A stretch of 64,000 bases of DNA from Chiloscyllium plagiosum (Eukaryota). How positions within the stretch are numbered: position 1 is the first letter of the stretch; each line of letters starts with the position of its first letter. Under the pieces are notes generated by a model. It saw nothing but the letters and a program-made list of their open reading frames with translations, did not search any database and had not been told where the DNA came from. The stretch lies in contig NC_057719.1 in assembly GCF_004010195.1 (NCBI RefSeq), positions 62,126,079 to 62,190,078 on the forward strand. The letters are read 5' to 3'. Position numbers and translations under genes: made by a program. Shown here in pieces: positions 1-64,000 of this stretch.

Positions 1-149
1 CATCTCTTTAAAAATTGAGTGATTACAAATGGAATACTGTGGGAGTGTGGTACAAAACTCAAATACAATACTAATTTCAAACACCATAAAAATGAAAACA
101 TTTTCAGTATCAGCAAAAATACAAGATTATACAAGTCTTTCCTTTATGA

Positions 150-1320
150 CCATAAAATGTAGGACCATAAGTAGGCCATTGGCCCCTTGAGGCCACTCTG
201 CCATTCTTTGAGATTATGGTGGATCTGATAATTTTCAACTTGACTATCCTGCATTTTCTTCATAACCCTTGATTCTCTTAACAATTAGAGGTTAGTCTAC
301 ATCAGCCTTGAATATTGTGAGCAACCAAGTCTCAACAGTCCTTTGTAAAACAACCCCACAGATTCACCACCTTCTTATAGAAGAAATTCCTCCACTTCTC
401 TGTATTCAATGGGTGACTCCATACTCTGAGATTCTGGCCTCTGCTCCTAGACTCTCCCACAAGGGGAAACAATCTCTCCATATCTACTTTGTCCACCCCC
501 TTAAGAATCTTACATTTCAGTAAGGACTCTTCTCACTCTTAAGCTCTGATGAATACAAAACCAACCTACTTAACTTCTCTTCATAAGACAATCCCTCCCT
601 AACCCAGGATGAATTGAGTGAATTTTTTTTAAAAACTGTGGATGCTGTAAATCAGAAACAAAAAGGAAAAGCTCAGCAGGTCTGGCAGAGGAAAGGTCAC
701 TCAACCCGAAATGTTAACCCTGATTTCTCTCCACAGATGCTGCCAGACCTGTTTAGCTTTTCTATGAACTGGGTGAACCTTATATGGGCTGTCTGAAATT
801 CCAGTGTAGCTTTCCTTAGATAAGGGGATCAAAACAGTTCACAAAATTCCAGGTGTGCTTATACCAGTGCCTTGACTAGTTTTAGCAAGACTTCCCTATT
901 TTTACACATCATTTCCTTTGAAATAAAGGTCGACTCTTCATTTGCCTTCTCTATTACTTGCTGAACTTGGATGTCACCTTTTTGGGATTCATGCACTACG
1001 ATCCCCTCCAAGTCCTTCTATTCTGCAGCTTTCTGCAGTCTTTCCCTCTTTAAATAACATTCACCTCTTCTATTTTTCCTGCCAAAGGGCATCACCACAC
1101 ATCTTCTAACATGACATTCCATCTGCCAAGACTTTGCCCACTCATTTAACATGCCTATGTTCCACTTGTAATTACCTTGTACCTTCCTCATTACTTCTCA
1201 TCTATTTTTGTGTCTCCTGCAAACTTAACCACAGCACATCGACTTCCATCATCCAAGACATTGACATATATTGTTAAGCATTATGGCTCCTGTGCCACTC
1301 TACTAGTCACACATTGCACA
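150..1320 (-). mobile_element. Old CR1-clade LINE 3' fragment, interrupted by an insertion at 623-763
   Basis: Reverse complement resembles the CR1 ORF2 C-terminus and 3' tail seen elsewhere in the window (e.g. 57590-58670). Heavily decayed. Confidence 0.75.
623..763. mobile_element. Short Penelope-derived element (family C), inverted arms, degenerate hammerhead remnant
   Basis: 23-bp inverted arms 666-688 / 740-762 with 2 mismatches. Internal GAAAGGTCACTCAACCCGAAATGTT. Imperfect 14-bp TSD ATGAATTGAGTGAA (609-622) / ATGAACTGGGTGAA (764-777). Confidence 0.65.
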
Positions 1321-3879
1321 ACTGCATATCATTGGAAACACATCTAATTATTCCTTGAACTTATTAATTGTCCCTTTCAATGGTCTTTCTACATAATTTA
1401 TTCTGTGAATCAATTGCTTTTTTTGTGAAATGAATTTGCGTATGAAGTTGTTCCAACTTAATGATTTGACAAGCATTTCAATCTTTTGTTTTGCAAGCAA
1501 TCTGATCTACTGATTTTGAAATTTCTGTATGGGCAATAGGAGTGCAAAGTCTGAGTGACATCTGAAGTTCAGCAGAAGCTTGATGTTTTGTCACCTCTGA
1601 AGATTGTGTGGAGTACATATTCATGTGATACACATGAAGCACAATAGACTCATTGGTGGTTCATCAAGAAATTCAGGCTGCACATGGAATGAGAATTTCA
1701 TTATAACATGAATATGAGTTGGCGATTCTCTGGCATTATATCATTTAACTAACATCCTGCCACATTTTCCAGGCTCTTGTATAATTTTATTGGTTGCTTA
1801 AAAAGTGATTAATTATTTTTATTGTAAATAATAATGCTAAATCCTCACACAAACCCGAGCATCAGAATTTGCAACATAACAGAAATCAAACAATAATCAC
1901 CAGTGCTTGATGCCTCATAGACTGCAAGAGCTGTTGTTTTCTAACATGTTTCAGCAATTTGCATAAATAATAGATGTAGGAGAAAGTAGCATTAATGTGA
2001 GATGTTTATAGCCTTGTTATGACATCAGTCTCAATAAATAATCACCAAAAGCAGAATATTTATATTGGGCACTATGCCACTTATTCCAAAGCTGTTTCCA
2101 CAGCCCCATTTGCTGTTCCGTTGTCTGTGAATGAATACGCATTTCTTTAAAAATGAGATCCTACTCAAACTTCTGCATTTGAATACAAAGATAAATTACA
2201 TTTTCGAGATCACAAGCTCACTTTCTTGTCACTTGTAAATGTGGTGCAAATTGCTTTCTCATTGGCATCCTCTTCATAATTTACATTTTCCATGCCAAAT
2301 TGTGGGGGTAAGTGCTGTGCATTTGACACAGTTCCTCTCTATGATGCTACTATCAAACAGAGACTAATCCTTTACACATTCGATTCGATGCTCAGGATAG
2401 TGCTTTTTTTTGGCACCAAAAACGGAACCAGAACTCAAACCTACCTAGTCCCTATGTGTGGGATTGGATGAGTTCATTACAGAAACATAATTGTTGTTCA
2501 GTGATACTGCAATTCTATTGTTGCAGTTTTAGTGTATGGTTATTTAAACTGTGTTGTAAACACATGGAAGGTAACAGATAACAGATAACATTGTAATTGT
2601 ATAAGCTGTTACATAGATAAATTATAGCGTTGTTCTTGACTGATGAAGATGAAACATCAGAATATAGAATTATAAAAAAGTAATCCAATCATTTCGCTGC
2701 ACACATTAAAAATAACAAAACATTTTCCTGAATAAATGGGATTTTTGATACTTTAGCTGGGTAACGTATTCAAGGTTGTACTGAGAACCATCAGAGCATT
2801 TGCATTGTAATCCACTCATGCATCTGCTTTTAAGACTCATTATCGTGAGTACGCGCAACTGCACGTTTCTAACAAAACAAATGCTTTACTCCAACAAATT
2901 GATTGCAAATATTGTGTCCCTTTATCAAATAAAGTGCAACTGTTCCACTGCCATGAATTATTAACAGATTTATATTAAGGGAATACATAATAATTGCAGT
3001 GTGGTTACAGTACATTAGACTTAATGATAATGACTTGTGAAAGCAAATGTATTATCATAGATTTGAATCTAAATATTCAGTTTGGTACCACTTTAATGCA
3101 TACAGTTCACCCACCAGAAAGAACAGCAAGTGTGGTATGCATGTCCTGAATATGTAATCAATTAAAGGGTGTTTATTGGGGATTGATAGGACTTATTTTC
3201 TTAACTGGGAATTCTGATCTTGCAAAGGACTGTAGCTCATCACAATGAAAATATTTTCTTTTTAATTAGTGGAAGAGACCAACAACAGATGATCAGGAAT
3301 TGTTCCCTTTTAAATCTTGTATGATAGGTTCAAAGTAAATTATTAATGCATTAATGTCATTGAAAAATCAATGAAGAGTATCATATCAAATTGAAGGATA
3401 AGCAATAAATTTTATTTTGCTTGTTTAATATGAATAACATCTTGAATGTATATTACCAAAATAATCACACTGCTGTTTTATTACAATGATGAAACCAGTT
3501 CTTCTGAACCGTGCTTCATAGATTGAGTTTAAAAAATAGGTAACCCAGCCACAAGTCTTTTTCGCCTTTTCCAGCAATGTAAATTCATATTAGAATATTG
3601 ATATTAGAAGCATAAACAGTGGATCATTTACTGCAGCCTAATGGGGCGCTTGGCTGGAGTTAAATAGACTTCACGATATGCTTCAACAGCAAAATAAAAG
3701 TGTTCAGAATAAATATGCTGGAAATGCTAACGACTTCGCACGTTTCACTTTCCCTGCGAAGTCATCTCTTGTTCAGCTTCTCAAATGGATAGATTAATGA
3801 TATTCCTTCCTGGGAGTTGCACAACCAGTGAAACATGTTTACGGAGCCTGAAACAGTAAGTAAGGAGCAGAACGGGACG

Positions 3880-4600
3880 GGATTTCTAACAGATAGTGGT
3901 GTAAATTCTCAGCGGGCAGCCCCCCATGTGATTCCTGCCGTGGAGCAGGATTGGAAAGAGGAGGAGGGGGGTTGGTGGGAGACATGCGCACAGTCTGTGT
4001 GTGCCTGGGAGACGGGAGAGCACGCCTGAGCGCTCTCTCTCTCTGCTCACTTACACTCGGGCAGCCTGCTGTATCACTGCCTCTCCCGTTACACAGAAGG
4101 TCCCTTGGAGCTGATCTGTGATCCCTCACACACACATACAGCCCTCTCGGAGTTCCTGTTTCCGCCAAATACTGCCTGACGCGATCAAATACCAGTGGAT
4201 CCTCCGTCTAATGTGCATATTCACATACACAGAAAACATTCTTCAACCAAACAGGGAGAGAAAGCGACCTCGAGTAGCCGAGCAGAGCCCGGAGCCTCCC
4301 TGACCCGGAGTGGCAGGTCTGTACTCTGTGTGTGTGTGTATATGTCGCTGCTTTTACTCCGCTCCGCGGGCAGGGATGAACACTGCAAGCCAAGCTGGAG
4401 CTGTCTGGAGCCGGCCCTGCTGCTTCTTGCTGCTGCTGCCGCTCCTCCCAGGAAATAGCGGTCGGCAGCTTTAGACATCATCATTATCCACCCCCATCTG
4501 CTTTACCGTTAACTCCAATCCGGGCCCGGGCTTCCTCAGTGTTGGCATAACACTGTGCGGGGAAGGGGGGGAAAGGCAGTGGGATTTAACAGTGCGCTGG
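3880..4600 (+). promoter_or_regulatory. GC/CpG-rich promoter and probable non-coding first exon of an unidentified gene
   Basis: Sharp local rise in GC and CpG in non-repeat sequence. GGAGGAGGGGGG (SP/KLF/MAZ-like) at ~3961, CATGCGCA (NRF1-like) at ~3983, CT/CA tracts. Possible donor CAG|GTCTGT at 4316/4317. Downstream sequence looks T-rich on +, consistent with a + strand intron. Confidence 0.6.
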
Positions 4601-6450
4601 GGCTTGGAAGGATTTGCTTTTTGAAGAAGGCCTTTTCCTTGTAGTTTTTTTTTGTTTGCTGATTCTCTTAATACGATGAATCAGGTTATTTATCCCAGGC
4701 AGATGGGAATAAACATGAGTTCTTTGCCTCTGATCTGTAATCTGTCAAGTATTCAAAAGTCAATAAGGATTTTTTTTGAAGGGGAATTAATTTGGACGAA
4801 ATGTTTTTTTAAACAAAAAGAAAATTCTGTGTAGTTTTAATTTCTAATGAGCATGTTTACATCTGGGAAGGAAACATTTTACTCTATACGTCAGACAGGA
4901 ATGACTGTGAAGTTTCCCTGGGTGGGTGTTTAAAGGTGGGTTTACGTTTAAAAATTGGTCACTTTTTTTGTGTGAACTAACGGGATTCGAGATATTCCAC
5001 AAGGGGAGTAAGAGGTGGGTTATCCGCTGTATCTCCTCCTCCGTTGTAACTGTGCTGGGTTAGATACAATATCTGAATAGACGCGTGTGGGTTTCCAAGT
5101 TCAAAATAACCCCTTCTGACGGGAGAAGCGTTAAGAACTCAGGAAGTACTCCAGAGTTCTGGATTAAACCGAAAGGAGCAGCGATGTTTTGGCGGAGACT
5201 AATGTAAACTTTCAGTTTGGAATGTATTCAGGTCGTGACCCAGATGAATAACTAAATATGTAATTTAATTCCCCAGATCTTGGGGTGAGAGTGGGCGCTT
5301 GTTAATTTGGGGAGTTGAAGGGGAGGAAGGCGACTGTCTCTGTGAAATGAATAGCGCAAAGAGGAGATTGATTTGTCTGCTCTCTAGGGGACAGACGGAA
5401 TGGGTGTATGCAAAGCTTGGAGTGAGCCTAGAAGTGCTGGCGAGGGTTGAGTTAAAAGCGGGAAAGGAGCAGTGAAATGAAGGTGGAGCGTGTAAGTAGG
5501 TTTTATGGTCATTTCAGTCAAACTCTTGGGCTGTGGTCTGTCCCACCACCGGGACAGGTAGGACTTGAAGCCGGATCTTGCCCGTGTGATAGTTTTTTTT
5601 AAGTTTTGCTGTCAAACTGCGAACTGCTGAAACTGCCATAGTCTTGAAAGAATCAGCATAAGGAGAAGATCTGAGTTTGATTAAATGCTGCGAATGTAAA
5701 TAATGTGTTTCCTGGTTTAAACCAGGAAAGTAAGTTCGGAGTGATAAGCAAATGAATTTAATCAGATATTAAGAATGTAATGTTTAAACAGCACAGAAGC
5801 AAGCCATTCAGCCCACTGTGTCAGAGGTGACTCTTTGAAAGAACTATCCAATACTTCATAGCCCTCTGCTCTTTTCCTAAAGCCCTGCAATTTTTGTTTT
5901 CTTACGATTTTATGCCATTCGTTGTTGTAAGTTCCCATTGTGTCTGCTTCCTCTGCTGTCTTCGGCATTGCAGTGCATATCAGGTGATGGATGATGACAG
6001 CAACCCAATGATCAGGGAAGTTGAAGTAAAACCATTAGGGCCCTTCAAAATGGCTTGGATTTGAATGACGTTTCTTGTGTACTTAGTATTCTCTCAGAAT
6101 TGCCTATATAATTTTAATCACTGCTTTTTTTAAAAAAAGTGTTGCAAACGTGATACTTACACCTGAATGCCACATTGTAAGTGTATGAAATGCAACATCA
6201 GATTGTTATTTGCTGAACAGAGTAAAGTTTATTTTGATTTCCATTGAGAAAATGTTAGATATTACAAGTCTTTGGACTGATCTTTTGCTGAAATCTGTGC
6301 CTCAAATCAATATGATGCTGTTTTCATAAGCAAAGCAGTGCATTAATAAAGCAGAGCTGAAAGTAAAATCTGACTAAGTTTTAGGCTGAGAGACTGTTTA
6401 AAATTAAAGTGCTTTTACATTTAAATAGTGCTTTATAGGTACTTGATGGC

Positions 6451-6519
6451 TGTAACCAGGGAAACAATGTGTTTGTAACCAGGGAAACAATGTGTTTGTA
6501 ACTAGGGAAACAATGTGTT
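6451..6519. repeat. 23-bp tandem repeat x3 (TGTAACCAGGGAAACAATGTGTT)
   Basis: Three consecutive copies, one substitution in the third. Confidence 0.95.
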
Positions 6520-7179
6520 ATCTTTGTATTTAACTTAGTTGGTGCCGAAGAGAGTGATTTCTAACTTCGTTGCCAATGAGAAATTATATTGATGGGCTTG
6601 ACCAAAATTTTAGCCTCACAATGAATGGATATTACAGTATACAGATCACAATTGATGAGTGTGCCAAATAAGTGATAATTTGTTTCAGATTTTACATTAT
6701 TCAGTCAATTGCTTTGGACTTATCAGGTGACTGGTCTGGTGGGACAGCAGTTATGAGGAAAGCCTGTCTATATTTTTTGATTTTGGTGGCTTTTAAACTG
6801 TGATTAAAAACCTGTTCCATTTTTGCAGTGGGTTGCCTTCAGCAGTTCTTGTCTAGGTATTATTACTACCAAGAGTACTTGGTGGCAGGCAGTAGATGTT
6901 GGAAGATGAAATAGCTACTCCTGGTACAGGAGGTAGAAGTTCAGATTTAGAACAAGGTTTCCATATAATGTCTTTTGTTTTCGATTAGGCAGTATCTGAC
7001 TAGATACAGAGAAATGTATTTCTTTCTTAATTTTGAGCTCCGAAAACAATGTAGTGAGTGAATTAATTGGTCAAACAGATATCATCAGGCAAGTGCCATC
7101 ATCAGCCCAATGGCTTTTCCATATGCATAGAACTCTTCAATTCAGATAAGTTAAATAAATGATGTGTGTACAAGACCAG

Positions 7180-7700
7180 GTCAGAAGCTGGGCATTCTGC
7201 AGTGAGTAACTCATCTCCTGACTTCCCAAGGTCTGCCTACCATCTACAAGACATAAATCAGAGGAATACCTTCCTCTGAAGGCAGCTCCAATGACACTGA
7301 GTCCTGACATCATTTAAGACAATGCAGCCTGATTGATTAGTCACTCCACCTATCACTTTTGGTTCACTCCCTTCATAACCAGGCAAAAGTGGGTACTGCA
7401 GATGCTGGAAATCAGAGTCTGGATTTGAGTGGTGCTGGAAAAGCACAGCAGGTCAGGTAGCATCCGAGGTGCAGGAAAATCGATGTTTCGGGCAAAAGCC
7501 CTTCATCCCTTCATAACCAGTACACAATGGCAGCAGTGATTTCCCACCTACAGGATGCATTGCAACAAATCGCCCAGTCTCCATTGACAGCACCTTCCAA
7601 AGCCCCAACCTCTGCAAGCAAATAGTTTGGGACAGTAGATGCACAGGAACAGCTTGACCTGGAAGTGCTTCTCTAACCCATATGTGATTTGATTTGAGAA
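7180..7700 (+). mobile_element. Old unclassified LINE-like 3' fragment, interrupted at 7383-7505
   Basis: Related sequence recurs at ~15120-15400 (+) and ~60545-60840 (-), e.g. the ...CCTGGAAGT(G)CT(T)CTC(T/C)AA segment. Confidence 0.55.
7383..7505 (-). mobile_element. Short Penelope-derived element (family A), truncated within the hammerhead core
   Basis: Matches the 3' part of 63147-63504. Perfect 15-bp TSD TCCCTTCATAACCAG at 7368-7382 and 7506-7520. Confidence 0.85.
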
Positions 7701-8209
7701 ACAGAATTGGGTACTGTTGACTTGGGTTGGGAAGCTGGCTATAAAGCTTTTTGTGATGTTGCCAAGGTGTAGGACATAAATGATGAAGATAATGAGACCA
7801 AAGCTAGATCTTTGTGACAGGGATGTTGGAAAGAGAAGCCAGTGTTGGAGAAATACTTCAGCTTCTGATTGATGTCGTGGAACTGAGTGAGGGCAGTCGC
7901 ATTGAGTTGACTTTTGGGAGAGAGTCACGAGAAGAGGTTTATCTGGTGTGGTGTGAGGATGAATATTGCAAATTGCTGCATAAAATTCAATGTGCCACAA
8001 ATGCTGAGCAGGCCTAGATGTTGGTGTTGTCATTGAGTGCAGTGAGATACAGTTTGTCAGATCTGTGAGAGGCAAAACTAGGATGTGATGCAACTGAGCT
8101 GTGAAGGGAGAGTTTCAGACTTTACAATGACACTTCTCCAGGTACCTTGTTACCCGAAACTTGCACTCTACTTGGCTGGGGTGACTTGATGGGGTTTGTG
8201 AGGGAAGAA

Positions 8210-8533
8210 GGGGCGGCACAATGGCACAGTGGTTAGCACTGCTGCCTCACAGCGCCAGAGACCCGGGTTCAATTCCCGACTCAGGCGACTGACTGTGTGG
8301 AGTTTGCACATTCTCCCCGTGTCTGCGTGGGTTTCCTTCGGGTGCTCCGGTTTCCTCCCACAGTCCAAAGATGTGCAGGTCAGGTGAATTGGCCATGCTA
8401 AATTGCCTGTAGTGTTAGGTAAAGGGGTAAATGTGCGGGAATGGGAGGGTTACGCTTCGGCGGGTCGGTGTGGACTTGTTGGGCCGAAGGGCCTGTTTCC
8501 ACACTGTAAGTAATCTAATCTAATCTAATCTAA
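8210..8533 (+). mobile_element. HE1-type tRNA-derived SINE, full length
   Basis: Pol III A box TGGCACAGTGG, B box GGTTCAATTCC, conserved core GTGTGGAGTTTGCACATTCTCCCCGTG, (TAATC)n tail. Confidence 0.9.
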
Positions 8534-8559
8534 TTGAGAACTAGCCTGAAACCCTATAC

Positions 8560-9098
8560 AGTCATAGAGATTTTCAGCATGGAAACAGACTCTTTGGTCC
8601 AATTCATCCATGCCAACCAGATATCCTAAACTAATCTAGTCCCATTTGCCAGCACTTAGCCCATATCCGTCTAAACTCTTTCTATTCATATACCCATCCA
8701 GATGCCTTTTAAATGTTTTAATTGTACCTGTTTCCACCACTTCCTCTGGAAGCTCATTCCATACAAGCACCACTGTCTGTGTGAAAAGGTTGCCCTTTAG
8801 GTCCCTTTTTAAATTTTTCCCTTTTCACCCTAAACCTATGCTGTCTAGTTCTGGACCCCCTCCCCCCCCCCCCCCCCCCCTCCCCCCACTCCAGGGAAAA
8901 GACATTGCCTGTTTACCTTATCCATGCCCCTCATGATTTTGTAAACTTCTAAGGTCACGCCTCAGCCTCCGATGCTTCAGGGCAAACAGCCCCAGCCTAT
9001 TCAGCCTCTCCCTGTAGCTCAAACCCTCCTATACTGGCAACATTCTTGTTAATCTTTTCTGAACCCTTTCAGTTTCACAACATTCTTCCGATAGGAGA
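8560..9098 (-). mobile_element. CR1/HER1-type LINE 3' fragment with expanded poly-C tract (~8866-8888)
   Basis: Reverse complement of the CR1 ORF2 end and 3' UTR seen at 26697-27352. Confidence 0.85.
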
Positions 9099-9543
9099 GA
9101 ATAAAGATTTTTACAAAATACATTAAAATCAGAGATTATCTATGACATGCAAACTTTTCTTAATATGCTGAATGTTGCAATGCTGCTATATTCGTATTTA
9201 TTCTCGGGCATGTTACTTTTCAAGCCTCAAAACGGGGTTAGATTAAAAATGATTTGGGAAGCATTGCTTTGGCTGAAAAGGAATACATAAGATATGATGT
9301 CTTTATGATTGAAGGGGCAGTTTTGAGTTTTGTCATAATGTCATACAAGAAGCACAATCAGAAGTTTAAAGTGTTATGTTTGCATGACAAAGAGTAGGGA
9401 AATGTTCAGATTTTATAAAATGCCACACCTGGGTTGTGCCTCAGAGTCACTTTGCTCTTTAAGGTATTCAAAGTGAACTTGAATGGAATTGAAAGTGACA
9501 AATTTTTGTTTTTGGTCATTCATGTTGCTTGCTTATGTCATAC

Positions 9544-9635
9544 TATCACCTGATGAAGGAGCATCGCTCCGAAAGCTCGTGTGCTTCCAATTAAACCTGT
9601 TGGACTATAACCTGGTGTTGTGAGATTTTTAACTG
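9544..9635 (+). mobile_element. Short Penelope-derived element (family B) carrying an intact hammerhead motif
   Basis: 8-bp TSD TGTCATAC at 9536-9543 and 9636-9643. Family recurs at 18359, 27431, 44693, 50803 and 61572. Confidence 0.85.
9547..9581 (+). ncRNA. Minimal type-I hammerhead ribozyme motif (family B)
   Basis: CAC-CTGATGA-A-GGAGC-ATC-GCTCC-GAA-AGCT-C-GTG: stem I CAC/GTG, 5-bp stem II, palindromic AGCT stem III, predicted cleavage after C9578. Confidence 0.8.
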
Positions 9636-11441
9636 TGTCATACAAGGTGTTGTCTAATTTTGAGAAATGCCATAGGGTTAGGATTAATGTGGTATATATG
9701 TAATCATGGAAGGTGATGTCATAGGGAAGTCATATAATATTACATGGCCTTGCTCTATCTTTCAGCTTTGTGGTATGATGAAGCCAAAGTGAGATATTTC
9801 TTAAAGTTAACATTTTCTGTTCATCTGACATTAAATATTCTCTCACAGCAGAAGACCAAACATGACATAGTTTGTAAAGTCAGATTGTGATAAGATTAAA
9901 CTGTCAGAATTAACATTCATTGTTCATAGCACTGGATACAGATGGCACACCCAACCTGTTTTGGGGTTGCTACTTAAATATTAACACAGGAATTTAACTT
10001 CCTGAAAAAACAAAGAAATGATGATTCAACATTATTTTTCAGCCATTCTTGGAATGTTGAGACACTAGTATTTCCAAGAGCGAATGGAACTTTTTTTTAC
10101 GGCACCAAACTCCTTTGTGAAATCATTTGGTTTTAAAGTTTGTGGAAAGCTTCAAAATCAAGAGCTAAATTGAGGTAACGATCAGTTGGCCAATTCATAC
10201 CCAGCCTAGAAAGAATACTATGATAGGAAAGATTAATTGTTTCATTTTTGTTGCTGTTTTTTACATCAGTGGAATATAAAATTGTTGTCTTTTTTGCCAA
10301 GTTCCAAACTGGAAAAGAAGTTTGGAGCAGAAGATGCCTAAAATTCTCGGTGGAACTTGCCCTTATTAATTAAAGCCTGCACATCATAACGCAAGCTAAT
10401 GGGGAAAAGAGACTGACTTTTTAAAATCAGACTTCCGTTATCTGGTCTGTCTGACAGAAATTCCCAGTTGGCTACATCCAATGTTGGACTGTTGTCAAAA
10501 AGCAGCTGAGAGATGTTTCTACAAGTAAATCAAGCAGTAGAGAGATACATGTGCTGTTGGGCCACTTCAGAATAAAGATTCACATAAGCTGGGTGCTGTA
10601 TGTTTCTCTTATTGATTTGGTCAGATTTGGTTTTGAATTTAGTGTCCCGTGTGGGACTGCAAACATCTTTTTTTAAAACCTTGTGAATACTGTGGATTTG
10701 GATTGTATGGCTGCCCGTGAACCAACCCTTTCAGTCTCCCTGAAACCTGCCCTCTGGGTTAGACATGCAGATTTTGTGGTGGGAAACTGGCACTGGCAGA
10801 ATTATCTTCTCAGGGGGAAAGGCCATGGTCAGTCATCATTATGTGAGGACTTGGTGCCTGATTGAGGGCGTGAATGTGCTGAGAGGCAAGCCTCTGCCTT
10901 TGCTTTGAAACCCCTGCTCTCCTTAATCTCTGCAACCCATTTTTATATGAAACTTGTCATGCGTTAAATATAGCCAGGATTGTCCTGTGATCCTGCGACT
11001 CTGGAAGCTGACTTTCTGACAGCATCCGTGGCCTCCCCAGTGGCACTGGTGAGTGCAAGAGCTACTGTCCTCTGGCTCTCAGTGAGGTGAGACCTTAGCC
11101 CTGAACCCCTCAACAAGATTCCACTTCGCTTTTGCCAAGAGAGTTAACTTGCTCAGATTTCTTTATTCGCATACGGCCATGAATGAGCTTGTTGAGGGGA
11201 GAGATTTGGATTTTAGTTTCGAGGTGCAATTCTGTGCGCTGTCAGAGCCACAGCACAGAGAAGACAGTGGCGATGTAGCAGGAAGCCCTCTATATGACAG
11301 GACCAGAACAAAAAGCAGCAACGCTAAAGAGAAAAAGCTGTGAGGATGTCGACATAGTCTCGGCACCAGCAATAAATCAGAATTGTTATGGCAGCAAACA
11401 ATCGCCAATGTAAACTGGATTTGACTCGGGATGAATTAAAA

Positions 11442-11754
11442 GGGCAGCACGGTGGCTCAGTGTTTAGCACTGCTCCCTCACGGCGCCAGGGATTCAGGTT
11501 CGATTCCAGCCTCAGGTCACTCTCTGTGTGGAGTTTGCACATTCTCCCGGTGCCAGTGTAGGTTTCCTCTGGGTTCTTCCCATAGTCCAAAGATGTGCAG
11601 GTCAGGTGAATTGGCCATTCTAAATTGCTCATAGTATTACGTGCATTAGTCAGAGGGAAATAAGTTTGGATTGGGTTACTCTTCGGAGGGTCGGTGTGGA
11701 CTTGTTGGGCCGAAGGGCCTGTTTCCAAACTGTAGGGAATCTAATCTAATCTAA
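11442..11754 (+). mobile_element. HE1-type SINE, full length
   Basis: A box TGGCTCAGTG, B box GGTTCGATTCC, same core and (TAATC)n tail as 8210-8533. Confidence 0.9.
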
Positions 11755-12909
11755 AAGCCAGAAAATTCTGATGTAGGTTTTCCAACATTCTTGGAATGTT
11801 TAAAATGAAATGAGAGGCTAATATTTCCAAATGCAGGCTTTTTTTGTGGCCTCTTTTCCTTTCTCTCTATTGGCTAGTGTTTATTTTTCAATTCCAAGGA
11901 TAGCATCCCAATCTCACATTGACTTCCAACCCTGCACCATGGAAACATGCACACTACAATTTTGATGGGTGGAAAGCAGGAAGTTACATCTTCTGTTAAT
12001 GGTAACAGATGCAGGAAGTGAGCAGGACCCAGTAAGAAGCACGCCAGATTTTTCAATGGAAAGCCAGCTTTTTAAATGGTAGGATGTAATTTGTACGCAA
12101 TATGGAAACCCAATGTGAGAAGAGAAGACCTCTAGTCTTTGCAGTTGGTAAATTTTGATGGTCAGTTTTCCATGTCAGATAGTGATTGAAAGCAGAAAGC
12201 CATCTCAGGCTTGATTTTTGACTCTGGCTCAGGCAATGATGCAAGACCTGGCAGACAATGTAAGCTCTTCCCAAGAACTTTGCTTAATGCACATATTCTC
12301 AAATCCTGTTGTGGGCAATTTTGAGTGTATCACTGTCTTCTAGTTAACCACTTCCACTACAATCCATTTATTTATGAATTTGTGAATTGAACTTTGATCT
12401 TCTGTGCAGATGAGGTTCCTTCTGATGACTGTGCTGATTGATGAACAAAATCCAATTGTACATTTTTTAATCAGATGGTTTAATTAAACACGACATAAAA
12501 AAAAACTTACCTTCAAGCTTTCTGAACAAATTAATTGTCAAGCGCTAATAGTATTAAATTGAACATTCCATTGTGTGAATTTAGATAATTCATGATTGAA
12601 ATATCTGATTTACCTCATCAATTTGTATTCAAATAATTGGTTTATAGATCTCAATTAAATTACTGTATATTTATTTGCAATGTGCATATCTATAGTCCCC
12701 TTATTTCTAACTTGGAGTTAGTATAAGACGCAAGTTGAGTAAGATGTTGGAAAGTAACAAAATTGCTAGCTTTTCTTAAGTAACAATGTTTTCGTTTTCC
12801 TGTGTGCAACTTGCCAAACTGTGCAAACCAGAACATGTTAAAATTCTGCAAGGCCTGGATAGAAATCTTTTGTTGGCTCTAAGTGTCCTGTGTGTGACAG
12901 TATAGTTGG

Positions 12910-13275
12910 AGTTGAGAAGAATGAGATGGTCTCATGCACATAGGATTCGTAAGGGACTGTCGGATAAATGCAGAGAGGATGTTTCCACTCATAATCTAGG
13001 CCCAGAGGGCATAGCCTTAGAATAAAAGGGTACCAATTTAAGAATGAGATAAGGAGAATTTTTTTCTGAGGGTTGAGAGTCTTTGGAATTCCTTGCCACA
13101 GTAAGCTGTGGAGCAGAGCCCTTGTTTCTTAATGACCTGAGGTAAATAGATCAATAGGGGAATCGAGGATTATTGGGAAAATACAGGAAAGTGGATGAGG
13201 AATGTTGGATCGAATTGTGGTGCAGGCTTGAGGAGTCAAATGACTTACTCCTGCTCTTAGTTCTTCTGGCCTTAT
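12910..13275 (+). mobile_element. Old CR1 LINE 3' fragment
   Basis: CR1-type 3' end (CAGAGGGCATAG...CTGAGGGTTGAGAGTCTTTGGAATTCC...ACTCCTGCTC). Confidence 0.7.
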
Positions 13276-13954
13276 TTGTGCTCAATCAGAAAGACCATCC
13301 CGTGTAAAAACTACCAGTTATTCAGAGGCCATGTGATGCAGAATTTGTTCATATGGTACTGGTTCAGAGGACCTTCCACCATGGTCTTTACTAGACAAGT
13401 GCAAGTAAAATGTTGAAAACAAGACCAGGAACTCTTCCTTGCGTTGAAGTGACCTAAGCACTTCACTCGGTAACTTGTGAGGCTTTGTGGATTGTGCTCT
13501 AATGTTTTGGACACCCAAGAAACTTTTTCTCAATGCTTCATGATAACATGACAGCAATTGTCATGAGTGGGAGATCTGAAACAGACTCCTTCAAAGTCTG
13601 GATTTGAGGCAAATGAAACTCTGTTACTTCCCATAATATTTACAAAAACACTGCTGGTGGCAATTCACCTAATCAAAGATCAACTGCCTCTGGTTTGAGT
13701 ATTAAATACTGCCCAGATGGAAAGCACTTAAACTTCTATTACTTTTGTGACAAGTCCTTCATACCAAACTGAGCTGGTCTTAATAGATATCTATGATCTG
13801 CAGACTATGGTGTCATTACTCACCTTGCACCAGATTTGCAAGACCGACACCAGATCAAATATGTAATTTCAGCCTTCTGCAAATAACCGTAACAAATGTT
13901 TGACAACAAAGTCAACAATAGTCTTGTCATGACCACTCTGGTAACCAGGCCTGT

Positions 13955-14280
13955 TCAGTGATACCCTCAAGGTCTCACTGGCGAGGTGCAGCATTCCCAC
14001 AGATACCTGGGAATCACTGGCCCAAGGTCACTTGAAGTGGAGGAAGAGTATCCGAGCAGGCATCGAGCACCTCGAGACTTGCCGTCGGGGGGAAAGAAGA
14101 TGGAAGCCAGGTGAAAACGGTGAAAGGAGTGCAGTGCCACGCCAATGCCCCACCTGCCCCAATGTTGAAGCCTGCAGTAGCCATATTGGTCAGTACGGCC
14201 ACGAATGGACTCACTCTGAGAGTGGGAGAGTCATCCTTATCTTTGAGGGCCTGCTGCTGCTGTTGCTGATGATGATGTAT
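13955..14280 (+). mobile_element. RTE-clade LINE 3' end
   Basis: Translates as DTLKVSLARCSIPTDTWESLAQGHLKWRKSIRAGIEHLE, then a CPTC...HIG..GH.WTH zinc-finger-like C-terminus and a (GCT/GAT)n tail, typical of RTE ORF ends. Confidence 0.7.
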
Positions 14281-14993
14281 CAACGTCAGATGGGTGTCTA
14301 GAGAAATTCCATCAGCAAAGCATCTTTCGTATCCACAGCATTCAATGGGAGAAGTGTTTCTCAAATGTTTGTCGTCTTTTTGAGTCTGATGGACAGACCA
14401 CTGATTCTGCTTGACTGAAAACTGTGCCTCCTAACCAGGTCCTAGGTTTTTAAAATGACACCAGTGTTCCATGGAGGATTCAAAGCTCGCCTTGAAGCAT
14501 GGCAACATGAATAATAATAATCAGCAAGGATGCGCTACCAGTTGCTCCAAATAGTTACAAAATGTTCATTAAGCTACATCACTCGTCGAGTTTGAAAACC
14601 TTAATCGATGAGGCAGAAAGGAAAGAAAAAGGAACAGAATTCTCCCTTCAGGAGCACACAGCCTTGTCTCCAGAGATCAGTTAGTCAACACTCGGCTTGT
14701 TCAGTCATATGTGAACCTGTGACAGAAACTCTCATTTTCTGAGTAGATATTATTCTCGAGGGACAGTCAATGACTGGTATAATAGTAATAAGGGTGTCTT
14801 GCCAAAAGGAGAATTGAAGAAACCAGGCAATGTTTTCTTTTAAAGTAGCTAAAATGTCCCAATTTCTTTCTGATAAGTGGCCGGCTGAAAGTTTTGAGAT
14901 CTGGTAGCACAAACACTACTCACTCTTTTGAGCAGAGAAAGGAACACTGAGAAGATACTTGGATTGTCTGTTCTTTAACCAATCAGCCCTTTG

Positions 14994-15120
14994 CTGATGA
15001 AGGGCTTATGCCCAAAATGTTGATTTCTCCTGCTTCTCAGATGCTGCCTGACCCACCTGTGCTTTTCCAGCACCACACTCTCGACTCTGAACTCCAGCAT
15101 CTGCAGTTTTCACTTTTTCC
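14994..15120 (+). mobile_element. Family A Penelope-derived element, degenerate hammerhead
   Basis: CTGATGAAGGGCTTATGCCCAAAATGTTG (G12>A, CpG-type decay) followed by the family A body GATGCTGCCTGACC...CCAGCATCTGCAG. Confidence 0.8.
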
Positions 15121-16994
15121 CAATGACCTTTTACACCTAGAAGAACAAAGATCAACACAATATGGGAACACCACCAACTGGAAGTTCTCCTCCAAGCCAC
15201 TCACCATCCCAAGACCCTGTAAATGGTACGATATCACCGTTCCTTAATTGTTACTGAGTCAAAATTCTTGATCTCCCTTTCAAACTGCACTCTGCGTGTC
15301 TCTTCACTTCAGAACTACAGCGGTTTAAGAAGGTAGTTCATCACTCCATTCACAAAGCAACTTTGTGCCCAGCCAGCAATGCACCATCCTGTGAATAAAT
15401 AAATCACATTGAGTCAGTTTTTCCATCTATTTTGTTTCTTCTCTGCTGTTATAATGTGTCTAAAACCTCTCATGCAGCTGTATGAGGAAGTCTCCATGTT
15501 GGAAAGAATTCCCATCCTAATGATGAGCTGACTGTCACCTACGCTATTTGTCATTCAAACGTTTGGAAACATTTAGTAATGGAATAAAAAGCAGCTTCAA
15601 GTATAAGCTTCTCCTAACCTAAAATCGACCTCGACTCAGTAGAGGAATTTGTTTTGATTTTTCTCTAAGCCACATTACTGACTCCACTGTATAAACAGGA
15701 TGCTGACTGCAACTTATCCAAAGGCCAGTTTATGAGATCCATGTATGTACTGAGTAAAAATAACCATATCCTTTTTGTGAGTTGTGTGCTGACTTACTTT
15801 CTTGCCAGCCCAATTTGTCTTTGTACAGAACAGTGAGCATTAAGGCAATAACATTCATTGCTGTGGAGGCTAAAATCTTGCTTTTGATGGCTGCATTCCC
15901 TTCGTGGAAAAGGTTACCTCGAGAACACTGGCATTCCACTTCTGAAAGGTTGCTACCACAAACATTTGCATCTATAAAGCACCTTCAAAACTAGTAAATA
16001 CAAATATATATCTCTAAGTCCTGTGTGCACTTCTGCTAAACAGGATCTGAACCAACGTTTTACATGATCTTGGATGGGTTTTTCCACTCTGGAAGAAAAT
16101 GTGGATGGGAGGTGGGTGTAGGGGAAGGAAAGCAAGTTGCAAATGCCGAGGGGAAAAAAACTAAAAGGACACTAGAATTAAACATTCAACCCATTGACTT
16201 GACTTTGGCGAAAGCATGGCTAAAATTTGTCTCCCAATTTTTTTTTAAAAGAAGGATTTATACTTCTGCAAGTTGGATATTAGGATGGCTTTCCACTTTC
16301 AAGTGCTTTATAGCTTATCAGGCTAAGGACAGGCAATGTGGCAGTCAGCTTACGCACACTGTGGTAAGACCTCTCAAACCATGTGTTATGGTTCTGTCTG
16401 CTGTCAGCAGTTGTAGTAAGTTGTTGAGCACAGTGGGATATTTCACTTGGGAGGCACAGATGAAAGTCAAGTATTCACTTTCTTTTTAGAAGGGTCCATT
16501 CAAATAACAGATGGCTGGTCCGGGTTAACTGCTGAAGGTGGATGACTGAAGTAAATGCGCTTAAAGCAGTCTCTCCTCTTTTTAATTAATGACAATGCAA
16601 AAGGCAGTGTTTGTGAGCAAGGTTTTTTTTGCTCAATTCAGCTTCGACCTAGAATATTGTAGATAAGGGGAAGTGCCCAGAGTACTTGGGTTTATCCGAA
16701 CATTGCTGTCTATGGAAGAACAATTTGTTACGAGTTGCTGCAGTGCTTCTTAAGCTGTATTATGTTATGATTTTAATACTTCAAAATAAGTGTGACCTCA
16801 GAGGTCTGCTAAGAAGCATCCTGTGTAGTAATGCAGCGTGCATATTTTTATAGTTTTTATGTTATGGATCAACATTGATACTTAACATAAATATGAAAAT
16901 CTGCATTTTAAAATAGTGAGTAAAAATGTTTCTTTTTAAAGAACTCTTAGCTTTTGACCATGTTATCTGCTGGTGACATGATTCAGAGAAGCAT

Positions 16995-17190
16995 CCACTG
17001 CACAGTAACCAGCCCCTCTTCCCTTCTCCCACTCTCTCACTCGCACAGCAACCAGCCCCTCTTCCCTTCTCTCTCACTCACACTCTCACACACAAAAACA
17101 CACGCATACGTGCACACACGCGCGCACACACGCAATAACCAACCCCCCTCTCCTATTCTCTCATGCACAGTAATTGGCCCTTCACCTAAC
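16995..17190. repeat. Diverged ~30-45 bp direct repeats mixed with CT/CA microsatellite
   Basis: GCACAG(T/C)AACCAGCCCCTCTTCCCTTCTC at ~16999 and ~17043, with weaker copies near 17132 and 17165. Confidence 0.7.
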
Positions 17191-17735
17191 ACAAATCAGA
17201 TTCTCCTCCACATGCTCTGCCGCAATAAAAAGGAGTTACCTGGTAGGGAGCCTGTCAAAGCAGACAAGACCAGTATCATAGTAAAGTTTGAAACTTTCTC
17301 AACTCAGTCTTTCAGCCTCCTGACAACTTGCTGCTCAACCTAATGGTTTCTGCTGCACACACACTGCCTCTGCCTGCCCAAACTCAATGTAAAAGCGTCT
17401 CGGTTGCACTTGCACCAACTGCCAGAAGTATTTTTTTGGGGATTAAAGAGTGCATTGGACTCTGGCTGTCCTGCTATTATGTGTCTCTTTCCACCCTCCC
17501 ATGCCATTGTTGCAAGTTAAGTGCAAGATGGTCAGTGGTGATCTGTACATTGGTGGCACTGGATTCTATGATAATTGCTCAGCATTTCTGTAGCATAAAT
17601 ATTATTTGGCACTAATCAGTCCTATGGGATTTAGCACACAACTATAAGTTTGTGATATCTACAGATTTATTTGGAAATGTAAGAAGAGTATTGCACAAGA
17701 ATTAGCCAATAGGATCCATTTGCCACAATTGCAGT

Positions 17736-18053
17736 TTAGATTAGATTAGATTACTTAGTGTGGAAACAGGCCCTTCAGCCCAACAAGTCCACACTGACCC
17801 GCTGAAGCGCAACCCACCCAGACCCATTCCCCTACATTTACCCCTTCACCTAACACTACGGGCAATTTAGCATGGCCAATCCACCTGACCTGCACATCTT
17901 TGGATTGTGGAAGGAAACCGGAGCACCCGGAGGAAACCCACGCAGACACTGGGAGAATGTGCAAACTTCACACAGACAGTCGCCTCAGGTGGGAATTGAA
18001 CCTGGGTCTCTGGCGCTATGAGGCAGCAGTGTTAACCACTGTGCCACCGTGCC
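17736..18053 (-). mobile_element. HE1-type SINE, full length
   Basis: Reverse complement of 8210-8533 including the (TTAGA)n tail. Confidence 0.9.
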
Positions 18054-18358
18054 ATGAAGTTTATATGTATTTAAGCACGTGTGTGGTTCCTCAGTGTATC
18101 TATTGACTGAAATTGTATCCATTTCGTTTCCTTCTGGGAAAAAAAAGGCAGTTTCTAAATGCAGCTAAAATCAAAGCTGCAGTTCCTACGCCTGAGGTGC
18201 TTAATCCTGTCTTTCAAACCATTGTACAACTTAAATGGCTTTGAAAATGTCTCCATGTTAAGTATTTCCAATATGAAAGAAAGAAAGCATGTGGAAGAAT
18301 ATTTGCAAGCACAGATATGGAGAGAAGAGTGTTGGGCAGGGTGGTAATGTCATTAAAG

Positions 18359-18449
18359 TGCTTCCAGATAAACCTGTTGGACTATAACTGGTGTAGTGTG
18401 ATTTTTTTTTTAACTTTGTACACCCCAGTCCAATGCCGGCACCTCCACA
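18359..18449 (+). mobile_element. Family B element lacking everything 5' of the predicted ribozyme cleavage site
   Basis: 9-bp TSD TCATTAAAG at 18350-18358 and 18450-18458. Body starts (G)TGCTTCCA. Confidence 0.8.
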
Positions 18450-18885
18450 TCATTAAAGGGGAAATTTGAGTGCAAGACACAGCTTTGACAACCTGTCTCT
18501 CAGGCAGTACTTAAGTTAGATACAGCTGAGGACTACCTGTATATCTGAGATAGCTTTGTCAAGGACGAAATTCAGAATCTCAACAAGATTTAGTTGATGA
18601 AAAACCTTTGTGATGATTTGAAATTTGGCATTCTTGCAATTGTCTTGATTGCAAAACAAAAAGATTTTACAACATGTTGCTCATTTTATCAAAGCGACGA
18701 TGGACAGGTATGTCCCTTTGCCGTTTTTCTCTTACTAGAGTAACAATTGAGTCAACACTTAGAATTTAAAATATTTCAACAATAGCTTCTCACCTGCGCA
18801 CACGTCGACGTTTCACATGATGGTTACTCTTGGAGTTCCATATGACACTTGTATTTTTCTTTTGAAAAAAACAAGTACTTTCTGT

Positions 18886-19525
18886 TGTAACAGTGCTATC
18901 ACTTTATAACGTTATTTTGTCCTTTTCTTTTTGAAGAGAGGTTATAAGGCAGAGGTGCTGAACTAGCAACTGAAGATGACTTAAGAGAACAACTTGTGAG
19001 GCATTGGGATTTAAAAAAAAAAGTTGGAACAATGGAAGCAATCTGAATGGGTCTGGCCAGCGCTCTCAGATCCAGGTTTCTGGGTTTTTATTTTCAGTTG
19101 CATCAGAAGCCTTTGGGGTCTCAAGAGTTGGAAGCTTCACTGAATGATTCCTAGCTGCTATTCTGTTTGAGCCATCTCTTAATATCTTTTCTTCCTGGGT
19201 TGGAGAACTTCATGTAAGAATCTATGTTTGAACTTGCCTTTTTGCCAAGGGTTGTGCTTGCGGAATGTTACTATATTGCAACGGTTAATTGGTAATAGGG
19301 AAGTATCCATCATATGGTTAAGTTTATGAATAATTAAGTTATTCTAAATTCCTCTTTCTCTTGTTTGTATGAAAATTATAGTGTTTAAATAAATTGTGTT
19401 TGGCTTAATGTCAAGGAGTTTGACCATTCACATTGCATCTGGAATATGGCACTTCACATCTGCCTTTCAAGTAAGAAGTAGTTAGGTCTAGGCTATCTTC
19501 TTAAAATATTTTGAAGGGGTTCCCA
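18886..19525 (+). mobile_element. Possible solo LTR
   Basis: Begins TGTAAC and has LTR-like length and composition with AATAAA near 19388. The 3' terminus and TSD are not clearly seen. Confidence 0.35.
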
Positions 19526-22000
19526 ACGCTATTCTCAAATAGTTTTGCATCCAACATTTAATGGTAATTCTAGGCTCCTGCACTCATTCACTGAAAACAG
19601 CCTGGAGTGAGGTGAATACCACCAAGCACTGATCTTCACAACATTCTCATCAAAGACTTGGCATTTGATTTGTTGAGAAAGTGATCATGAGCTAGCTGTA
19701 CTTGCCTTCTCCTGCCAATGTTTGAAAGTAATCAGTTACAAGTGGAAAAAGGACATTAGTTAAAAAAAAAACCCTCGGCTTTTAACAATCCTTTTCTCCC
19801 CCCAAAAGGTGCGTTATTTGTAATAAATCAATTTTTCAAGGTTACCTTGCACCACTTGTAAGATTGGATGAGAATCTGACAATATGTTTGATCAGTTAAC
19901 TTTATGAAATTGCTAATGGTTAAAATAACGATCTGAATGTAAGCTATTGAATTGCAGTTTTCTTTCTGTGATTATGTTACTGTGTTCTTTTTCTGTGGTG
20001 TAGAGTAGTTAGTAGTGATGAAGAGGCTATTTCACGAATCTTGTCAGTTCTTAAATGCTTTTTACATTAAAATCTGTTATGTCATCAACATTTTGGGGAG
20101 AACAGTTCCAAATTTATTGTTTGAAGTGTCTGTTTAGATGCAAGACTGAGTATGGAACCATTTGTAGGTATATCATTCTTTTCACATATTTGTAACATTG
20201 TGTCTCATCTTTGTCCTTGATTGAAGAAATTGCTAACTACTTCCAAGTGAATGGGAATCTCTAAAGGCTAGTATATTTGCTATATTACTGTTCTGCAATG
20301 TTTTGACTTAATTCCTAACTTAACTTGTCTTCCCCTGAAGCATTTAGTTTGAGGTATCCTGAAAGGCTTTTGTGTTGTCAACCTTAAGTTTCAGCTTATT
20401 TCTGAACTCTCCTGCTCATAGAGTCATAGAGATGTACAGCATGGAAACAGACCCTTCGGTCCAACCTTCGGACCAGATATCCCAACTCAATCTGTTGTAA
20501 TCTGTACTAAGTCACACTTTTCCTCACTCTTGTCTGTTCTTACCATCACTGGTTCCTGGACTTTCAATGCTTTAAATGTAAAGTTTTCATCTTTAGCTGT
20601 TTATGGTTTCACCACATTTTATCTTGATAATGTTCCTGACTGCAAACCTATTACCATGTGCATCCAAACCCTCCAGCTTGCTATGGTTTCCTGTATATAT
20701 TCCTTCCCTTTGTCCAATGTATTGGTAGCTCTGTCTAAAGTCTATCAGAACCCATGTTTTGGAATGTCTCCCTAATTGCCTCAACTTTCCTCTCTTTAAG
20801 AGCCTCCCTAAAACCTACCTTCCTGTCCAAGGCGTTTTTGTTCTATTAGCCCTTAGCTTAGTTTCAAAATTTTTTAGAAAGAACTTGTATTAATTGGAAC
20901 TAATGTTAAACTTGACTAGTTTTAGAAGAAGCCTTCCGGAAATGTTTCATGTGACTACTTGAACAAAAACAGAATTAAGCAGAATGGGCAGATATTGTCT
21001 GCATGAACAAAACAATAGAGTATAAAGACGATATTATGGCACATACGTTTGTGTTAATTGTGATAGTTCTCTTTTCTCTGGATTACCTGGTTGATAATTC
21101 ACAAGTATCTTCCCTGCACTGTCAATATAATTCCATGGAAACAAACATGGGGGGATATTTAACAATCGGCATTTTCTATTACTAAGAGTAAACAACATGT
21201 TGAAAGACATGTTTTAGCCTGTAATCATTAGGACAGATGCAGGAATGCCAAATTTAAAATGGACTAACAATTTATACTGCATTGGACATGATGCTGATCA
21301 GTTGACAAATTAACTCTGACCAAATGATGAATGCATTCGGGAACCGTTGTCCACCAAGTCATCATGTTATCCGATATGTTGTGAGTTTCACAAGCACACT
21401 GGTTGAGTGAAGTCATCACACAGTCATCCAGTCAGAAAGCCTCAACAGTGTGTTGCTGTTACTGAGTACTGTTCAAATTTTGTACCATCAGGTGATTAAT
21501 TGGCATTTCTATCTTTGTTAATGTTTTCACAAATATTTGATGTGGGTATAAACCAGAAATTAACACAATGTCTTCCATTAGTAGCGGCTGAAAAGGTAAA
21601 GATGGTAGACCTGAGAATAAGCTTCCCTTTGCATGCATTGACTTGGGTGATTGTGTACATGATGTTATAATGAGTAAAACCATTCTTTGTTCAAAATAGC
21701 AACAGGTACATCATTCAACCCCTTGAGCCTGTTCCACCATTCAATGCGATCAGTGACCTAACCCCATGAACCCACTTTTGGCCTATATTCCTTAATAACT
21801 TTTGAGTTACAAAAAATATCAATCTCAAATTTAAAATTAACAACTGATCCAGCATCCATGACTGTTTTCGGGAACTCCCAACCCGTAGAAATAGTTTATT
21901 TAGAGACCCTGCATTTTCATGTTAATATCTTGCAAATTTCAAGATAAATAAGATAATAAAACAACTTCTATTCCACTCCCAATAAAAGGACCAACAAGTT

Positions 22001-23725
22001 TTGAGATGATTTGTAGCTCAGGTTGAGGTTCTGGATGTAGGTTTGCTCACTGAGCTGGAAAGTTCATTTCCAGACGTTTCGTCACCCGATTAAGAAACAT
22101 CTTCAGTGGGCCTCCAGACAAAGCACTGCTGGTGTTTCTTGCTTTCTGTTTATATGTTTGTGTTTTCTTGGGTTGGTGATGTCATTTCCTGTTCTTTTTC
22201 TTAGGGGGTGGTAGATGGGGTCTAACTCGATGTGTTTGTTGATAGAGTTCCGGTTGGAATGCCATTCTTCTAGGAATTCTCGTGTCTCTCTCTATTTGGC
22301 TTGTCCTAGGATGCATGTGCTATCCCATTCAAAGTAGTGTCCTTCTTCATCTGTATGTAAGGAAATTAGTGAGACTGGGTCATGTCTTTTTTGTGGCTAG
22401 TTGATGTTCATGTATCCTGGTGGCTAGTTTTCTGCCTGTTTGTCCAATGTAATGTTTGTTACAGTTCTTGCATGGTATTTTGTAAATGACATTAGGTTTG
22501 CTTGTTGTCTGTATAGGGTCTTTCAAGTTCATTAGCTGTTTTAGTGTGTTGTTGGGTTTGTGGGCTACCATGATGCCAAGGGGTCTGAGTAGTCTGGCAG
22601 CCATTTCCGGGATGTCTTTGATGTAGGAGAGCGCGGCGAGGGTTTCTGGGTGCATTTTGTCTGCTTGTTTGAGTTTATTGCTGAGAAATCAGTGGACTGT
22701 GTTCATTGGGTACCCATCCTTATCGAGTACACTGTATATGTGATTTCCTTCTGCTCTGTGTAGTTCCTCTAAGCTGTAGTATGTGGTGGCTCGCTGAAAT
22801 GAAGTTCTGATGAAGCTTTTTTTGTGGATGTTTGGGATGATTGCTTCTTAATTCAATATGTTGTTTTCCTGTAGACGCTAGTTTGAAGCTGGCCATTAGC
22901 TGTTTGCTATACTGCGACATCTAGGAATGGCAGTTTGTTGTTGTTTTCCTCCTCTTCAGTGAATCTTATGCCAGTAAGGTATTATAGATGGTCTTTAAGG
23001 TTTCCTCTCATTTGTTTCGTTTAATGATGACAAAGGTGTCATCCACGTAGCGGACCCAGATTTTCGGTTGGATGGTTGGCAGAGCTGTTTGCTAAAGTCT
23101 CTGCATTACTGTCTCTGCTAAGAATCCTGATTATTGGCGATCCCATAGGTGTTCCATTGGCTTTTCTGTAGGTTTTGTTGTTGAAAGTGAAGTGTGTGGT
23201 AAGGCGTAGGTCCACTAGCTTGATGATACTGTCCTTGCTGATGAAGTTGGTGGTATTTGGTGTTTGTGTCTCTGGGTCTTCTAATAGTGTAGTCAGTGTT
23301 TCCTTGGCTAGGTTGATGTTGATGAATGTGAACCGGGCTGTTACGTCAAAGGAGACCATTATTTCATCCTCTTCTATCTTGGTGTCGTTGATGGTCTTCA
23401 GGAATTCTTGAGTGGAGTGGATGGAGTGGCATGAGTCTTCTAATAAGAGTTTTAGTCTTTGGTGTAGCTCCTCAGCCAATCTTTAAGTTGGTGCTCCAGG
23501 TAACGAGACTATGGGCCTGAGGGGGGGTGCTCCTGGTTTGTGAATTTTGGGTAATCCATAGAAACGTGGTGTATTGGATCCGTCTGGTTCCATCTTTTGA
23601 AGTCGGTCTTATTTATTTCTCCAGATTTCTGAAGTTGTTTTTGAGTTGGGCTGTGATTCGGTTCTCTCGTTGTGGGGTCGGGTCTATCGCCACTTGTTGG
23701 TAAGTGTTGGTATCTGCAACTAGTG
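22001..23725 (-). mobile_element. Penelope-like retroelement, 5'-truncated and frameshifted (RT + GIY-YIG endonuclease + 3' pLTR region)
   Basis: Minus-strand motifs PRFYGLPKIHKP (~23535-23570), MVSFDVTA, GTPMGSP and WVRYVDDTF (~23031-23058), then GIY-YIG NVIYKIPCKNCNKHYIGQTGRKLATRIHEH (ORF 22380-22655). Confidence 0.93.
22070..22109 (-). ncRNA. Minimal type-I hammerhead ribozyme motif at the 3' end of the Penelope element
   Basis: Minus strand reads CCA-CTGAAGA-T-GTTTCTT-AATC-GGGTGAC-GAA-ACGT-C-TGG: stem I CCA/TGG, partly decayed stem II, palindromic ACGT stem III. Confidence 0.8.
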
Positions 23726-23779
23726 CCAGACATCCAAAAGGATGCAACCATTGCAAAAGGAAGGTCCTGCAGATCATTG

Positions 23780-24110
23780 AATCGTAGAATTCCTTTAGTG
23801 TGGGAGCAGGCAATTTGGCTCATCAAGTCCACGCCAATCCTCTGAGGTGTAGCCCATCCAGACTCCCTGCATTTCCCATGACTAATCTACTTAACTTACA
23901 CATCCCCTGACACTCTGGGCAATTTAGCATGGCCAATTCACGTATAACCTGCACATCTTTGCACTGTGGGTGGAAACCAGTGCACTTGGAGGAAGCTCAC
24001 TCGGACATGATGATGTGCAATCTCCACGCACAGTTGCTCGAGAATGGAATCGAACCCGGAGCCCTGGTGCGGTGATGTGACAGTCCTCACCACTGAGCCA
24101 CCTATCTGCC
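23780..24110 (-). mobile_element. Older HE1-type SINE
   Basis: Diverged reverse-complement HE1 core (GGCAATTTAGCATGGCCAATTCA) and tRNA-like head. Confidence 0.8.
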
Positions 24111-24217
24111 TTGCGGTGGATAGAGGAAATCTGAAATGTAAAAAAATCAAGTTTTGAAGAAAAACAAGGGTATTGCTAGCATCTTTGCAGAGAATAAAAG
24201 TTTAATGTTTCAAGTCC

Positions 24218-24588
24218 TGTTTTCCCTGGAGCGCCGGAGGCTAAGGGGTGGCCTTATAGAGGGGCATGGGTAGGGTAAATAGGCAAAGTCTTTTCCCTGG
24301 GGTCAGGGAGTCCAGAACTGGAGGGGAAAGATATAAAAGAGACCTAAGGGGCATCTTTTTCACAGAGAGGGTGGTACATGTATGGAATGAGCTGCCAGAG
24401 GAAGTGGTGGAGGCTGGTACAATTGCAACATTTTAAGAGGCATTTGGGATGGGTATATGAATAGGAAGGGTTTGGAGGGATATGGGCTGGGTGCTGGCAG
24501 GTGGGACGAGATTGGGTTGGGATATCTGGTCCGCATGGACGGGTTGGACTGCAGGGTCTGTTTCCATGCTGTACGTCTCTATGACTCT
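24218..24588 (+). mobile_element. CR1/HER1 3' fragment inserted into a family C element
   Basis: CR1 3' end and tail (CTCTATGACTCT). 6-bp TSD AAGTCC at 24212-24217 and 24589-24594. Confidence 0.85.
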
Positions 24589-25407
24589 AAGTCCAATATG
24601 ACCCTTTTTTCAGAAACCTCTCTTTCTCCTGTCTTGACCTACTTGGTGTTGCTATTTATATTGCACTCCTGAAGACTTAAAAGGCACTTAATAACATTAA
24701 TTACATTACATTTTAATGTGTATGGGTTCATGTTTGATCAATTCGTTTCATAATTGCAAGTTGTAGATGGTCACTGGGGTTTTGTTTCCTTAAGAGAGAT
24801 TTTTGAAAGCAAGACCATTTATTAAAACTGTTAGTGATTTGGAAATAACTCTAAAAAGAGCTCTGACAGAGGCCCAGTTACAGAAGTTCAAGAGAGTCAT
24901 TTATTCTTTCATTCTCTGGAGTGCACTTGTTTCATGATTTAAAAGAGGCCATAGTTCAGCTGAACTTTGCTAATCCAGCATGCACTGAAGTATTATATTT
25001 AAGTTTAATATTCAAGTCTAGAAGATACATAAAGACAAACCCCTCACAAGCTGTCCGAGAGTTGCACTAGACTGTCATCTTTTTGCAAGTATATTCTCGT
25101 CTGCAATCCCAAAGGCTTGGGATGGAGTCATTTCTGGATTATTTTTTGCATTTAAAATGTCTGAAACACAAAATGGTGATAAAACATTAAGCAGCAGTTA
25201 AAGACATGTGTTTTCACTCTTAGAGCCAGAGAGAGAAAAATCAAGAAGAGAGAAATGGACTGACAAATGGTACTCTAAGGTAAAACCTCCGGTTTTGTCA
25301 CCTTGCACAGCATTTTCCTGTGTGTCACAATCACAGCTCATCCTCTGCCATTTTCTACCCTCCGTCGAATGAATGATCAATTTGATTTTATTTATTGTCA
25401 CCTACCA

Positions 25408-26069
25408 TAGAATCCTTAGATTGTGGGAGCAGGCCATTTGGCCTATTAGGTCCGAACTGACCCTCCAAACAGCATCCCACCCTCCAAACAGCATCCCACC
25501 CACCCTGAATTTGTGTAACCCTGCATTTTGATTGGCTCATCGACCTGACCTGCACATCCCTGGATAGTAGGAGTAACGTAACATGGTCAGTCACCCTAAC
25601 TTGCACGTTTTTGGACTGTGGGAGGAAACTGTGGAAGAAACTCTACACAGACAGTCGCCCAAGGAGGGAGTTGAAACTGAGTCCTTGGTGCTATGAGGCA
25701 GCAGTGCTAACTTCTGAGTCACTGTGCTGCCATAGAATTAGAATTACAATCCCCCCAGTGTGGAAATAGGCCCTTTGACCCAACAAGTCCACACCGACCC
25801 TCCGCAGAGTATCCCACCCCGATCAATTATCCTACATTTTTCGCCTGACCGATGCACCTAACCTACACATCCCTGAACACTATGGGCAATTTAGCATGGC
25901 CAATTCACCTAACCTGCACATCTTTGGATTGTGGGAGGAAACTGGATTACCCAGAGGAAACATGTGCAGACATGGGGATAATGTGCAAACTCCAAATAGA
26001 CAGTAAACAAATCGAACCCAGGTCCCTGGTGCTGTGGGGCAGCATGCTAACCACTGAGCCACCATGCTG
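25408..26069 (-). mobile_element. Two adjacent HE1-type SINEs (25408-25731 and 25732-26069)
   Basis: Two consecutive reverse-complement HE1 bodies, each ending in the tRNA-like head. Confidence 0.85.
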
Positions 26070-26094
26070 TGTTTAAGATACAGTGAAACGTGGT

Positions 26095-26530
26095 TTATCA
26101 CCACAATCTGGCACCATTTTGGGATATAATAAATATTTTAAAAAATTACTTCAAGAAGGGTTCTTCATCTGTCCAAACTGGGACCTCAAGCAGGGTGTTC
26201 GGGCATCTGCAAGCTGTTCCGGTCCTTGAGGAGCCTTGTTTTGGAAACAGCAAAGAACATACTGATGCCCGAGGAGACCCTTTGCTGCTGCCATCTCCTC
26301 GCTGTCACTGCCAAGAGCTTCTGCTCTGGGCCTACCACTGCCAGGAGGTCAGGCTCCGGGGGCAAGGCCGCCACTTGGAGGAGTCCTGGATCACACCACT
26401 GACACTGCTATGGCCTTGAGGATGAAGATGAAGAAGCAAAGGAAAAAAGATAAAAAATATGTAGAGGAAACTATGTTGCCAGCATGGAGCAGATGAGCTC
26501 CAATGAGCCCAAACACCACCATCTTGAAAC
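26095..26530 (-). mobile_element. Unclassified short interspersed element with an AAGATGG-starting GC-rich head
   Basis: Ends ...CACCACCATCTTG on +, like 31553-31690, 35890-36695 and 37842-38157. Confidence 0.5.
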
Positions 26531-26696
26531 AATTTGGCTCCAAAATGTAGTTTGCAAAGTTGCATTGTCTGACCAGGAATATAACATGAACTGCGACAGT
26601 GAAAGTGCTGAATCCTAACCAACCGACCAGCAGTCTCAGATTTGTTTTGGTCTGTACTCATCAGGATAGATGTTAGAATGCCAAATTTTAAAAGGA

Positions 26697-27352
26697 CTTT
26701 GAAAGTGGAGTCGCAGGTAGATAGAATAGTGAAGAAGGTATTTGGTATGCTTTCCTTTATTGGTCAGAGTATTGAGTATGGGAGTTGGGAGGTCATGGTG
26801 CGGCTGTACAGGACATTGGTTAGGCCACTGTTAGGAAGGAGACCAGAATTGCACACAATATTCTATTGGAAACTTGAAAGGATTCAGAAAAGACTGACAA
26901 GGATGTTGCCAGGGTTGGCGGATTTGAGCTATAGGAAGAGGTTGAATAGGCTAGGGCTGTTTTCTCTGGAGTATGGGAGGCTGAGGGGTGACCTTTAGAG
27001 GTTTACAAAATCATGAGGGGCATGGATTGGGTAATTAGACAAGGTATTTTCCCTGAGGTAGGGGAGTCCAGAACTAGAGGGCATAGATTTAGGGTGAGAG
27101 AGGAAAAATATAAAAGAGACCTAAGGGGCAACTTTTTCACGCAGAGGGTGGTACGTGTATGGAATGATCTGCCAGAGGAAGTGGTGGAGGCTGGTACAAT
27201 TGCAACATTTAAGAAACATCTGGATGGGTATATAAATAGGAAGGGTTTGGAGGGATATGGTCCAGGTGCTGGCAAGTGGGACGAGATTGGGTTGGGATAT
27301 CTGATTGGATGGGTTGGACTAGGTCTGTTTCCATGCTGTACATCTCTATGAC
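26697..27352 (+). mobile_element. CR1/HER1-type LINE 3' fragment
   Basis: ORF pieces LKVESQVDRIVKK..., LYRTLVRPLL, LERIQKRLTRMLPGL, RLNRLGLFSLE..RLRGDL, RTRGHRF, FFTQRVVRVWN.LP, typical of the CR1 ORF2 C-terminus. Confidence 0.92.
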
Positions 27353-27430
27353 CAAACATTTATACTGCATGTGACATGGTGCTTATCGGTTGTCAAATTA
27401 ACTCTGATCAAATGAAGGATGTAAAACTCA

Positions 27431-27609
27431 GGTGGGCAAAGTTTAAAAAGCACACAACACCAGGTTATAGTCAACAGGTCTGTTTGAATGCACCAGCTTT
27501 TGGTTTGCTGCTCCTTGATGAAGCTTCCAAATAAACCTGTTGACTGTATCCTGGTGCTGTGTGATATTTAACTTTGTCCACCTCAGTCCGATACCGGCAC
27601 CTCCAAGTC
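27431..27609. mobile_element. Family B element in inverted (palindromic) arrangement
   Basis: Left arm CACACAACACCAGGTTATAGTCAACAGG is the reverse complement of right arm CCTGTTGACTGTATCCTGGTGCTGTGTG. Near-TSD AAAAC(C)TCAGGTG on both sides. Confidence 0.8.
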
Positions 27610-28181
27610 AAAACCTCAGGTGAACTCTGACTTTTTTTCTGCAACACTCCAGTTGAGTGGCAAGTCTGTAGCTTTCTTAGGTCTGCTCAATGCAATTTCC
27701 AGAGAATTAGTGTTGTTGGAATTCAAGTTGCCAGACTGGAGATGCTACAGAAGATGTTCAGTATCTTTTCACCATTCTCCAATAGACAAGTTTGGCTCAT
27801 GTGCCTTTTGAAGCAAACTTGGCAGGCGTGACTGCCTGGATCCCAACTGTGTGACCAACTCCATTTCTTCCCATCACCCATGTGCTGTCTGATTGACATT
27901 GGCTCATGGTCTGGCAATGCCTGGATTTTAAGTATTTATCCTGGTTCACATCCCTCAATACTGTCATCCTTCCCTAATTCTGTACTTTCCTTCAGTCCTG
28001 TAACACCCGAAAACCTGACATTCGTAAAATACTGACTTCCTCTGCATTGAATCATCTGTTTCTTCTGCTCCAGTTTTGGTGACTATGCCTTCAGCTGTCT
28101 TGGCCCTTACCTTTTGAAATTCCCTCCTTTTAAAGCTCAGTGCCACTCTGGTACTTTATTTCAAGACAACACTTAAAACTC

Positions 28182-28305
28182 ATTCCTGATGAAGGGCTTA
28201 TGTCCGAAATGTCGATTCTCCTGTTGGATGCTGCCTGACCTGCTGTGCTTTTCCAGCACTACACTCCACTCTGATCTCCAGCATCTGCAGTCCTCACTGT
28301 CTCCT
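28182..28305 (+). mobile_element. Family A element with near-intact hammerhead motif
   Basis: ATTC-CTGATGA-A-GGGC-TTAT-GTCC-GAA-ATGT-C-GATT at 28182-28217, then the family A body. Confidence 0.85.
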
Positions 28306-29888
28306 AGTACTTTAAACCTGTCTGTTTTAATGGAGCTTTTGGTGACCTGCCTAAAATCTGTGTGGCTTGGTGTCAAGTTTTATCTGATAATGCAAGTGCC
28401 TTGGGACAAGGCTTACAATGGATTTATGTAAAACATGAATGGGTGAGTTTTCTCAAGTATGTTAATCCATTCCTGGAGTATGCCTGCCAAATTTCAGTGA
28501 TATGGCCTTCTCCTGTTTCTAAAGAAATGGTAGAAAATGAGGTTCTTTTAACACAAATGGTCAGGGTACAACCTTACTCGATGAAATGGATGCTGGTTTT
28601 AAATTCTGCCAGTATTGATGAATGAATGTAAGTTTTGGGTGAAGCAATCACTTTTTCTGGTCTTTGCATTGCGATATTGAAGAAAAATATTTTGGAGCAA
28701 TTTTTCTCTCCTAATTTCCCTCTGAAGCTTTCTCTGGTTTAAATTGATTTTTATTGGCATTTGAAGCTGTTAAATTAAAACCAAATTTCCACAATTGCAT
28801 TTTCTTCTTGCTTGCTGATAGTTTAATGACTTTGAAATTTAATTTGCATAATATCATAAGGATAAAATGAAGATAGAAGTGTTTCCAAATTCTGAGCTCA
28901 GACGTTGAAAGGTTTTACTGGCTTTTGCTATCAGTACATTTTATTAGGGGAGCCATCAAGCACTAATTGTACCAAGTGCGTACATTTTCAAACCCACCAA
29001 ACAAAATAAGCCTGCAGTGAAGTTGCCAGCATTTGACCTATAAATCTGTTTTAATAATAACTGGACATTGACTTCGCAGGTTGTGAGAGCTGTTAGTTCA
29101 GTGCCTGTCCACTGCAGATTTTCATCTGTCTACTAGCTCTTGTTCTTGAACCCCACTCTCCAAACTGACTGCGCATCTGTTGGGAGTCTCATCTTGTTGC
29201 ACGTGTTGCCCGTCTCTCATTACATCCCAAACAGATCTCCCAGTTGCTCACTCCAGTGTTTCAGGTAGCTGCTAAAGACTCCATGGCATTATTTGAAGTA
29301 ATGGATCATAAGAAAGGAAACCGCTGATTAACTAACTGGTTGCTTGTCTCATTACCGTTTGGAGGAACTTTCCAAGTTGAGCATAGTTGCCTCATTTGAC
29401 CATGTAAAAATGCTGGTTCAAAGTCATTACTGTATTCAATGTTTAAATTAAATTGTTCTCTTTAGCCATATATTAACTTGCACTTGAAGGAAATTGGCAA
29501 TTGTTGCTACTTATGTTGAAGAAGTATGATGTGGAGGAATCCAAGATGGTTCCTTTCTCGGGAATATTATCTTTGCTTAACTTAGGTAATGTTTATGAAA
29601 TGGAAGAACTCTGTTCATTGTGGAAAGATTAAACTCCTCACCAAACATTCTTTTCCCCCTCTAAGCAGACTATACATCATGGTAAATAATACTCCCCATT
29701 ACAAAGCTCTCAGTGGGCCTTAATAAGGATGCCTGAGGTTCAAGTCAGTCTATAATGGGGAATAACAGACCAATCTCTTCACTGAGCTTGTTCCAGTTTA
29801 ACTTTGCATGACCATTAATGATGTCATCACCAATGCAAAATACTGCAGATACTGGAATTCTGACATGGAAATAAAAGTTGCAAAAAAG

Positions 29889-31257
29889 TGTTACAACACT
29901 GGGTAAATCCACCCCCCTGCCCCTGCTAATTTAAACCAGCAACACAGAAAAGGTTTAACCTCCTATTCCTTAAACAAATTACCATAACATACAGATAACT
30001 TTAAGTTCACCTTAACATTTTCCCAATAAAGGTACCTGCCAGTAACCACGTGTTAAGTCCAATTTGGTGATGTAACTGGCTTTACCGACTTTTTCGATAC
30101 AGTTCTCCAATCTAGGAATTGGATATGAGTCTGATTTTGTAGCAGCATTGACCTTCATGCAGAATCGTTGAGTCCCATCCGGTTTGGGAACTAAGATGAT
30201 CAGCGAACTCCACTCGCTCTGACTTGGTTCGATGATGTCCTCTTAGAGCATGGCCTCCACCTCCGTCTGGACCTGTCTGGCTTTGAAAGGATTAAGCTGA
30301 CAAGGGTGTTGTTTTATCAGAGCAGTATTCCCTAAAACTACTTCATGTACAATAACACTGGTCCTCCCCATGTGATTCTCACAAATGGCCTTGTATTGCA
30401 GTAACAAACCTTTCAACTGTATTCCACGCCCCTGAGACAGATAAAACTTACTAACCTATCCCACTCCTCAAGGACTTCTTCATTTTTTAATCTATTTTGA
30501 GGCACATAAAAATCCACATCATTTGGATTTGATTCCTCACTCTGCAGGGCTGTGAGTAACACCTGTTTCTCCAGTTCTTGCTCTCTGCTCGTTCTCGGGA
30601 GGGGACCGACACAATCAATTGTAACCCGTTTGAAAGGTTCTTCAAAAGCGGAAATGGACAACAAAGATGCTGGTTTTATTACCGCCTGTGGCTTACCTGC
30701 CATTTAGCATGTATTACATGTAGGGCAAAAGTTAACCACATCCTTGTGCATTCCAGGCCAATAAAAATGATTTTGTACTTTAGCCTGAGTCTTTCGTACC
30801 CCTATATGACCTTTACAGGTCATTCCTGTGTTACCTGTAACATCACCAGCAACACAATCTGGAGCACTTCGGCCCATTTCTACTCTGCACTAACCTGCCG
30901 TGATCTCCATTTCAATCTCAGAATTCTGTCTTTAAGATAATAACCCTCCGGAATATTCTCTGCCTCCTTTTCAGGATGACGCATCCACATATATATATTT
31001 TTTAATCGCCTTGTCTTGCTGTTGCAAGTCTCTTAGCCTTTCAGGACTAAACACTTCTGTCTGACCCTCTGCCTGTGCACGTTTTTCCTGCACTATTACA
31101 ACAAACAGGGTATCCACTAACTGAACCTCAGCTCCTTCATCTTTCTCTTCGCTTTTCACTTCGTGCTGTGACTTAACGATAGTGGGATATGATCACCACA
31201 CAGTCTGGGAAAATACCAGGATATTTCTGTTTTAATTCCTCAGTTTCTTTGTCTTCC
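29889..31257 (-). mobile_element. Ty3/gypsy LTR retrotransposon remnant of Gmr1 type (integrase upstream of RT), internally deleted, with a probable 3' LTR end
   Basis: Minus strand: HFYWPGM..C..C integrase zinc-binding region and PFKRVTIDCVGPLPRT (30413-30800), then RT IKQHP...EWSSLIILVPKPDGTQRFC...DSYPIPRLENCIEKVGKASYITKLDLTRGYWQVPL (~30028-30370). Terminus ...TGTAACA at 29889. Confidence 0.88.
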
Positions 31258-31552
31258 TCCGCACTGGGCCGCTCCCTCCGCCAGGGCCCCGCTCCGCACT
31301 GGGCCGCTCCCTCCGCCAGGTCCCGCTCCGCACTGGGCCGCTCCCTCCGCCAGGGCCCCGCTCCGCACTGGGCCGCTCCCTCCGCCAGGTCCCGCTCCGC
31401 ACTGGGCCGCTCCCTCCGCCAGGGCCCCGCTCCGCACTGGGCCGCTCCCTCCGCCAGGGCCCCGCTCCGCACTGGGCCGCTCCCTCGGCCAGGGCCCCGC
31501 TCCGCACTGGGCCGCTCCCTCGGCCAGGGCCCCGCTCCCTCAGCACTGGGCC
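31258..31552. repeat. GC-rich 34/35-bp minisatellite, about 8 copies
   Basis: Unit GCACTGGGCCGCTCCCTCCGCCAGGGCCCCGCTCC with a 34-bp variant (CCAGGTCCC). Copies nearly identical. Confidence 0.97.
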
Positions 31553-31689
31553 CCCCTTGGCCAGGGTCCCCGATCCCGTTTCAGAGGCCGGGTGTCCTAG
31601 GCCAGAAATCAGAAGAAAACCATGCGAGGAAAGGTGGAGAAAAGTGAGAATAAGAACAGGTGGAGCATCCTACTCTCGCCACCATCTTA

Positions 31690-32300
31690 CTAAAGAGTGT
31701 ATCCTGTCTATGTCCCTTAATATTGTGCATCTCAATCATGTCTCCTTGCAATCTTCTCTGCTCCAGGGGGGACGACCCTGGTCTGTCCAGACTCTCTTCA
31801 TAACTGACACACTTTAGCCCAGCCCTGGTTCATCTCCTCTGTGCTGTCCCCAGTACTATCATGTCCCTTGTATCATCTGGATTCCAAAAGTGTACACAAT
31901 AATCTATTTGTGGCCTAACCAACATTTTATACCGTTCCAGTATATGCTTCCTGCTTGTGAACACTCTGTCTTGGATAATAATGCAAGTATTTCGTATGCC
32001 CTCTTGACCACTTCATTGACCTGTCCTGATACTTTGAGACCAGTGATCTTGCAAACTAAAGTTCCTTTGGTTCTCAATGTCTTCAGGGTTCTACCATTCA
32101 TTGTGTACTCCCATATCTTGTTCGTCCTGCCAAACATAGCACTTTACATTTATCTGGATTAAATTCCACTTGCTACTAATCAACCTATCTGAGCCGGCAT
32201 TCTATATTACCCTGTAATCTAAGGTTAACCTCTTCAGTATTTACCACCCCTACCAATTTTAACATCATCTGCAAATTCACCTGATTAACCTTCCTATGTA
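31690..32300 (-). mobile_element. Old CR1 LINE fragment
   Basis: Minus-strand ORF 31904-32137 (YTMNGRTL...LKVSGQVNEVVKRAY) and a decayed FADD motif near 32270. Confidence 0.75.
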
Positions 32301-32532
32301 TTGGATGGTAACCCAATGTCTGAGCAATGCGTTCGTCTCTCTGTCGAGGAACTGAAGGCTAAGCGAGATGTGTTCATAATGCAGTCGAACAGGTAGAGTA
32401 TTATCCTGGGAAGAATGGGCAGAAGGAGCAGGAGAATCTTGTTGGTCACTCAGACTACAGCCTTTGGCTTTAGGCTAGTGATCTGTTCCATGAATAAGAA
32501 GCTATTCTAGTGGGGTGGAGGGAGCGGCCTAG

Positions 32533-33460
32533 TGTCATGGAGGTATACAGCATAGAAACAGTCCAACTCCATGCTGACCAGATATCCTGCGTTAATCTAA
32601 TCCCATTTGCCAGCATTTGGCCCATATCCCTCTCAATCCTTTCTATTTATTTACCCATCCAGATTCCTTTTAAATGTTGTGACTACTAGCCTACACCACT
32701 TCCTGTGGAAGCTCATTCCATACACGCACCACTCTTTGTGTATAAAAGCTGTCCCTAAGGTTTTTTTTAAAATCTTTCCTCTCTCACCCTAAACCAGTGC
32801 CCTCTAGTTTGGATTTCCCCAACCTGGAGAAAAGACCTTTGTCTATTTACCCTATCCATGGCCCTCAGCCTCCAATGCTTCAGGGAAAAACAGCCCCAGC
32901 CTATTCAGCCTCTCCCTATAGCTCAAATCCTCCAACCCTGGCAACATCTTTATAATCTTTGCTGAACCCTTTCAAGATTCACAACATTCCTTCTGATAGA
33001 AAGGAGACCAGAATTGCACACACTATTCCAGAAGTGGCCTAATCACCATATTGTACAGTGGCAACATGACCTCCCAACTCCTGTACTCAATACTCTGACC
33101 AATAAAGGAAAGCATACCAAACGCCGCCTTCACTATCCTAACTACTCCACTTTCAAGGAGCTATGGACCTGCACTGCAAGGTGCCTTTGTTCAGCAACAC
33201 TCCCTAGGACCTTACCATTAAGTGTATAAGTCCTGCTAAGATTTGCCTTTCCAAAATGCAGCACCTCGCATTTTCTAAATTAAACTCTATCTGCCACTCC
33301 TCAGCCCATTGGCCATCTGATCAAGATGCCGCTGTACTCTGAAATAATATTTTTCGCTGTCCACTACACCAATTTTGGTGTCATCCATAAACTTACTCAC
33401 CATATCTCCTATGATCACATCCAAATCATTTATATAAATGACAAAAAGCAGTGGACCCAG
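32533..33460 (-). mobile_element. CR1/HER1 LINE 3' fragment
   Basis: Reverse complement of CR1 ORF2 C-terminus and 3' UTR, similar to 38365-39218 and 51843-53745. Confidence 0.88.
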
Positions 33461-35889
33461 CAAATTGTGTGCTTTCTGTTTCCTGAGTCTCTAAGAAGGT
33501 TGTCTGCATCGAAGAGTGGTCCTGAAACAGATTGCTTGCTTGTTTGTTTGTTTAGTTAAACTCTTCTCTTAAATGCACATGTGGTTAGTTTTTGTTTGAA
33601 GTAATGCCAGTTGATTTGGGAGTAGTAACATTGCTTACTTGTTTTTACAGCCATCCACATTAAACAACCATTCTTTGCAGCACAGAAGAATACTGAAGTA
33701 AAGGCAGATGGAATCCCTTCCATCTTTCCTGGTCTGTCTTCCTGCTCTCATGCTTGTTAATGGCTCATGTATTAAGATGGCACAGATACCTGCTGCATGT
33801 GTCACACTATTGAATGAGTGCAAAGATTGTAATCATGTACAATTGGTTATTTATAAAACTTCTCCTCTGCATCCTCCACACCAACAAACAAAGCCTTTTC
33901 TTTTTGAGTTGAAGGTAATTTAGTTATATCATATTCTGTTAAGGCTTATGTTAAAGATTGAATCACTTAATTAATTATAAGCCTTCCAAAGTAGTCTTCT
34001 ATCTGAGGTAATTACTTGAATTGCTGTTGACTTCCCTCCTTCTGCTTTCATTATTTTATAACATGAACGACAGGAGTTAAATTTTTGTGGATGTGGTTGG
34101 CAGTGCGTTTATTGCCTGCTATTGATTTGATCATGCTGAATGAAAGATATGTTATAGGGCAGTTAAGAGGCAAGCAGTTGGTCTGAGAGCTGGAGAGTCA
34201 TACCAGATAAAAGTGACAGGTTTCTTTCCCTGAAACACTTAAATGCAAGGTTTTTGCTGTTGATGTGAACCATACCGAACAGCCAAGGCTGAATGCGCAG
34301 TACTGCTGCAAATGTGCTCAGATGATTTCTAAAGAGTGGAGAAACTATTCATGATTACTTTCTATATTCTGTTTTTTTAAAAATGTAATATTGTCTCAAG
34401 ATGTTTATATCATAAGGTCATTTTTGAAGTGGTGACATATTCTCAAAGGCTGTGCCTGAAATTGCCCTGTAATCAACAGTGAGATGGATAGCCAGCCTCC
34501 CTGACTGACTGACTGTTGACAAAACAATATTGGAAGGAGCATAACAGAGCTGGAAACACTGCTGTGGAGCCTTGACTGTCCTTTCATGATGCTGAAATCT
34601 GTTGTATGTGGAATGAAGGGTTAATTATACCTTTTACTCTGAAGAATCGGTATTGAGCCATGTGCATTAGTAGCTATGTCACAGAGACATGAACCCAAAG
34701 CCCGAGTTTGAGATTCCAGAAGATGACCTCTCTTACCATCCATTATGTATGGTTATACTTAGTAAAGCTTGTTAACATCCACATACACATGTCAGCCTGA
34801 TCTAACTGCATGATTTAATTTCCCATCTGAGAATGATGATGACCCACTGTCAAAACATGACGCTGAAATCAGAATTTGTACTCGAGCACTGCGCTGAAGC
34901 TGAAATTTGGTAATAAGCATACCTTTGTATTTGTTTGAATTTGCTAATTGTTCACTTGCAACTCAAAGTACTGCTGCTTTGAAATTGGGATACACCTACC
35001 ACTGTTGTCGCTTCATTAAACATCTGGTACAAGTTCAAGGCAACAATTTTTCTGTTTTTGAATTCTGGTAACTATTTATCCAAATGTTTTGGTCGGGGTA
35101 GTGGGTGGATAAAAGTGCATCTTGCTGCTGCAGGATGCAAGGGTTGAACATTCCAGTGAAGGCCTTAATTAAACAGCATTTGCCGTGAAGAGCTTGGTTA
35201 ATTAAAACCTGATGAGTCACGATCCACCATAAATGTATGCCAAGGTCACAGTCTTGCACCCTCGACAACAAATAACTATATTCTTTGCCACACTGAATGG
35301 ATTTTTAATTGTGAAATCCAGAAGCGTGGGATTAGTCATTGGCAGATGAAAGTGTGTCTTGTCTGCAAACAGCAGTCTTTACTTTGTGTAGCTTTCCTCT
35401 GTTTTGTAATGCATCGTCCAAGAAAGTATGCATTCGGCCCGAGTGAGAAGCGCAGATTATTAACGAAGAGTTTGCTTCGTACTTTGCTGAGCTGCTGAAA
35501 AAAGAATTGGGCAAACATTTTGCAGCAATTCAGAGGAGACTGCATCCAGTTACCAGGTGGTCTTGATTTCCATCTGAAATATGTAGAGTCGATTAAAATG
35601 TGGAGTTGGAAACAGTACAGCAGGTCAAGCAGCATCAGAAGAGCAGGAGAGTTGATATGTCGAGCAAGAACCCTTCATCAGGACATGTAGTAAAATGAAA
35701 CATGTAGTATATTTCACTGTGACGTGCAGGATTTTGTTTAAACAAGCCCCTTCCCTCGTCAGTAAACAAAATCTTATAATGGCTAATAAATGGCAGTAGT
35801 ATTTGAAAGTGTCTTTTCCTCTCTGACTTCTGTTTGCTTATCATATTGAGGAAGTCTGAATCTGAATTCTGAGTTAGCTTTACTGTCAA

Positions 35890-36695
35890 ATGAATACCGT
35901 GAAAAGTTTACAAGTTGCCACTTACTGCACCATCTTAGGTACAAGGTACCTAGGTACAGATTTTTCAGTGCAGGTAGTTCTTCTGTAATGCGATGTTTGC
36001 GTTCTTGTGCAACATTGCATTATAGAAAAATTGCACTTCAGAAACAGCATTTCATTGAGTTATAGGTCATTCAGCTATAACACACATTTCGTTAGTGCAA
36101 ATTTGCTGTAATATGATTGATGAATTGGGAGCGCCTGTTTCTAAAGTGCGAACTTCTAAAACATACATTGACTGTAATGCACTTACAATGTCAACACTTA
36201 AAGTGCTGTTTTTAAAGTTTCTATAATGCAGTGTTGTACAAGAACATGACTATCGCATTAAAGAAGATATGCCTGTACAGCCAACACACGTTTTAAAAGT
36301 TTGCGTTTTAGAAACAGTGTCCCTACTTCGTCAGTCAGGTTACAATGAATTCATGTTAATGAAATGGGCATTATATCAGAATGACCTGTACAAGTTCTCA
36401 GAAAACAAGGGAAAAATGAATAAATAGGAAGTCCAGTATTACAGATCGGATGAATAAATTGGAAATAGAGAAATAAGTTTGGAACGGTGGTCTTTCTGAC
36501 TGAGTCCATGTCGGCACCCCGTCTCCAGTTCACAAGAGGCCTTGATTCCAGACTTCGCCAGGCTTCATCTTGAGGCTGTCAAGGTCCCTGCTGAGGCTGA
36601 GAGTTCAGGACTTTGCCATGAAAAAAGGAGGGAAAAAGAAATGGATGGAGTGGCCAAACTCTGGTTGAAGCATCCTACCCTGCCACCATCTTTGG
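35890..36695 (-). mobile_element. AAGATGG-headed short element, interrupted by nested MITEs at 35971-36388
   Basis: Host sequence resumes after the TA at 36389. The end GCATCCTACCCTGCCACCATCTTTGG is shared with 31665-31690 and 38130-38157. Confidence 0.55.
35971..36388. mobile_element. Tc1/mariner (Tigger/pogo-like) MITE containing a second copy of the same family in opposite orientation (36063-36275)
   Basis: Outer termini CAGGTAGTTC...GAATGACCTG followed by TA. Inner copy TA|TAGGTCATTCAGCTATAAC...GAAGATATGCCTG|TA. Inner and outer sequences are reverse complements. A related copy lies at ~46558-46743. Confidence 0.75.
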
Positions 36696-39600
36696 AAGCT
36701 CAATGCTGTGTAACAGAATATTGAGTTCACCTTATGTACCTGCTTTTGATATTGGCCTCAGAGTGAGTGAGGTGAGAAAAATTGGTATGAAATACTAAAT
36801 GCTCTCAATCCCAAGAATTTGCCTCAGTCAAACTGTAAAAAGCCCACTCCCAAGTGCCATGTTGATTTTTCATTATTTAAGCTTTCGAACAGTTATCTGG
36901 TTGTACAGAATATAGAATAGTACAGGGAAAAAGGGACACTTGTCCAAGTTTTTCATTTTACACTCAACAAGGCAGTTCACAAAAATACAAATTCATGGTG
37001 AAATCTGGCGTTGATACTGCATGAGAGGCACGTGCAATGAGTGAAAATGAAATACTTGGACAAAATGTCTTTTCAGCAGTTTATGCTTTTCCTGTGATGT
37101 AGGCCTTGCTAGCTAGGCCAGTATTGGTGGCATGTCCCTAATTGTCCTTGAGCTGAAAATTTTACTTGGTTATTTCAGAGAGCAATGAGGATTTGGCGAC
37201 TTTCACATACAGGTCAGGGCGGATATGAATGATTGATGTCCCTCCCTAAAGGGAATTCACAGGCCCAATGAGTTTTAATAACAAGCCCTACTCGTTTCAT
37301 GGTCTGCCACCGCTGAGACTTACTTTTATTTCTAGATTTATTGAACTTACATTCTGTCAGCTGTCATGATGGCTGTGTCCTTAGAGCATTAGCCAGGGTC
37401 TGAGGATTAGAAAATAAAACAAAGACCTGCCGATGCTGAAGATCTGAAATAAAAACACGCATTGCTGGAGATTGTCAACAGGTCTAGCGGTATCTGTGGA
37501 GAGAAAGAGAAGTTAACATTTAGAATCCAGGGTTTTGTAGCTTGGATGACCACGAGGGTAACAAATGCTGGTCATTGATGTGGAATAGATTAGACAGCAG
37601 CTTCCAATCTTGGTATTTGTGCAGTTAAATGCTTCCTTCTAAAATACCCTCCTCCTCCATATTCTGGAGGAAGAAGTTGAGTCCACTAGATACAGTGCCA
37701 AGTAAGCATGCCAAGAAAATGTATGGTGTTCTTTTGAAATGCAGGTAAATATTAATGCTTCGATACATTCTAATAGCTGACCGGGTAGATAGTGTGATGC
37801 TGGAAAAAGCACAGTGGAGCAGGAGAGTCGATGTTTCAATGGAGAAATAACAAGTTTGGAACATCAGTCTTTCCGACCCAGTCATTGCCGCCACCTCCGT
37901 CTCCAGTTCCCACCAGCCATTGATTCCGGACTGTGCCGGGCTTCACCTTGAGGTTGTTAAGGCTGGGAGATTGTTCTGGAATCTCCTTGCCGGCTAAGGC
38001 CAGGCCAGTGCACTGAGAGACTGCCACGACGGGTCCCCGCTAAGGCCAGGAGTTCAGGACATCACCAAGAAGAGAGAGAGACCACAAAGGAGAAAAAAAG
38101 AATCTGATGGAGTGGACCAGCTCTGGCTGAAGCATCCTACTCTGCCACTGTCTTGGAAGACCGTGCAAGCTCAATGCTGTGTAACAGAATGTTGAGTTCA
38201 CCTTTTTGTACCCGCTGATGATATTAGGCTCAGAGTGAGCGGGGAGAAAAAATGTTAAGGAAAAGCAATTACTTTCTATCCCAACAATTTGCCTAATTCA
38301 AACTGGAAAACACCCACTCACGACTGCAATATTGATTTTTCATTATTCATTCCTAAAAACACTTAGTCACAGAGATGTACAGCACAGAAACAGACCCTTC
38401 GGTCCAACTCGTACATGCCAACCAGACATCCTAAACTAATCTAGTCCCATGAGCCAGCACTTTGCCCATATCCCTCTGAACCCTTCCTATTCATTTACCC
38501 ATCCAGACATGCCTTTTTAAATGCTGTCATTGTACCAGCCTCCTCCACTTCCTCTGGCAGCTCTTACCATACATGAATCACTCTCTCTGTGGAAAAAGTT
38601 ACCCCTTAGGTCCCTTTCACATCTTTCCCCTCTCACCCTAAACCTATGCCCTCTCGTTCTGGACTCCCCCACCCCAGGGAGAAGACCATGTCTATTTATC
38701 CTATCCATGCCCCTCGTGATTTTATTAACCTCAATAAGGTCACCTCAACTTCCAACACTTCAAGAAAAACAGCCCTAGCCTGTTCAGCCTCTCCTTACAG
38801 CTCCACCTCCAACCCTGGCAAAATCCTTGTAAATCTTTTCTGAACCCTTTCAAGTTTCACAACATCCTTCTGATAGGAAGGAGACCAGAATTGCATGCAG
38901 TATTCTAAAAGTGGCCAAACCAATTGTCCTGTACAGCTGCAACATGACCTCCTAAGTCTGATACTCAATGCTTTGACCCATAAAGGAAAGTACACCAAAT
39001 GCCTCCTTCACTCTCCTATCGACCTGTGAATCCACTTTCAAGGAACTATGAACCTGCACTCCAAGGTCTCTTTGTTCAGCAACACTCCTCAGTCCATTGG
39101 CCATCTGATCAAGATCCCCTTGTACTCTGAGGTAACCTTCTTCTCTGTCTCTTACTCCTTCAATTTTGGTGTCATCTGCAAGCATACTATACTTCCTATG
39201 TTCACATCCAAATCATTATTTGGTTGTACAGAACTTTGAGTATTATGGGGAAAAAGGGACATTTCGTCCAAGTTTTTCTTTTATCACTCAGGGCAATTCA
39301 CAAAAAAAAAATTCACGTTGAAAGCTGATGTTGATACTGCATGAGAAGTGAGTGCTATGAGTGAAAATGAAATACTTGGACAAAATTTTGTTTCAGCAGT
39401 TTATACTTGTCCTGTGATGTAGGCATTGCAGGCAAGGCCAGTATTGGTTGCATGTTCCTAATTGTCCTTGAGCTGAACGTCTTGCTCAGTTATTTCAGAG
39501 AGCAATGAACATTCAGCCACTTCCTATCAATACAGAGTCACATACAGGTCAGAACGGGTATGAATGACTGATTTCCCTCCCTAAAGGGAATTCACAGGCC

Positions 39601-39713
39601 AGATGAGTTTTAATACTATTCCCTGCTAGTTTCATGGTCTACCACCGCTCAGACTTGCTTTCATTTCCAGATTTCTACTTATTGAACTTACATTCCATCA
39701 GCTGTCATGATGG
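36468..39713. repeat. Old direct tandem duplication of ~0.9 kb (36468-37372 and 37842-39713, the latter split by a CR1 insertion)
   Basis: Collinear shared blocks AAGTTTGGAAC, GCTCAATGCTGTGTAACAGAAT, TTGATTTTTCATTATT, GGTTGTACAGAA, GAGTGAAAATGAAATACTTGGACAAAAT, CCTAAAGGGAATTCACAGGCC, GCTGTCATGATGG. Confidence 0.9.
38365..39218 (-). mobile_element. CR1/HER1 LINE 3' fragment inserted in the second duplicate copy
   Basis: ORFs MLADDTKIEGV..., QRDLGVQVHSSLKV, LEYCMQFWSP, RTRGHRF. Absent from the first duplicate. Confidence 0.9.
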
Positions 39714-41081
39714 AAGGGTCCTGCTTGAAACATTGATTTTCCTGCTCCTCAGAAGCTGCCTGATCTGCTATGCTTTTTTCCAGCACCACACTCTATCTAC
39801 TCTGACTCTCCAGCATCTGCAATCTTCATTATCTCCTATTATCTAATATTTGACAGACAACTTCCTCAATTCTACAATGTTCATCCTTTGCCTCTCTGTT
39901 CACCTCTAGCTTCTCATTTTGTGGCTTAACATCACACAAGGTTATATTATTCACTTATGCAGTATTTTGGAATATTGCTCTAGTGAAGCCGCTAAATGGA
40001 TGCAAGTTAGACTTCAGTATGTTCTTTTTTTTTACCTCTTTGCTCTCTCAAAGGCATAGTTTCCTTACAAAATGAATTTCCTTTCAGTCATGTCTCTGTA
40101 GTAACTAATTGTCTGCATCAAGTTCTTTGGCATTGGCATGTGGGCACCATCTAAAATGGACACTGCAGGCAATCCTGAATGAAGGAAGTGTTTACACCTT
40201 GGCAGCTTTTTGTTTTGTGTGGTCATCATATTCATCCTGTTAAAATTGTGATGATGAGATGAGACTTTAAATTTTTCTGTTCAACTTGTTAATACCTGCT
40301 TTCTGATTTGCTGTCATCTGTAAGTTTGAATCTGCAGAAAATTAGCATAATATGAGGCATGACTATTTTTTCCATGGGTCATGATTTGATGCGCATGTTG
40401 TTGAATAGTGATTGTGCTGATGTATGCTACTACAAATTCCTGTAAGTATTTTATTGTGCATATTCATATGTTACCCAACAATCTCTCAATGGACAGGACA
40501 AAGTTTTCCTTGTTGGCTTTGACAATTGAGTCCTGTTCTTTTCATGAATACAACTCAGGAACGACAAGACACTGTGTCATATACTTGATTTCTGTGAAAA
40601 GGTGGAATGTTCCTTAGTCGACAGATCAGTGCAGTTTGTGTTATATCATTAAATCAATGAAAATAGGATGGCTTCATCTCTTCCAGCTTACGAAGAGTTA
40701 TCTGTTCTTGATTTGGAGTTAGCTCAGATTGGTAGAAGGGGAAGAGGTTAGGTGAGCTTGGTGGATTCTTAATCAGAAGGTATATTTGTGCTTGCAACAG
40801 AGAAAGTGACAATAGTTTCTCTCTGCCTCAACACCTTGTTTCAGATCTTGAAAGGAAAAAAAGCAAATTGTCAGATTCAATGAATCTGAGAATAAAATTG
40901 GGAATTATTATTCCACATAGTTGCTGGTGAAGCTTGGAAGTGTGAAGTTGACAAGAAGTGGTTTATTTATAGTTTAAGAAAACATATTCTGTTCCTGAAG
41001 CAACAATTCCTCTTGTCTGGACTTCAATTGGAATGGAAAATTATAGTGAAGCTTTTTTTTCCTTTTTAACTTCACAACAAT

Positions 41082-41168
41082 GACTGCACTTCAGAAATAC
41101 TTAATTGGTTGTAAAGTGCTTTGAAACGTCATGGGTTGTGCAGGCCATTACATAAAAGCAAGTCTTCT
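41082..41168 (+). mobile_element. DeuSINE (SacSINE1/AmnSINE1-like) 3' tail remnant
   Basis: GACTGCACTTCAGAAATACTTAATTGGTTGTAAAGTGCTTTG...AAAAGCAAGTCTT resembles the DeuSINE tail as I recall it. Not database-checked. Confidence 0.6.
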
Positions 41169-42403
41169 CAAATAATTGCAGTTGAGAGCGGAATTCAGTT
41201 GGAAGCCTGCCTTTTTTAGTTGCTCTTTGCAGATAGAGTCTGTTGTTGCAGTCATCAAAACCTGCTAGGTTTCTTTCACTTACTTGTGAGGAGGAGAGTG
41301 TGTAGTTAAAAACGAGAGGGGAAACTTTGTGCACTGGTGTTTAACTATAAGGGGCTTTTGTAATGCTTCAGTATTGAGGTGTACTTACTTTTGTCCTCTT
41401 GCATCTTTGTGATCTTGTATCAACAATGCATGCAGAACAATTGCAGATTGAGTAGTGCAGCAGGTACTTGATAGATAACTGGTTTAAAAAGAAAAGAATA
41501 ATCTGAATGTAATGAGAGTTGTTTTGTTGCCAATGCACCAGAACTATATATTTTGAAGGAAATGATTTTGTAGTTTTGTTTGAGTTCATAACTGAAATTG
41601 TGATTGAGTTTGTTGGAGAGCACTTGCCCCTTGTTGGATTAGAAAGCTGTAGTGCGTTCTGACCTTACATTACCAGAAATACTTCTGTATGTTTTTAGTT
41701 TAAAAATCTGATGTTCACAGCTTAGAGTTAACTTTGTTTTTTGAAGAAGTGCAAATCCTAACTTTTGGGTTTGCACACATCTCATTTTGGGTTTTTAATC
41801 ATTTACTGCGCCATTCTGGACCCAGACTTCACGCTGTGCTATCTGTTAGCATCTTCTGAAAGTGTATGTCCTCACTAAACTTGTGGCTGGCCTTTTGCTA
41901 CACAGCTGCCTTTGGTGCCCTTGCTAACAGTGTACTGAGGACCATATCTACAGTGTAGCCTGCTGTGCCTCCAGAATGCCTTAACAGTAATCATTCTAAA
42001 TATCCATAGTTGGTTTAAGTTTCATGTTTGAATCTTAAGTGGTCACAGTGTAAGTTTAAAAGAGAGACTTACATTGGTGTATTGTGTCTGCAATCTTTGG
42101 ATGTACTGAAGCACATTACTGCCAGTTGTTGCTTTTGTTGTAGTCACTGTAGCAGAGCATGTAGGCAACCCAGCACGCACACAACTGAAAAAGATGGGAT
42201 GGCATTCTGATTCACAATGTCATGCAAAGCCAACTTGTTCCAGGGGTCTCGATTACAGCTGAGAGATCTGAGGAGGTTAATTGTAGAGGAGGACAGGTGT
42301 GCACCATATGAGTTGGTTTCCTTTCTCTACCTCTTCCTATCCTCAGTTCTGTGTACACAGTTCTACACATGTCTGCTATCCTCTTGGCACTATGTCCAGG
42401 AGA

Positions 42404-42434
<31 letters not shown>
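42404..42434. repeat. (CTGC)n microsatellite
   Basis: About 7.5 perfect copies. Confidence 0.95.
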
Positions 42435-43177
42435 AATCCTCCTGAAATGTACACTTGTACTTCAACCAGGTTTGTTCTGTTGTGATTATCAATGGAAACT
42501 TTGGACTTTTCCTGTCGAACCCTCTGCCCAACCCTCTAACTACACTTCCTTTTTAGGTGACCTAGAAACACGGGGATTGATCTCTGTACCTTTACTGCTG
42601 CACTTGGCGAGATCAGCATAGACTGGGGATCCAAAAAGCAGTCAGATTTGTTGATTCTCAGCAAATAAGAGTGCTGTTTGCCAGAGTCATTAATAACTTT
42701 GATTCTTTTACTGTTGGAGTGTAATGTTGCCTCCTTTTGAGATCAGGAATTGAGAGGAGAACTTTTTTTTGGAGCACACATTCTTGGTCTCACAGGTTGA
42801 GTGCTTAGCCTGCTCTGTGATCATTCAATCATAAATTGGTACGGTTAATCATTCCTAGGTTGATCTTTCTCCTCTTTCTCAGCTGGCTTGATGATTGGCA
42901 GAGAAACCTTTGGCTATCTTGTTTTTCCATGTGGAGTTTTCTAGCTTTTCTGAACTTTGTGTAATTTGCAAATTAGAGACCTGTTGAATGACCGTTTACC
43001 ATCATGGATTTGTGCCAGTCTGGAAAATGGTCTGATGCTTGCAAGCACAGTCGTTCAGTCAGATCTCAATGCTGTATCCCTGAGAACAGCTACTGGACTC
43101 AGATTCCACAGGTCTCTGTCAAAAGTTTACAATAGTTAATGTCGCTTTCAGACTGGAGTAGTTGCGTTTTTGAATGG

Positions 43178-43495
43178 AAAAAGAATTAGCATTTTTATAG
43201 TTCCTTTCATGACCTCAGGACTTTGTTGGGTGTTTTATAGCTATTGTGATATTTTTAGAAGCTCCGTCCCTTTGGCAGCTAGTTTTTGTTTTAGTGCAGC
43301 AAGATCCCACAAACAGTGATGTAGTCAATTGTCAGGCCACTGGGGGATTTCTCCAGCACTTCTATGCATAGTGCCATGGGGCCAGTTATATCTGCTCGAG
43401 GGGCAGACAGAGCCTCAGTTTACCACCTTGTTTGGATGATGGCACTTCCAAAAAGGCAGCCTTCTTGCTTGTTACTGCACGGAATCACCATAACC
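43178..43495 (-). mobile_element. DeuSINE remnant (tail plus Deu domain)
   Basis: CAGCAAGATCCCACAAACAG, ATAGTGCCATGGG and GGGCAGACAGAGCCTCAGTTTA match the reverse-complement Deu-domain pattern. Related remnants at ~47355-47425, ~49955-50180 and ~57275-57580. Confidence 0.6.
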
Positions 43496-44080
43496 TTGAA
43501 GGTAATTGAATAGATAATGCTGAATTTCTGCCAGGATTCTGAAAAAGTGCATGATAACTTTAAAATATCAAAAGTTAATTTATCTTAATAGTCCTGAAAG
43601 TTTTAAAATAAAACATCGGTCACTATGTGGCACGTTTGATTTTTTTTTTCTTGAAATTTGCGTTCCACATTCTGAATCTAATGTTCAGGATAGTATTAAA
43701 ATGTTTGCAGATGAAGAAACTATTATGAACTTCAATGTTCAAGAATGCTTTTCAAAATGAATGTGTCTCAACTAGTTGTTGTTCATGAGAGTTCTGTATT
43801 TGTACAACTTGATGGCTAATACGTTTTTGAGTATGGCCCTTAGCTATTGTTTTTGGTGTGTTGAATGACCTTTCCCTTCGTCTTCTCTGTTTAGTTTTTT
43901 ATATTGAACATTTGCTTGTTCTATGCCTATGTATACGTGAGTTCACTTAGTCAGTGCTGCTCTTATAGTTGTGGCATATTGTACTTTTTACCTGATATAT
44001 TGCCATAAAAATGACAGTGTGCCATGGTGACATTTATACCTGATGTACAACAGTCATTAAAAATAGCTATCCTTAGCTCA

Positions 44081-44115
44081 ATTCACCTTTTGCTGCTTCT
44101 ATCTTTCAGGTAAGC
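44081..44115 (+). other. Candidate recursive splice site (3' splice site directly followed by a 5' splice site)
   Basis: TTCAC branch-like motif, pyrimidine tract CTTTTGCTGCTTCTATCTTT, then CAG|GTAAGC with the junction at 44109/44110. Confidence 0.4.
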
Positions 44116-44692
44116 AGTGTGGTAGGAGGCAGCATTATTGAAGATTAAAAAGAAAATAATTCTGTTTATTTTTCCAATTCATTGTAATGATCCAAGTAAA
44201 ACCTCTGTTCTAATTTCATTTTGCCTCACATTTGAATGTTATTTCAACTCTCGGGGATTTTCAGTTGGTAAATGCTTTTAGTATGGTTTACTCGTGAAGA
44301 TCTCCATAGACAACAATAACTTCTTTTAAAAGAGATCAATTTCCCAAATGAACAATGAAACTAAATCAATGGACAAGGTTTCACTTTTCAAAACTTTTAG
44401 TGTTTGACAAAATGAACATTAAATAATAGGCAAGTAATACATCAGACAAAAGAAAAAGATAAGTTTTATATTAAGAAATAGCATCAAAATTGGACTTGTG
44501 AAATGTTTTAACAGTGCCATACTTCTTGCAAATGTGTAGCATTAAAAGAATAGTCAAAATACCTCCCAGCAATACAGCAGGTATTCACCTCTTTCTGCTA
44601 TGCCAAGTAAATACTTCCAGTGCCCTTCGACAGTCTTTCCACTTCACCTGAGTATTTCTGGATGTGATGAGGTACTCCTTGATGAATCTCAA

Positions 44693-44893
44693 TTTGGAGA
44701 TGCTGGTATTTGACTGGGATGTACAAAGTTAAAAATCACACAACACCAGGATATAGTCCAACAGGTTTATTTGGAAGCACTAACTATCAGAGCGCTGCTC
44801 CTTCAGGTGGTTGCACAACGACTGATGAAGAAGCAGTACTTCGAAAGCTCATGCTTTTAAATAAACCTGTTGGACTATACTCTGGTGTTGTAG
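44693..44893. mobile_element. Family B element, inverted pair, hammerhead motif in the right arm (44822-44850)
   Basis: Left arm on minus, right arm on plus. Right arm CTGATGA-A-GAAGC-AGT-ACTTC-GAA-AGCT-C. Confidence 0.8.
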
Positions 44894-47800
44894 ATTCATC
44901 AAGTTAAAAATCACACTAGTCTTGTGGGCTACACCAGTTCAAATAATTTTGAATTCTAGCATTTACACACTCCATCAAAAGGGTGTTGGGTCCAATAAAA
45001 TTCCTTTCTCCAAAGAGAGCTTTTCGTCTGCTGTCTCTACTTTTTTCATATATAGAAACATGGTCCTGGGGGAAGTTCTAATTCTTCCCTTGCCTGTGTC
45101 TCTGGAGCTGCTGTTCTTCATTCAGCAAGATAGTATGAGAGTGTTAAAACTGACACCTGCCACTCTAACAGGTTTCTATTTGAGCTTCTTGCCTTGCGGC
45201 AATCTAAAGTCAAATGTGTCACTTCCCCAAACCAAGTTGCTCATTACTATTACGCCCTTTCTATTTTCGAGTTTCTATTACACCCTTTTGAGAATGTTCT
45301 TGCACTAGGAGATTTAATGAGACGTTTAAAATGTAATCACCTCACAATTGACTGCATTCCTCTCAGCTGTTAGGGGTAGTTTTATCTGTGATGTTGCAGT
45401 CAATCTTCAAGCTCAGTAAATTAGATTGTATCTTGAGATCAAATGTTCATTGATTTATTAATCATAAATTTCATGCAATAACATTGAGGTGCACACTTAA
45501 ACCATAGTACTTGTTGCCATCTCCATTTGTTGAGGACTCAAACTCCGCTCTGTTCCTAATATTTAGGTTAGCCAAATTCTCTCACTCCAAACTTCAAGCC
45601 AGACATCTGCTGATGTCAGGAACTATTTAAAGGTAGTATCCAGGACCCAAGTCCAGGATTCCTCAACCACTTTGCTCGGTTTTCTGATGCTTTTGAGTTT
45701 TTTCCCCTTTTTTTAAGGGTTGAGCTGGGTTAAGTTGTAAACCTGGTGGGTACCATTGTGGTGAGAGGCATGACCGACTGCTTCACAATTTTGATGGAGT
45801 CGGGCCGCTGTACTTTAAAGGCTTCTGCTTCATGCTAAATAATCTGTTGCAAACCATAATCTGGATGAGAGAATTATCTGAAAAGTAAATGCAAAAAGCT
45901 CTCTCATACCGAGGTATGGCAGGTTCTTGGCCATTGACACAGCCTACACCACATAGAAACAAATAACTCGATAGTGGAACTTGACTATGAAAAAGCCAAG
46001 TGATTCAGACAAGTGATGAACAGTGATTCATACAAAATTCTGTTTTCTGCTACTGGGCAATAAAAATGTCATTCATCTAGATCCTTTAAAATTTCAATAA
46101 TTGAAACCATAAGGCAGTTAAAGCCACATAACTGTATGTAAACAAACTTAGTGAAATTGTTTGAGATGGACATTTCGGCTGTCAATCAAACAGATTCCTG
46201 GGTGTTTCAACCTCCTACAGGTCGGCCACTGTTCCCCCAAACATAGCAAGCCAAGAATAAAAATAGCAAGTGCTGGAGAAACTCGGCAGATCTGGAGACA
46301 GAAGCCAAATTAATGTTTTGTGTCAAAACCAGAGCTTTTCCACTTGTGATGGTGATTGCTTTAAATTCCTCACTTTGTATCACCACCTGATGTTCGCTTG
46401 TCACTGGGAACGTTTCTAGGTAAGCTACTGTGAAGACTGACACCCAACACCTGTTTGAATGCCTCTATCATTTCTTTGCTTCTCATTATCAATTCCTCAG
46501 ACTATCTCTCTGCTTGGAGGATCAGCATTTTGCTTTGGTTATTAGTCTTCCTTTATATAGGTCTTTTGGTATAATGCACATTTCGTCAACATGAATTGGC
46601 TATAACATGATTGAATTCTGGATGCTGTTTGGAATGATACAAACCCTCTACTGAATGGGTATAGTTAGTGGTTTTCGAGAGCGGTTTCCCATAACATGGG
46701 GTTGCAATGGAACACAACTGTTGCATTGTAGCAGAACCACCTGTACTTGTGGAAACTCCTACCAGCTGGCATTCTCTCATACACTGCTTTCTGCCTCCAT
46801 TATCTTTTTGGTTATTCTTCCCTGGTTTGTAAAGTGTGTCCAGTCCTCTAACCTACCACACCTCTTTGCAGGTTTGTGCTTCATCTTGCTTTCTGTCCAA
46901 CAAGTCCTAGACTTTGTTGCCTGCAGCCAAACCAGCTGCTCCTGCAGTATCCCCAACGTCAAGTCTTTGTGAGTAATTCTCACTTTCGTGGCAAGTACCT
47001 TCACATCTCCAATACCCAGTAAACATGGATCAACCCCCCCCCTCCCCCCCTTTCTTACAAATTGCAAATTCACTGAACGATAGACGTCAAAATGTGATGG
47101 TGCATCTCCAACAAAATTCTCTCTCCATGTCAAAATCTGCCCAAGATGTAGTTCAGTTTCGCCCCAGAATTTCTGTAGTCACTATTTCTTTTTCAGAGTT
47201 CAGTTATGCTTCCCGACATAACAAACAAAGGTTGATTGGATTTTTGTTTATATTGTGGTAATGTTCGCATCGACAGTAATACATGAGCATGCAAGTCGGT
47301 CAGATATCTGTTTCCTTTGAAGTGGAAAATTGAAATATTGAAGTGATCATGAAGGAAAGGCTTGCATTTGTATAGTGCTTTTTGACCCCAGGACATTCCA
47401 AAGTGCTTTACAGTCAGTGAAGCATGAAGAATATTTGAATTCTTCAATATACTGTTCCCCCCCACCCTGCAGAACACTTGGAAATTACTTCATCGCCTTG
47501 TTAATTGTGGCCTCCCTTTATCCAGAGTTAGACTGATTTTTAATAGATCATGTGTTGAAGGGTTGTGGGGAGAAGGCAGAAAAATGCAGGTGAGGAGCAT
47601 ATCAGCCATGATTGAATCGTGGAGCAAACCTGATGGGCCAAATGGCCTACTTCTGCTCCTATATCTTATGAACTAAGATCCTTATTACGTACATTTATAT
47701 GTTGAGCAGTCACAGTTTAGGGTATTTCAAAGTTCAGCACAAAATGCATTTTTGTCAATTAAATGTAGCATACTCTAGTCATAATTGCGTGCATAACCTG

Positions 47801-48964
47801 TGGGAATTCAGCACTACTGTCTGATCGATTAGAATAGAGCCAGAGAATTTTGCTTTATGCAAAGTGCTTTCTCTGCATGGGACGGGTGGGGTGGAGAGGG
47901 GGAGGGATGGATTTGAAATAATGCCGCACTAAAATTCGAAGGATAGAAGTGTGTGGCTCTGTGACAGATCTTTATTTGAATTTAGGTAGGTTTTCTGTTC
48001 TTGTGTTGTTGTTTTTTTAAGCCGTTTGGCATCTGGTGTAATCCCAGGTGGTCCATACTGGTTCGCAGGCAATATTGGACTGCATTATAAGGCAGCAATG
48101 TAACAGAACTGTCGTCATGTTGCAAGTGATTAGTTGTCACCTCGACTTGCAAGTGTCATGAATTCAGTACCTACACCAGAATGTGTCACTGTCTTCTAAA
48201 TGACAAGTGCTATTTCTTTTCCCTTTTATTTCCCTTGTCAGACTTCCTGTTTTTTTTGCTGGCGGAAGTTGAAGAGTGCATGATGACAGATGGCAGGGCA
48301 TCAGAATATGTCACCAGGTATTTAGGTCAGAAGATCTGTGTGTACACAAACATGCATGTTCACTGTGGAATTCCATATGAAGTAATACAGTATGCATATC
48401 TTTATGAAATTTTGAGTTTTGGTGGCTTATTGGAGATAGAAAATGTGGATGTTATTCCAGAAAGGTAACCATCTATGAACCGTGATACAAATGACCAGCC
48501 CTGTGCAAGTTTGGCCTCAAAATTATCTGAGGTTTGACTCTTAAACTAACAGCCAACTAGTAAGTTTCAAGATACACTACACTCCTTATTCTCTGGCTCA
48601 CTAGTCCTGGGTTGGCTTTGAACCGCATTAGCAAGTCTAGATCTTTTTAGGTAGAGAACATATAAACCTTGATCAGTGCTGATATCAGAGAAGATAAATG
48701 GTTAGCTGCTTCATTGAAAGAATATATCTTGACGTTATGATGCTAAGTCCATGTAAATCTTAGCTTTGTATTTAGTAATAATGAGTGGACATGGGCATAT
48801 ATTAAGATGTACAGTCCTGTACTGGTCTGTGGCTCTCCTCTTTGAAAGAATGTAAATATTGTAAGTGAATGTTCAGCTTTGTTAATTTTGAGTAGCGCAG
48901 AGGAAAGCTGGCATACAGTGCCTGCAGACTGTACACAAAACTGATGGAAGTTTGTATAGTTGAG

Positions 48965-49056
48965 TTGAAAAGTGTGGTGTTGGAAAAGCGTAGTGGTTCA
49001 GGCAGCATCTGGGGGAGCACGAGAATCGGTGTTTTGGGCATAAGCCCTTCATCAGG
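48965..49056 (-). mobile_element. Family A element, degenerate hammerhead
   Basis: Minus strand CCTGATGAAGGGCTTATGCCCAAAACACCG. Further family A copies at ~35597-35683 (-), ~37790-37838 (-) and ~39712-39836 (+). Confidence 0.75.
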
Positions 49057-49294
49057 CAGTGATTTTGAGTTTGTCCTGAGAAATCCTGCAAGTATGCCGC
49101 AATAGTTGATCTCGCAAAGTAGAGCATTCAGTAGTTACACTCCTTTTGAAGCAGAATTGGGAGTTCAGTTCACTATTGAAACAAGGGCCTGGATAGAAAT
49201 CTTTGTTACGCATCCTTGGAGAATTGGCATGTCCAATATGTTCTATTGCAATCACCCTGCATGATCCCCAGCATCAGAGATATCGAGTTCTAGG

Positions 49295-49573
49295 ACTCTC
49301 TGTTCTCTTTTTCTGCTCATCCTCTGCTCTCACCTTTCCCCCCACTCTTCTGTCTCCCTCCCTGCCATCATTGTACTCTCCCTTCATCTCTCCAAAACTC
49401 GCTTTCTGCTCTCTGCATCTTTTTCCTTCCCACTCTGTCTTTCTCTTCCCAGCTTCCCATTCTGTTGTCCCCTCCCTCCATCCCAGGTGTCTCTCTCTCT
49501 GCTGTACTTCCCCCTTCTCTCCCTCTCTGTTCCCTCCCATTCTTCTTTCTTCCTTCATGACTTTCCCTCTCCT
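49295..49573. repeat. Low-complexity C/T-rich tract
   Basis: About 280 bp of mostly pyrimidines on +. Confidence 0.85.
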
Positions 49574-50802
49574 ATAGAATCACACAGCATGGAAACAGAC
49601 CATTTGGTCCAACCAGTCCATTCTCCCTACATATTGTTTCTCTGCACAGTTTTGACTTTTTTTTTAAATCCCCCTAGCTCCGAAAAAAACGTCCCTGAGG
49701 CAAAACCCTGAAATTTGATCTCTGTTGTTGTATCGACACTAAATGGATTGCACTGGCTCACAAATGAGGCTCACTCTCATCTTCTCAAGGGACAGATCAT
49801 AAGTGTGGGGCCAGCCAGCAGTCAACCCATCCTGTCAGTGAATAAAACAAAGAAAAAATAATACTTCACCACCTTACAGGCTTGTATGTATTCTGTCAAC
49901 ATTTTTAAAATTAGGAATGTAGTTGATTAATGTGACAATTACCAGGTGCTCTGTTGAGTGTTGATCAAGGGATGGATATTGAAGAAGAGCAAGAATACTC
50001 CTGGACCCCAGTCAGGCAGGTAAGATCTCCATTTGTTGTCACATCCAAAACAATAGCATCGCAGACAGTCCACGACTCCCTCAGCATCACACTGGAGTCT
50101 CAGACTTGGCCTTTGCACTTGACCTTGTGTTTCGGAGGCTAGAATGGAGAGTTGCGATTCAGAGATCGAGAGGCCATGAGATTGAGTGACAGGTCTAGCT
50201 TGTACTTCCATGACATGTTGCACTTTTCTCCAGCACACATTGCTGATTAATACCACGACTCTAAAACCATGTAACGTCAACAGGAGGTCTGTTAGAATGT
50301 AATAAGGAGGAACATTAGGAAGAGATTGGACAGTGGACGAAGACAAAAGGCGTTGTTGTTCTGCTATGAGTGATTTATGCACCTGTTAACACCACACTGT
50401 GGGGAATTGATTTCAAAAGCCAAGTTTCTTTGATTAGTTTGAACTTGGAGTAAGGCTTCGTTGTAGTTGGTGAGTTTTATTCATGCAGATAGTGTTGAAT
50501 ATTGCTCATTGTAACTAAAATAGCTTGACTTCAACTGATTACCTAACACAGAGTTTTTAAGATTGTGCTTTGGAGCAAATGCTGACTCTTGAGTTTTTAC
50601 CTCTGTATAAAAATTTAGTGTTGTTTACAGGACAGAAAGGAGGCCATGCAAACCAATGTGTCCATGCTGCCTCTATGTGGAGTGAGCCCATCGTTCTCAT
50701 TCCCTCTGTAACCTTGTGGCCTTACAGTTTATAACCTTCAAGTGCCTATCCAATTTCTTGGTAAAAGTGTTGGTAGACGTGGACAGCCATGATGTGGGTG
50801 TG

Positions 50803-51045
50803 CAGGTGTTGGACTGGGGTGGACAAAGTTTAAAAATCACACAACACCAGGTTATAGTCCAATAGGTTTGTTTAGAAACACTAGCTTTTGGAGTACTGCT
50901 CCTTTGTCAGTTGGTTGGAGGCTATCCCACTAGCTACCTGACAAAAGACTCACTAGCTCCTGACAAGGGAGCAGCTCTCCGAAAGCTTATACATTCAAAT
51001 AAACCTGTTGGACTATAACTTGGTGGTATATGATTTTTAACTTTG
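50803..51045. mobile_element. Family B element, inverted pair
   Basis: AAAATCACACAACACCAGGTTATAGTCCAATAGG on the left and CCTGTTGGACTATAACTTGGTGGTATATGATTTT on the right. Both hammerhead cores are degenerate. Confidence 0.8.
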
Positions 51046-51842
51046 CCTGCATGGGCAGTAAGCCTGAGGAAAACACACGCAATATGACACAGAAGTAGTG
51101 GTTACATGTTTTGGAAATGACAGCTGGTCCTGTGTGGTGAAGGAGTGTTGACTGGGATGAGGAGCTTTCTTTGGCATTAACTTGCCTGTGCTTTTCTCTT
51201 GTGATATATTCAGGAAATTGCCAACAGGATGTGTGGGGCGCAGGTGGGAAAAGGAACACTGTGAGCTCAAGAGAGATCTCATCTGATATTGGAAGAGAGA
51301 TTTAAAAAGAAATACAATATCTTAGAAAGCAGATGTAGATGATATGCAATTAATGGTGAACATTTTAAGGATAGAAGTGAACAAGCACTGTTTGAGTTAA
51401 AAATAATTGCCAGTGTTGTTTCTTTCTTTACTAAATCTGAATGGAGGATTGATTGATTTGATTTGATGTGATTTATTGTCACGTGTATTTTGTTACAAAA
51501 TAGTGAAAAATGCTGTATAGTGTGGGGTCTCTCAACGTGCAGTGTAAATACAAGGCAGCTTGTTCATGGAATATATAGAATATATAGAAGAGAAACAGAT
51601 GATTTTAGCCCATTTGAATTGTGTTTATAAACAACCTCATATGAGCATTGCCTTCTATCCATTCTGTACCTATGCTGTTATCTAGTTCTTCCTTAAACAC
51701 CACTGGTTGCTTCAGCACGATCCACCTCTGATTAAATTTATTCAGTGACCCTGCCTCCTGAAGCAAAGTTTCAAAATTGCACAGCCCTCTGAAGAAAGAG
51801 ATTTCCTCTTCATCTCTGGCTTATAAAAATAAGCCCATGTAC

Positions 51843-53745
51843 AGTCAGAGTTATACAGCACAGAAACAGACCCTTTGGTTCAACTCCGTCCATGCTGACC
51901 AGACATCCCAATCTGACCTAGTCTCATTTGCCAGCACTTGGCCCATACCCCTCTAAACGCTTCCTATTCATGTACCCATACAGATGCCTTTTAAATGTTG
52001 TAATTGTACCAGCACCACCATTTCCTCTGGCAGCTTGTTCCATACATGCACCACCTTCAGGGTCAAAAGGTTAAGCCCCCACACGCACACACCGCCCCCC
52101 ACCTGGGTCCTTTTCTATCTATGCCCTCTAGTTTTGGACTCCACTACCTGAGGCAAAAACACCTTGGCTGCTCACCCTAACCATGACCCTCAATTTAATA
52201 AACCTCTCATGTCACTCTTCAGCCTCTGGTGCTCTGGGGGAAGTAGCCCAAGTGTACTCAGCTTCGCCCTCCAGCTCAAACCCTCCAATCCTGGCAACAT
52301 CTTTGTAAATCTTATCCACAAGTTCAAGTTGAACAACATTCTTCCTATAGAAGAGAGACCAGAATTGTATGTAGCGTTCTAGAAGTGGCCTATACAGCTG
52401 CAACATAACATCCCAACTCCTATACTCCGTGCACTGGACAATGAAGGCAAGCATACTAAACACTTCCTTCACTACCTTGTATATCTGTGTCTCCACTTTT
52501 GCGGAACTATGTACCTGCACCTCAAAGTCTCTTTATTTGGCAACACTCCCCAGAGCCCTATTGTTAACTGTATAAGTTCTGCCCTGGTTTGCCTTACTAA
52601 AATGCAGCACTTCACCTTTATCTAAATTCAGCTCCATCTGCCACTCTTCGGCCCATTGGCCCGTCTGGTCAAGTTCCCGTTGTTCTCTAAGATGATAGTC
52701 TTCACTGTCCACTCCTCCATCTGATTTGGTGTCATCTGCAAACTTAGTAAACATGCCTCCTATTAGATTAGATTAGATTGGATTGATTACAGTTGGAAAC
52801 AGGCCCTTCGGCCCAACAAGTCCACACCGACCCGCCGAAGTGTAACCCACCCAGACCCATTCCCCTACATGTACCCCTTCACCTAACACTACGGGCAATT
52901 TAGCATGGCCAATTCACCTGACCTGCACATTTTTGGATTGTGGGAGGAAACCGGAGCACCCGGAGAAAACCCATGCAGACACGGATATTCACACTCAAAT
53001 CATTTACAGAAATGATGAAAAGCAGTAGATGCAACACCAATCCTTGCAGCACACTGCTGGTGACAGGCTTCAGTCTGAAAAGCAATCCTCTTCCATCACC
53101 CTCTGTCTCCTGCCTTCAAGCCAATTTTGTGCTGAATTGGCTAGCTCCCCCTGGATCCCACATGATATAACCTTACCAACCAATCTATCATGTGGAACCT
53201 TGTTGAACACTTTGCTGAAGTCCGGATAGACAATGTCTACCACTCTGCCATCATAATCTTTGTTGTCACTTGTTGAAAAAAACTCAATTAAGTTAGTGAG
53301 ACACTATATTTCTTTCACACAACACCATGCTGACTCTCCCTAATCAGTCCTTGCCTTTCTAAATGCATGTAAATCCTGTCCCTCAGAATCCACTCCAACA
53401 AGTTAGCCATCACTGACGTAAGGCTTACTGGTCTGTAGCTCCCTGGCTCTTCCTTACAGCCTTTCTTAAATAAAGTCACCATGTTAGCCAACCTCCAGTC
53501 TTCCAGAACCTCTCCCATGCTGTCAATGATACAAATATCTCAGCGAGGAGCCCAGCAATCTTCTCCCTGGCCTCGCACATAATTCTTGGAAACACCTGAT
53601 CAGGTCCTGGAGATTTGTCTTCCCATTTATGCACTTTAAGACCTCCAGCATCATCTCTTCTGTAATATGAATCCTTTCGAAGACATTATTATTTATTACT
53701 CCAAGTTCCCTAGCTTTCATGTCCTTCTCCACAGTAAATACCTAT
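51843..53745 (-). mobile_element. CR1/HER1 LINE fragment covering the RT domain, with an HE1 SINE nested at 52764-52984
   Basis: ORF pieces DWRLANMVTLFKKG..EPGSYRPVSLTSV, VTSSVLQGLVL, KFADDTK and WAEEWQM; CR1 3' tail at 51843. Confidence 0.93.
52764..52984 (-). mobile_element. 5'-truncated HE1-type SINE inside the CR1
   Basis: (TTAGA)n tail and HE1 3' half. The CR1 sequence resumes after it. Confidence 0.88.
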
Positions 53746-56049
53746 GAGGTAGATGGCTTTATAGCTGATGGAGCAAGTAGGGCAAAGAATCTTTTGGGAA
53801 ATCACTGATTCCCATTGCTTTGGTTTCCTAATTATCTGTTCCCATATTCACTCAAACAGCTCAAAGACCACTGAAACATAAATATGTCCAGCAAATAGAG
53901 CTTGGCAGCACAGAGGATGATAACTTGGCTCAGCATGTTTGCGCCAGCTCTTGGAAAGATGAAAGATCTTGTTCTTTTATTGAATTATAATGAGGGTTGG
54001 CAAGTCCATAGTTTCTTGTTGTTTTCTCTATTATGTTACCACCAAGTTTTGTGGGAGGTGCATGATGGTGAATTGGCTGTCAATGTTTAAACCCCTTGTT
54101 CAGTTGCAATAAAAAAGTCAATCTTCTCAGCACAAAGTTATGTCACACTCATGTGTAAAATGTAGTTTACTAGTTCAAAATGAAGGTGCAGATTATATGG
54201 TTTTCTCAAGTAAAAGATTGAGGAATTTTATTTCCTGCTAACCTTGAGAAAGATTTTGAAACACTACATCACATATGCACACAAACGCAGATGTAAAGTT
54301 TAACCAGGAGATGGTGCCTAATGCAGATGAGAAGGCAAAAGAATAAGCAGTTTAAATGTCTTTAGATTAATGAATATATTCCATTTTAACCTGAGAGCAT
54401 GGCTGTTCCCACCGCAGTGATTGAAATCTATGAATTTCCTTGAATGACTGGTTGCTTCTCTGATTTACTTTACACTGGCTATTGTCAACCAAGAGGCTGA
54501 AAGTCAATAGTGAGAGAGTGTACCAGTTCTGCTGTCATAAACCCAGCTTTTCCCCAGTCTTTGTTCTGATGTGTCCAAAAGCATTTGCCTGAAATATAGT
54601 TGAATTGTACATCCCCTGTGTCTGGCATTCTTTTTGCAAGCTGGATTACTTACAGGTGGCTTTCATATTCATGACATGAAACATATCCAGAAAAGTATAA
54701 ATCAAACAGGAGAGACCGATCTGAGTAACTGGTTTCAGTCACTGTAAAGAAATGTTAATTTCATTTCAACCCAAGTCTTTCTGATTGATCACCTGACCAT
54801 CAGTTGAGTCAGTTCATGAAACCAATGTGGCCATCTTAAGTCAGTACTTATTTGTTCTTTTTAAAACCATTTTACACCATGTAAAGTGTGGGTATTAAAA
54901 AAAAACATATTTAAGCCCTACCTTATTGATGGTAATGCCTCAGCAAATCAGCCAACCAATCAGCACGCTTTACGCCTGTACTGTAAATTGTTGTGATCGT
55001 TTGAAACTTGGCATTCTTGCATGAGTCCTGATGATTGCAAAGGGAAAAAGCTCTCTTTTCAAGAATATGGAAATTTGTAGTTTCCAATTTGCTAATCTTG
55101 TCGCACAAGCCTGCGCAAACATTCATGCATGTACCTTGTGGAAGATATTGTTGAATCAGCATCCAACTTTTTTGGACAATAGTTTCCCTTGTTTTGACTG
55201 CTTGCTTTGCTCATTCCATTTAAATTGTTGTCCTCTGGTTACTGATCTGCTACCTGTTTTCTGCCCCATTTTTCGAACAGCAACAACACAGCTAGTGAAA
55301 ACTCGATTGGAGTTTGGGTTGAGCACTTTGGCTGACCCTGCTCAGCACAACCAGTGGATACTGTGACAGTTGGAATAGAGACTGTAAAAGCAGTCTGGAT
55401 GCGATATCCAATTATCCATTTGTTCATGCATTTTGGTTCCTGGTGGCTTAAGAGTGGAGTGTCACCAGGAAAATGAAAAATGTTTGATCTACAAGTCCAC
55501 AGCACATCAAAAAGAAAGAAAGAAATGTTGTTGCTTGGTCGTTACCTATCACTGTCAAGAACATGGATTTATGAGTGGAATGTACAAATTTAACACAACT
55601 TTTTTTATCTTTAAGGAAAATATTATGTCCATTGCTTCTTTGGTGCTATCCTATATTTGGTACATTATTTAATGTATCATTCCAAAAGGTTTCCAAAGCA
55701 GAATTCCCTGTTTGCCCGTTACTGTGTTATTGTGTGGAGATCATGTGCAAATGCCTTGTTTTCCTGGTGGCTTAGCTAGGATCAGGAATTTGCTATATAT
55801 GAACATGACAGCTTGGAATTGGAGATCTTCGAATTTAAAATCCCTTCTTTCACACTGTGAAGTGAACAAAAGATCGCTTGGCACTTGCCTAAAGGTTTAG
55901 AGGTTCAGGAGATAAGCCAGGACTGAAGAAATGTCAATGTCACAGAAGATGCAGGGTCTAGATTAATGGATCAAATTTTTGTTTGGAATGACATAGCTAA
56001 ACAAGTACCACAAGCACTCCTAAGGCCTCAATTAATTACCATCTAGGTT

Positions 56050-56945
56050 CTCAACTTGGAGAAAGGAGCAGAGTGTAATGCATCCAAATTTGCTGACAAT
56101 ACAAAAATAGGTGCGACGACGTGTTGTGATGTGTTTATAAGAAATTTGCAAAAGGATAGAGATGGGTTGAGTGAGTGATGTGGACTTAAATGTAGGAATG
56201 TGAAACCATGCACTAAAGGGAAAAATTAAAAAAAAAAACAGGCTATTTCTTAAATGGAGAGAGTCTCCAAAAAATAGCAGTACAGTGGATTTGCGTGTTT
56301 GTGTGTGTGAAACGCATGTGAAGCAAGTAATTAAGAAGGCAACTGGAGTTTTAGCTTTTCTTGTTAGGGGATTGGAGTTTAAAAATTGGGGAAGTCTTGA
56401 TACTACTGTGCAGGATGTTGATGGTGTCATACCTGGAGTACTGCGAATAGTTTCGGCTCCTGTAATGAAGAAAGGATTTACTTACACTGAATGTAGTCTA
56501 AAAAAAAGGTTCACTAAGCTTCTTAAAATGAAGGTTTTGATTTCTAAAGTGTGGCTAAGCAGGATAGAACATCTATTCAGTAGTGTTTGGAAGAGAGAGT
56601 TGATCTTATTTAAACATGTAAGATGCTGAGGGGATTGACAGGGTTGATGTTGAGATGACGTTTCCATGAGTGGGCTGGATCTCCAACTTAAGTGACTTTG
56701 TTACAGAATAAGGAGACGTGAAGAAATGTCTCCTCCCAGAAACTAGTGAATCTGTGTCGAAATCTGTACCCAAGTGAGTTGTGGAAGCTGGATCACTGAA
56801 AGTATTTAAAGAGGAGGCAAGAAAGGTTTTGAAGTAAGAGGGAGTTGAAGCCTGTAGGATCAGGTCAGCCATGATCTTGAAGAGCAGGCCAGGCTTGAGG
56901 GATGGAATAGCTTACTTCTGCTCCTATTTCGCAGCTTGTGTTCTA
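56050..56945 (+). mobile_element. Old CR1 LINE 3' fragment
   Basis: SKFAD-like TCCAAATTTGCTGACAATACAAAA at ~56084, QVIKKATGVLAF..RGLEFK, CR1-type 3' tail. Confidence 0.75.
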
Positions 56946-57589
56946 ACTGCGTAGTATTTTTTCGAAAGGCAAGTTGTGCTCAGCAAAGTTGGGAATGTTC
57001 TTGAGCATGTGGTTGATTTATAGAGGTAAAGGAACGTACCATATGTAATATGTATACATACATAGATGTAATGGCTCATTTATAAGTAGTGCCCTTAACA
57101 TATCACCTTGTCATGAAAGCTTGTTTCAACCTGAGACCTTGATTCTGTTTTCCTCTCATCAGATGCTATTAGCTAGTCTGTGGAGAGAGAAACAAAGTTA
57201 ACATTTTGAATCCGCTGGCTTTTTTTTAAAAGATGGAATCCATCCGAGGAGTCATTGCACTCAAGCATTCACTTTATAAAGATGACTTTAGTCATTGTCA
57301 CGGTCATTGGATACATTAAAATGCTTTACAGCCAATGACATTTTTTCTGAAGTATAAATACTTTGGTAAAACCAGTAATGTGACAGCTAATTTGTGCTCC
57401 AAAAGCTCCTTCTAAATGCAATGAGATAATGAGCAGATAATCTCCTTTTTATGATGCTGAAGGATAAGTATTGACAATGTCGTCATCAGTAATTCAGCTG
57501 CATTCCCTCATGATATTCCCAGAAGACAAGTGTGGCCTTGGTTTAATGCATCACCTGAAAGGCAGAACCTCTGACAGTCCTGTCTAAGA

Positions 57590-58670
57590 CTCAGCAGGAG
57601 CAGATAATTGAGCCCATTGAGTCCGCAACACCATTCAATATGATCATGATTGATTTGATGATCCTTAACTCCATTCTCTTGCCTTTTCCTTGTCATCCCT
57701 AATTCCCTTACTGATGAAAAATCTTCCTGAGTTTTGAATATGCTTAGTGACCCAGCCTCTATATTACTCTGTGGTGAAGAATTTCATACATTTACCACCT
57801 TCTGAGGGAAGAAACTCCTCTCATCTGCGTCTTTCAATGGGAGACCTGTTGTTCAGAAATTATGTCCCTTGGTTCTAGACTGTCCCTCGAGAAAGTAAAC
57901 CCCTTTATTTCCAGGTAAAAACAATGACTGCAGATGCTAGAAACCAGATTCTGGATAAGTGGTGCTGGAAGAGCACAGCAATTCAGGCAACATCTGAGGA
58001 GCGGTAAAATCGACATTTCGGGCAAAAGCCCTTTACTGCTCCTCAGATGCTGCCTGAACTGCTGTGCTCGTCCAGCACCACTAATCCAGAATGCCTTTGT
58101 TTCTACCCTGTCTTGTTCTCTAAGATTCTTGTGTATTTAAACAAGGTTGTTTCTCATCTATATTCCAACAAGTACAGGCCTGATCTGCACAACTTCTCCT
58201 CATACAGTCGCTCCAAACCTGGGATCTGAAACCTGGGACTACCTCTAATGCCAGAATGCCTTTGCTGAGATGAAGGGCCCAGAGCTGTTCACTGTATTCC
58301 AGCTGTGGCCTGACTAATGCCTTATATAGTTTTAGCAAGATTTCCCCGCACTATTTTTATGTTCAATTCCATTTGAAATAAAGGCCAACATTCCATCTCC
58401 ATTTCCTCTTGCCCTCTAAACTTGGAGTTGTAGCTTTTTGTGCGTCATGGGGAAGGACTACCAAATCCCCCTGTTTTATAGCTTTCTGCAGTCCTTCTCC
58501 ATCTAAATAATGTTTAGCTCCTTTATTCTTCCTGCCAAAATGCATAACGTTATGTTTTGCCACATTATAATCCATCTGTCAAGTTTTTGTCCTCTTGCTT
58601 AACCTGTCTATATCCCTCTGTAGACTGTGTCTCTGCCTTATCCCTTGCCTTCCCACCTATTTCTGTGTCA
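57590..58670 (-). mobile_element. Old CR1 LINE 3' fragment, interrupted at 57913-58092
   Basis: ORFs MLKLYKALVRPQLEYSEQLWA and MDYNVAKHNVMHFGRKN. Confidence 0.85.
57913..58092. mobile_element. Family A element, inverted pair
   Basis: 61-bp inverted arms 57948-58008 / 58032-58092 around a 23-nt loop holding the antisense hammerhead stem II. Possible TSD CCTTT(A/G)TTTC at 57902-57911 / 58094-58103. Confidence 0.85.
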
Positions 58671-59120
58671 TTAGAGGCTAGCATGCTGCCAAATCAGCTA
58701 TGGCTGATGATTCTGATGCTGTGAATGAAAGATTGAAGTGGACACTTGGGTCAGATGCAGTTGAACACAGTAGGTCCCCAAGGTGACTTAGTTTGGGTGG
58801 GGAAGTCACAGTGAAATAAATACAAACTCAATGGGAGGTTGCTGAAAGGAGTTGAACTAAGCCCTGGTAGGGTTGCTTAAATGTATTCCTGGAACTCTGA
58901 TCATATGACTTAGTCCAACACTCAGTTGGCCAGCACATTTTCCACAGCAGGCAGGAAAGCAGAAGGACTCCACCAACTGATAATGCTGGACTGTCAACCA
59001 AACAGTTATTTCCACCCTCTTTTTTTTTTAAAAAGCTCTTGTAAACAGACATGTTCAAAGAAAGCTGCATTTAATTGTTTTTTTAACATGTGTCTCTGTT
59101 TGTTTCTCGTTTATTCCCAG

Positions 59121-59227
59121 GGTTACTAACGACTGTGTCCTGGCGATAGATTTTCAAACCCTGAAGACACTGGGTCAATCCTTGAGGCATTGCAACTTTA
59201 AGCGAGTCGCATCATTATTCTGTGAAG
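59121..59227 (+). other. Candidate internal exon (107 nt, no ATG; probably 5' UTR, though one frame is open)
   Basis: Branch-like TTTAAC, long pyrimidine tract and CCCAG| acceptor; donor AAG|GTATGA; non-repetitive and retains CpGs. Confidence 0.6.
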
Positions 59228-61571
59228 GTATGAGTACAGGTTACTAACATCATCATCATTTTTATCTTAGGAATGAAGGCAATGGTCTAAGAGCCCAGAT
59301 GTGGTGATAAATTGTACAACACACGTGAGGCTGTACTTGGAGTTATGGGAATTCCCTTGTTGAGTATCTTAAGCTGTAAAGTATCTGTGATAATCGACCT
59401 TGAAATGATCATGAGCTGTTGAGAAATGGGGGCTATTTCTCTTCACGCAGAGAAGGTAAACATGAGATTGAAGAGACAAGTCAGGAGTGTTTAAAGGACT
59501 TAGATGAAAGTACGGTTTACTCTGGTTATGGAATACCTGGCAAGCACCCATCAATTTAAAACAACTCCGAGGTGAAAGGGGATTGTTGAGGTGAAAAATT
59601 CTTCAAACTGGATTGCTGGGTATTGAAATTGCTGCAGGCTGTAATTGAAGAAATTTAGTCCATGCTTTGAAGGAAAAAGAAACAAATAGAACATGACAGT
59701 GCAGTACAGGCTGGTCCTTCGGTCCTCAATGTTGCGCTGACCTGCGAAACCAGTCTAACCTACACTATTCCATTATGTTTATCCAATGACCAAATATGGA
59801 GAAAGCAGAGGATAGAATGGTATCGTGGGGGGTGGGGGGGGTTGCTGTCGGGAGCAGTCGCACAGGAGAGAAGGAAGAGGTGAATGATCTTTTGTTTGAC
59901 TCTGCAAACTTTAAGTCTGGACTTAATGAATCTAGTGTGACCCTAATGGTACAGGTGGAACACCAGATAGTTTCAGGCAAACTGAGCATGGCGGTGATTG
60001 GCCTGTGCAGAGCAATCTACTCCGCGAAGGAGAAAGGATGCATTAGTTATTTATTTTCAACTTTCAAATGGTTTAGTTGTTAAATGTCCCAACAGAGTAT
60101 CCTTTCAATGCATTTCTCTCTCTTTTTAAAGTGATCTCTGAACTGTGGCCTGTGTTTAAATGACAGAATGGCTGTACTGGGCTCTTTCAGTTTTATACAT
60201 TTGTCCTCTGAGCCAACAACAGCTCCTGATTTCTTCTCAGCTTTGTATCAGATGTGGATAGGTTTTTAAGAGGAGAAACGGACAATGTCTTGTGATTCCA
60301 ACTTGATTGCAGCTTCAGCATTGATGGCCCTTAGTAATAGCAGGAGTGACAGGTTTGATAGATTTCCTTATTCTTCTCATGGGCTGCCTTAACCGACATG
60401 ACTTCAGATATTGATGGGAGGGTGTTGACTGCAGTGCTAGATGCACTGACCCGTATTTTAACAGGTATTGACATCCTGTTTCAGTTTATTTTACAAGCAT
60501 TTTAGCACTTCGTTATGTGTGTATATGTTTGTACTACTTCTTTCCCAGGCTGTGGTCAGCATTTGTTGTCCACTCTTAATTCATGGTGGTGGTGAGCTGC
60601 CACCTTGAATCTGCGTGATGTAGATGCACTCACATTGGGAGGGAATTCCAGGACTTTGATCCCGTGACATCGATTGAACAGTAGTCTACTTGTAAGCTGA
60701 GATGGTTGTGTCCCATGTATCTGCACTTTTGTCCTTCGAGGGAGCAGAGATCATGGGCTTGAAAAGGAATGAAGGAGCCTTTGTGAATTGCAGATGGCTC
60801 TGCCTCTGTGCGAGGGAATGGCTGTCGAAGGTGGTGAATGCAACAGGGTAATTTTAACTGACTTGGCAATCATTATCTTGTGTAACACAAACAGGACATG
60901 GATGTCATTGTTTTGAAGCATCTCGCAGCTAATTTATGTACAAACAGCACTTCATCAGACACACGATTGTCTGTGCTAAAATCAAACTAATGGTCATAAC
61001 AGGAGCATATTTTCATTGGCATTTGTTTTCACCTGTCAGGTCACATGCCATGATGTAGTGATGACTTTAGGATCATGCCTCTTTAAAAGTATGCAATGAA
61101 ACACAACACAACAGCTATACCCTATCCAATTACCAAAACATCCAGATAACCACCTGAGTAGTCAACTGAGGGAGGACTAAACCTTAGATATATCCATTGG
61201 GACTCTGGCTATGAAAAGGAAGTATCCAGATGTGACTTAACCCTACAAGCCGTGCAGCTATTAGGTGTAACCATGTTTGGATCACAGCGCACTTGGAGAG
61301 AGTGTGTCTTGTGACAAGCCAGCTGATTTTGTTTTTGTATTTGAGCTCCATTTTCTCGGCAGACCTTTGCTCAGGGAAAACGCAATACTGTAGAAACAAA
61401 GAGATGAGTTAACTGCCATCATCTTCATCAAAAGCCAGAAGGATCGTAGAGTTTCAGTCTGTAGCCAGTTACAGCATCAACCTTTTAAGATCTTTATATC
61501 TGTTTAACTATACTAGAGGGTAAATTGCTTCATCTGTCCCTCAACGCTGTAATCTGTGTGTATGTACTTCG

Positions 61572-62092
61572 AGAGTATTGGTTTGGGGTGGACAAAGGTC
61601 AAAATGGCACAACACCAAGTTATAGTCCAATGGGTTTATTTGCAAGCACTAGCTTTTGGAGCACCACTCCTTCATCAGGTGGTTGTGGAGGTTAAGATCA
61701 TAAGACACAGAATTTACATAAAGCTCTATGTAAAACTCTGTAAAACTATACAGAGGGTTTGTCGGTCTTACATAGCATAGGTACACAGACAGACTTCACA
61801 CCGACTGTTTAAAAAGCTGAGCTATCTTGAGAATATCATTTAAAAGAATTTCTGGGATTTGCATATGAAAGAACAAAAACCAGCACATCCCATTATAAAA
61901 GATGAAAGTTTTAATCTAAGATTGTTTACTGAATCGCATCTCCATGACACTGGACTCCTTTGGCTATAAATTCTGTGAGCATGATCTTAATCTCCACAAC
62001 CACCTGATGAAGGAGCAGTGCTCTGAAAGTTAGTGATTCCAAATAAACCTGTTTGACTATTACCTGGTGTGGTGTGATTTTTAAGTGTTTGT
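61572..62092. mobile_element. Family B element, long inverted pair with a hammerhead motif in each arm
   Basis: Arms ~61592-61723 and ~61958-62092. Minus-strand CAC-CTGATGA-A-GGAGT-GGT-GCTCC-AAA-AGCT-A-GTG near 61647-61681; plus-strand CAC-CTGATGA-A-GGAGC-AGT-GCTCT-GAA-AGTT-A-GTG at 62001-62035. Confidence 0.85.
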
Positions 62093-63146
62093 ATGAAAGG
62101 TGGAACTTCCTTTATTCTTAAACCGGGTTTAGTCCAATAAATACTATTCTCTTGTTTTTAAAACTCAAACATATTTGTATGCCTTTTTTTTAAGTCATTG
62201 CATGTACAGAGTTAAACACTTTGACAAATGTGTTTCTTTTCACAAAGCTGTTGTGGTAAAATGAGGTATGGGAAAAGGTGGAGGCCATCATTCTCTTCTT
62301 CAAATGATAATAAATGCTAAGAACAACAGAATGCCATTCTGTGGCTGTTATTTGTTGAGCAAGAAAACTAAATCCAGGTTGGAATTTCCCTCTTTCCCCT
62401 GCCACGTCAGTTAGTTGCAATTTCCTCCCCCCTCTTCCTTCCTGGAAACATGTTTGGGAGCAGCATGATCTTGTACTGACCCTTTGCCAACATTATTCCG
62501 AGCTGCTTTCCAAGATGCACAATATTGAAACCTGGGGAAGATTTTCTTTCAGTCCTTCTGGCAGCAGTGTCATGGTAACAATAAGTCAAATCTGTTACTG
62601 TTAAATGGGATTCCAGTTTTATTTTCAAACCTGTTGTTTTGGGCGTTGCTTCCTTTCAAGTAGGGCTTCTTAAAGTTTGGTGACAGCAGCAGTATGGTAC
62701 TTTGTGGAGCATTTCAAGACGTGAGTCGCGGTGCCAAGGTTGGTCTACACCTCACTTGTGAGAAGAACGTGACACAGAACAGGATGGCAACATAACCCTT
62801 GTGTCCTATCACTATCAGGCAACCTTTCCAACTCTTGGGGGCAACATCTCTGGAGGTCGATGTCCATATCAAAACCAACAATGGAGCATTAGTCAAACAG
62901 TAACTCTGCTCAATGTGGGAATCCCAACATCATCGGGATGCCTATCATGCTGCAACTCTGTGTCCGCAATCATATCAGATGCATTCTGTGCCAGAGATAC
63001 AGAAGAGAACAGTTGAAATGTCTGGTGAGTTGCACTAGTGTTGCCCAGATCCTAGGCATCACATGGAGAAATAATATCATGAATGAAAAGTGCTACACAG
63101 GACTGTCCAGAGGTCCGTACTGGATATTGGGATAGACAGTTGACGC

Positions 63147-63504
63147 CCTTCCCCCACCTCATCCTAGTTTCTAACCTCCAGCAACACGATCCCCTGACTT
63201 GTCCGGACTTGTCCGACCTGCCCAGCTCCTTTTCCACCTATCCACTCCACCCTCTCCTCCCTGACCTATCACCTTCATCTCCTTCCCCACTGACCTATTG
63301 TACTCTATGCTACTCTATCCCCACCCCCACCCTCCTCGAGCTTATCTCTCCACGCTTCAGGCTCTCTGCCTTTATTCCTGATGAAGGGCTTTTGCCCGAA
63401 ACGTCGATTTTGCCTGTCCTCGGATGCTGCCTGAATTGCTGTGCTCTTCCAGCGCCACTGATCCAGAATCTGGTTTCCAGCATCTGCAGTCATTGTTTTT
63501 ACCT
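63147..63504 (+). mobile_element. Young family A Penelope-derived element with intact hammerhead motif
   Basis: Perfect 9-bp TSD AGTTGACGC at 63138-63146 and 63505-63513. C/T-rich 5' part, CpGs retained. Confidence 0.88.
63374..63409 (+). ncRNA. Minimal type-I hammerhead ribozyme motif (family A)
   Basis: ATTC-CTGATGA-A-GGGC-TTTT-GCCC-GAA-ACGT-C-GATT: perfect 4-bp stem II, palindromic ACGT stem III, predicted cleavage after C63405. Stem I is short and imperfect. Confidence 0.78.
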
Positions 63505-64000
63505 AGTTGACGCTATCTGCATACTCGTATTTCCCGGTTGTACGTGGTGCCTGAGAAGCAGTTGAATAGATGTCAGGAGATGGGGAAAGAAGATGAGGTC
63601 AGCAAAAGGAAGCTTGAAGCAATACATCTGAGGAGGAGCTCTCAGAGCAGGCCACCACCTGGGCTGAGGACAAAGACCAGAGATGGCATCTTGCTTGATG
63701 TTCTGCGCAGGAGCAGAGAAACCACGTCTTAGGTTTAAGTAAATATTCAGCTTTGAGGGTTTCATTTCGTCTTTTTTTTTCCCTTCGAGCTGCAGAGTCG
63801 TTCTACTGGTGGTGAGAGGATCTAGCTGCAGCTGAATCCAAACCTACTGAATAGGATTTACTGCTATGCTGTAACTTTATTGAGAATGGTTAGTACATTG
63901 ACAAAATAGTTTGTTACTGCATTGATGGAATGGGTTTTTTTCTTCAGATGCTAAATTGATGAGCCTTTTTGCTGTTAATACACTGATTAACTGACTTACT

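Follow-up and report, generated by a model that had tools for sequence, protein, structure and literature searches.

Short hammerhead-bearing repeats in the Chiloscyllium plagiosum genome as probable end modules of Neptune-type Penelope-like elements

Minimal hammerhead ribozymes are known from the pseudo-LTRs of metazoan Penelope-like elements (PLEs), including Neptune and Poseidon of fishes, where the motifs are mostly single and have been ascribed to truncated PLEs (Cervera and de la Pena, 2014, PMC4209133). The repeats analyzed here are a very abundant case of this known kind: in the part of that report on which we draw, the motifs share with ours the core, the extra base between positions 9 and 10.1, the G10.1–C11.1 pair, a palindromic 15.2–16.2, several consensus families per genome and some opposite-strand pairs, whereas the stems are shorter here (stem II 4–6 bp, stem I 3–4 bp). 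The same part gives approximately 4,000 motifs for coelacanth and 9,000 for Xenopus and names no shark; we counted 15,996 exact cores of a single subfamily. What is added to the known pattern is a set of rare non-coding tandem arrays of one family's end (family A). Insertions of EN-bearing PLEs (Arkhipova et al., 2013, PMC3846280; Craig et al., 2021, PMC8557442) and those described here have in common strong 5′ truncation, partial tandems, an adjacent inverted copy, an optional 30–40-bp tail, duplications of 8–10 bp and pseudo-LTRs mobilized in trans; here, the shortest products dominate, with 5′ ends that form a sharp boundary at the hammerhead front.

The window, by which we mean the whole stretch analyzed, comprises 64,000 nt of C. 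plagiosum (GCF_004010195.1, NC_057719.1, forward strand 62,126,079–62,190,078). A profile search identified 24 module pieces in it (10 of family B, nine of A, four of C and one Penelope end), and the same search of the reversed window gave none. These pieces represent 18 insertions, six of them head-to-head pairs, or one insertion per 3.6 kb. In 40 sampled stretches the density is one per 3.4 kb, approximately 4% of the sampled DNA consists of these insertions, and extrapolation gives about 1 million genome-wide. The first-pass annotation had reported some 20 copies of at least three short-repeat families plus a Penelope element; its three named cores lie where it had placed them, in A (63378–63405), B (9550–9578) and the Penelope end (22106–22073, minus strand). 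Its suggestion that Penelope-type enzymes spread predicted minimal dimer-type motifs at about one insertion per 3–4 kb agrees with both densities and is supported.

Family A is represented by a young copy at 63146–63504 (plus), with 232 bases of parent 3′ UTR, an intact hammerhead, the module, a tail and a 9-bp duplication, and by a stub at 28180–28303 (plus; duplication of ~10 bp) whose core (28186–28213) meets the descriptor given below via wobble pairs. The stub at 7382–7507 (minus; duplication ~15 bp) starts inside the core. Cores are decayed in the stubs at 14991–15120 (plus) and 48973–49057 (minus), the latter ending at the first 3′ stop site, and in the old stubs at 35599–35683 (minus; duplication ~12 bp) and 39705–39835 (plus). 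A head-to-head pair at 57914–58092 (both strands) is predicted to form a 61-bp hairpin, which corresponds to a weak mir-2007 match in Rfam. Family B includes a stub with an intact hammerhead and an 8–10-bp duplication at 9542–9638 (plus; stem I 9547–9549/9579–9581), a stub truncated downstream of the hammerhead at 18358–18451 (plus; duplication ~10 bp), and four head-to-head pairs on both strands: 27420–27609 (cores absent or decayed), 44692–44893 (a predicted long hairpin; the plus-strand core 44822–44850 meets the descriptor and stem I is lost), 50793–51046 (cores decayed) and 61574–62087 (which retains 44 and 184 bases of the parental 3′ UTR). Family C comprises a head-to-head remnant at 665–768 (minus 665–688, plus 687–768) lacking the first bases of the core, a remnant at 37451–37528 (minus) lacking the core front, and a weak C-like remnant at 46259–46324 (minus; E 3e-5). 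The Penelope/Poseidon-type end module lies at 21996–22134 (minus), with a 3-bp stem I and one mismatch in stem II, and adjoins a broken, 5′-truncated Penelope/Poseidon-type RT and GIY-YIG frame at 22135–23780 (minus; upper boundary approximate), which has no cysteine linker and a GIY-YIG match of E 5e-4, below the curated cut-off.

A strict minimal-hammerhead descriptor matched five sites in the window, whereas 100 Markov-2 controls gave no match. The conserved core CUGANGA ... GAAA ... UH is present, and all catalytic-core positions are invariant in the four window families and in a fifth, D, found outside the window. The core that the earlier annotation had seen as shared by some 20 copies is real, but it is whole in only five of the 24 pieces (two A, two B and the Penelope end); most window cores are decayed, and 27 of 152 sampled pieces are intact. 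None of the four C pieces in the window has a complete core, and the C hammerhead is evidenced solely by other loci, with 110 exact 34-nt matches outside the window versus none in the control. The consensus CTGA(T/A)GA proposed earlier was too narrow at position 7, which may be U, A or G; the earlier descriptions of stem II, of the 4-nt palindrome and of the additional base after A9 hold. This base is A in families A, B, C and D and U in the Penelope end. A G10.1–C11.1 pair is present, and 15.1–16.1 is palindromic (ACGU or AGCU) without a loop 3. Stems I, II and III vary between families in compensatory fashion, as judged by inspection across the five: the pairs 2.1:1.1/2.2:1.2 are CG/UA (A), CG/AU (B), UA/UA (C), UA/CG (D) and AU/CG (Penelope end). 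Stem I, found in every family, had been absent from the earlier description; in family A it consists of 2 bp, a U.U and 1 bp in 65 of 71 copies.

These motifs are predicted to be minimal hammerheads that would cut only as a pair. Energy-minimum folding gave the double hammerhead in no family, although helices this short make such folding uninformative, and the minima of A and the Penelope end differ from the hammerhead fold. The Rfam check that had been recommended returned, at E<=1, no match to a hammerhead model for the window, only weak miRNA-like matches on hairpins, and neither tRNA nor 7SL matches at the modules. Downstream of the hammerhead, A and C are homologous (alignment score 60–62, reached by none of 500 shuffles), whereas the A–B, A–Penelope, B–C, B–Penelope and C–Penelope alignments are at or near shuffle level. 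The families had been called unrelated, which does not hold for A and C.

Genome fragments indicate that A, B and C are very probably pseudo-LTRs, end modules with a hammerhead that belong to three different Neptune-type PLEs, and that the window copies are short insertions of these elements. For A, a GIY-YIG domain (Pfam PF01541, above cut-off) is followed by UTR and module at three loci (L073, L085, L086), and at L203 the module precedes a long frame with an 89% match to an RVT_1 protein; the module thus lies both 3′ of the GIY-YIG end and ahead of an RT frame, which identifies it as a pseudo-LTR. For B, the GIY-YIG end lies 511–688 bases ahead of the module (L039, L036), and an inverted RT is found at L033; among eight B-type EN matches, three have a B module within 800 bases, one an A module and the rest none. 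For C, remnants of RT-thumb/GIY-YIG lie 176–274 bases ahead of the module in two of 30 exact-core loci (L177, L179). Among sampled C pieces the upstream test was unusable for 21 of 23, and of five cores found one extends upstream; C copies may be an old non-autonomous derivative. In these fragments, the frame of RT with C-terminal GIY-YIG is bounded by modules on both sides in A and on the 3′ side in B and C. A cysteine linker CX4CXXC is present in A and B and absent from the window Penelope element, and a CX2-5CXXC linker between RT and EN also occurs in C (translation of L179). This linker serves as a clade criterion (PMC8557442), and since Nematis also carries it, the label Neptune-type is provisional. 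No intact full-length element was seen among the recovered fragments, and the whole architecture is consequently pieced together from overlapping ones; long open frames considered as full-length parents proved to be runs of N. Pfam gave no match for the EN and RT fragments of B or for the RT fragment of the window; these were assigned through BLAST similarity to the A protein and to relatives of it in the database. At single loci elsewhere in the genome each module is physically joined to the coding end of the PLE to which it belongs, which speaks against independent SINE or retrozyme families. The earlier suggestion of separate non-autonomous families is not supported for the window copies, given this continuity, the read-through into UTR and the lack of direct tandems.

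The ends of the insertions are characteristic. Among 17 young A copies, six 3′ ends fall at 88–92, nine at 125–127 and two elsewhere, giving two fixed 3′ ends approximately 35 bases apart, which resemble the two start sites of PAc, the Poseidon of Anolis carolinensis (Frangieh et al., 2024, PMC11167929); different from PAc, A, B and C are Neptune-type, and the first long-frame ATG of A is 160 bases behind the core. The 5′ ends are variable, with a hard edge just ahead of the hammerhead: 79 of 143 unselected A copies begin at 0 to -9, three at -10 to -19 and 61 farther upstream, and the corresponding numbers for 60 B copies are 33, five and 22. At least 20 bases of parent 3′ UTR are kept in 61 of the 143 A copies and 22 of the 60 B copies. 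Head-to-head insertions make up 41 of 111 sampled. Target-site duplications of 9–16 bp, one mismatch allowed, were identified at nine of 15 window events tested, some of which (10 bp with one mismatch) may be due to chance. No direct tandem copies occur in the window, and only four same-strand pairs within 1 kb were found among 152 sampled pieces. The insertions show the 5′ truncation, inverted partner, tail, partial tandems and target-site duplication of EN-bearing PLEs. A SINE would have a fixed-length master with its own head; here, the module is wholly a PLE end and its 5′ ends vary. A single-base start at an initiator-like word, whose consensus we take to be TCATT/TCAGT, is not claimed, as the 5′ ends spread over 10 bases and C and D offered no long copies for this comparison.

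Reverse transcription likely begins 90–130 bases behind the hammerhead, at one of two internal sites, and ends after a short stretch, which would produce the stubs of the window. Priming on the 5′-most module of the parent RNA may yield a short copy, the template being exhausted near the RNA start; alternatively, the RT might stall at the ribozyme fold. Stubs lack sequence 3′ of the priming site, so that most of them are likely dead ends. The ribozyme was probably selected in the parent lineages, where the 4-nt palindrome would allow it to form a double hammerhead, perhaps assisted by the protein of the element; in scattered copies it is decaying, has no partner or lies buried in a hairpin.

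The pile-up of 5′ ends could instead come from short master RNAs, and the stubs might then derive mostly from short non-coding, SINE- or retrozyme-like masters that borrow the Penelope enzyme in trans. More than half of the 5′ ends lie within a 10-base window, modules outnumber frame starts by ~17:1 genome-wide (15,996 exact A cores of one subfamily versus 925 exact frame-start words), and tandem arrays with a recurrent junction exist outside the window. However, about four in 10 copies reach the parent UTR with the same subfamily bases, the 5′ ends are spread rather than fixed, the arrays amount to tens of loci, close same-strand pairs are as scarce as noted above, and the front edge of the stubs is also where the frame-bearing copy L203 begins; this explanation is distinctly improbable. 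A chance or convergent likeness of unrelated repeats might be supposed from the shortness of the core, the lack of a hammerhead match in Rfam and the absence of shared downstream sequence among A, B and the Penelope end. It is refuted by the descriptor matches, the position of every family at the expected end of a PLE frame and the compensatory stem changes, and retains practically no probability.

A further alternative concerns function and is compatible with the PLE-end explanation: the motif may owe its retention to some function besides cleavage (as a promoter, a translation start, a protein-binding site or an RT stop) and not cut here. Eight of 260 A copies were scored as beginning exactly at the cut site, of which five were clean pieces (four loci), two ambiguous and one misparsed. 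Genome-wide, the first 100 of 1,840 matches to the cut-site pattern were tallied by eye and the first 30 read in context; among these 100, clean starts numbered ~11 at the cut site versus ~8–20 at each of five upstream positions, and ~25 further joins were explained by 2–3-base microhomology with an inverted partner or by core deletion. The downstream control was swamped by a sister family. A genomic cleavage footprint was rejected, there being no excess at the cut site once microhomology joins were removed. One poly(A) single-cell run, a library unable to show circular or linear RNA of the retrozyme type, gave 866 reads on L203 from both strands, with a depth of ~100–240 over the module and 2–10 over the frame; no pile of read ends or back-joins was found among these reads, and a second run yielded no reads there. 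Consistent with a non-cleavage role are also the copying of an A9G core to 15 loci, the weak stem I of A, the non-hammerhead energy minima of A and the Penelope end, and the insertion of PAc in vitro, which needs no cleavage (PMC11167929). Against it, the core is invariant in all five families and all three stems change with pairing kept, the PAc motif cleaves once protein is added (PMC11167929), and a minimal Schistosoma motif shows weak cleavage as a dimer (PMC4209133). We consider it unlikely that the motif is kept for such a role. The value of these repeats lies in scale and material: the million or so extrapolated insertions, the natural compensatory changes among five ribozyme variants and the presence of very young copies make PLE hammerhead function testable in a vertebrate.

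Outside the window, the A end also forms short tandem arrays without coding sequence, with units of 250–385 bases that each carry a hammerhead; these offer a direct look at how pseudo-LTRs can give rise to retrozyme-like repeats. The earlier notion of retrozyme-like non-autonomous elements applies to these arrays and not to the window copies. Non-LTR retrozymes are head-to-tail hammerhead repeats of 150–450 bp (Cervera and de la Pena, 2020, PMC7229834), and a preprint describes them from a single cartilaginous fish (Li, Clavereau and Pollet, 2026, bioRxiv 10.64898/2026.07.22.740005). The A arrays likewise are tandems of this size with a type I hammerhead and derive from pseudo-LTRs, whereas the window copies are single or head-to-head. 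Eighteen array loci have one junction in common, and 15 of these also share an A9G change in the core. In all 15 the second unit ends no later than position 266, whereas seven of 28 unselected frame-start pieces go beyond it. The rare arrays were likely re-copied in trans. We tentatively suggest that the Penelope machinery itself may create and spread them, the frame start (~170–290) being routinely joined on insertion to terminal-module UTR to give protein-free tandems. Some of these would have become masters for copying in trans to numerous chromosomes, including one with a core-mutant unit that maybe keeps the RNA uncut. If true, arrays would grow and vary through repeated Penelope insertion steps rather than through rolling circles or unequal crossing over. 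Different from non-LTR retrozymes, the array units carry the minimal motif, vary in length and junction even within a single array, and end at PLE start sites.

Self-comparison of the window recovered the three short repeat families, A, B and C, claimed in the first-pass annotation. A search with profiles built from natural module copies identified 24 module pieces (10 B, nine A, four C and the hammerhead-bearing "Penelope end" of the Penelope/Poseidon-type element), against zero when the window was reversed; the 24 represent 18 insertions, six head-to-head and none a direct tandem. Five of the 24 pieces, and 0 of 100 Markov-2 control sequences, fit a strict descriptor that requires the core, the extra base, the G10.1-C11.1 pair, three or more of four stem II pairs, the palindrome and H17. 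The four family C pieces in the window include no whole core, and 110 exact 34-base C cores occur outside it. The assembly (3.56 Gb) has many N runs at repeats. A sample of 40 stretches, each of 10 kb and spaced evenly (375,602 called bases in all), contains 152 pieces in 111 insertions, 41 of them head-to-head, with an intact core in 27 pieces and no piece in the reversed control. Modules, including a fifth family D, occupy 14,780 bases (3.9%) of this sample, which would extrapolate to about 1 million insertions genome-wide. Exact A cores number 15,996 in the genome, and exact words for the start of the region that encodes RT and GIY-YIG (the frame) 925.

Catalytic-core positions are identical across all families, and the stems vary yet stay paired. 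Stem II is GGGC/GCCC in A, GGAGC/GCUCC in B, GGGUC/GACCC in C and GAGUC/GACUC in D, and stem III is ACGU or AGCU. Absent from the first-pass description, stem I is AUUC/GAUU in A (with U.U in 65 of 71 copies), CAC/GUG in B, AGUU/AACU in C, AGCU/AGCU in D and CCA/UGG in the Penelope end. The core is thus more conserved than its flanks, as the earlier hammerhead reading had demanded, and these features are those listed for minimal hammerheads of Penelope-like elements (PLEs) in PMC4209133. Family D (loci L286, L287, L291, L305, L306, L309 and L310, around 1455-1600), a sister of families A and C, was frequent in a control search, with four pieces in the 40 stretches and none in the window. In the Penelope end (22100-22050, minus strand), stem II starts with an ATG whose U is the extra base after A9, an overlap like that described for PAc, the Poseidon element of Anolis carolinensis (Frangieh et al., 2024; PMC11167929).

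Young A and B copies have fixed 3' ends and variable 5' ends. Longer A copies (L073, L085, L086) continue into a UTR rich in pyrimidines and on to a GIY-YIG frame (Pfam PF01541, 23.8 bits; cut-off 22.6), and in L203 an A module leads into a long frame with an 89% match to an RVT_1-bearing protein; among named proteins, those of carpet sharks come closest to the family A frame (87-88% identity over the covered part). Because module A occurs at both the GIY-YIG end and the RT-frame start, it is a pseudo-LTR. The B module lies 3' of its own GIY-YIG in L039 and L036 (34% identity to that of A); eight matches to the B-type endonuclease are followed by a B module in three cases, an A module in one and no module in the rest. 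The C module lies 3' of a third GIY-YIG, 42% identical to A's, a link carried by two of 30 exact-core loci. All three families encode the CX2-5CXXC linker, which marks Neptune and Nematis and is absent in Penelope/Poseidon (PMC8557442); the window element at 22.0-23.8 kb is linker-free like the latter. A and C modules are homologous over their length, and sequence comparison detected no kinship to them 3' of the core in B or the Penelope end. No intact full-length element was seen among the loci examined in this gapped assembly.

Positions are counted from C3 of the family A core (position 1), which places the predicted cut between 28 and 29. The 3' ends of 17 young A copies fall at 88-92 in six and 125-127 in nine, two sites spaced one tail apart that resemble the two internal sites where reverse transcription of PAc begins (PMC11167929). 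Duplications of 9-16 bases accompany nine of 15 window events tested (a raw count allowing one mismatch and leaving out a tenth, 7-base match). Among core-keeping copies, counted without the central copy of any locus that had been retrieved through that same family, 5' ends are bimodal: 79 of 143 A ends lie at 0 to -9, three at -10 to -19 and 61 further, and 33 of 60 B ends lie in the first bin (from +1), five in the next and 22 further. These ends cluster ahead of the core, not at the predicted cut, and the frame-bearing L203 begins at the same front edge as the short, 5'-truncated stubs. Priming on the first module of a parent RNA would yield a short copy running out near the RNA start; alternatively, the short copy might stall at the ribozyme fold. 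For Drosophila virilis Penelope, promoter and start lie within the pseudo-LTR (PMC2377424). As stubs lack the template sequence that PAc requires 3' of its start sites (PMC11167929), most are likely dead ends. Folding of head-to-head copies predicted long hairpins with the motif buried. A-family insertions were also observed in or beside the ends of other PLE families (L188:1400-1900; L189:1740-1900), splitting a Penelope-end hammerhead in L188 and with a B head-to-head pair behind in L189; PLE ends may be favoured insertion targets.

In a first tally, copy starts seemed to peak at the cut site; the peak was gone in a genome-wide test. In one single-cell poly(A) run, RNA reads cover both module strands with no pile of ends, which fits passive transcription and is also compatible with a discrete RNA; no PAc reads end at its cut site either (PMC11167929). 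A minimal PLE hammerhead was uncleaved as monomer and weakly cleaved as dimers in PMC4209133.

The retrozyme/SINE-like idea of the first-pass annotation suits rare arrays elsewhere in the genome that repeat the A end in tandem and are non-coding, and not the window, which has no such array. By eye, 22 of the first 29 distinct frame-start loci run directly into another same-strand module, one reaches a module across a gap, four have no following module and two are ambiguous; the frame-start pieces mostly end at ~170-290. Joins of this kind produce short tandems that are protein-free. A single junction, between 250 and -33, recurs at 18 loci on 14 contigs (L208-L225), none in the window; the arrays there have 2-6 units, each 248-385 bases long. 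The second unit carries the same A9G core change in 15 of the 18, with four further private bases common to 12 of these; it ends by 266 in all 15, and seven of 28 unselected pieces extend beyond (rough chance 0.01). Later junctions are common to three, three and two loci, with differing flanks where readable, and a piece of foreign upstream DNA is common within each of two array pairs. Together these features point to non-coding masters copied in trans; pseudo-LTRs permit such mobilisation (PMC3846280). Since 263-266 is a recurrent end point, some of the shared junctions may have arisen twice, and a frame-bearing master unseen in this gapped assembly is possible. In L215 and L223, 5' of ~1260, the array is preceded on its own strand by a little foreign sequence and next by a family A RT-thumb piece, an arrangement suggestive of template switching between array and coding RNAs. 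Tandem hammerhead repeats from pseudo-LTRs are described in PMC7229834 and bioRxiv 10.64898/2026.07.22.740005, the latter with one cartilaginous fish among the hosts.

Hammerhead-bearing PLE ends are already published as a class, of which A, B and C are further members. A search of the hammerhead and Penelope literature on sharks and cartilaginous fish, outside Repbase and Dfam, turned up no account of these families; the supplements of bioRxiv 10.64898/2026.07.22.740005 may list them.

The window also contains a GC-rich tandem repeat (31257-31576; period ~69, sub-period ~35) open in several frames, nested inverted repeats (35968-36393) like a small DNA-transposon derivative, and an open frame of 138 codons (14014-14430, minus strand) that includes a run of glutamines and has no Pfam match. 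LINE 3' fragments, which we take to be CR1-like, lie at 8556-9100, 24217-24589, 26699-27355, 32530-33430, 38363-39217 and 51840-52763. Eight pieces of a 320-base repeat, presumably HE1-like, occupy 8208-8536, 11439-11755, 17726-18053, 23785-24110, 25476-26069 and 52762-52984; it resembles a tRNA-headed SINE, and one piece lies at the Penelope element's 5' end.

Follow-up and report, generated by a model that had tools for sequence, protein, structure and literature searches.

The 92-base insertion at positions 9536–9643 of the window (the whole 64,000-nucleotide stretch of Chiloscyllium plagiosum DNA analyzed here) is real and ordinary, being a passive stub of the pseudo-LTR of a Penelope-like element (PLE). 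With a probability of about 0.7, this stub would be the product of a reverse transcriptase (RT) that began copying the capped mRNA of the element within its 5' leader and ran off the front, leaving a hammerhead that is predicted to be inactive alone. Taken by itself the 9536–9643 copy matters little, the mechanism of its family being more informative.

The insertion, its parent family and its locus

The word TGTCATAC is present at 9536–9543 and again at 9636–9643, both on the plus strand and with 92 bp between them, which recovers exactly the 8-bp target-site duplication (TSD) that the original prediction had placed around the insertion. Exact repeats of at least 8 nt surround 7/34 solo copies of the family (the 9536–9643 copy included) versus 7/1,122 mismatched flank pairs, and a comparison of the left flank of this copy with 98 other right flanks gives 0/98 repeats. 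A direct repeat at both ends is above chance, as in TPRT with TSD, and the proposal of a retrotransposed, TSD-flanked insertion is supported. Family homology extends from 9542 to 9638, overlapping the left TSD by 2 nt (the last two letters of this TSD copy are also the first two of the element leader) and the right TSD by 3 nt, so the exact ends of the insert are uncertain by those bases. The 3' end of the insert, placed at 9631–9638 on the plus strand, corresponds to the nearer of two family 3'-end clusters, its last 3 nt being those that overlap the right TSD. Overlaps of this kind between TSD and element recur often in the set of 14 solo copies that have TSDs.

The stub could also be conceived as the remnant of a longer copy shortened by deletion, with the 8-bp repeat due to chance or to deletion microhomology. 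This origin is scarcely credible in view of the chance rate of 7/1,122 and the location of both ends on family hotspots, even though element homology extends into 5 of the 16 TSD bases, recombination or deletion has been held responsible for some solo repeats that lack a TSD (PMC3846280), and no empty site was seen in the contigs of a second species (organism B, described below).

Matches to the family show 95–98% identity over query positions 7–103, and longer copies extend both ways. Thirty-seven segments were found in 727,529 bases of 76 random loci, about 51/Mb, which amounts to roughly 180,000 in a genome of 3.56 Gb, and the 39-nt tail word has 19,291 exact genome copies. At locus L106, a 437-amino acid open frame with a CX4CxxC linker and a GIY-YIG-like motif is followed by the repeat. 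The comparison of this frame with RVT_1 gives E 1.1e-5 and 25.6 bits, below the cut-off of 29.6; the Pfam search returned no GIY-YIG family and no uninterrupted full-length ORF was seen, the GIY-YIG-like motif being presumably that of an endonuclease (EN), a label based on known motifs read by eye. The linker, CHGGRCKTC in L106 and L093–L097, fits the CX2-5CxxC pattern between RT and EN that defines the Neptune and Nematis clades (PMC8557442), and by this linker the family is of the Neptune/Nematis type. Moreover, at locus L243 (G000:C1:13305001-13314500, minus strand) the repeat leads into an ATG and a frameshifted ORF of ~2.2 kb that starts at about +130 (numbered from the predicted transcription start), with an RT 74–82% identical to that of L106. 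The family resembles EN+ PLEs in that the pseudo-LTR occurs on either side of the ORF, truncated copies are found in inverted orientation and a tail of 30–40 bp is optional. Judged from its sequence, the insert derives from the pseudo-LTR of an abundant PLE.

RT frames of a different PLE-like family are present at L103:4239-5455 (minus strand) and are also matched in several random loci; this RT, encoded on the opposite strand and employed here as a probe alone, is 34–43% identical to the RT of L106, L096 and L095. Also, two tRNA matches lie near a family copy at L255:141-231 and 1022-1094.

In the window, the next family copies are at least 8.8 kb away from the 9536–9643 copy, which is single, outside any tandem array, and carries neither promoter nor ORF. 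The stub would therefore not move again by itself.

For organism B, three DNA runs gave contigs from 9607/9608 to 10150 with 19–20 differing letters, the right flank having about 3.5% substitutions. These contigs begin inside the element with 28–29 element letters, fewer than the 31 letters of the bridging rule, and no joint skipping the insert was found among the 15/18 joints shown. Positions 9218–9489 are uncovered in all four DNA runs, the left side being unreadable. The insertion is likely shared with organism B, and an empty-site comparison consequently needs a more distant species. At position 10014, all four DNA runs, one of them from the same species as the window, carry 11 extra bases; at this point the window holds a deletion allele or an assembly error.

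As for expression of the locus, no RNA data set was listed as containing this copy; the reads of RNA run 1 left the flanks uncovered in the roughly 2% of the run that was read, and RNA run 2 gave a single unspliced contig at 9748–9898. No recognizable host gene was found, a scan for splice signals giving 68 weak candidates, and a possible mini-exon near 9767–9789 was set aside for want of support. A GC-rich 35-bp tandem repeat of about 8–9 units occupies positions 31250–31567.

The minimal hammerhead and its predicted activity

A minimal type I hammerhead motif with the architecture described in PMC4209133 lies at 9547–9581 on the plus strand. Stem I pairs CAC (9547–9549) with GTG (9579–9581) over 3 bp and stem II pairs GGAGC (9558–9562) with GCTCC (9566–9570) over 5 bp, while the core is made up of CTGATGA (9550–9556), an extra A (9557) and GAA (9571–9573). 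Stem III is a loopless palindrome, AGCT, at 9574–9577, and the predicted cut falls after C9578. The motif is as written in the original prediction, with all core nucleotides intact, and the tail of ~55 nt given there corresponds to the 54 nt that follow the motif up to 9635. The intact stem pairs also claimed are those of stems I and II, whereas stem III, being loopless, can pair only intermolecularly.

The CUGANGA...GAAA core, the G10.1–C11.1 pair, the extra base after A9, the UH cut triplet, the palindromic 15.2–16.2 without a helix III loop and the location within a PLE terminal repeat (loci L106, L096 and L243) are those of a minimal hammerhead. The helix III loop, the longer helix I and the Rfam match of a canonical type I hammerhead competent as a monomer are lacking, Rfam giving no hammerhead match at the insert either at the gathering score or at E ≤ 10. 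Since stem III is a loopless AGCU palindrome, the motif could work only as a dimer, and the window contains no intact partner of the same family on the same strand. Nine core-like motifs are found in the window, and only in the one at 9547–9581 does an intact palindrome accompany stems I and II of 3 and 5 bp. In this sense it is the best preserved motif in the window, but one that is predicted to be inactive alone.

The folding results point in the same direction. The unconstrained fold has a z of −0.89 and forms no hammerhead, and in the 108-mer the probability of stem I is 0.007. CACC (9547–9550) pairs with GGUG (9614–9617) with P about 0.69 in the 108-mer, competing with stem I, and P of this helix becomes 0.001 once flanks are added. 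The double-hammerhead fold is predicted to lie 6.5 kcal/mol above two free monomers, or 11.9 kcal/mol with flanks, energies that exclude tertiary contacts and proteins. With a dimer required, no same-strand partner in the window and a monomer fold that hides stem I, the idea of an active ribozyme as it stands is not supported, and the hammerhead of the 92-base stub is predicted to be inactive alone. In related systems, a single minimal PLE hammerhead from Schistosoma did not cleave and its dimers cleaved weakly (PMC4209133); the hammerhead of an Anolis element cleaved only with protein, and in vitro insertion did not require this hammerhead (PMC11167929).

The preservation of the motif can be understood from the age of the copy. 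Only one substitution separates it from its nearest copies over 9542–9634, an equally perfect motif is present in 26/65 sampled family copies and in 12,389 copies genome-wide, and at 2–3% divergence a 35-nt motif stays unmutated 34–49% of the time. Intactness thus reflects youth and needs no selection. An active ribozyme under selection, cutting a host transcript together with a protein or a trans partner, would account for the intact core and stems and for the probable presence in the second species, and the Anolis hammerhead does cleave when the element protein is added (PMC11167929). Nonetheless, such a function is very improbable given the abundance of equally perfect copies, the 34–49% chance of an unmutated motif, the unfavorable predicted fold and the finding that no read joined the element to the locus flanks (about 2% of RNA run 1).

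Genomic 5' ends located at the predicted cut amount to 37 matches, in comparison with 20, 13 and 53 at three control positions, the last of which spans two subtypes. Inspection of 25 matches at the cut showed 4 mutated read-through copies, 12 inverted and 9 solo, and Rfam, applied to 20 of these 25, detected no U6. In RNA run 1, no pile-up of read ends was observed at 9578/9579, where the 32-nt 3' product would probably escape alignment.

Other motifs of this kind are present in the window. A second stub of the same family, at 18350–18458 on the plus strand, has 91 bp between 9-bp repeats TCATTAAAG; it starts within one base of the predicted hammerhead cut and reaches the far 3' end, so that it may have been copied from a cleaved RNA. 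At 27431–27610, 44692–44896 and 50785–51045, the same repeat forms head-to-head (inverted) pairs whose hammerheads have decayed, and a wider pair is formed by 61575–61716 (minus strand) and 61959–62084 (plus strand). Minimal hammerheads of a second family, having an ACGU palindrome and a stem II of 4 bp, occur at 28186 (plus), 63378 (plus) and 57913–58046 (minus), the copy at 63378 having an intact core and a stem I of only 2 bp. A third hammerhead-like motif at ~22070–22110 (minus strand) shows a CUGAAGA core, a long stem II region, an ACGU palindrome and a 3-bp stem I.

Copy ends, transcription signals and proposed origin of the stub

The ends of the family were mapped on 98 young copies out of the first 100 tail-word matches listed, a set in which both arms of inverted insertions are counted, not all copies being independent. 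Among the matches listed, 96 young copies have a readable 5' end, which falls within 11 nt upstream of C3 in 45, inside the hammerhead region in 26, in the next 188 nt upstream in 11 and beyond in 14. For solo copies, 18/33 5' ends lie at −12 to +4, and 49/83 bounded copies carry an inverted arm at the 5' end. The 3' ends of the 98 young copies form two clusters (43 and 54 copies), one at about +86 to +103 and the other, which coincides with the ATG, at +124 to +135. The same 3'-end pattern is seen in an unselected set of 41 segments, of which 1/41 ends in the +60 bin; the corresponding count in the young set, 0/98 with an end at the poly(A) site, was discarded, because the selecting word extends past that site.

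The 9536–9643 copy combines the commonest 5' end with a 3' end in the nearer of these clusters. Half of the 14 solo copies with TSDs (7) measure 86–97 bp, and 5 are shorter than 92 bp. The stub belongs to a common size class (7/14) and is not the unusually small retrotransposed unit it was first thought to be. A common size class with TSDs could reflect a separate, non-autonomous mini-element resembling a retrozyme or SINE, whose 90-nt unit is transcribed, cleaves itself and amplifies, and non-LTR retrozymes derived from PLE repeats are described in one chondrichthyan (bioRxiv 10.64898/2026.07.22.740005). This alternative is quite improbable, however, since copy ends vary (86–130 bp), the nearest copies, one substitution off, are long and extend upstream, and the stub has no promoter and is not tandem. 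Moreover, its 5' end lies 36 nt upstream of the cut instead of at the cut, where family 5' ends are not sharply enriched (the 37 matches against 20, 13 and 53).

The commonest 5' end coincides with a predicted transcription start (+1) at 9542 on the plus strand. Upstream of this family hotspot, which sits at the edge of the hammerhead, 71 copies were scored for TATAAA: 41 have it starting at −30, 10 at −32 and 2 at −28, and 18 lack it; the 9536–9643 copy has no counterpart of this box and no extra G. A total of 4,624 copies continue through +1 with templated upstream bases. The templated C before +1 is missing in 1,957 matches, and among the matches listed the base at this position is G in 79/100. 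The excess of G is seen at head-to-head junctions (18/19), with solo copies showing it in only 2/6, and the inverted arm could template the G in 10/21 G cases, leaving 11/21 unexplained by the arm. An extra G from cap copying is known in other retroelements. Because poly(A)-anchored reads end by read length, it is only from genomic copies that we infer that the hotspot would be the transcription start and the extra G a copy of the cap.

The hotspot could alternatively be a structural stall, the RT pausing or switching template at the hammerhead domain and the match with a start site being coincidental. The CACC:GGUG helix (P about 0.69 in the 108-mer), the inverted 5' arm of 49/83 bounded copies and the possible templating of about half of the G cases by this arm are consistent with a stall; the TATA at a fixed −30, the 11/21 G cases that the arm does not explain and the fall of the helix to P 0.001 with flanks speak against it, and on balance we consider it unlikely.

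In the tail, a polyadenylation hexamer ATTAAA lies at 9590–9595 (plus strand); this position reads ATTAAA in 201/244 copies and AATAAA in 24/244. The family poly(A) site, known from family RNA reads of other copies, corresponds to 9607–9610 (plus strand, about +67), and it is followed in the sequence by a GU/U-rich stretch at 9614–9630 (plus strand), which we take to be a downstream poly(A) element. In RNA run 1, A-runs begin after 9607 in 206 reads and after 9610 in 253 (459/948 aligned reads), and 515/948 aligned reads continue upstream into the family promoter segment. The number of genomic copies with an A-run at the 9607–9610 point is 0. Since the reads carry A-runs that are absent from the genome, family RNAs that enter from upstream receive their poly(A) at about +67, some 30 nt beyond the predicted cut, with the hammerhead left uncut. 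At 9578 most reads have an A, and no read extends into the locus flanks, so they derive from other copies. If read through in sense, the stub would be more likely to serve as a weak poly(A) signal than to function as a ribozyme, and the roughly 180,000 segments of the genome with a poly(A) hexamer could shorten host transcripts when in sense.

Under the leader-copy origin favored here, the RT would start within the 5' leader, where the repeat precedes the ORF, and on a capped monomer it would reach the front of the RNA after about 93 or 130 nt, the nearer 3' cluster representing one such internal start. Nicked target DNA would prime the synthesis through 2–3 nt of microhomology at each end, repair would yield the 8-bp duplication, and integration at the front end would produce the stub, a dead-end copy of the capped 5' leader. 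To copy further, the RT would have to jump to the 3' repeat or work on a circle or a tandem transcript. In an Anolis element, two internal RT starts bound the optional tail, and the enzyme also needs RNA downstream (PMC11167929). The 3' clusters match these two starts and the optional 30–40 bp PLE tail, which leads to their reading as RT starts. On the other hand, the site at which the Anolis RT started has no homology to its target (PMC11167929), which leaves the microhomology priming step tentative, and the 26/96 5' ends inside the hammerhead, not at +1, go against the reading of the hotspot as a transcription start.

A broader model, which we put forward tentatively and hold at somewhat less than even odds, is that the pseudo-LTR may work as a retroviral U3-R-U5, with a TATA box at −30, the cap at +1, the poly(A) site at ~+67 and RT starts at ~+93 and +130, the stubs being failed strong-stop products. 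If so, each full-length mRNA would carry the hammerhead twice, supplying the dimer partner, and the RT would jump to the 3' repeat or go around a ribozyme-made circle to copy the rest. The stubs of 90–130 bp would be integrated strong-stop products, each with a portable poly(A) signal. Literature searches, covering mostly non-subscription journals, listed no paper in which cap copying or strand transfer is proposed for PLEs. Taken together, the stubs of the family map where the RNA of the element probably starts, where it is polyadenylated and where its reverse transcription begins. They make it testable how a retroelement that begins reverse transcription near the front of its RNA copies the rest, and what purpose its hammerhead serves.

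Comparison with known systems

Minimal hammerheads in PLE pseudo-LTRs were described in 2014, mostly as single motifs ascribed to truncated PLEs (PMC4209133). The motif at 9547–9581 shares with those of Cervera and De la Pena (PMC4209133) the type I topology, the extra base between 9 and 10.1, the G10.1–C11.1 pair, the palindrome for helix III, the dimer requirement and the occurrence mostly as single motifs. Stems I and II have 3 and 5 bp here, whereas in the Schistosoma family of that work they have 4–5 and 7–8 bp. Also, the start-site hotspot, the extra G and the poly(A) site found here have no described equivalent in its results and discussion.

A comparison with the non-LTR retrozymes (bioRxiv 10.64898/2026.07.22.740005) reveals a shared PLE origin, non-coding nature and type I hammerhead. 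However, these retrozymes are described as tandem arrays with one hammerhead per unit, and the 9536–9643 copy, being a single stub, was rejected as a member of this class.

The insertions of EN+ PLEs (PMC8557442; PMC3846280) share with the family strong 5' truncation, inverted truncated copies, the 30–40 bp optional tail, TSDs of 8–10 bp, a putative TATA plus initiator in the repeat and microhomology at the 5' junction. Unlike the canonical EN+ PLEs as described there, about half of the young copies analyzed here stop within 11 nt of one point. The internal promoter of the Drosophila Penelope element lacks a TATA box and comes with an intron (PMC2377424).

Finally, the Poseidon element PAc from Anolis (Frangieh et al. 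2024, PMC11167929) has internal RT starts that bound an optional tail, as here, and its farther RT start lies about 120 nt from the hammerhead, a distance similar to that in the present family. The terms template switch, strand transfer and polyadenylation are absent from the main text of that work. Its hammerhead is inactive without protein, and the one reported here is predicted to be inactive alone. Nonetheless, the shark family has a CX4CxxC linker and an ATG at about +130, after the tail, whereas the ATG of PAc lies inside the hammerhead (PMC11167929).
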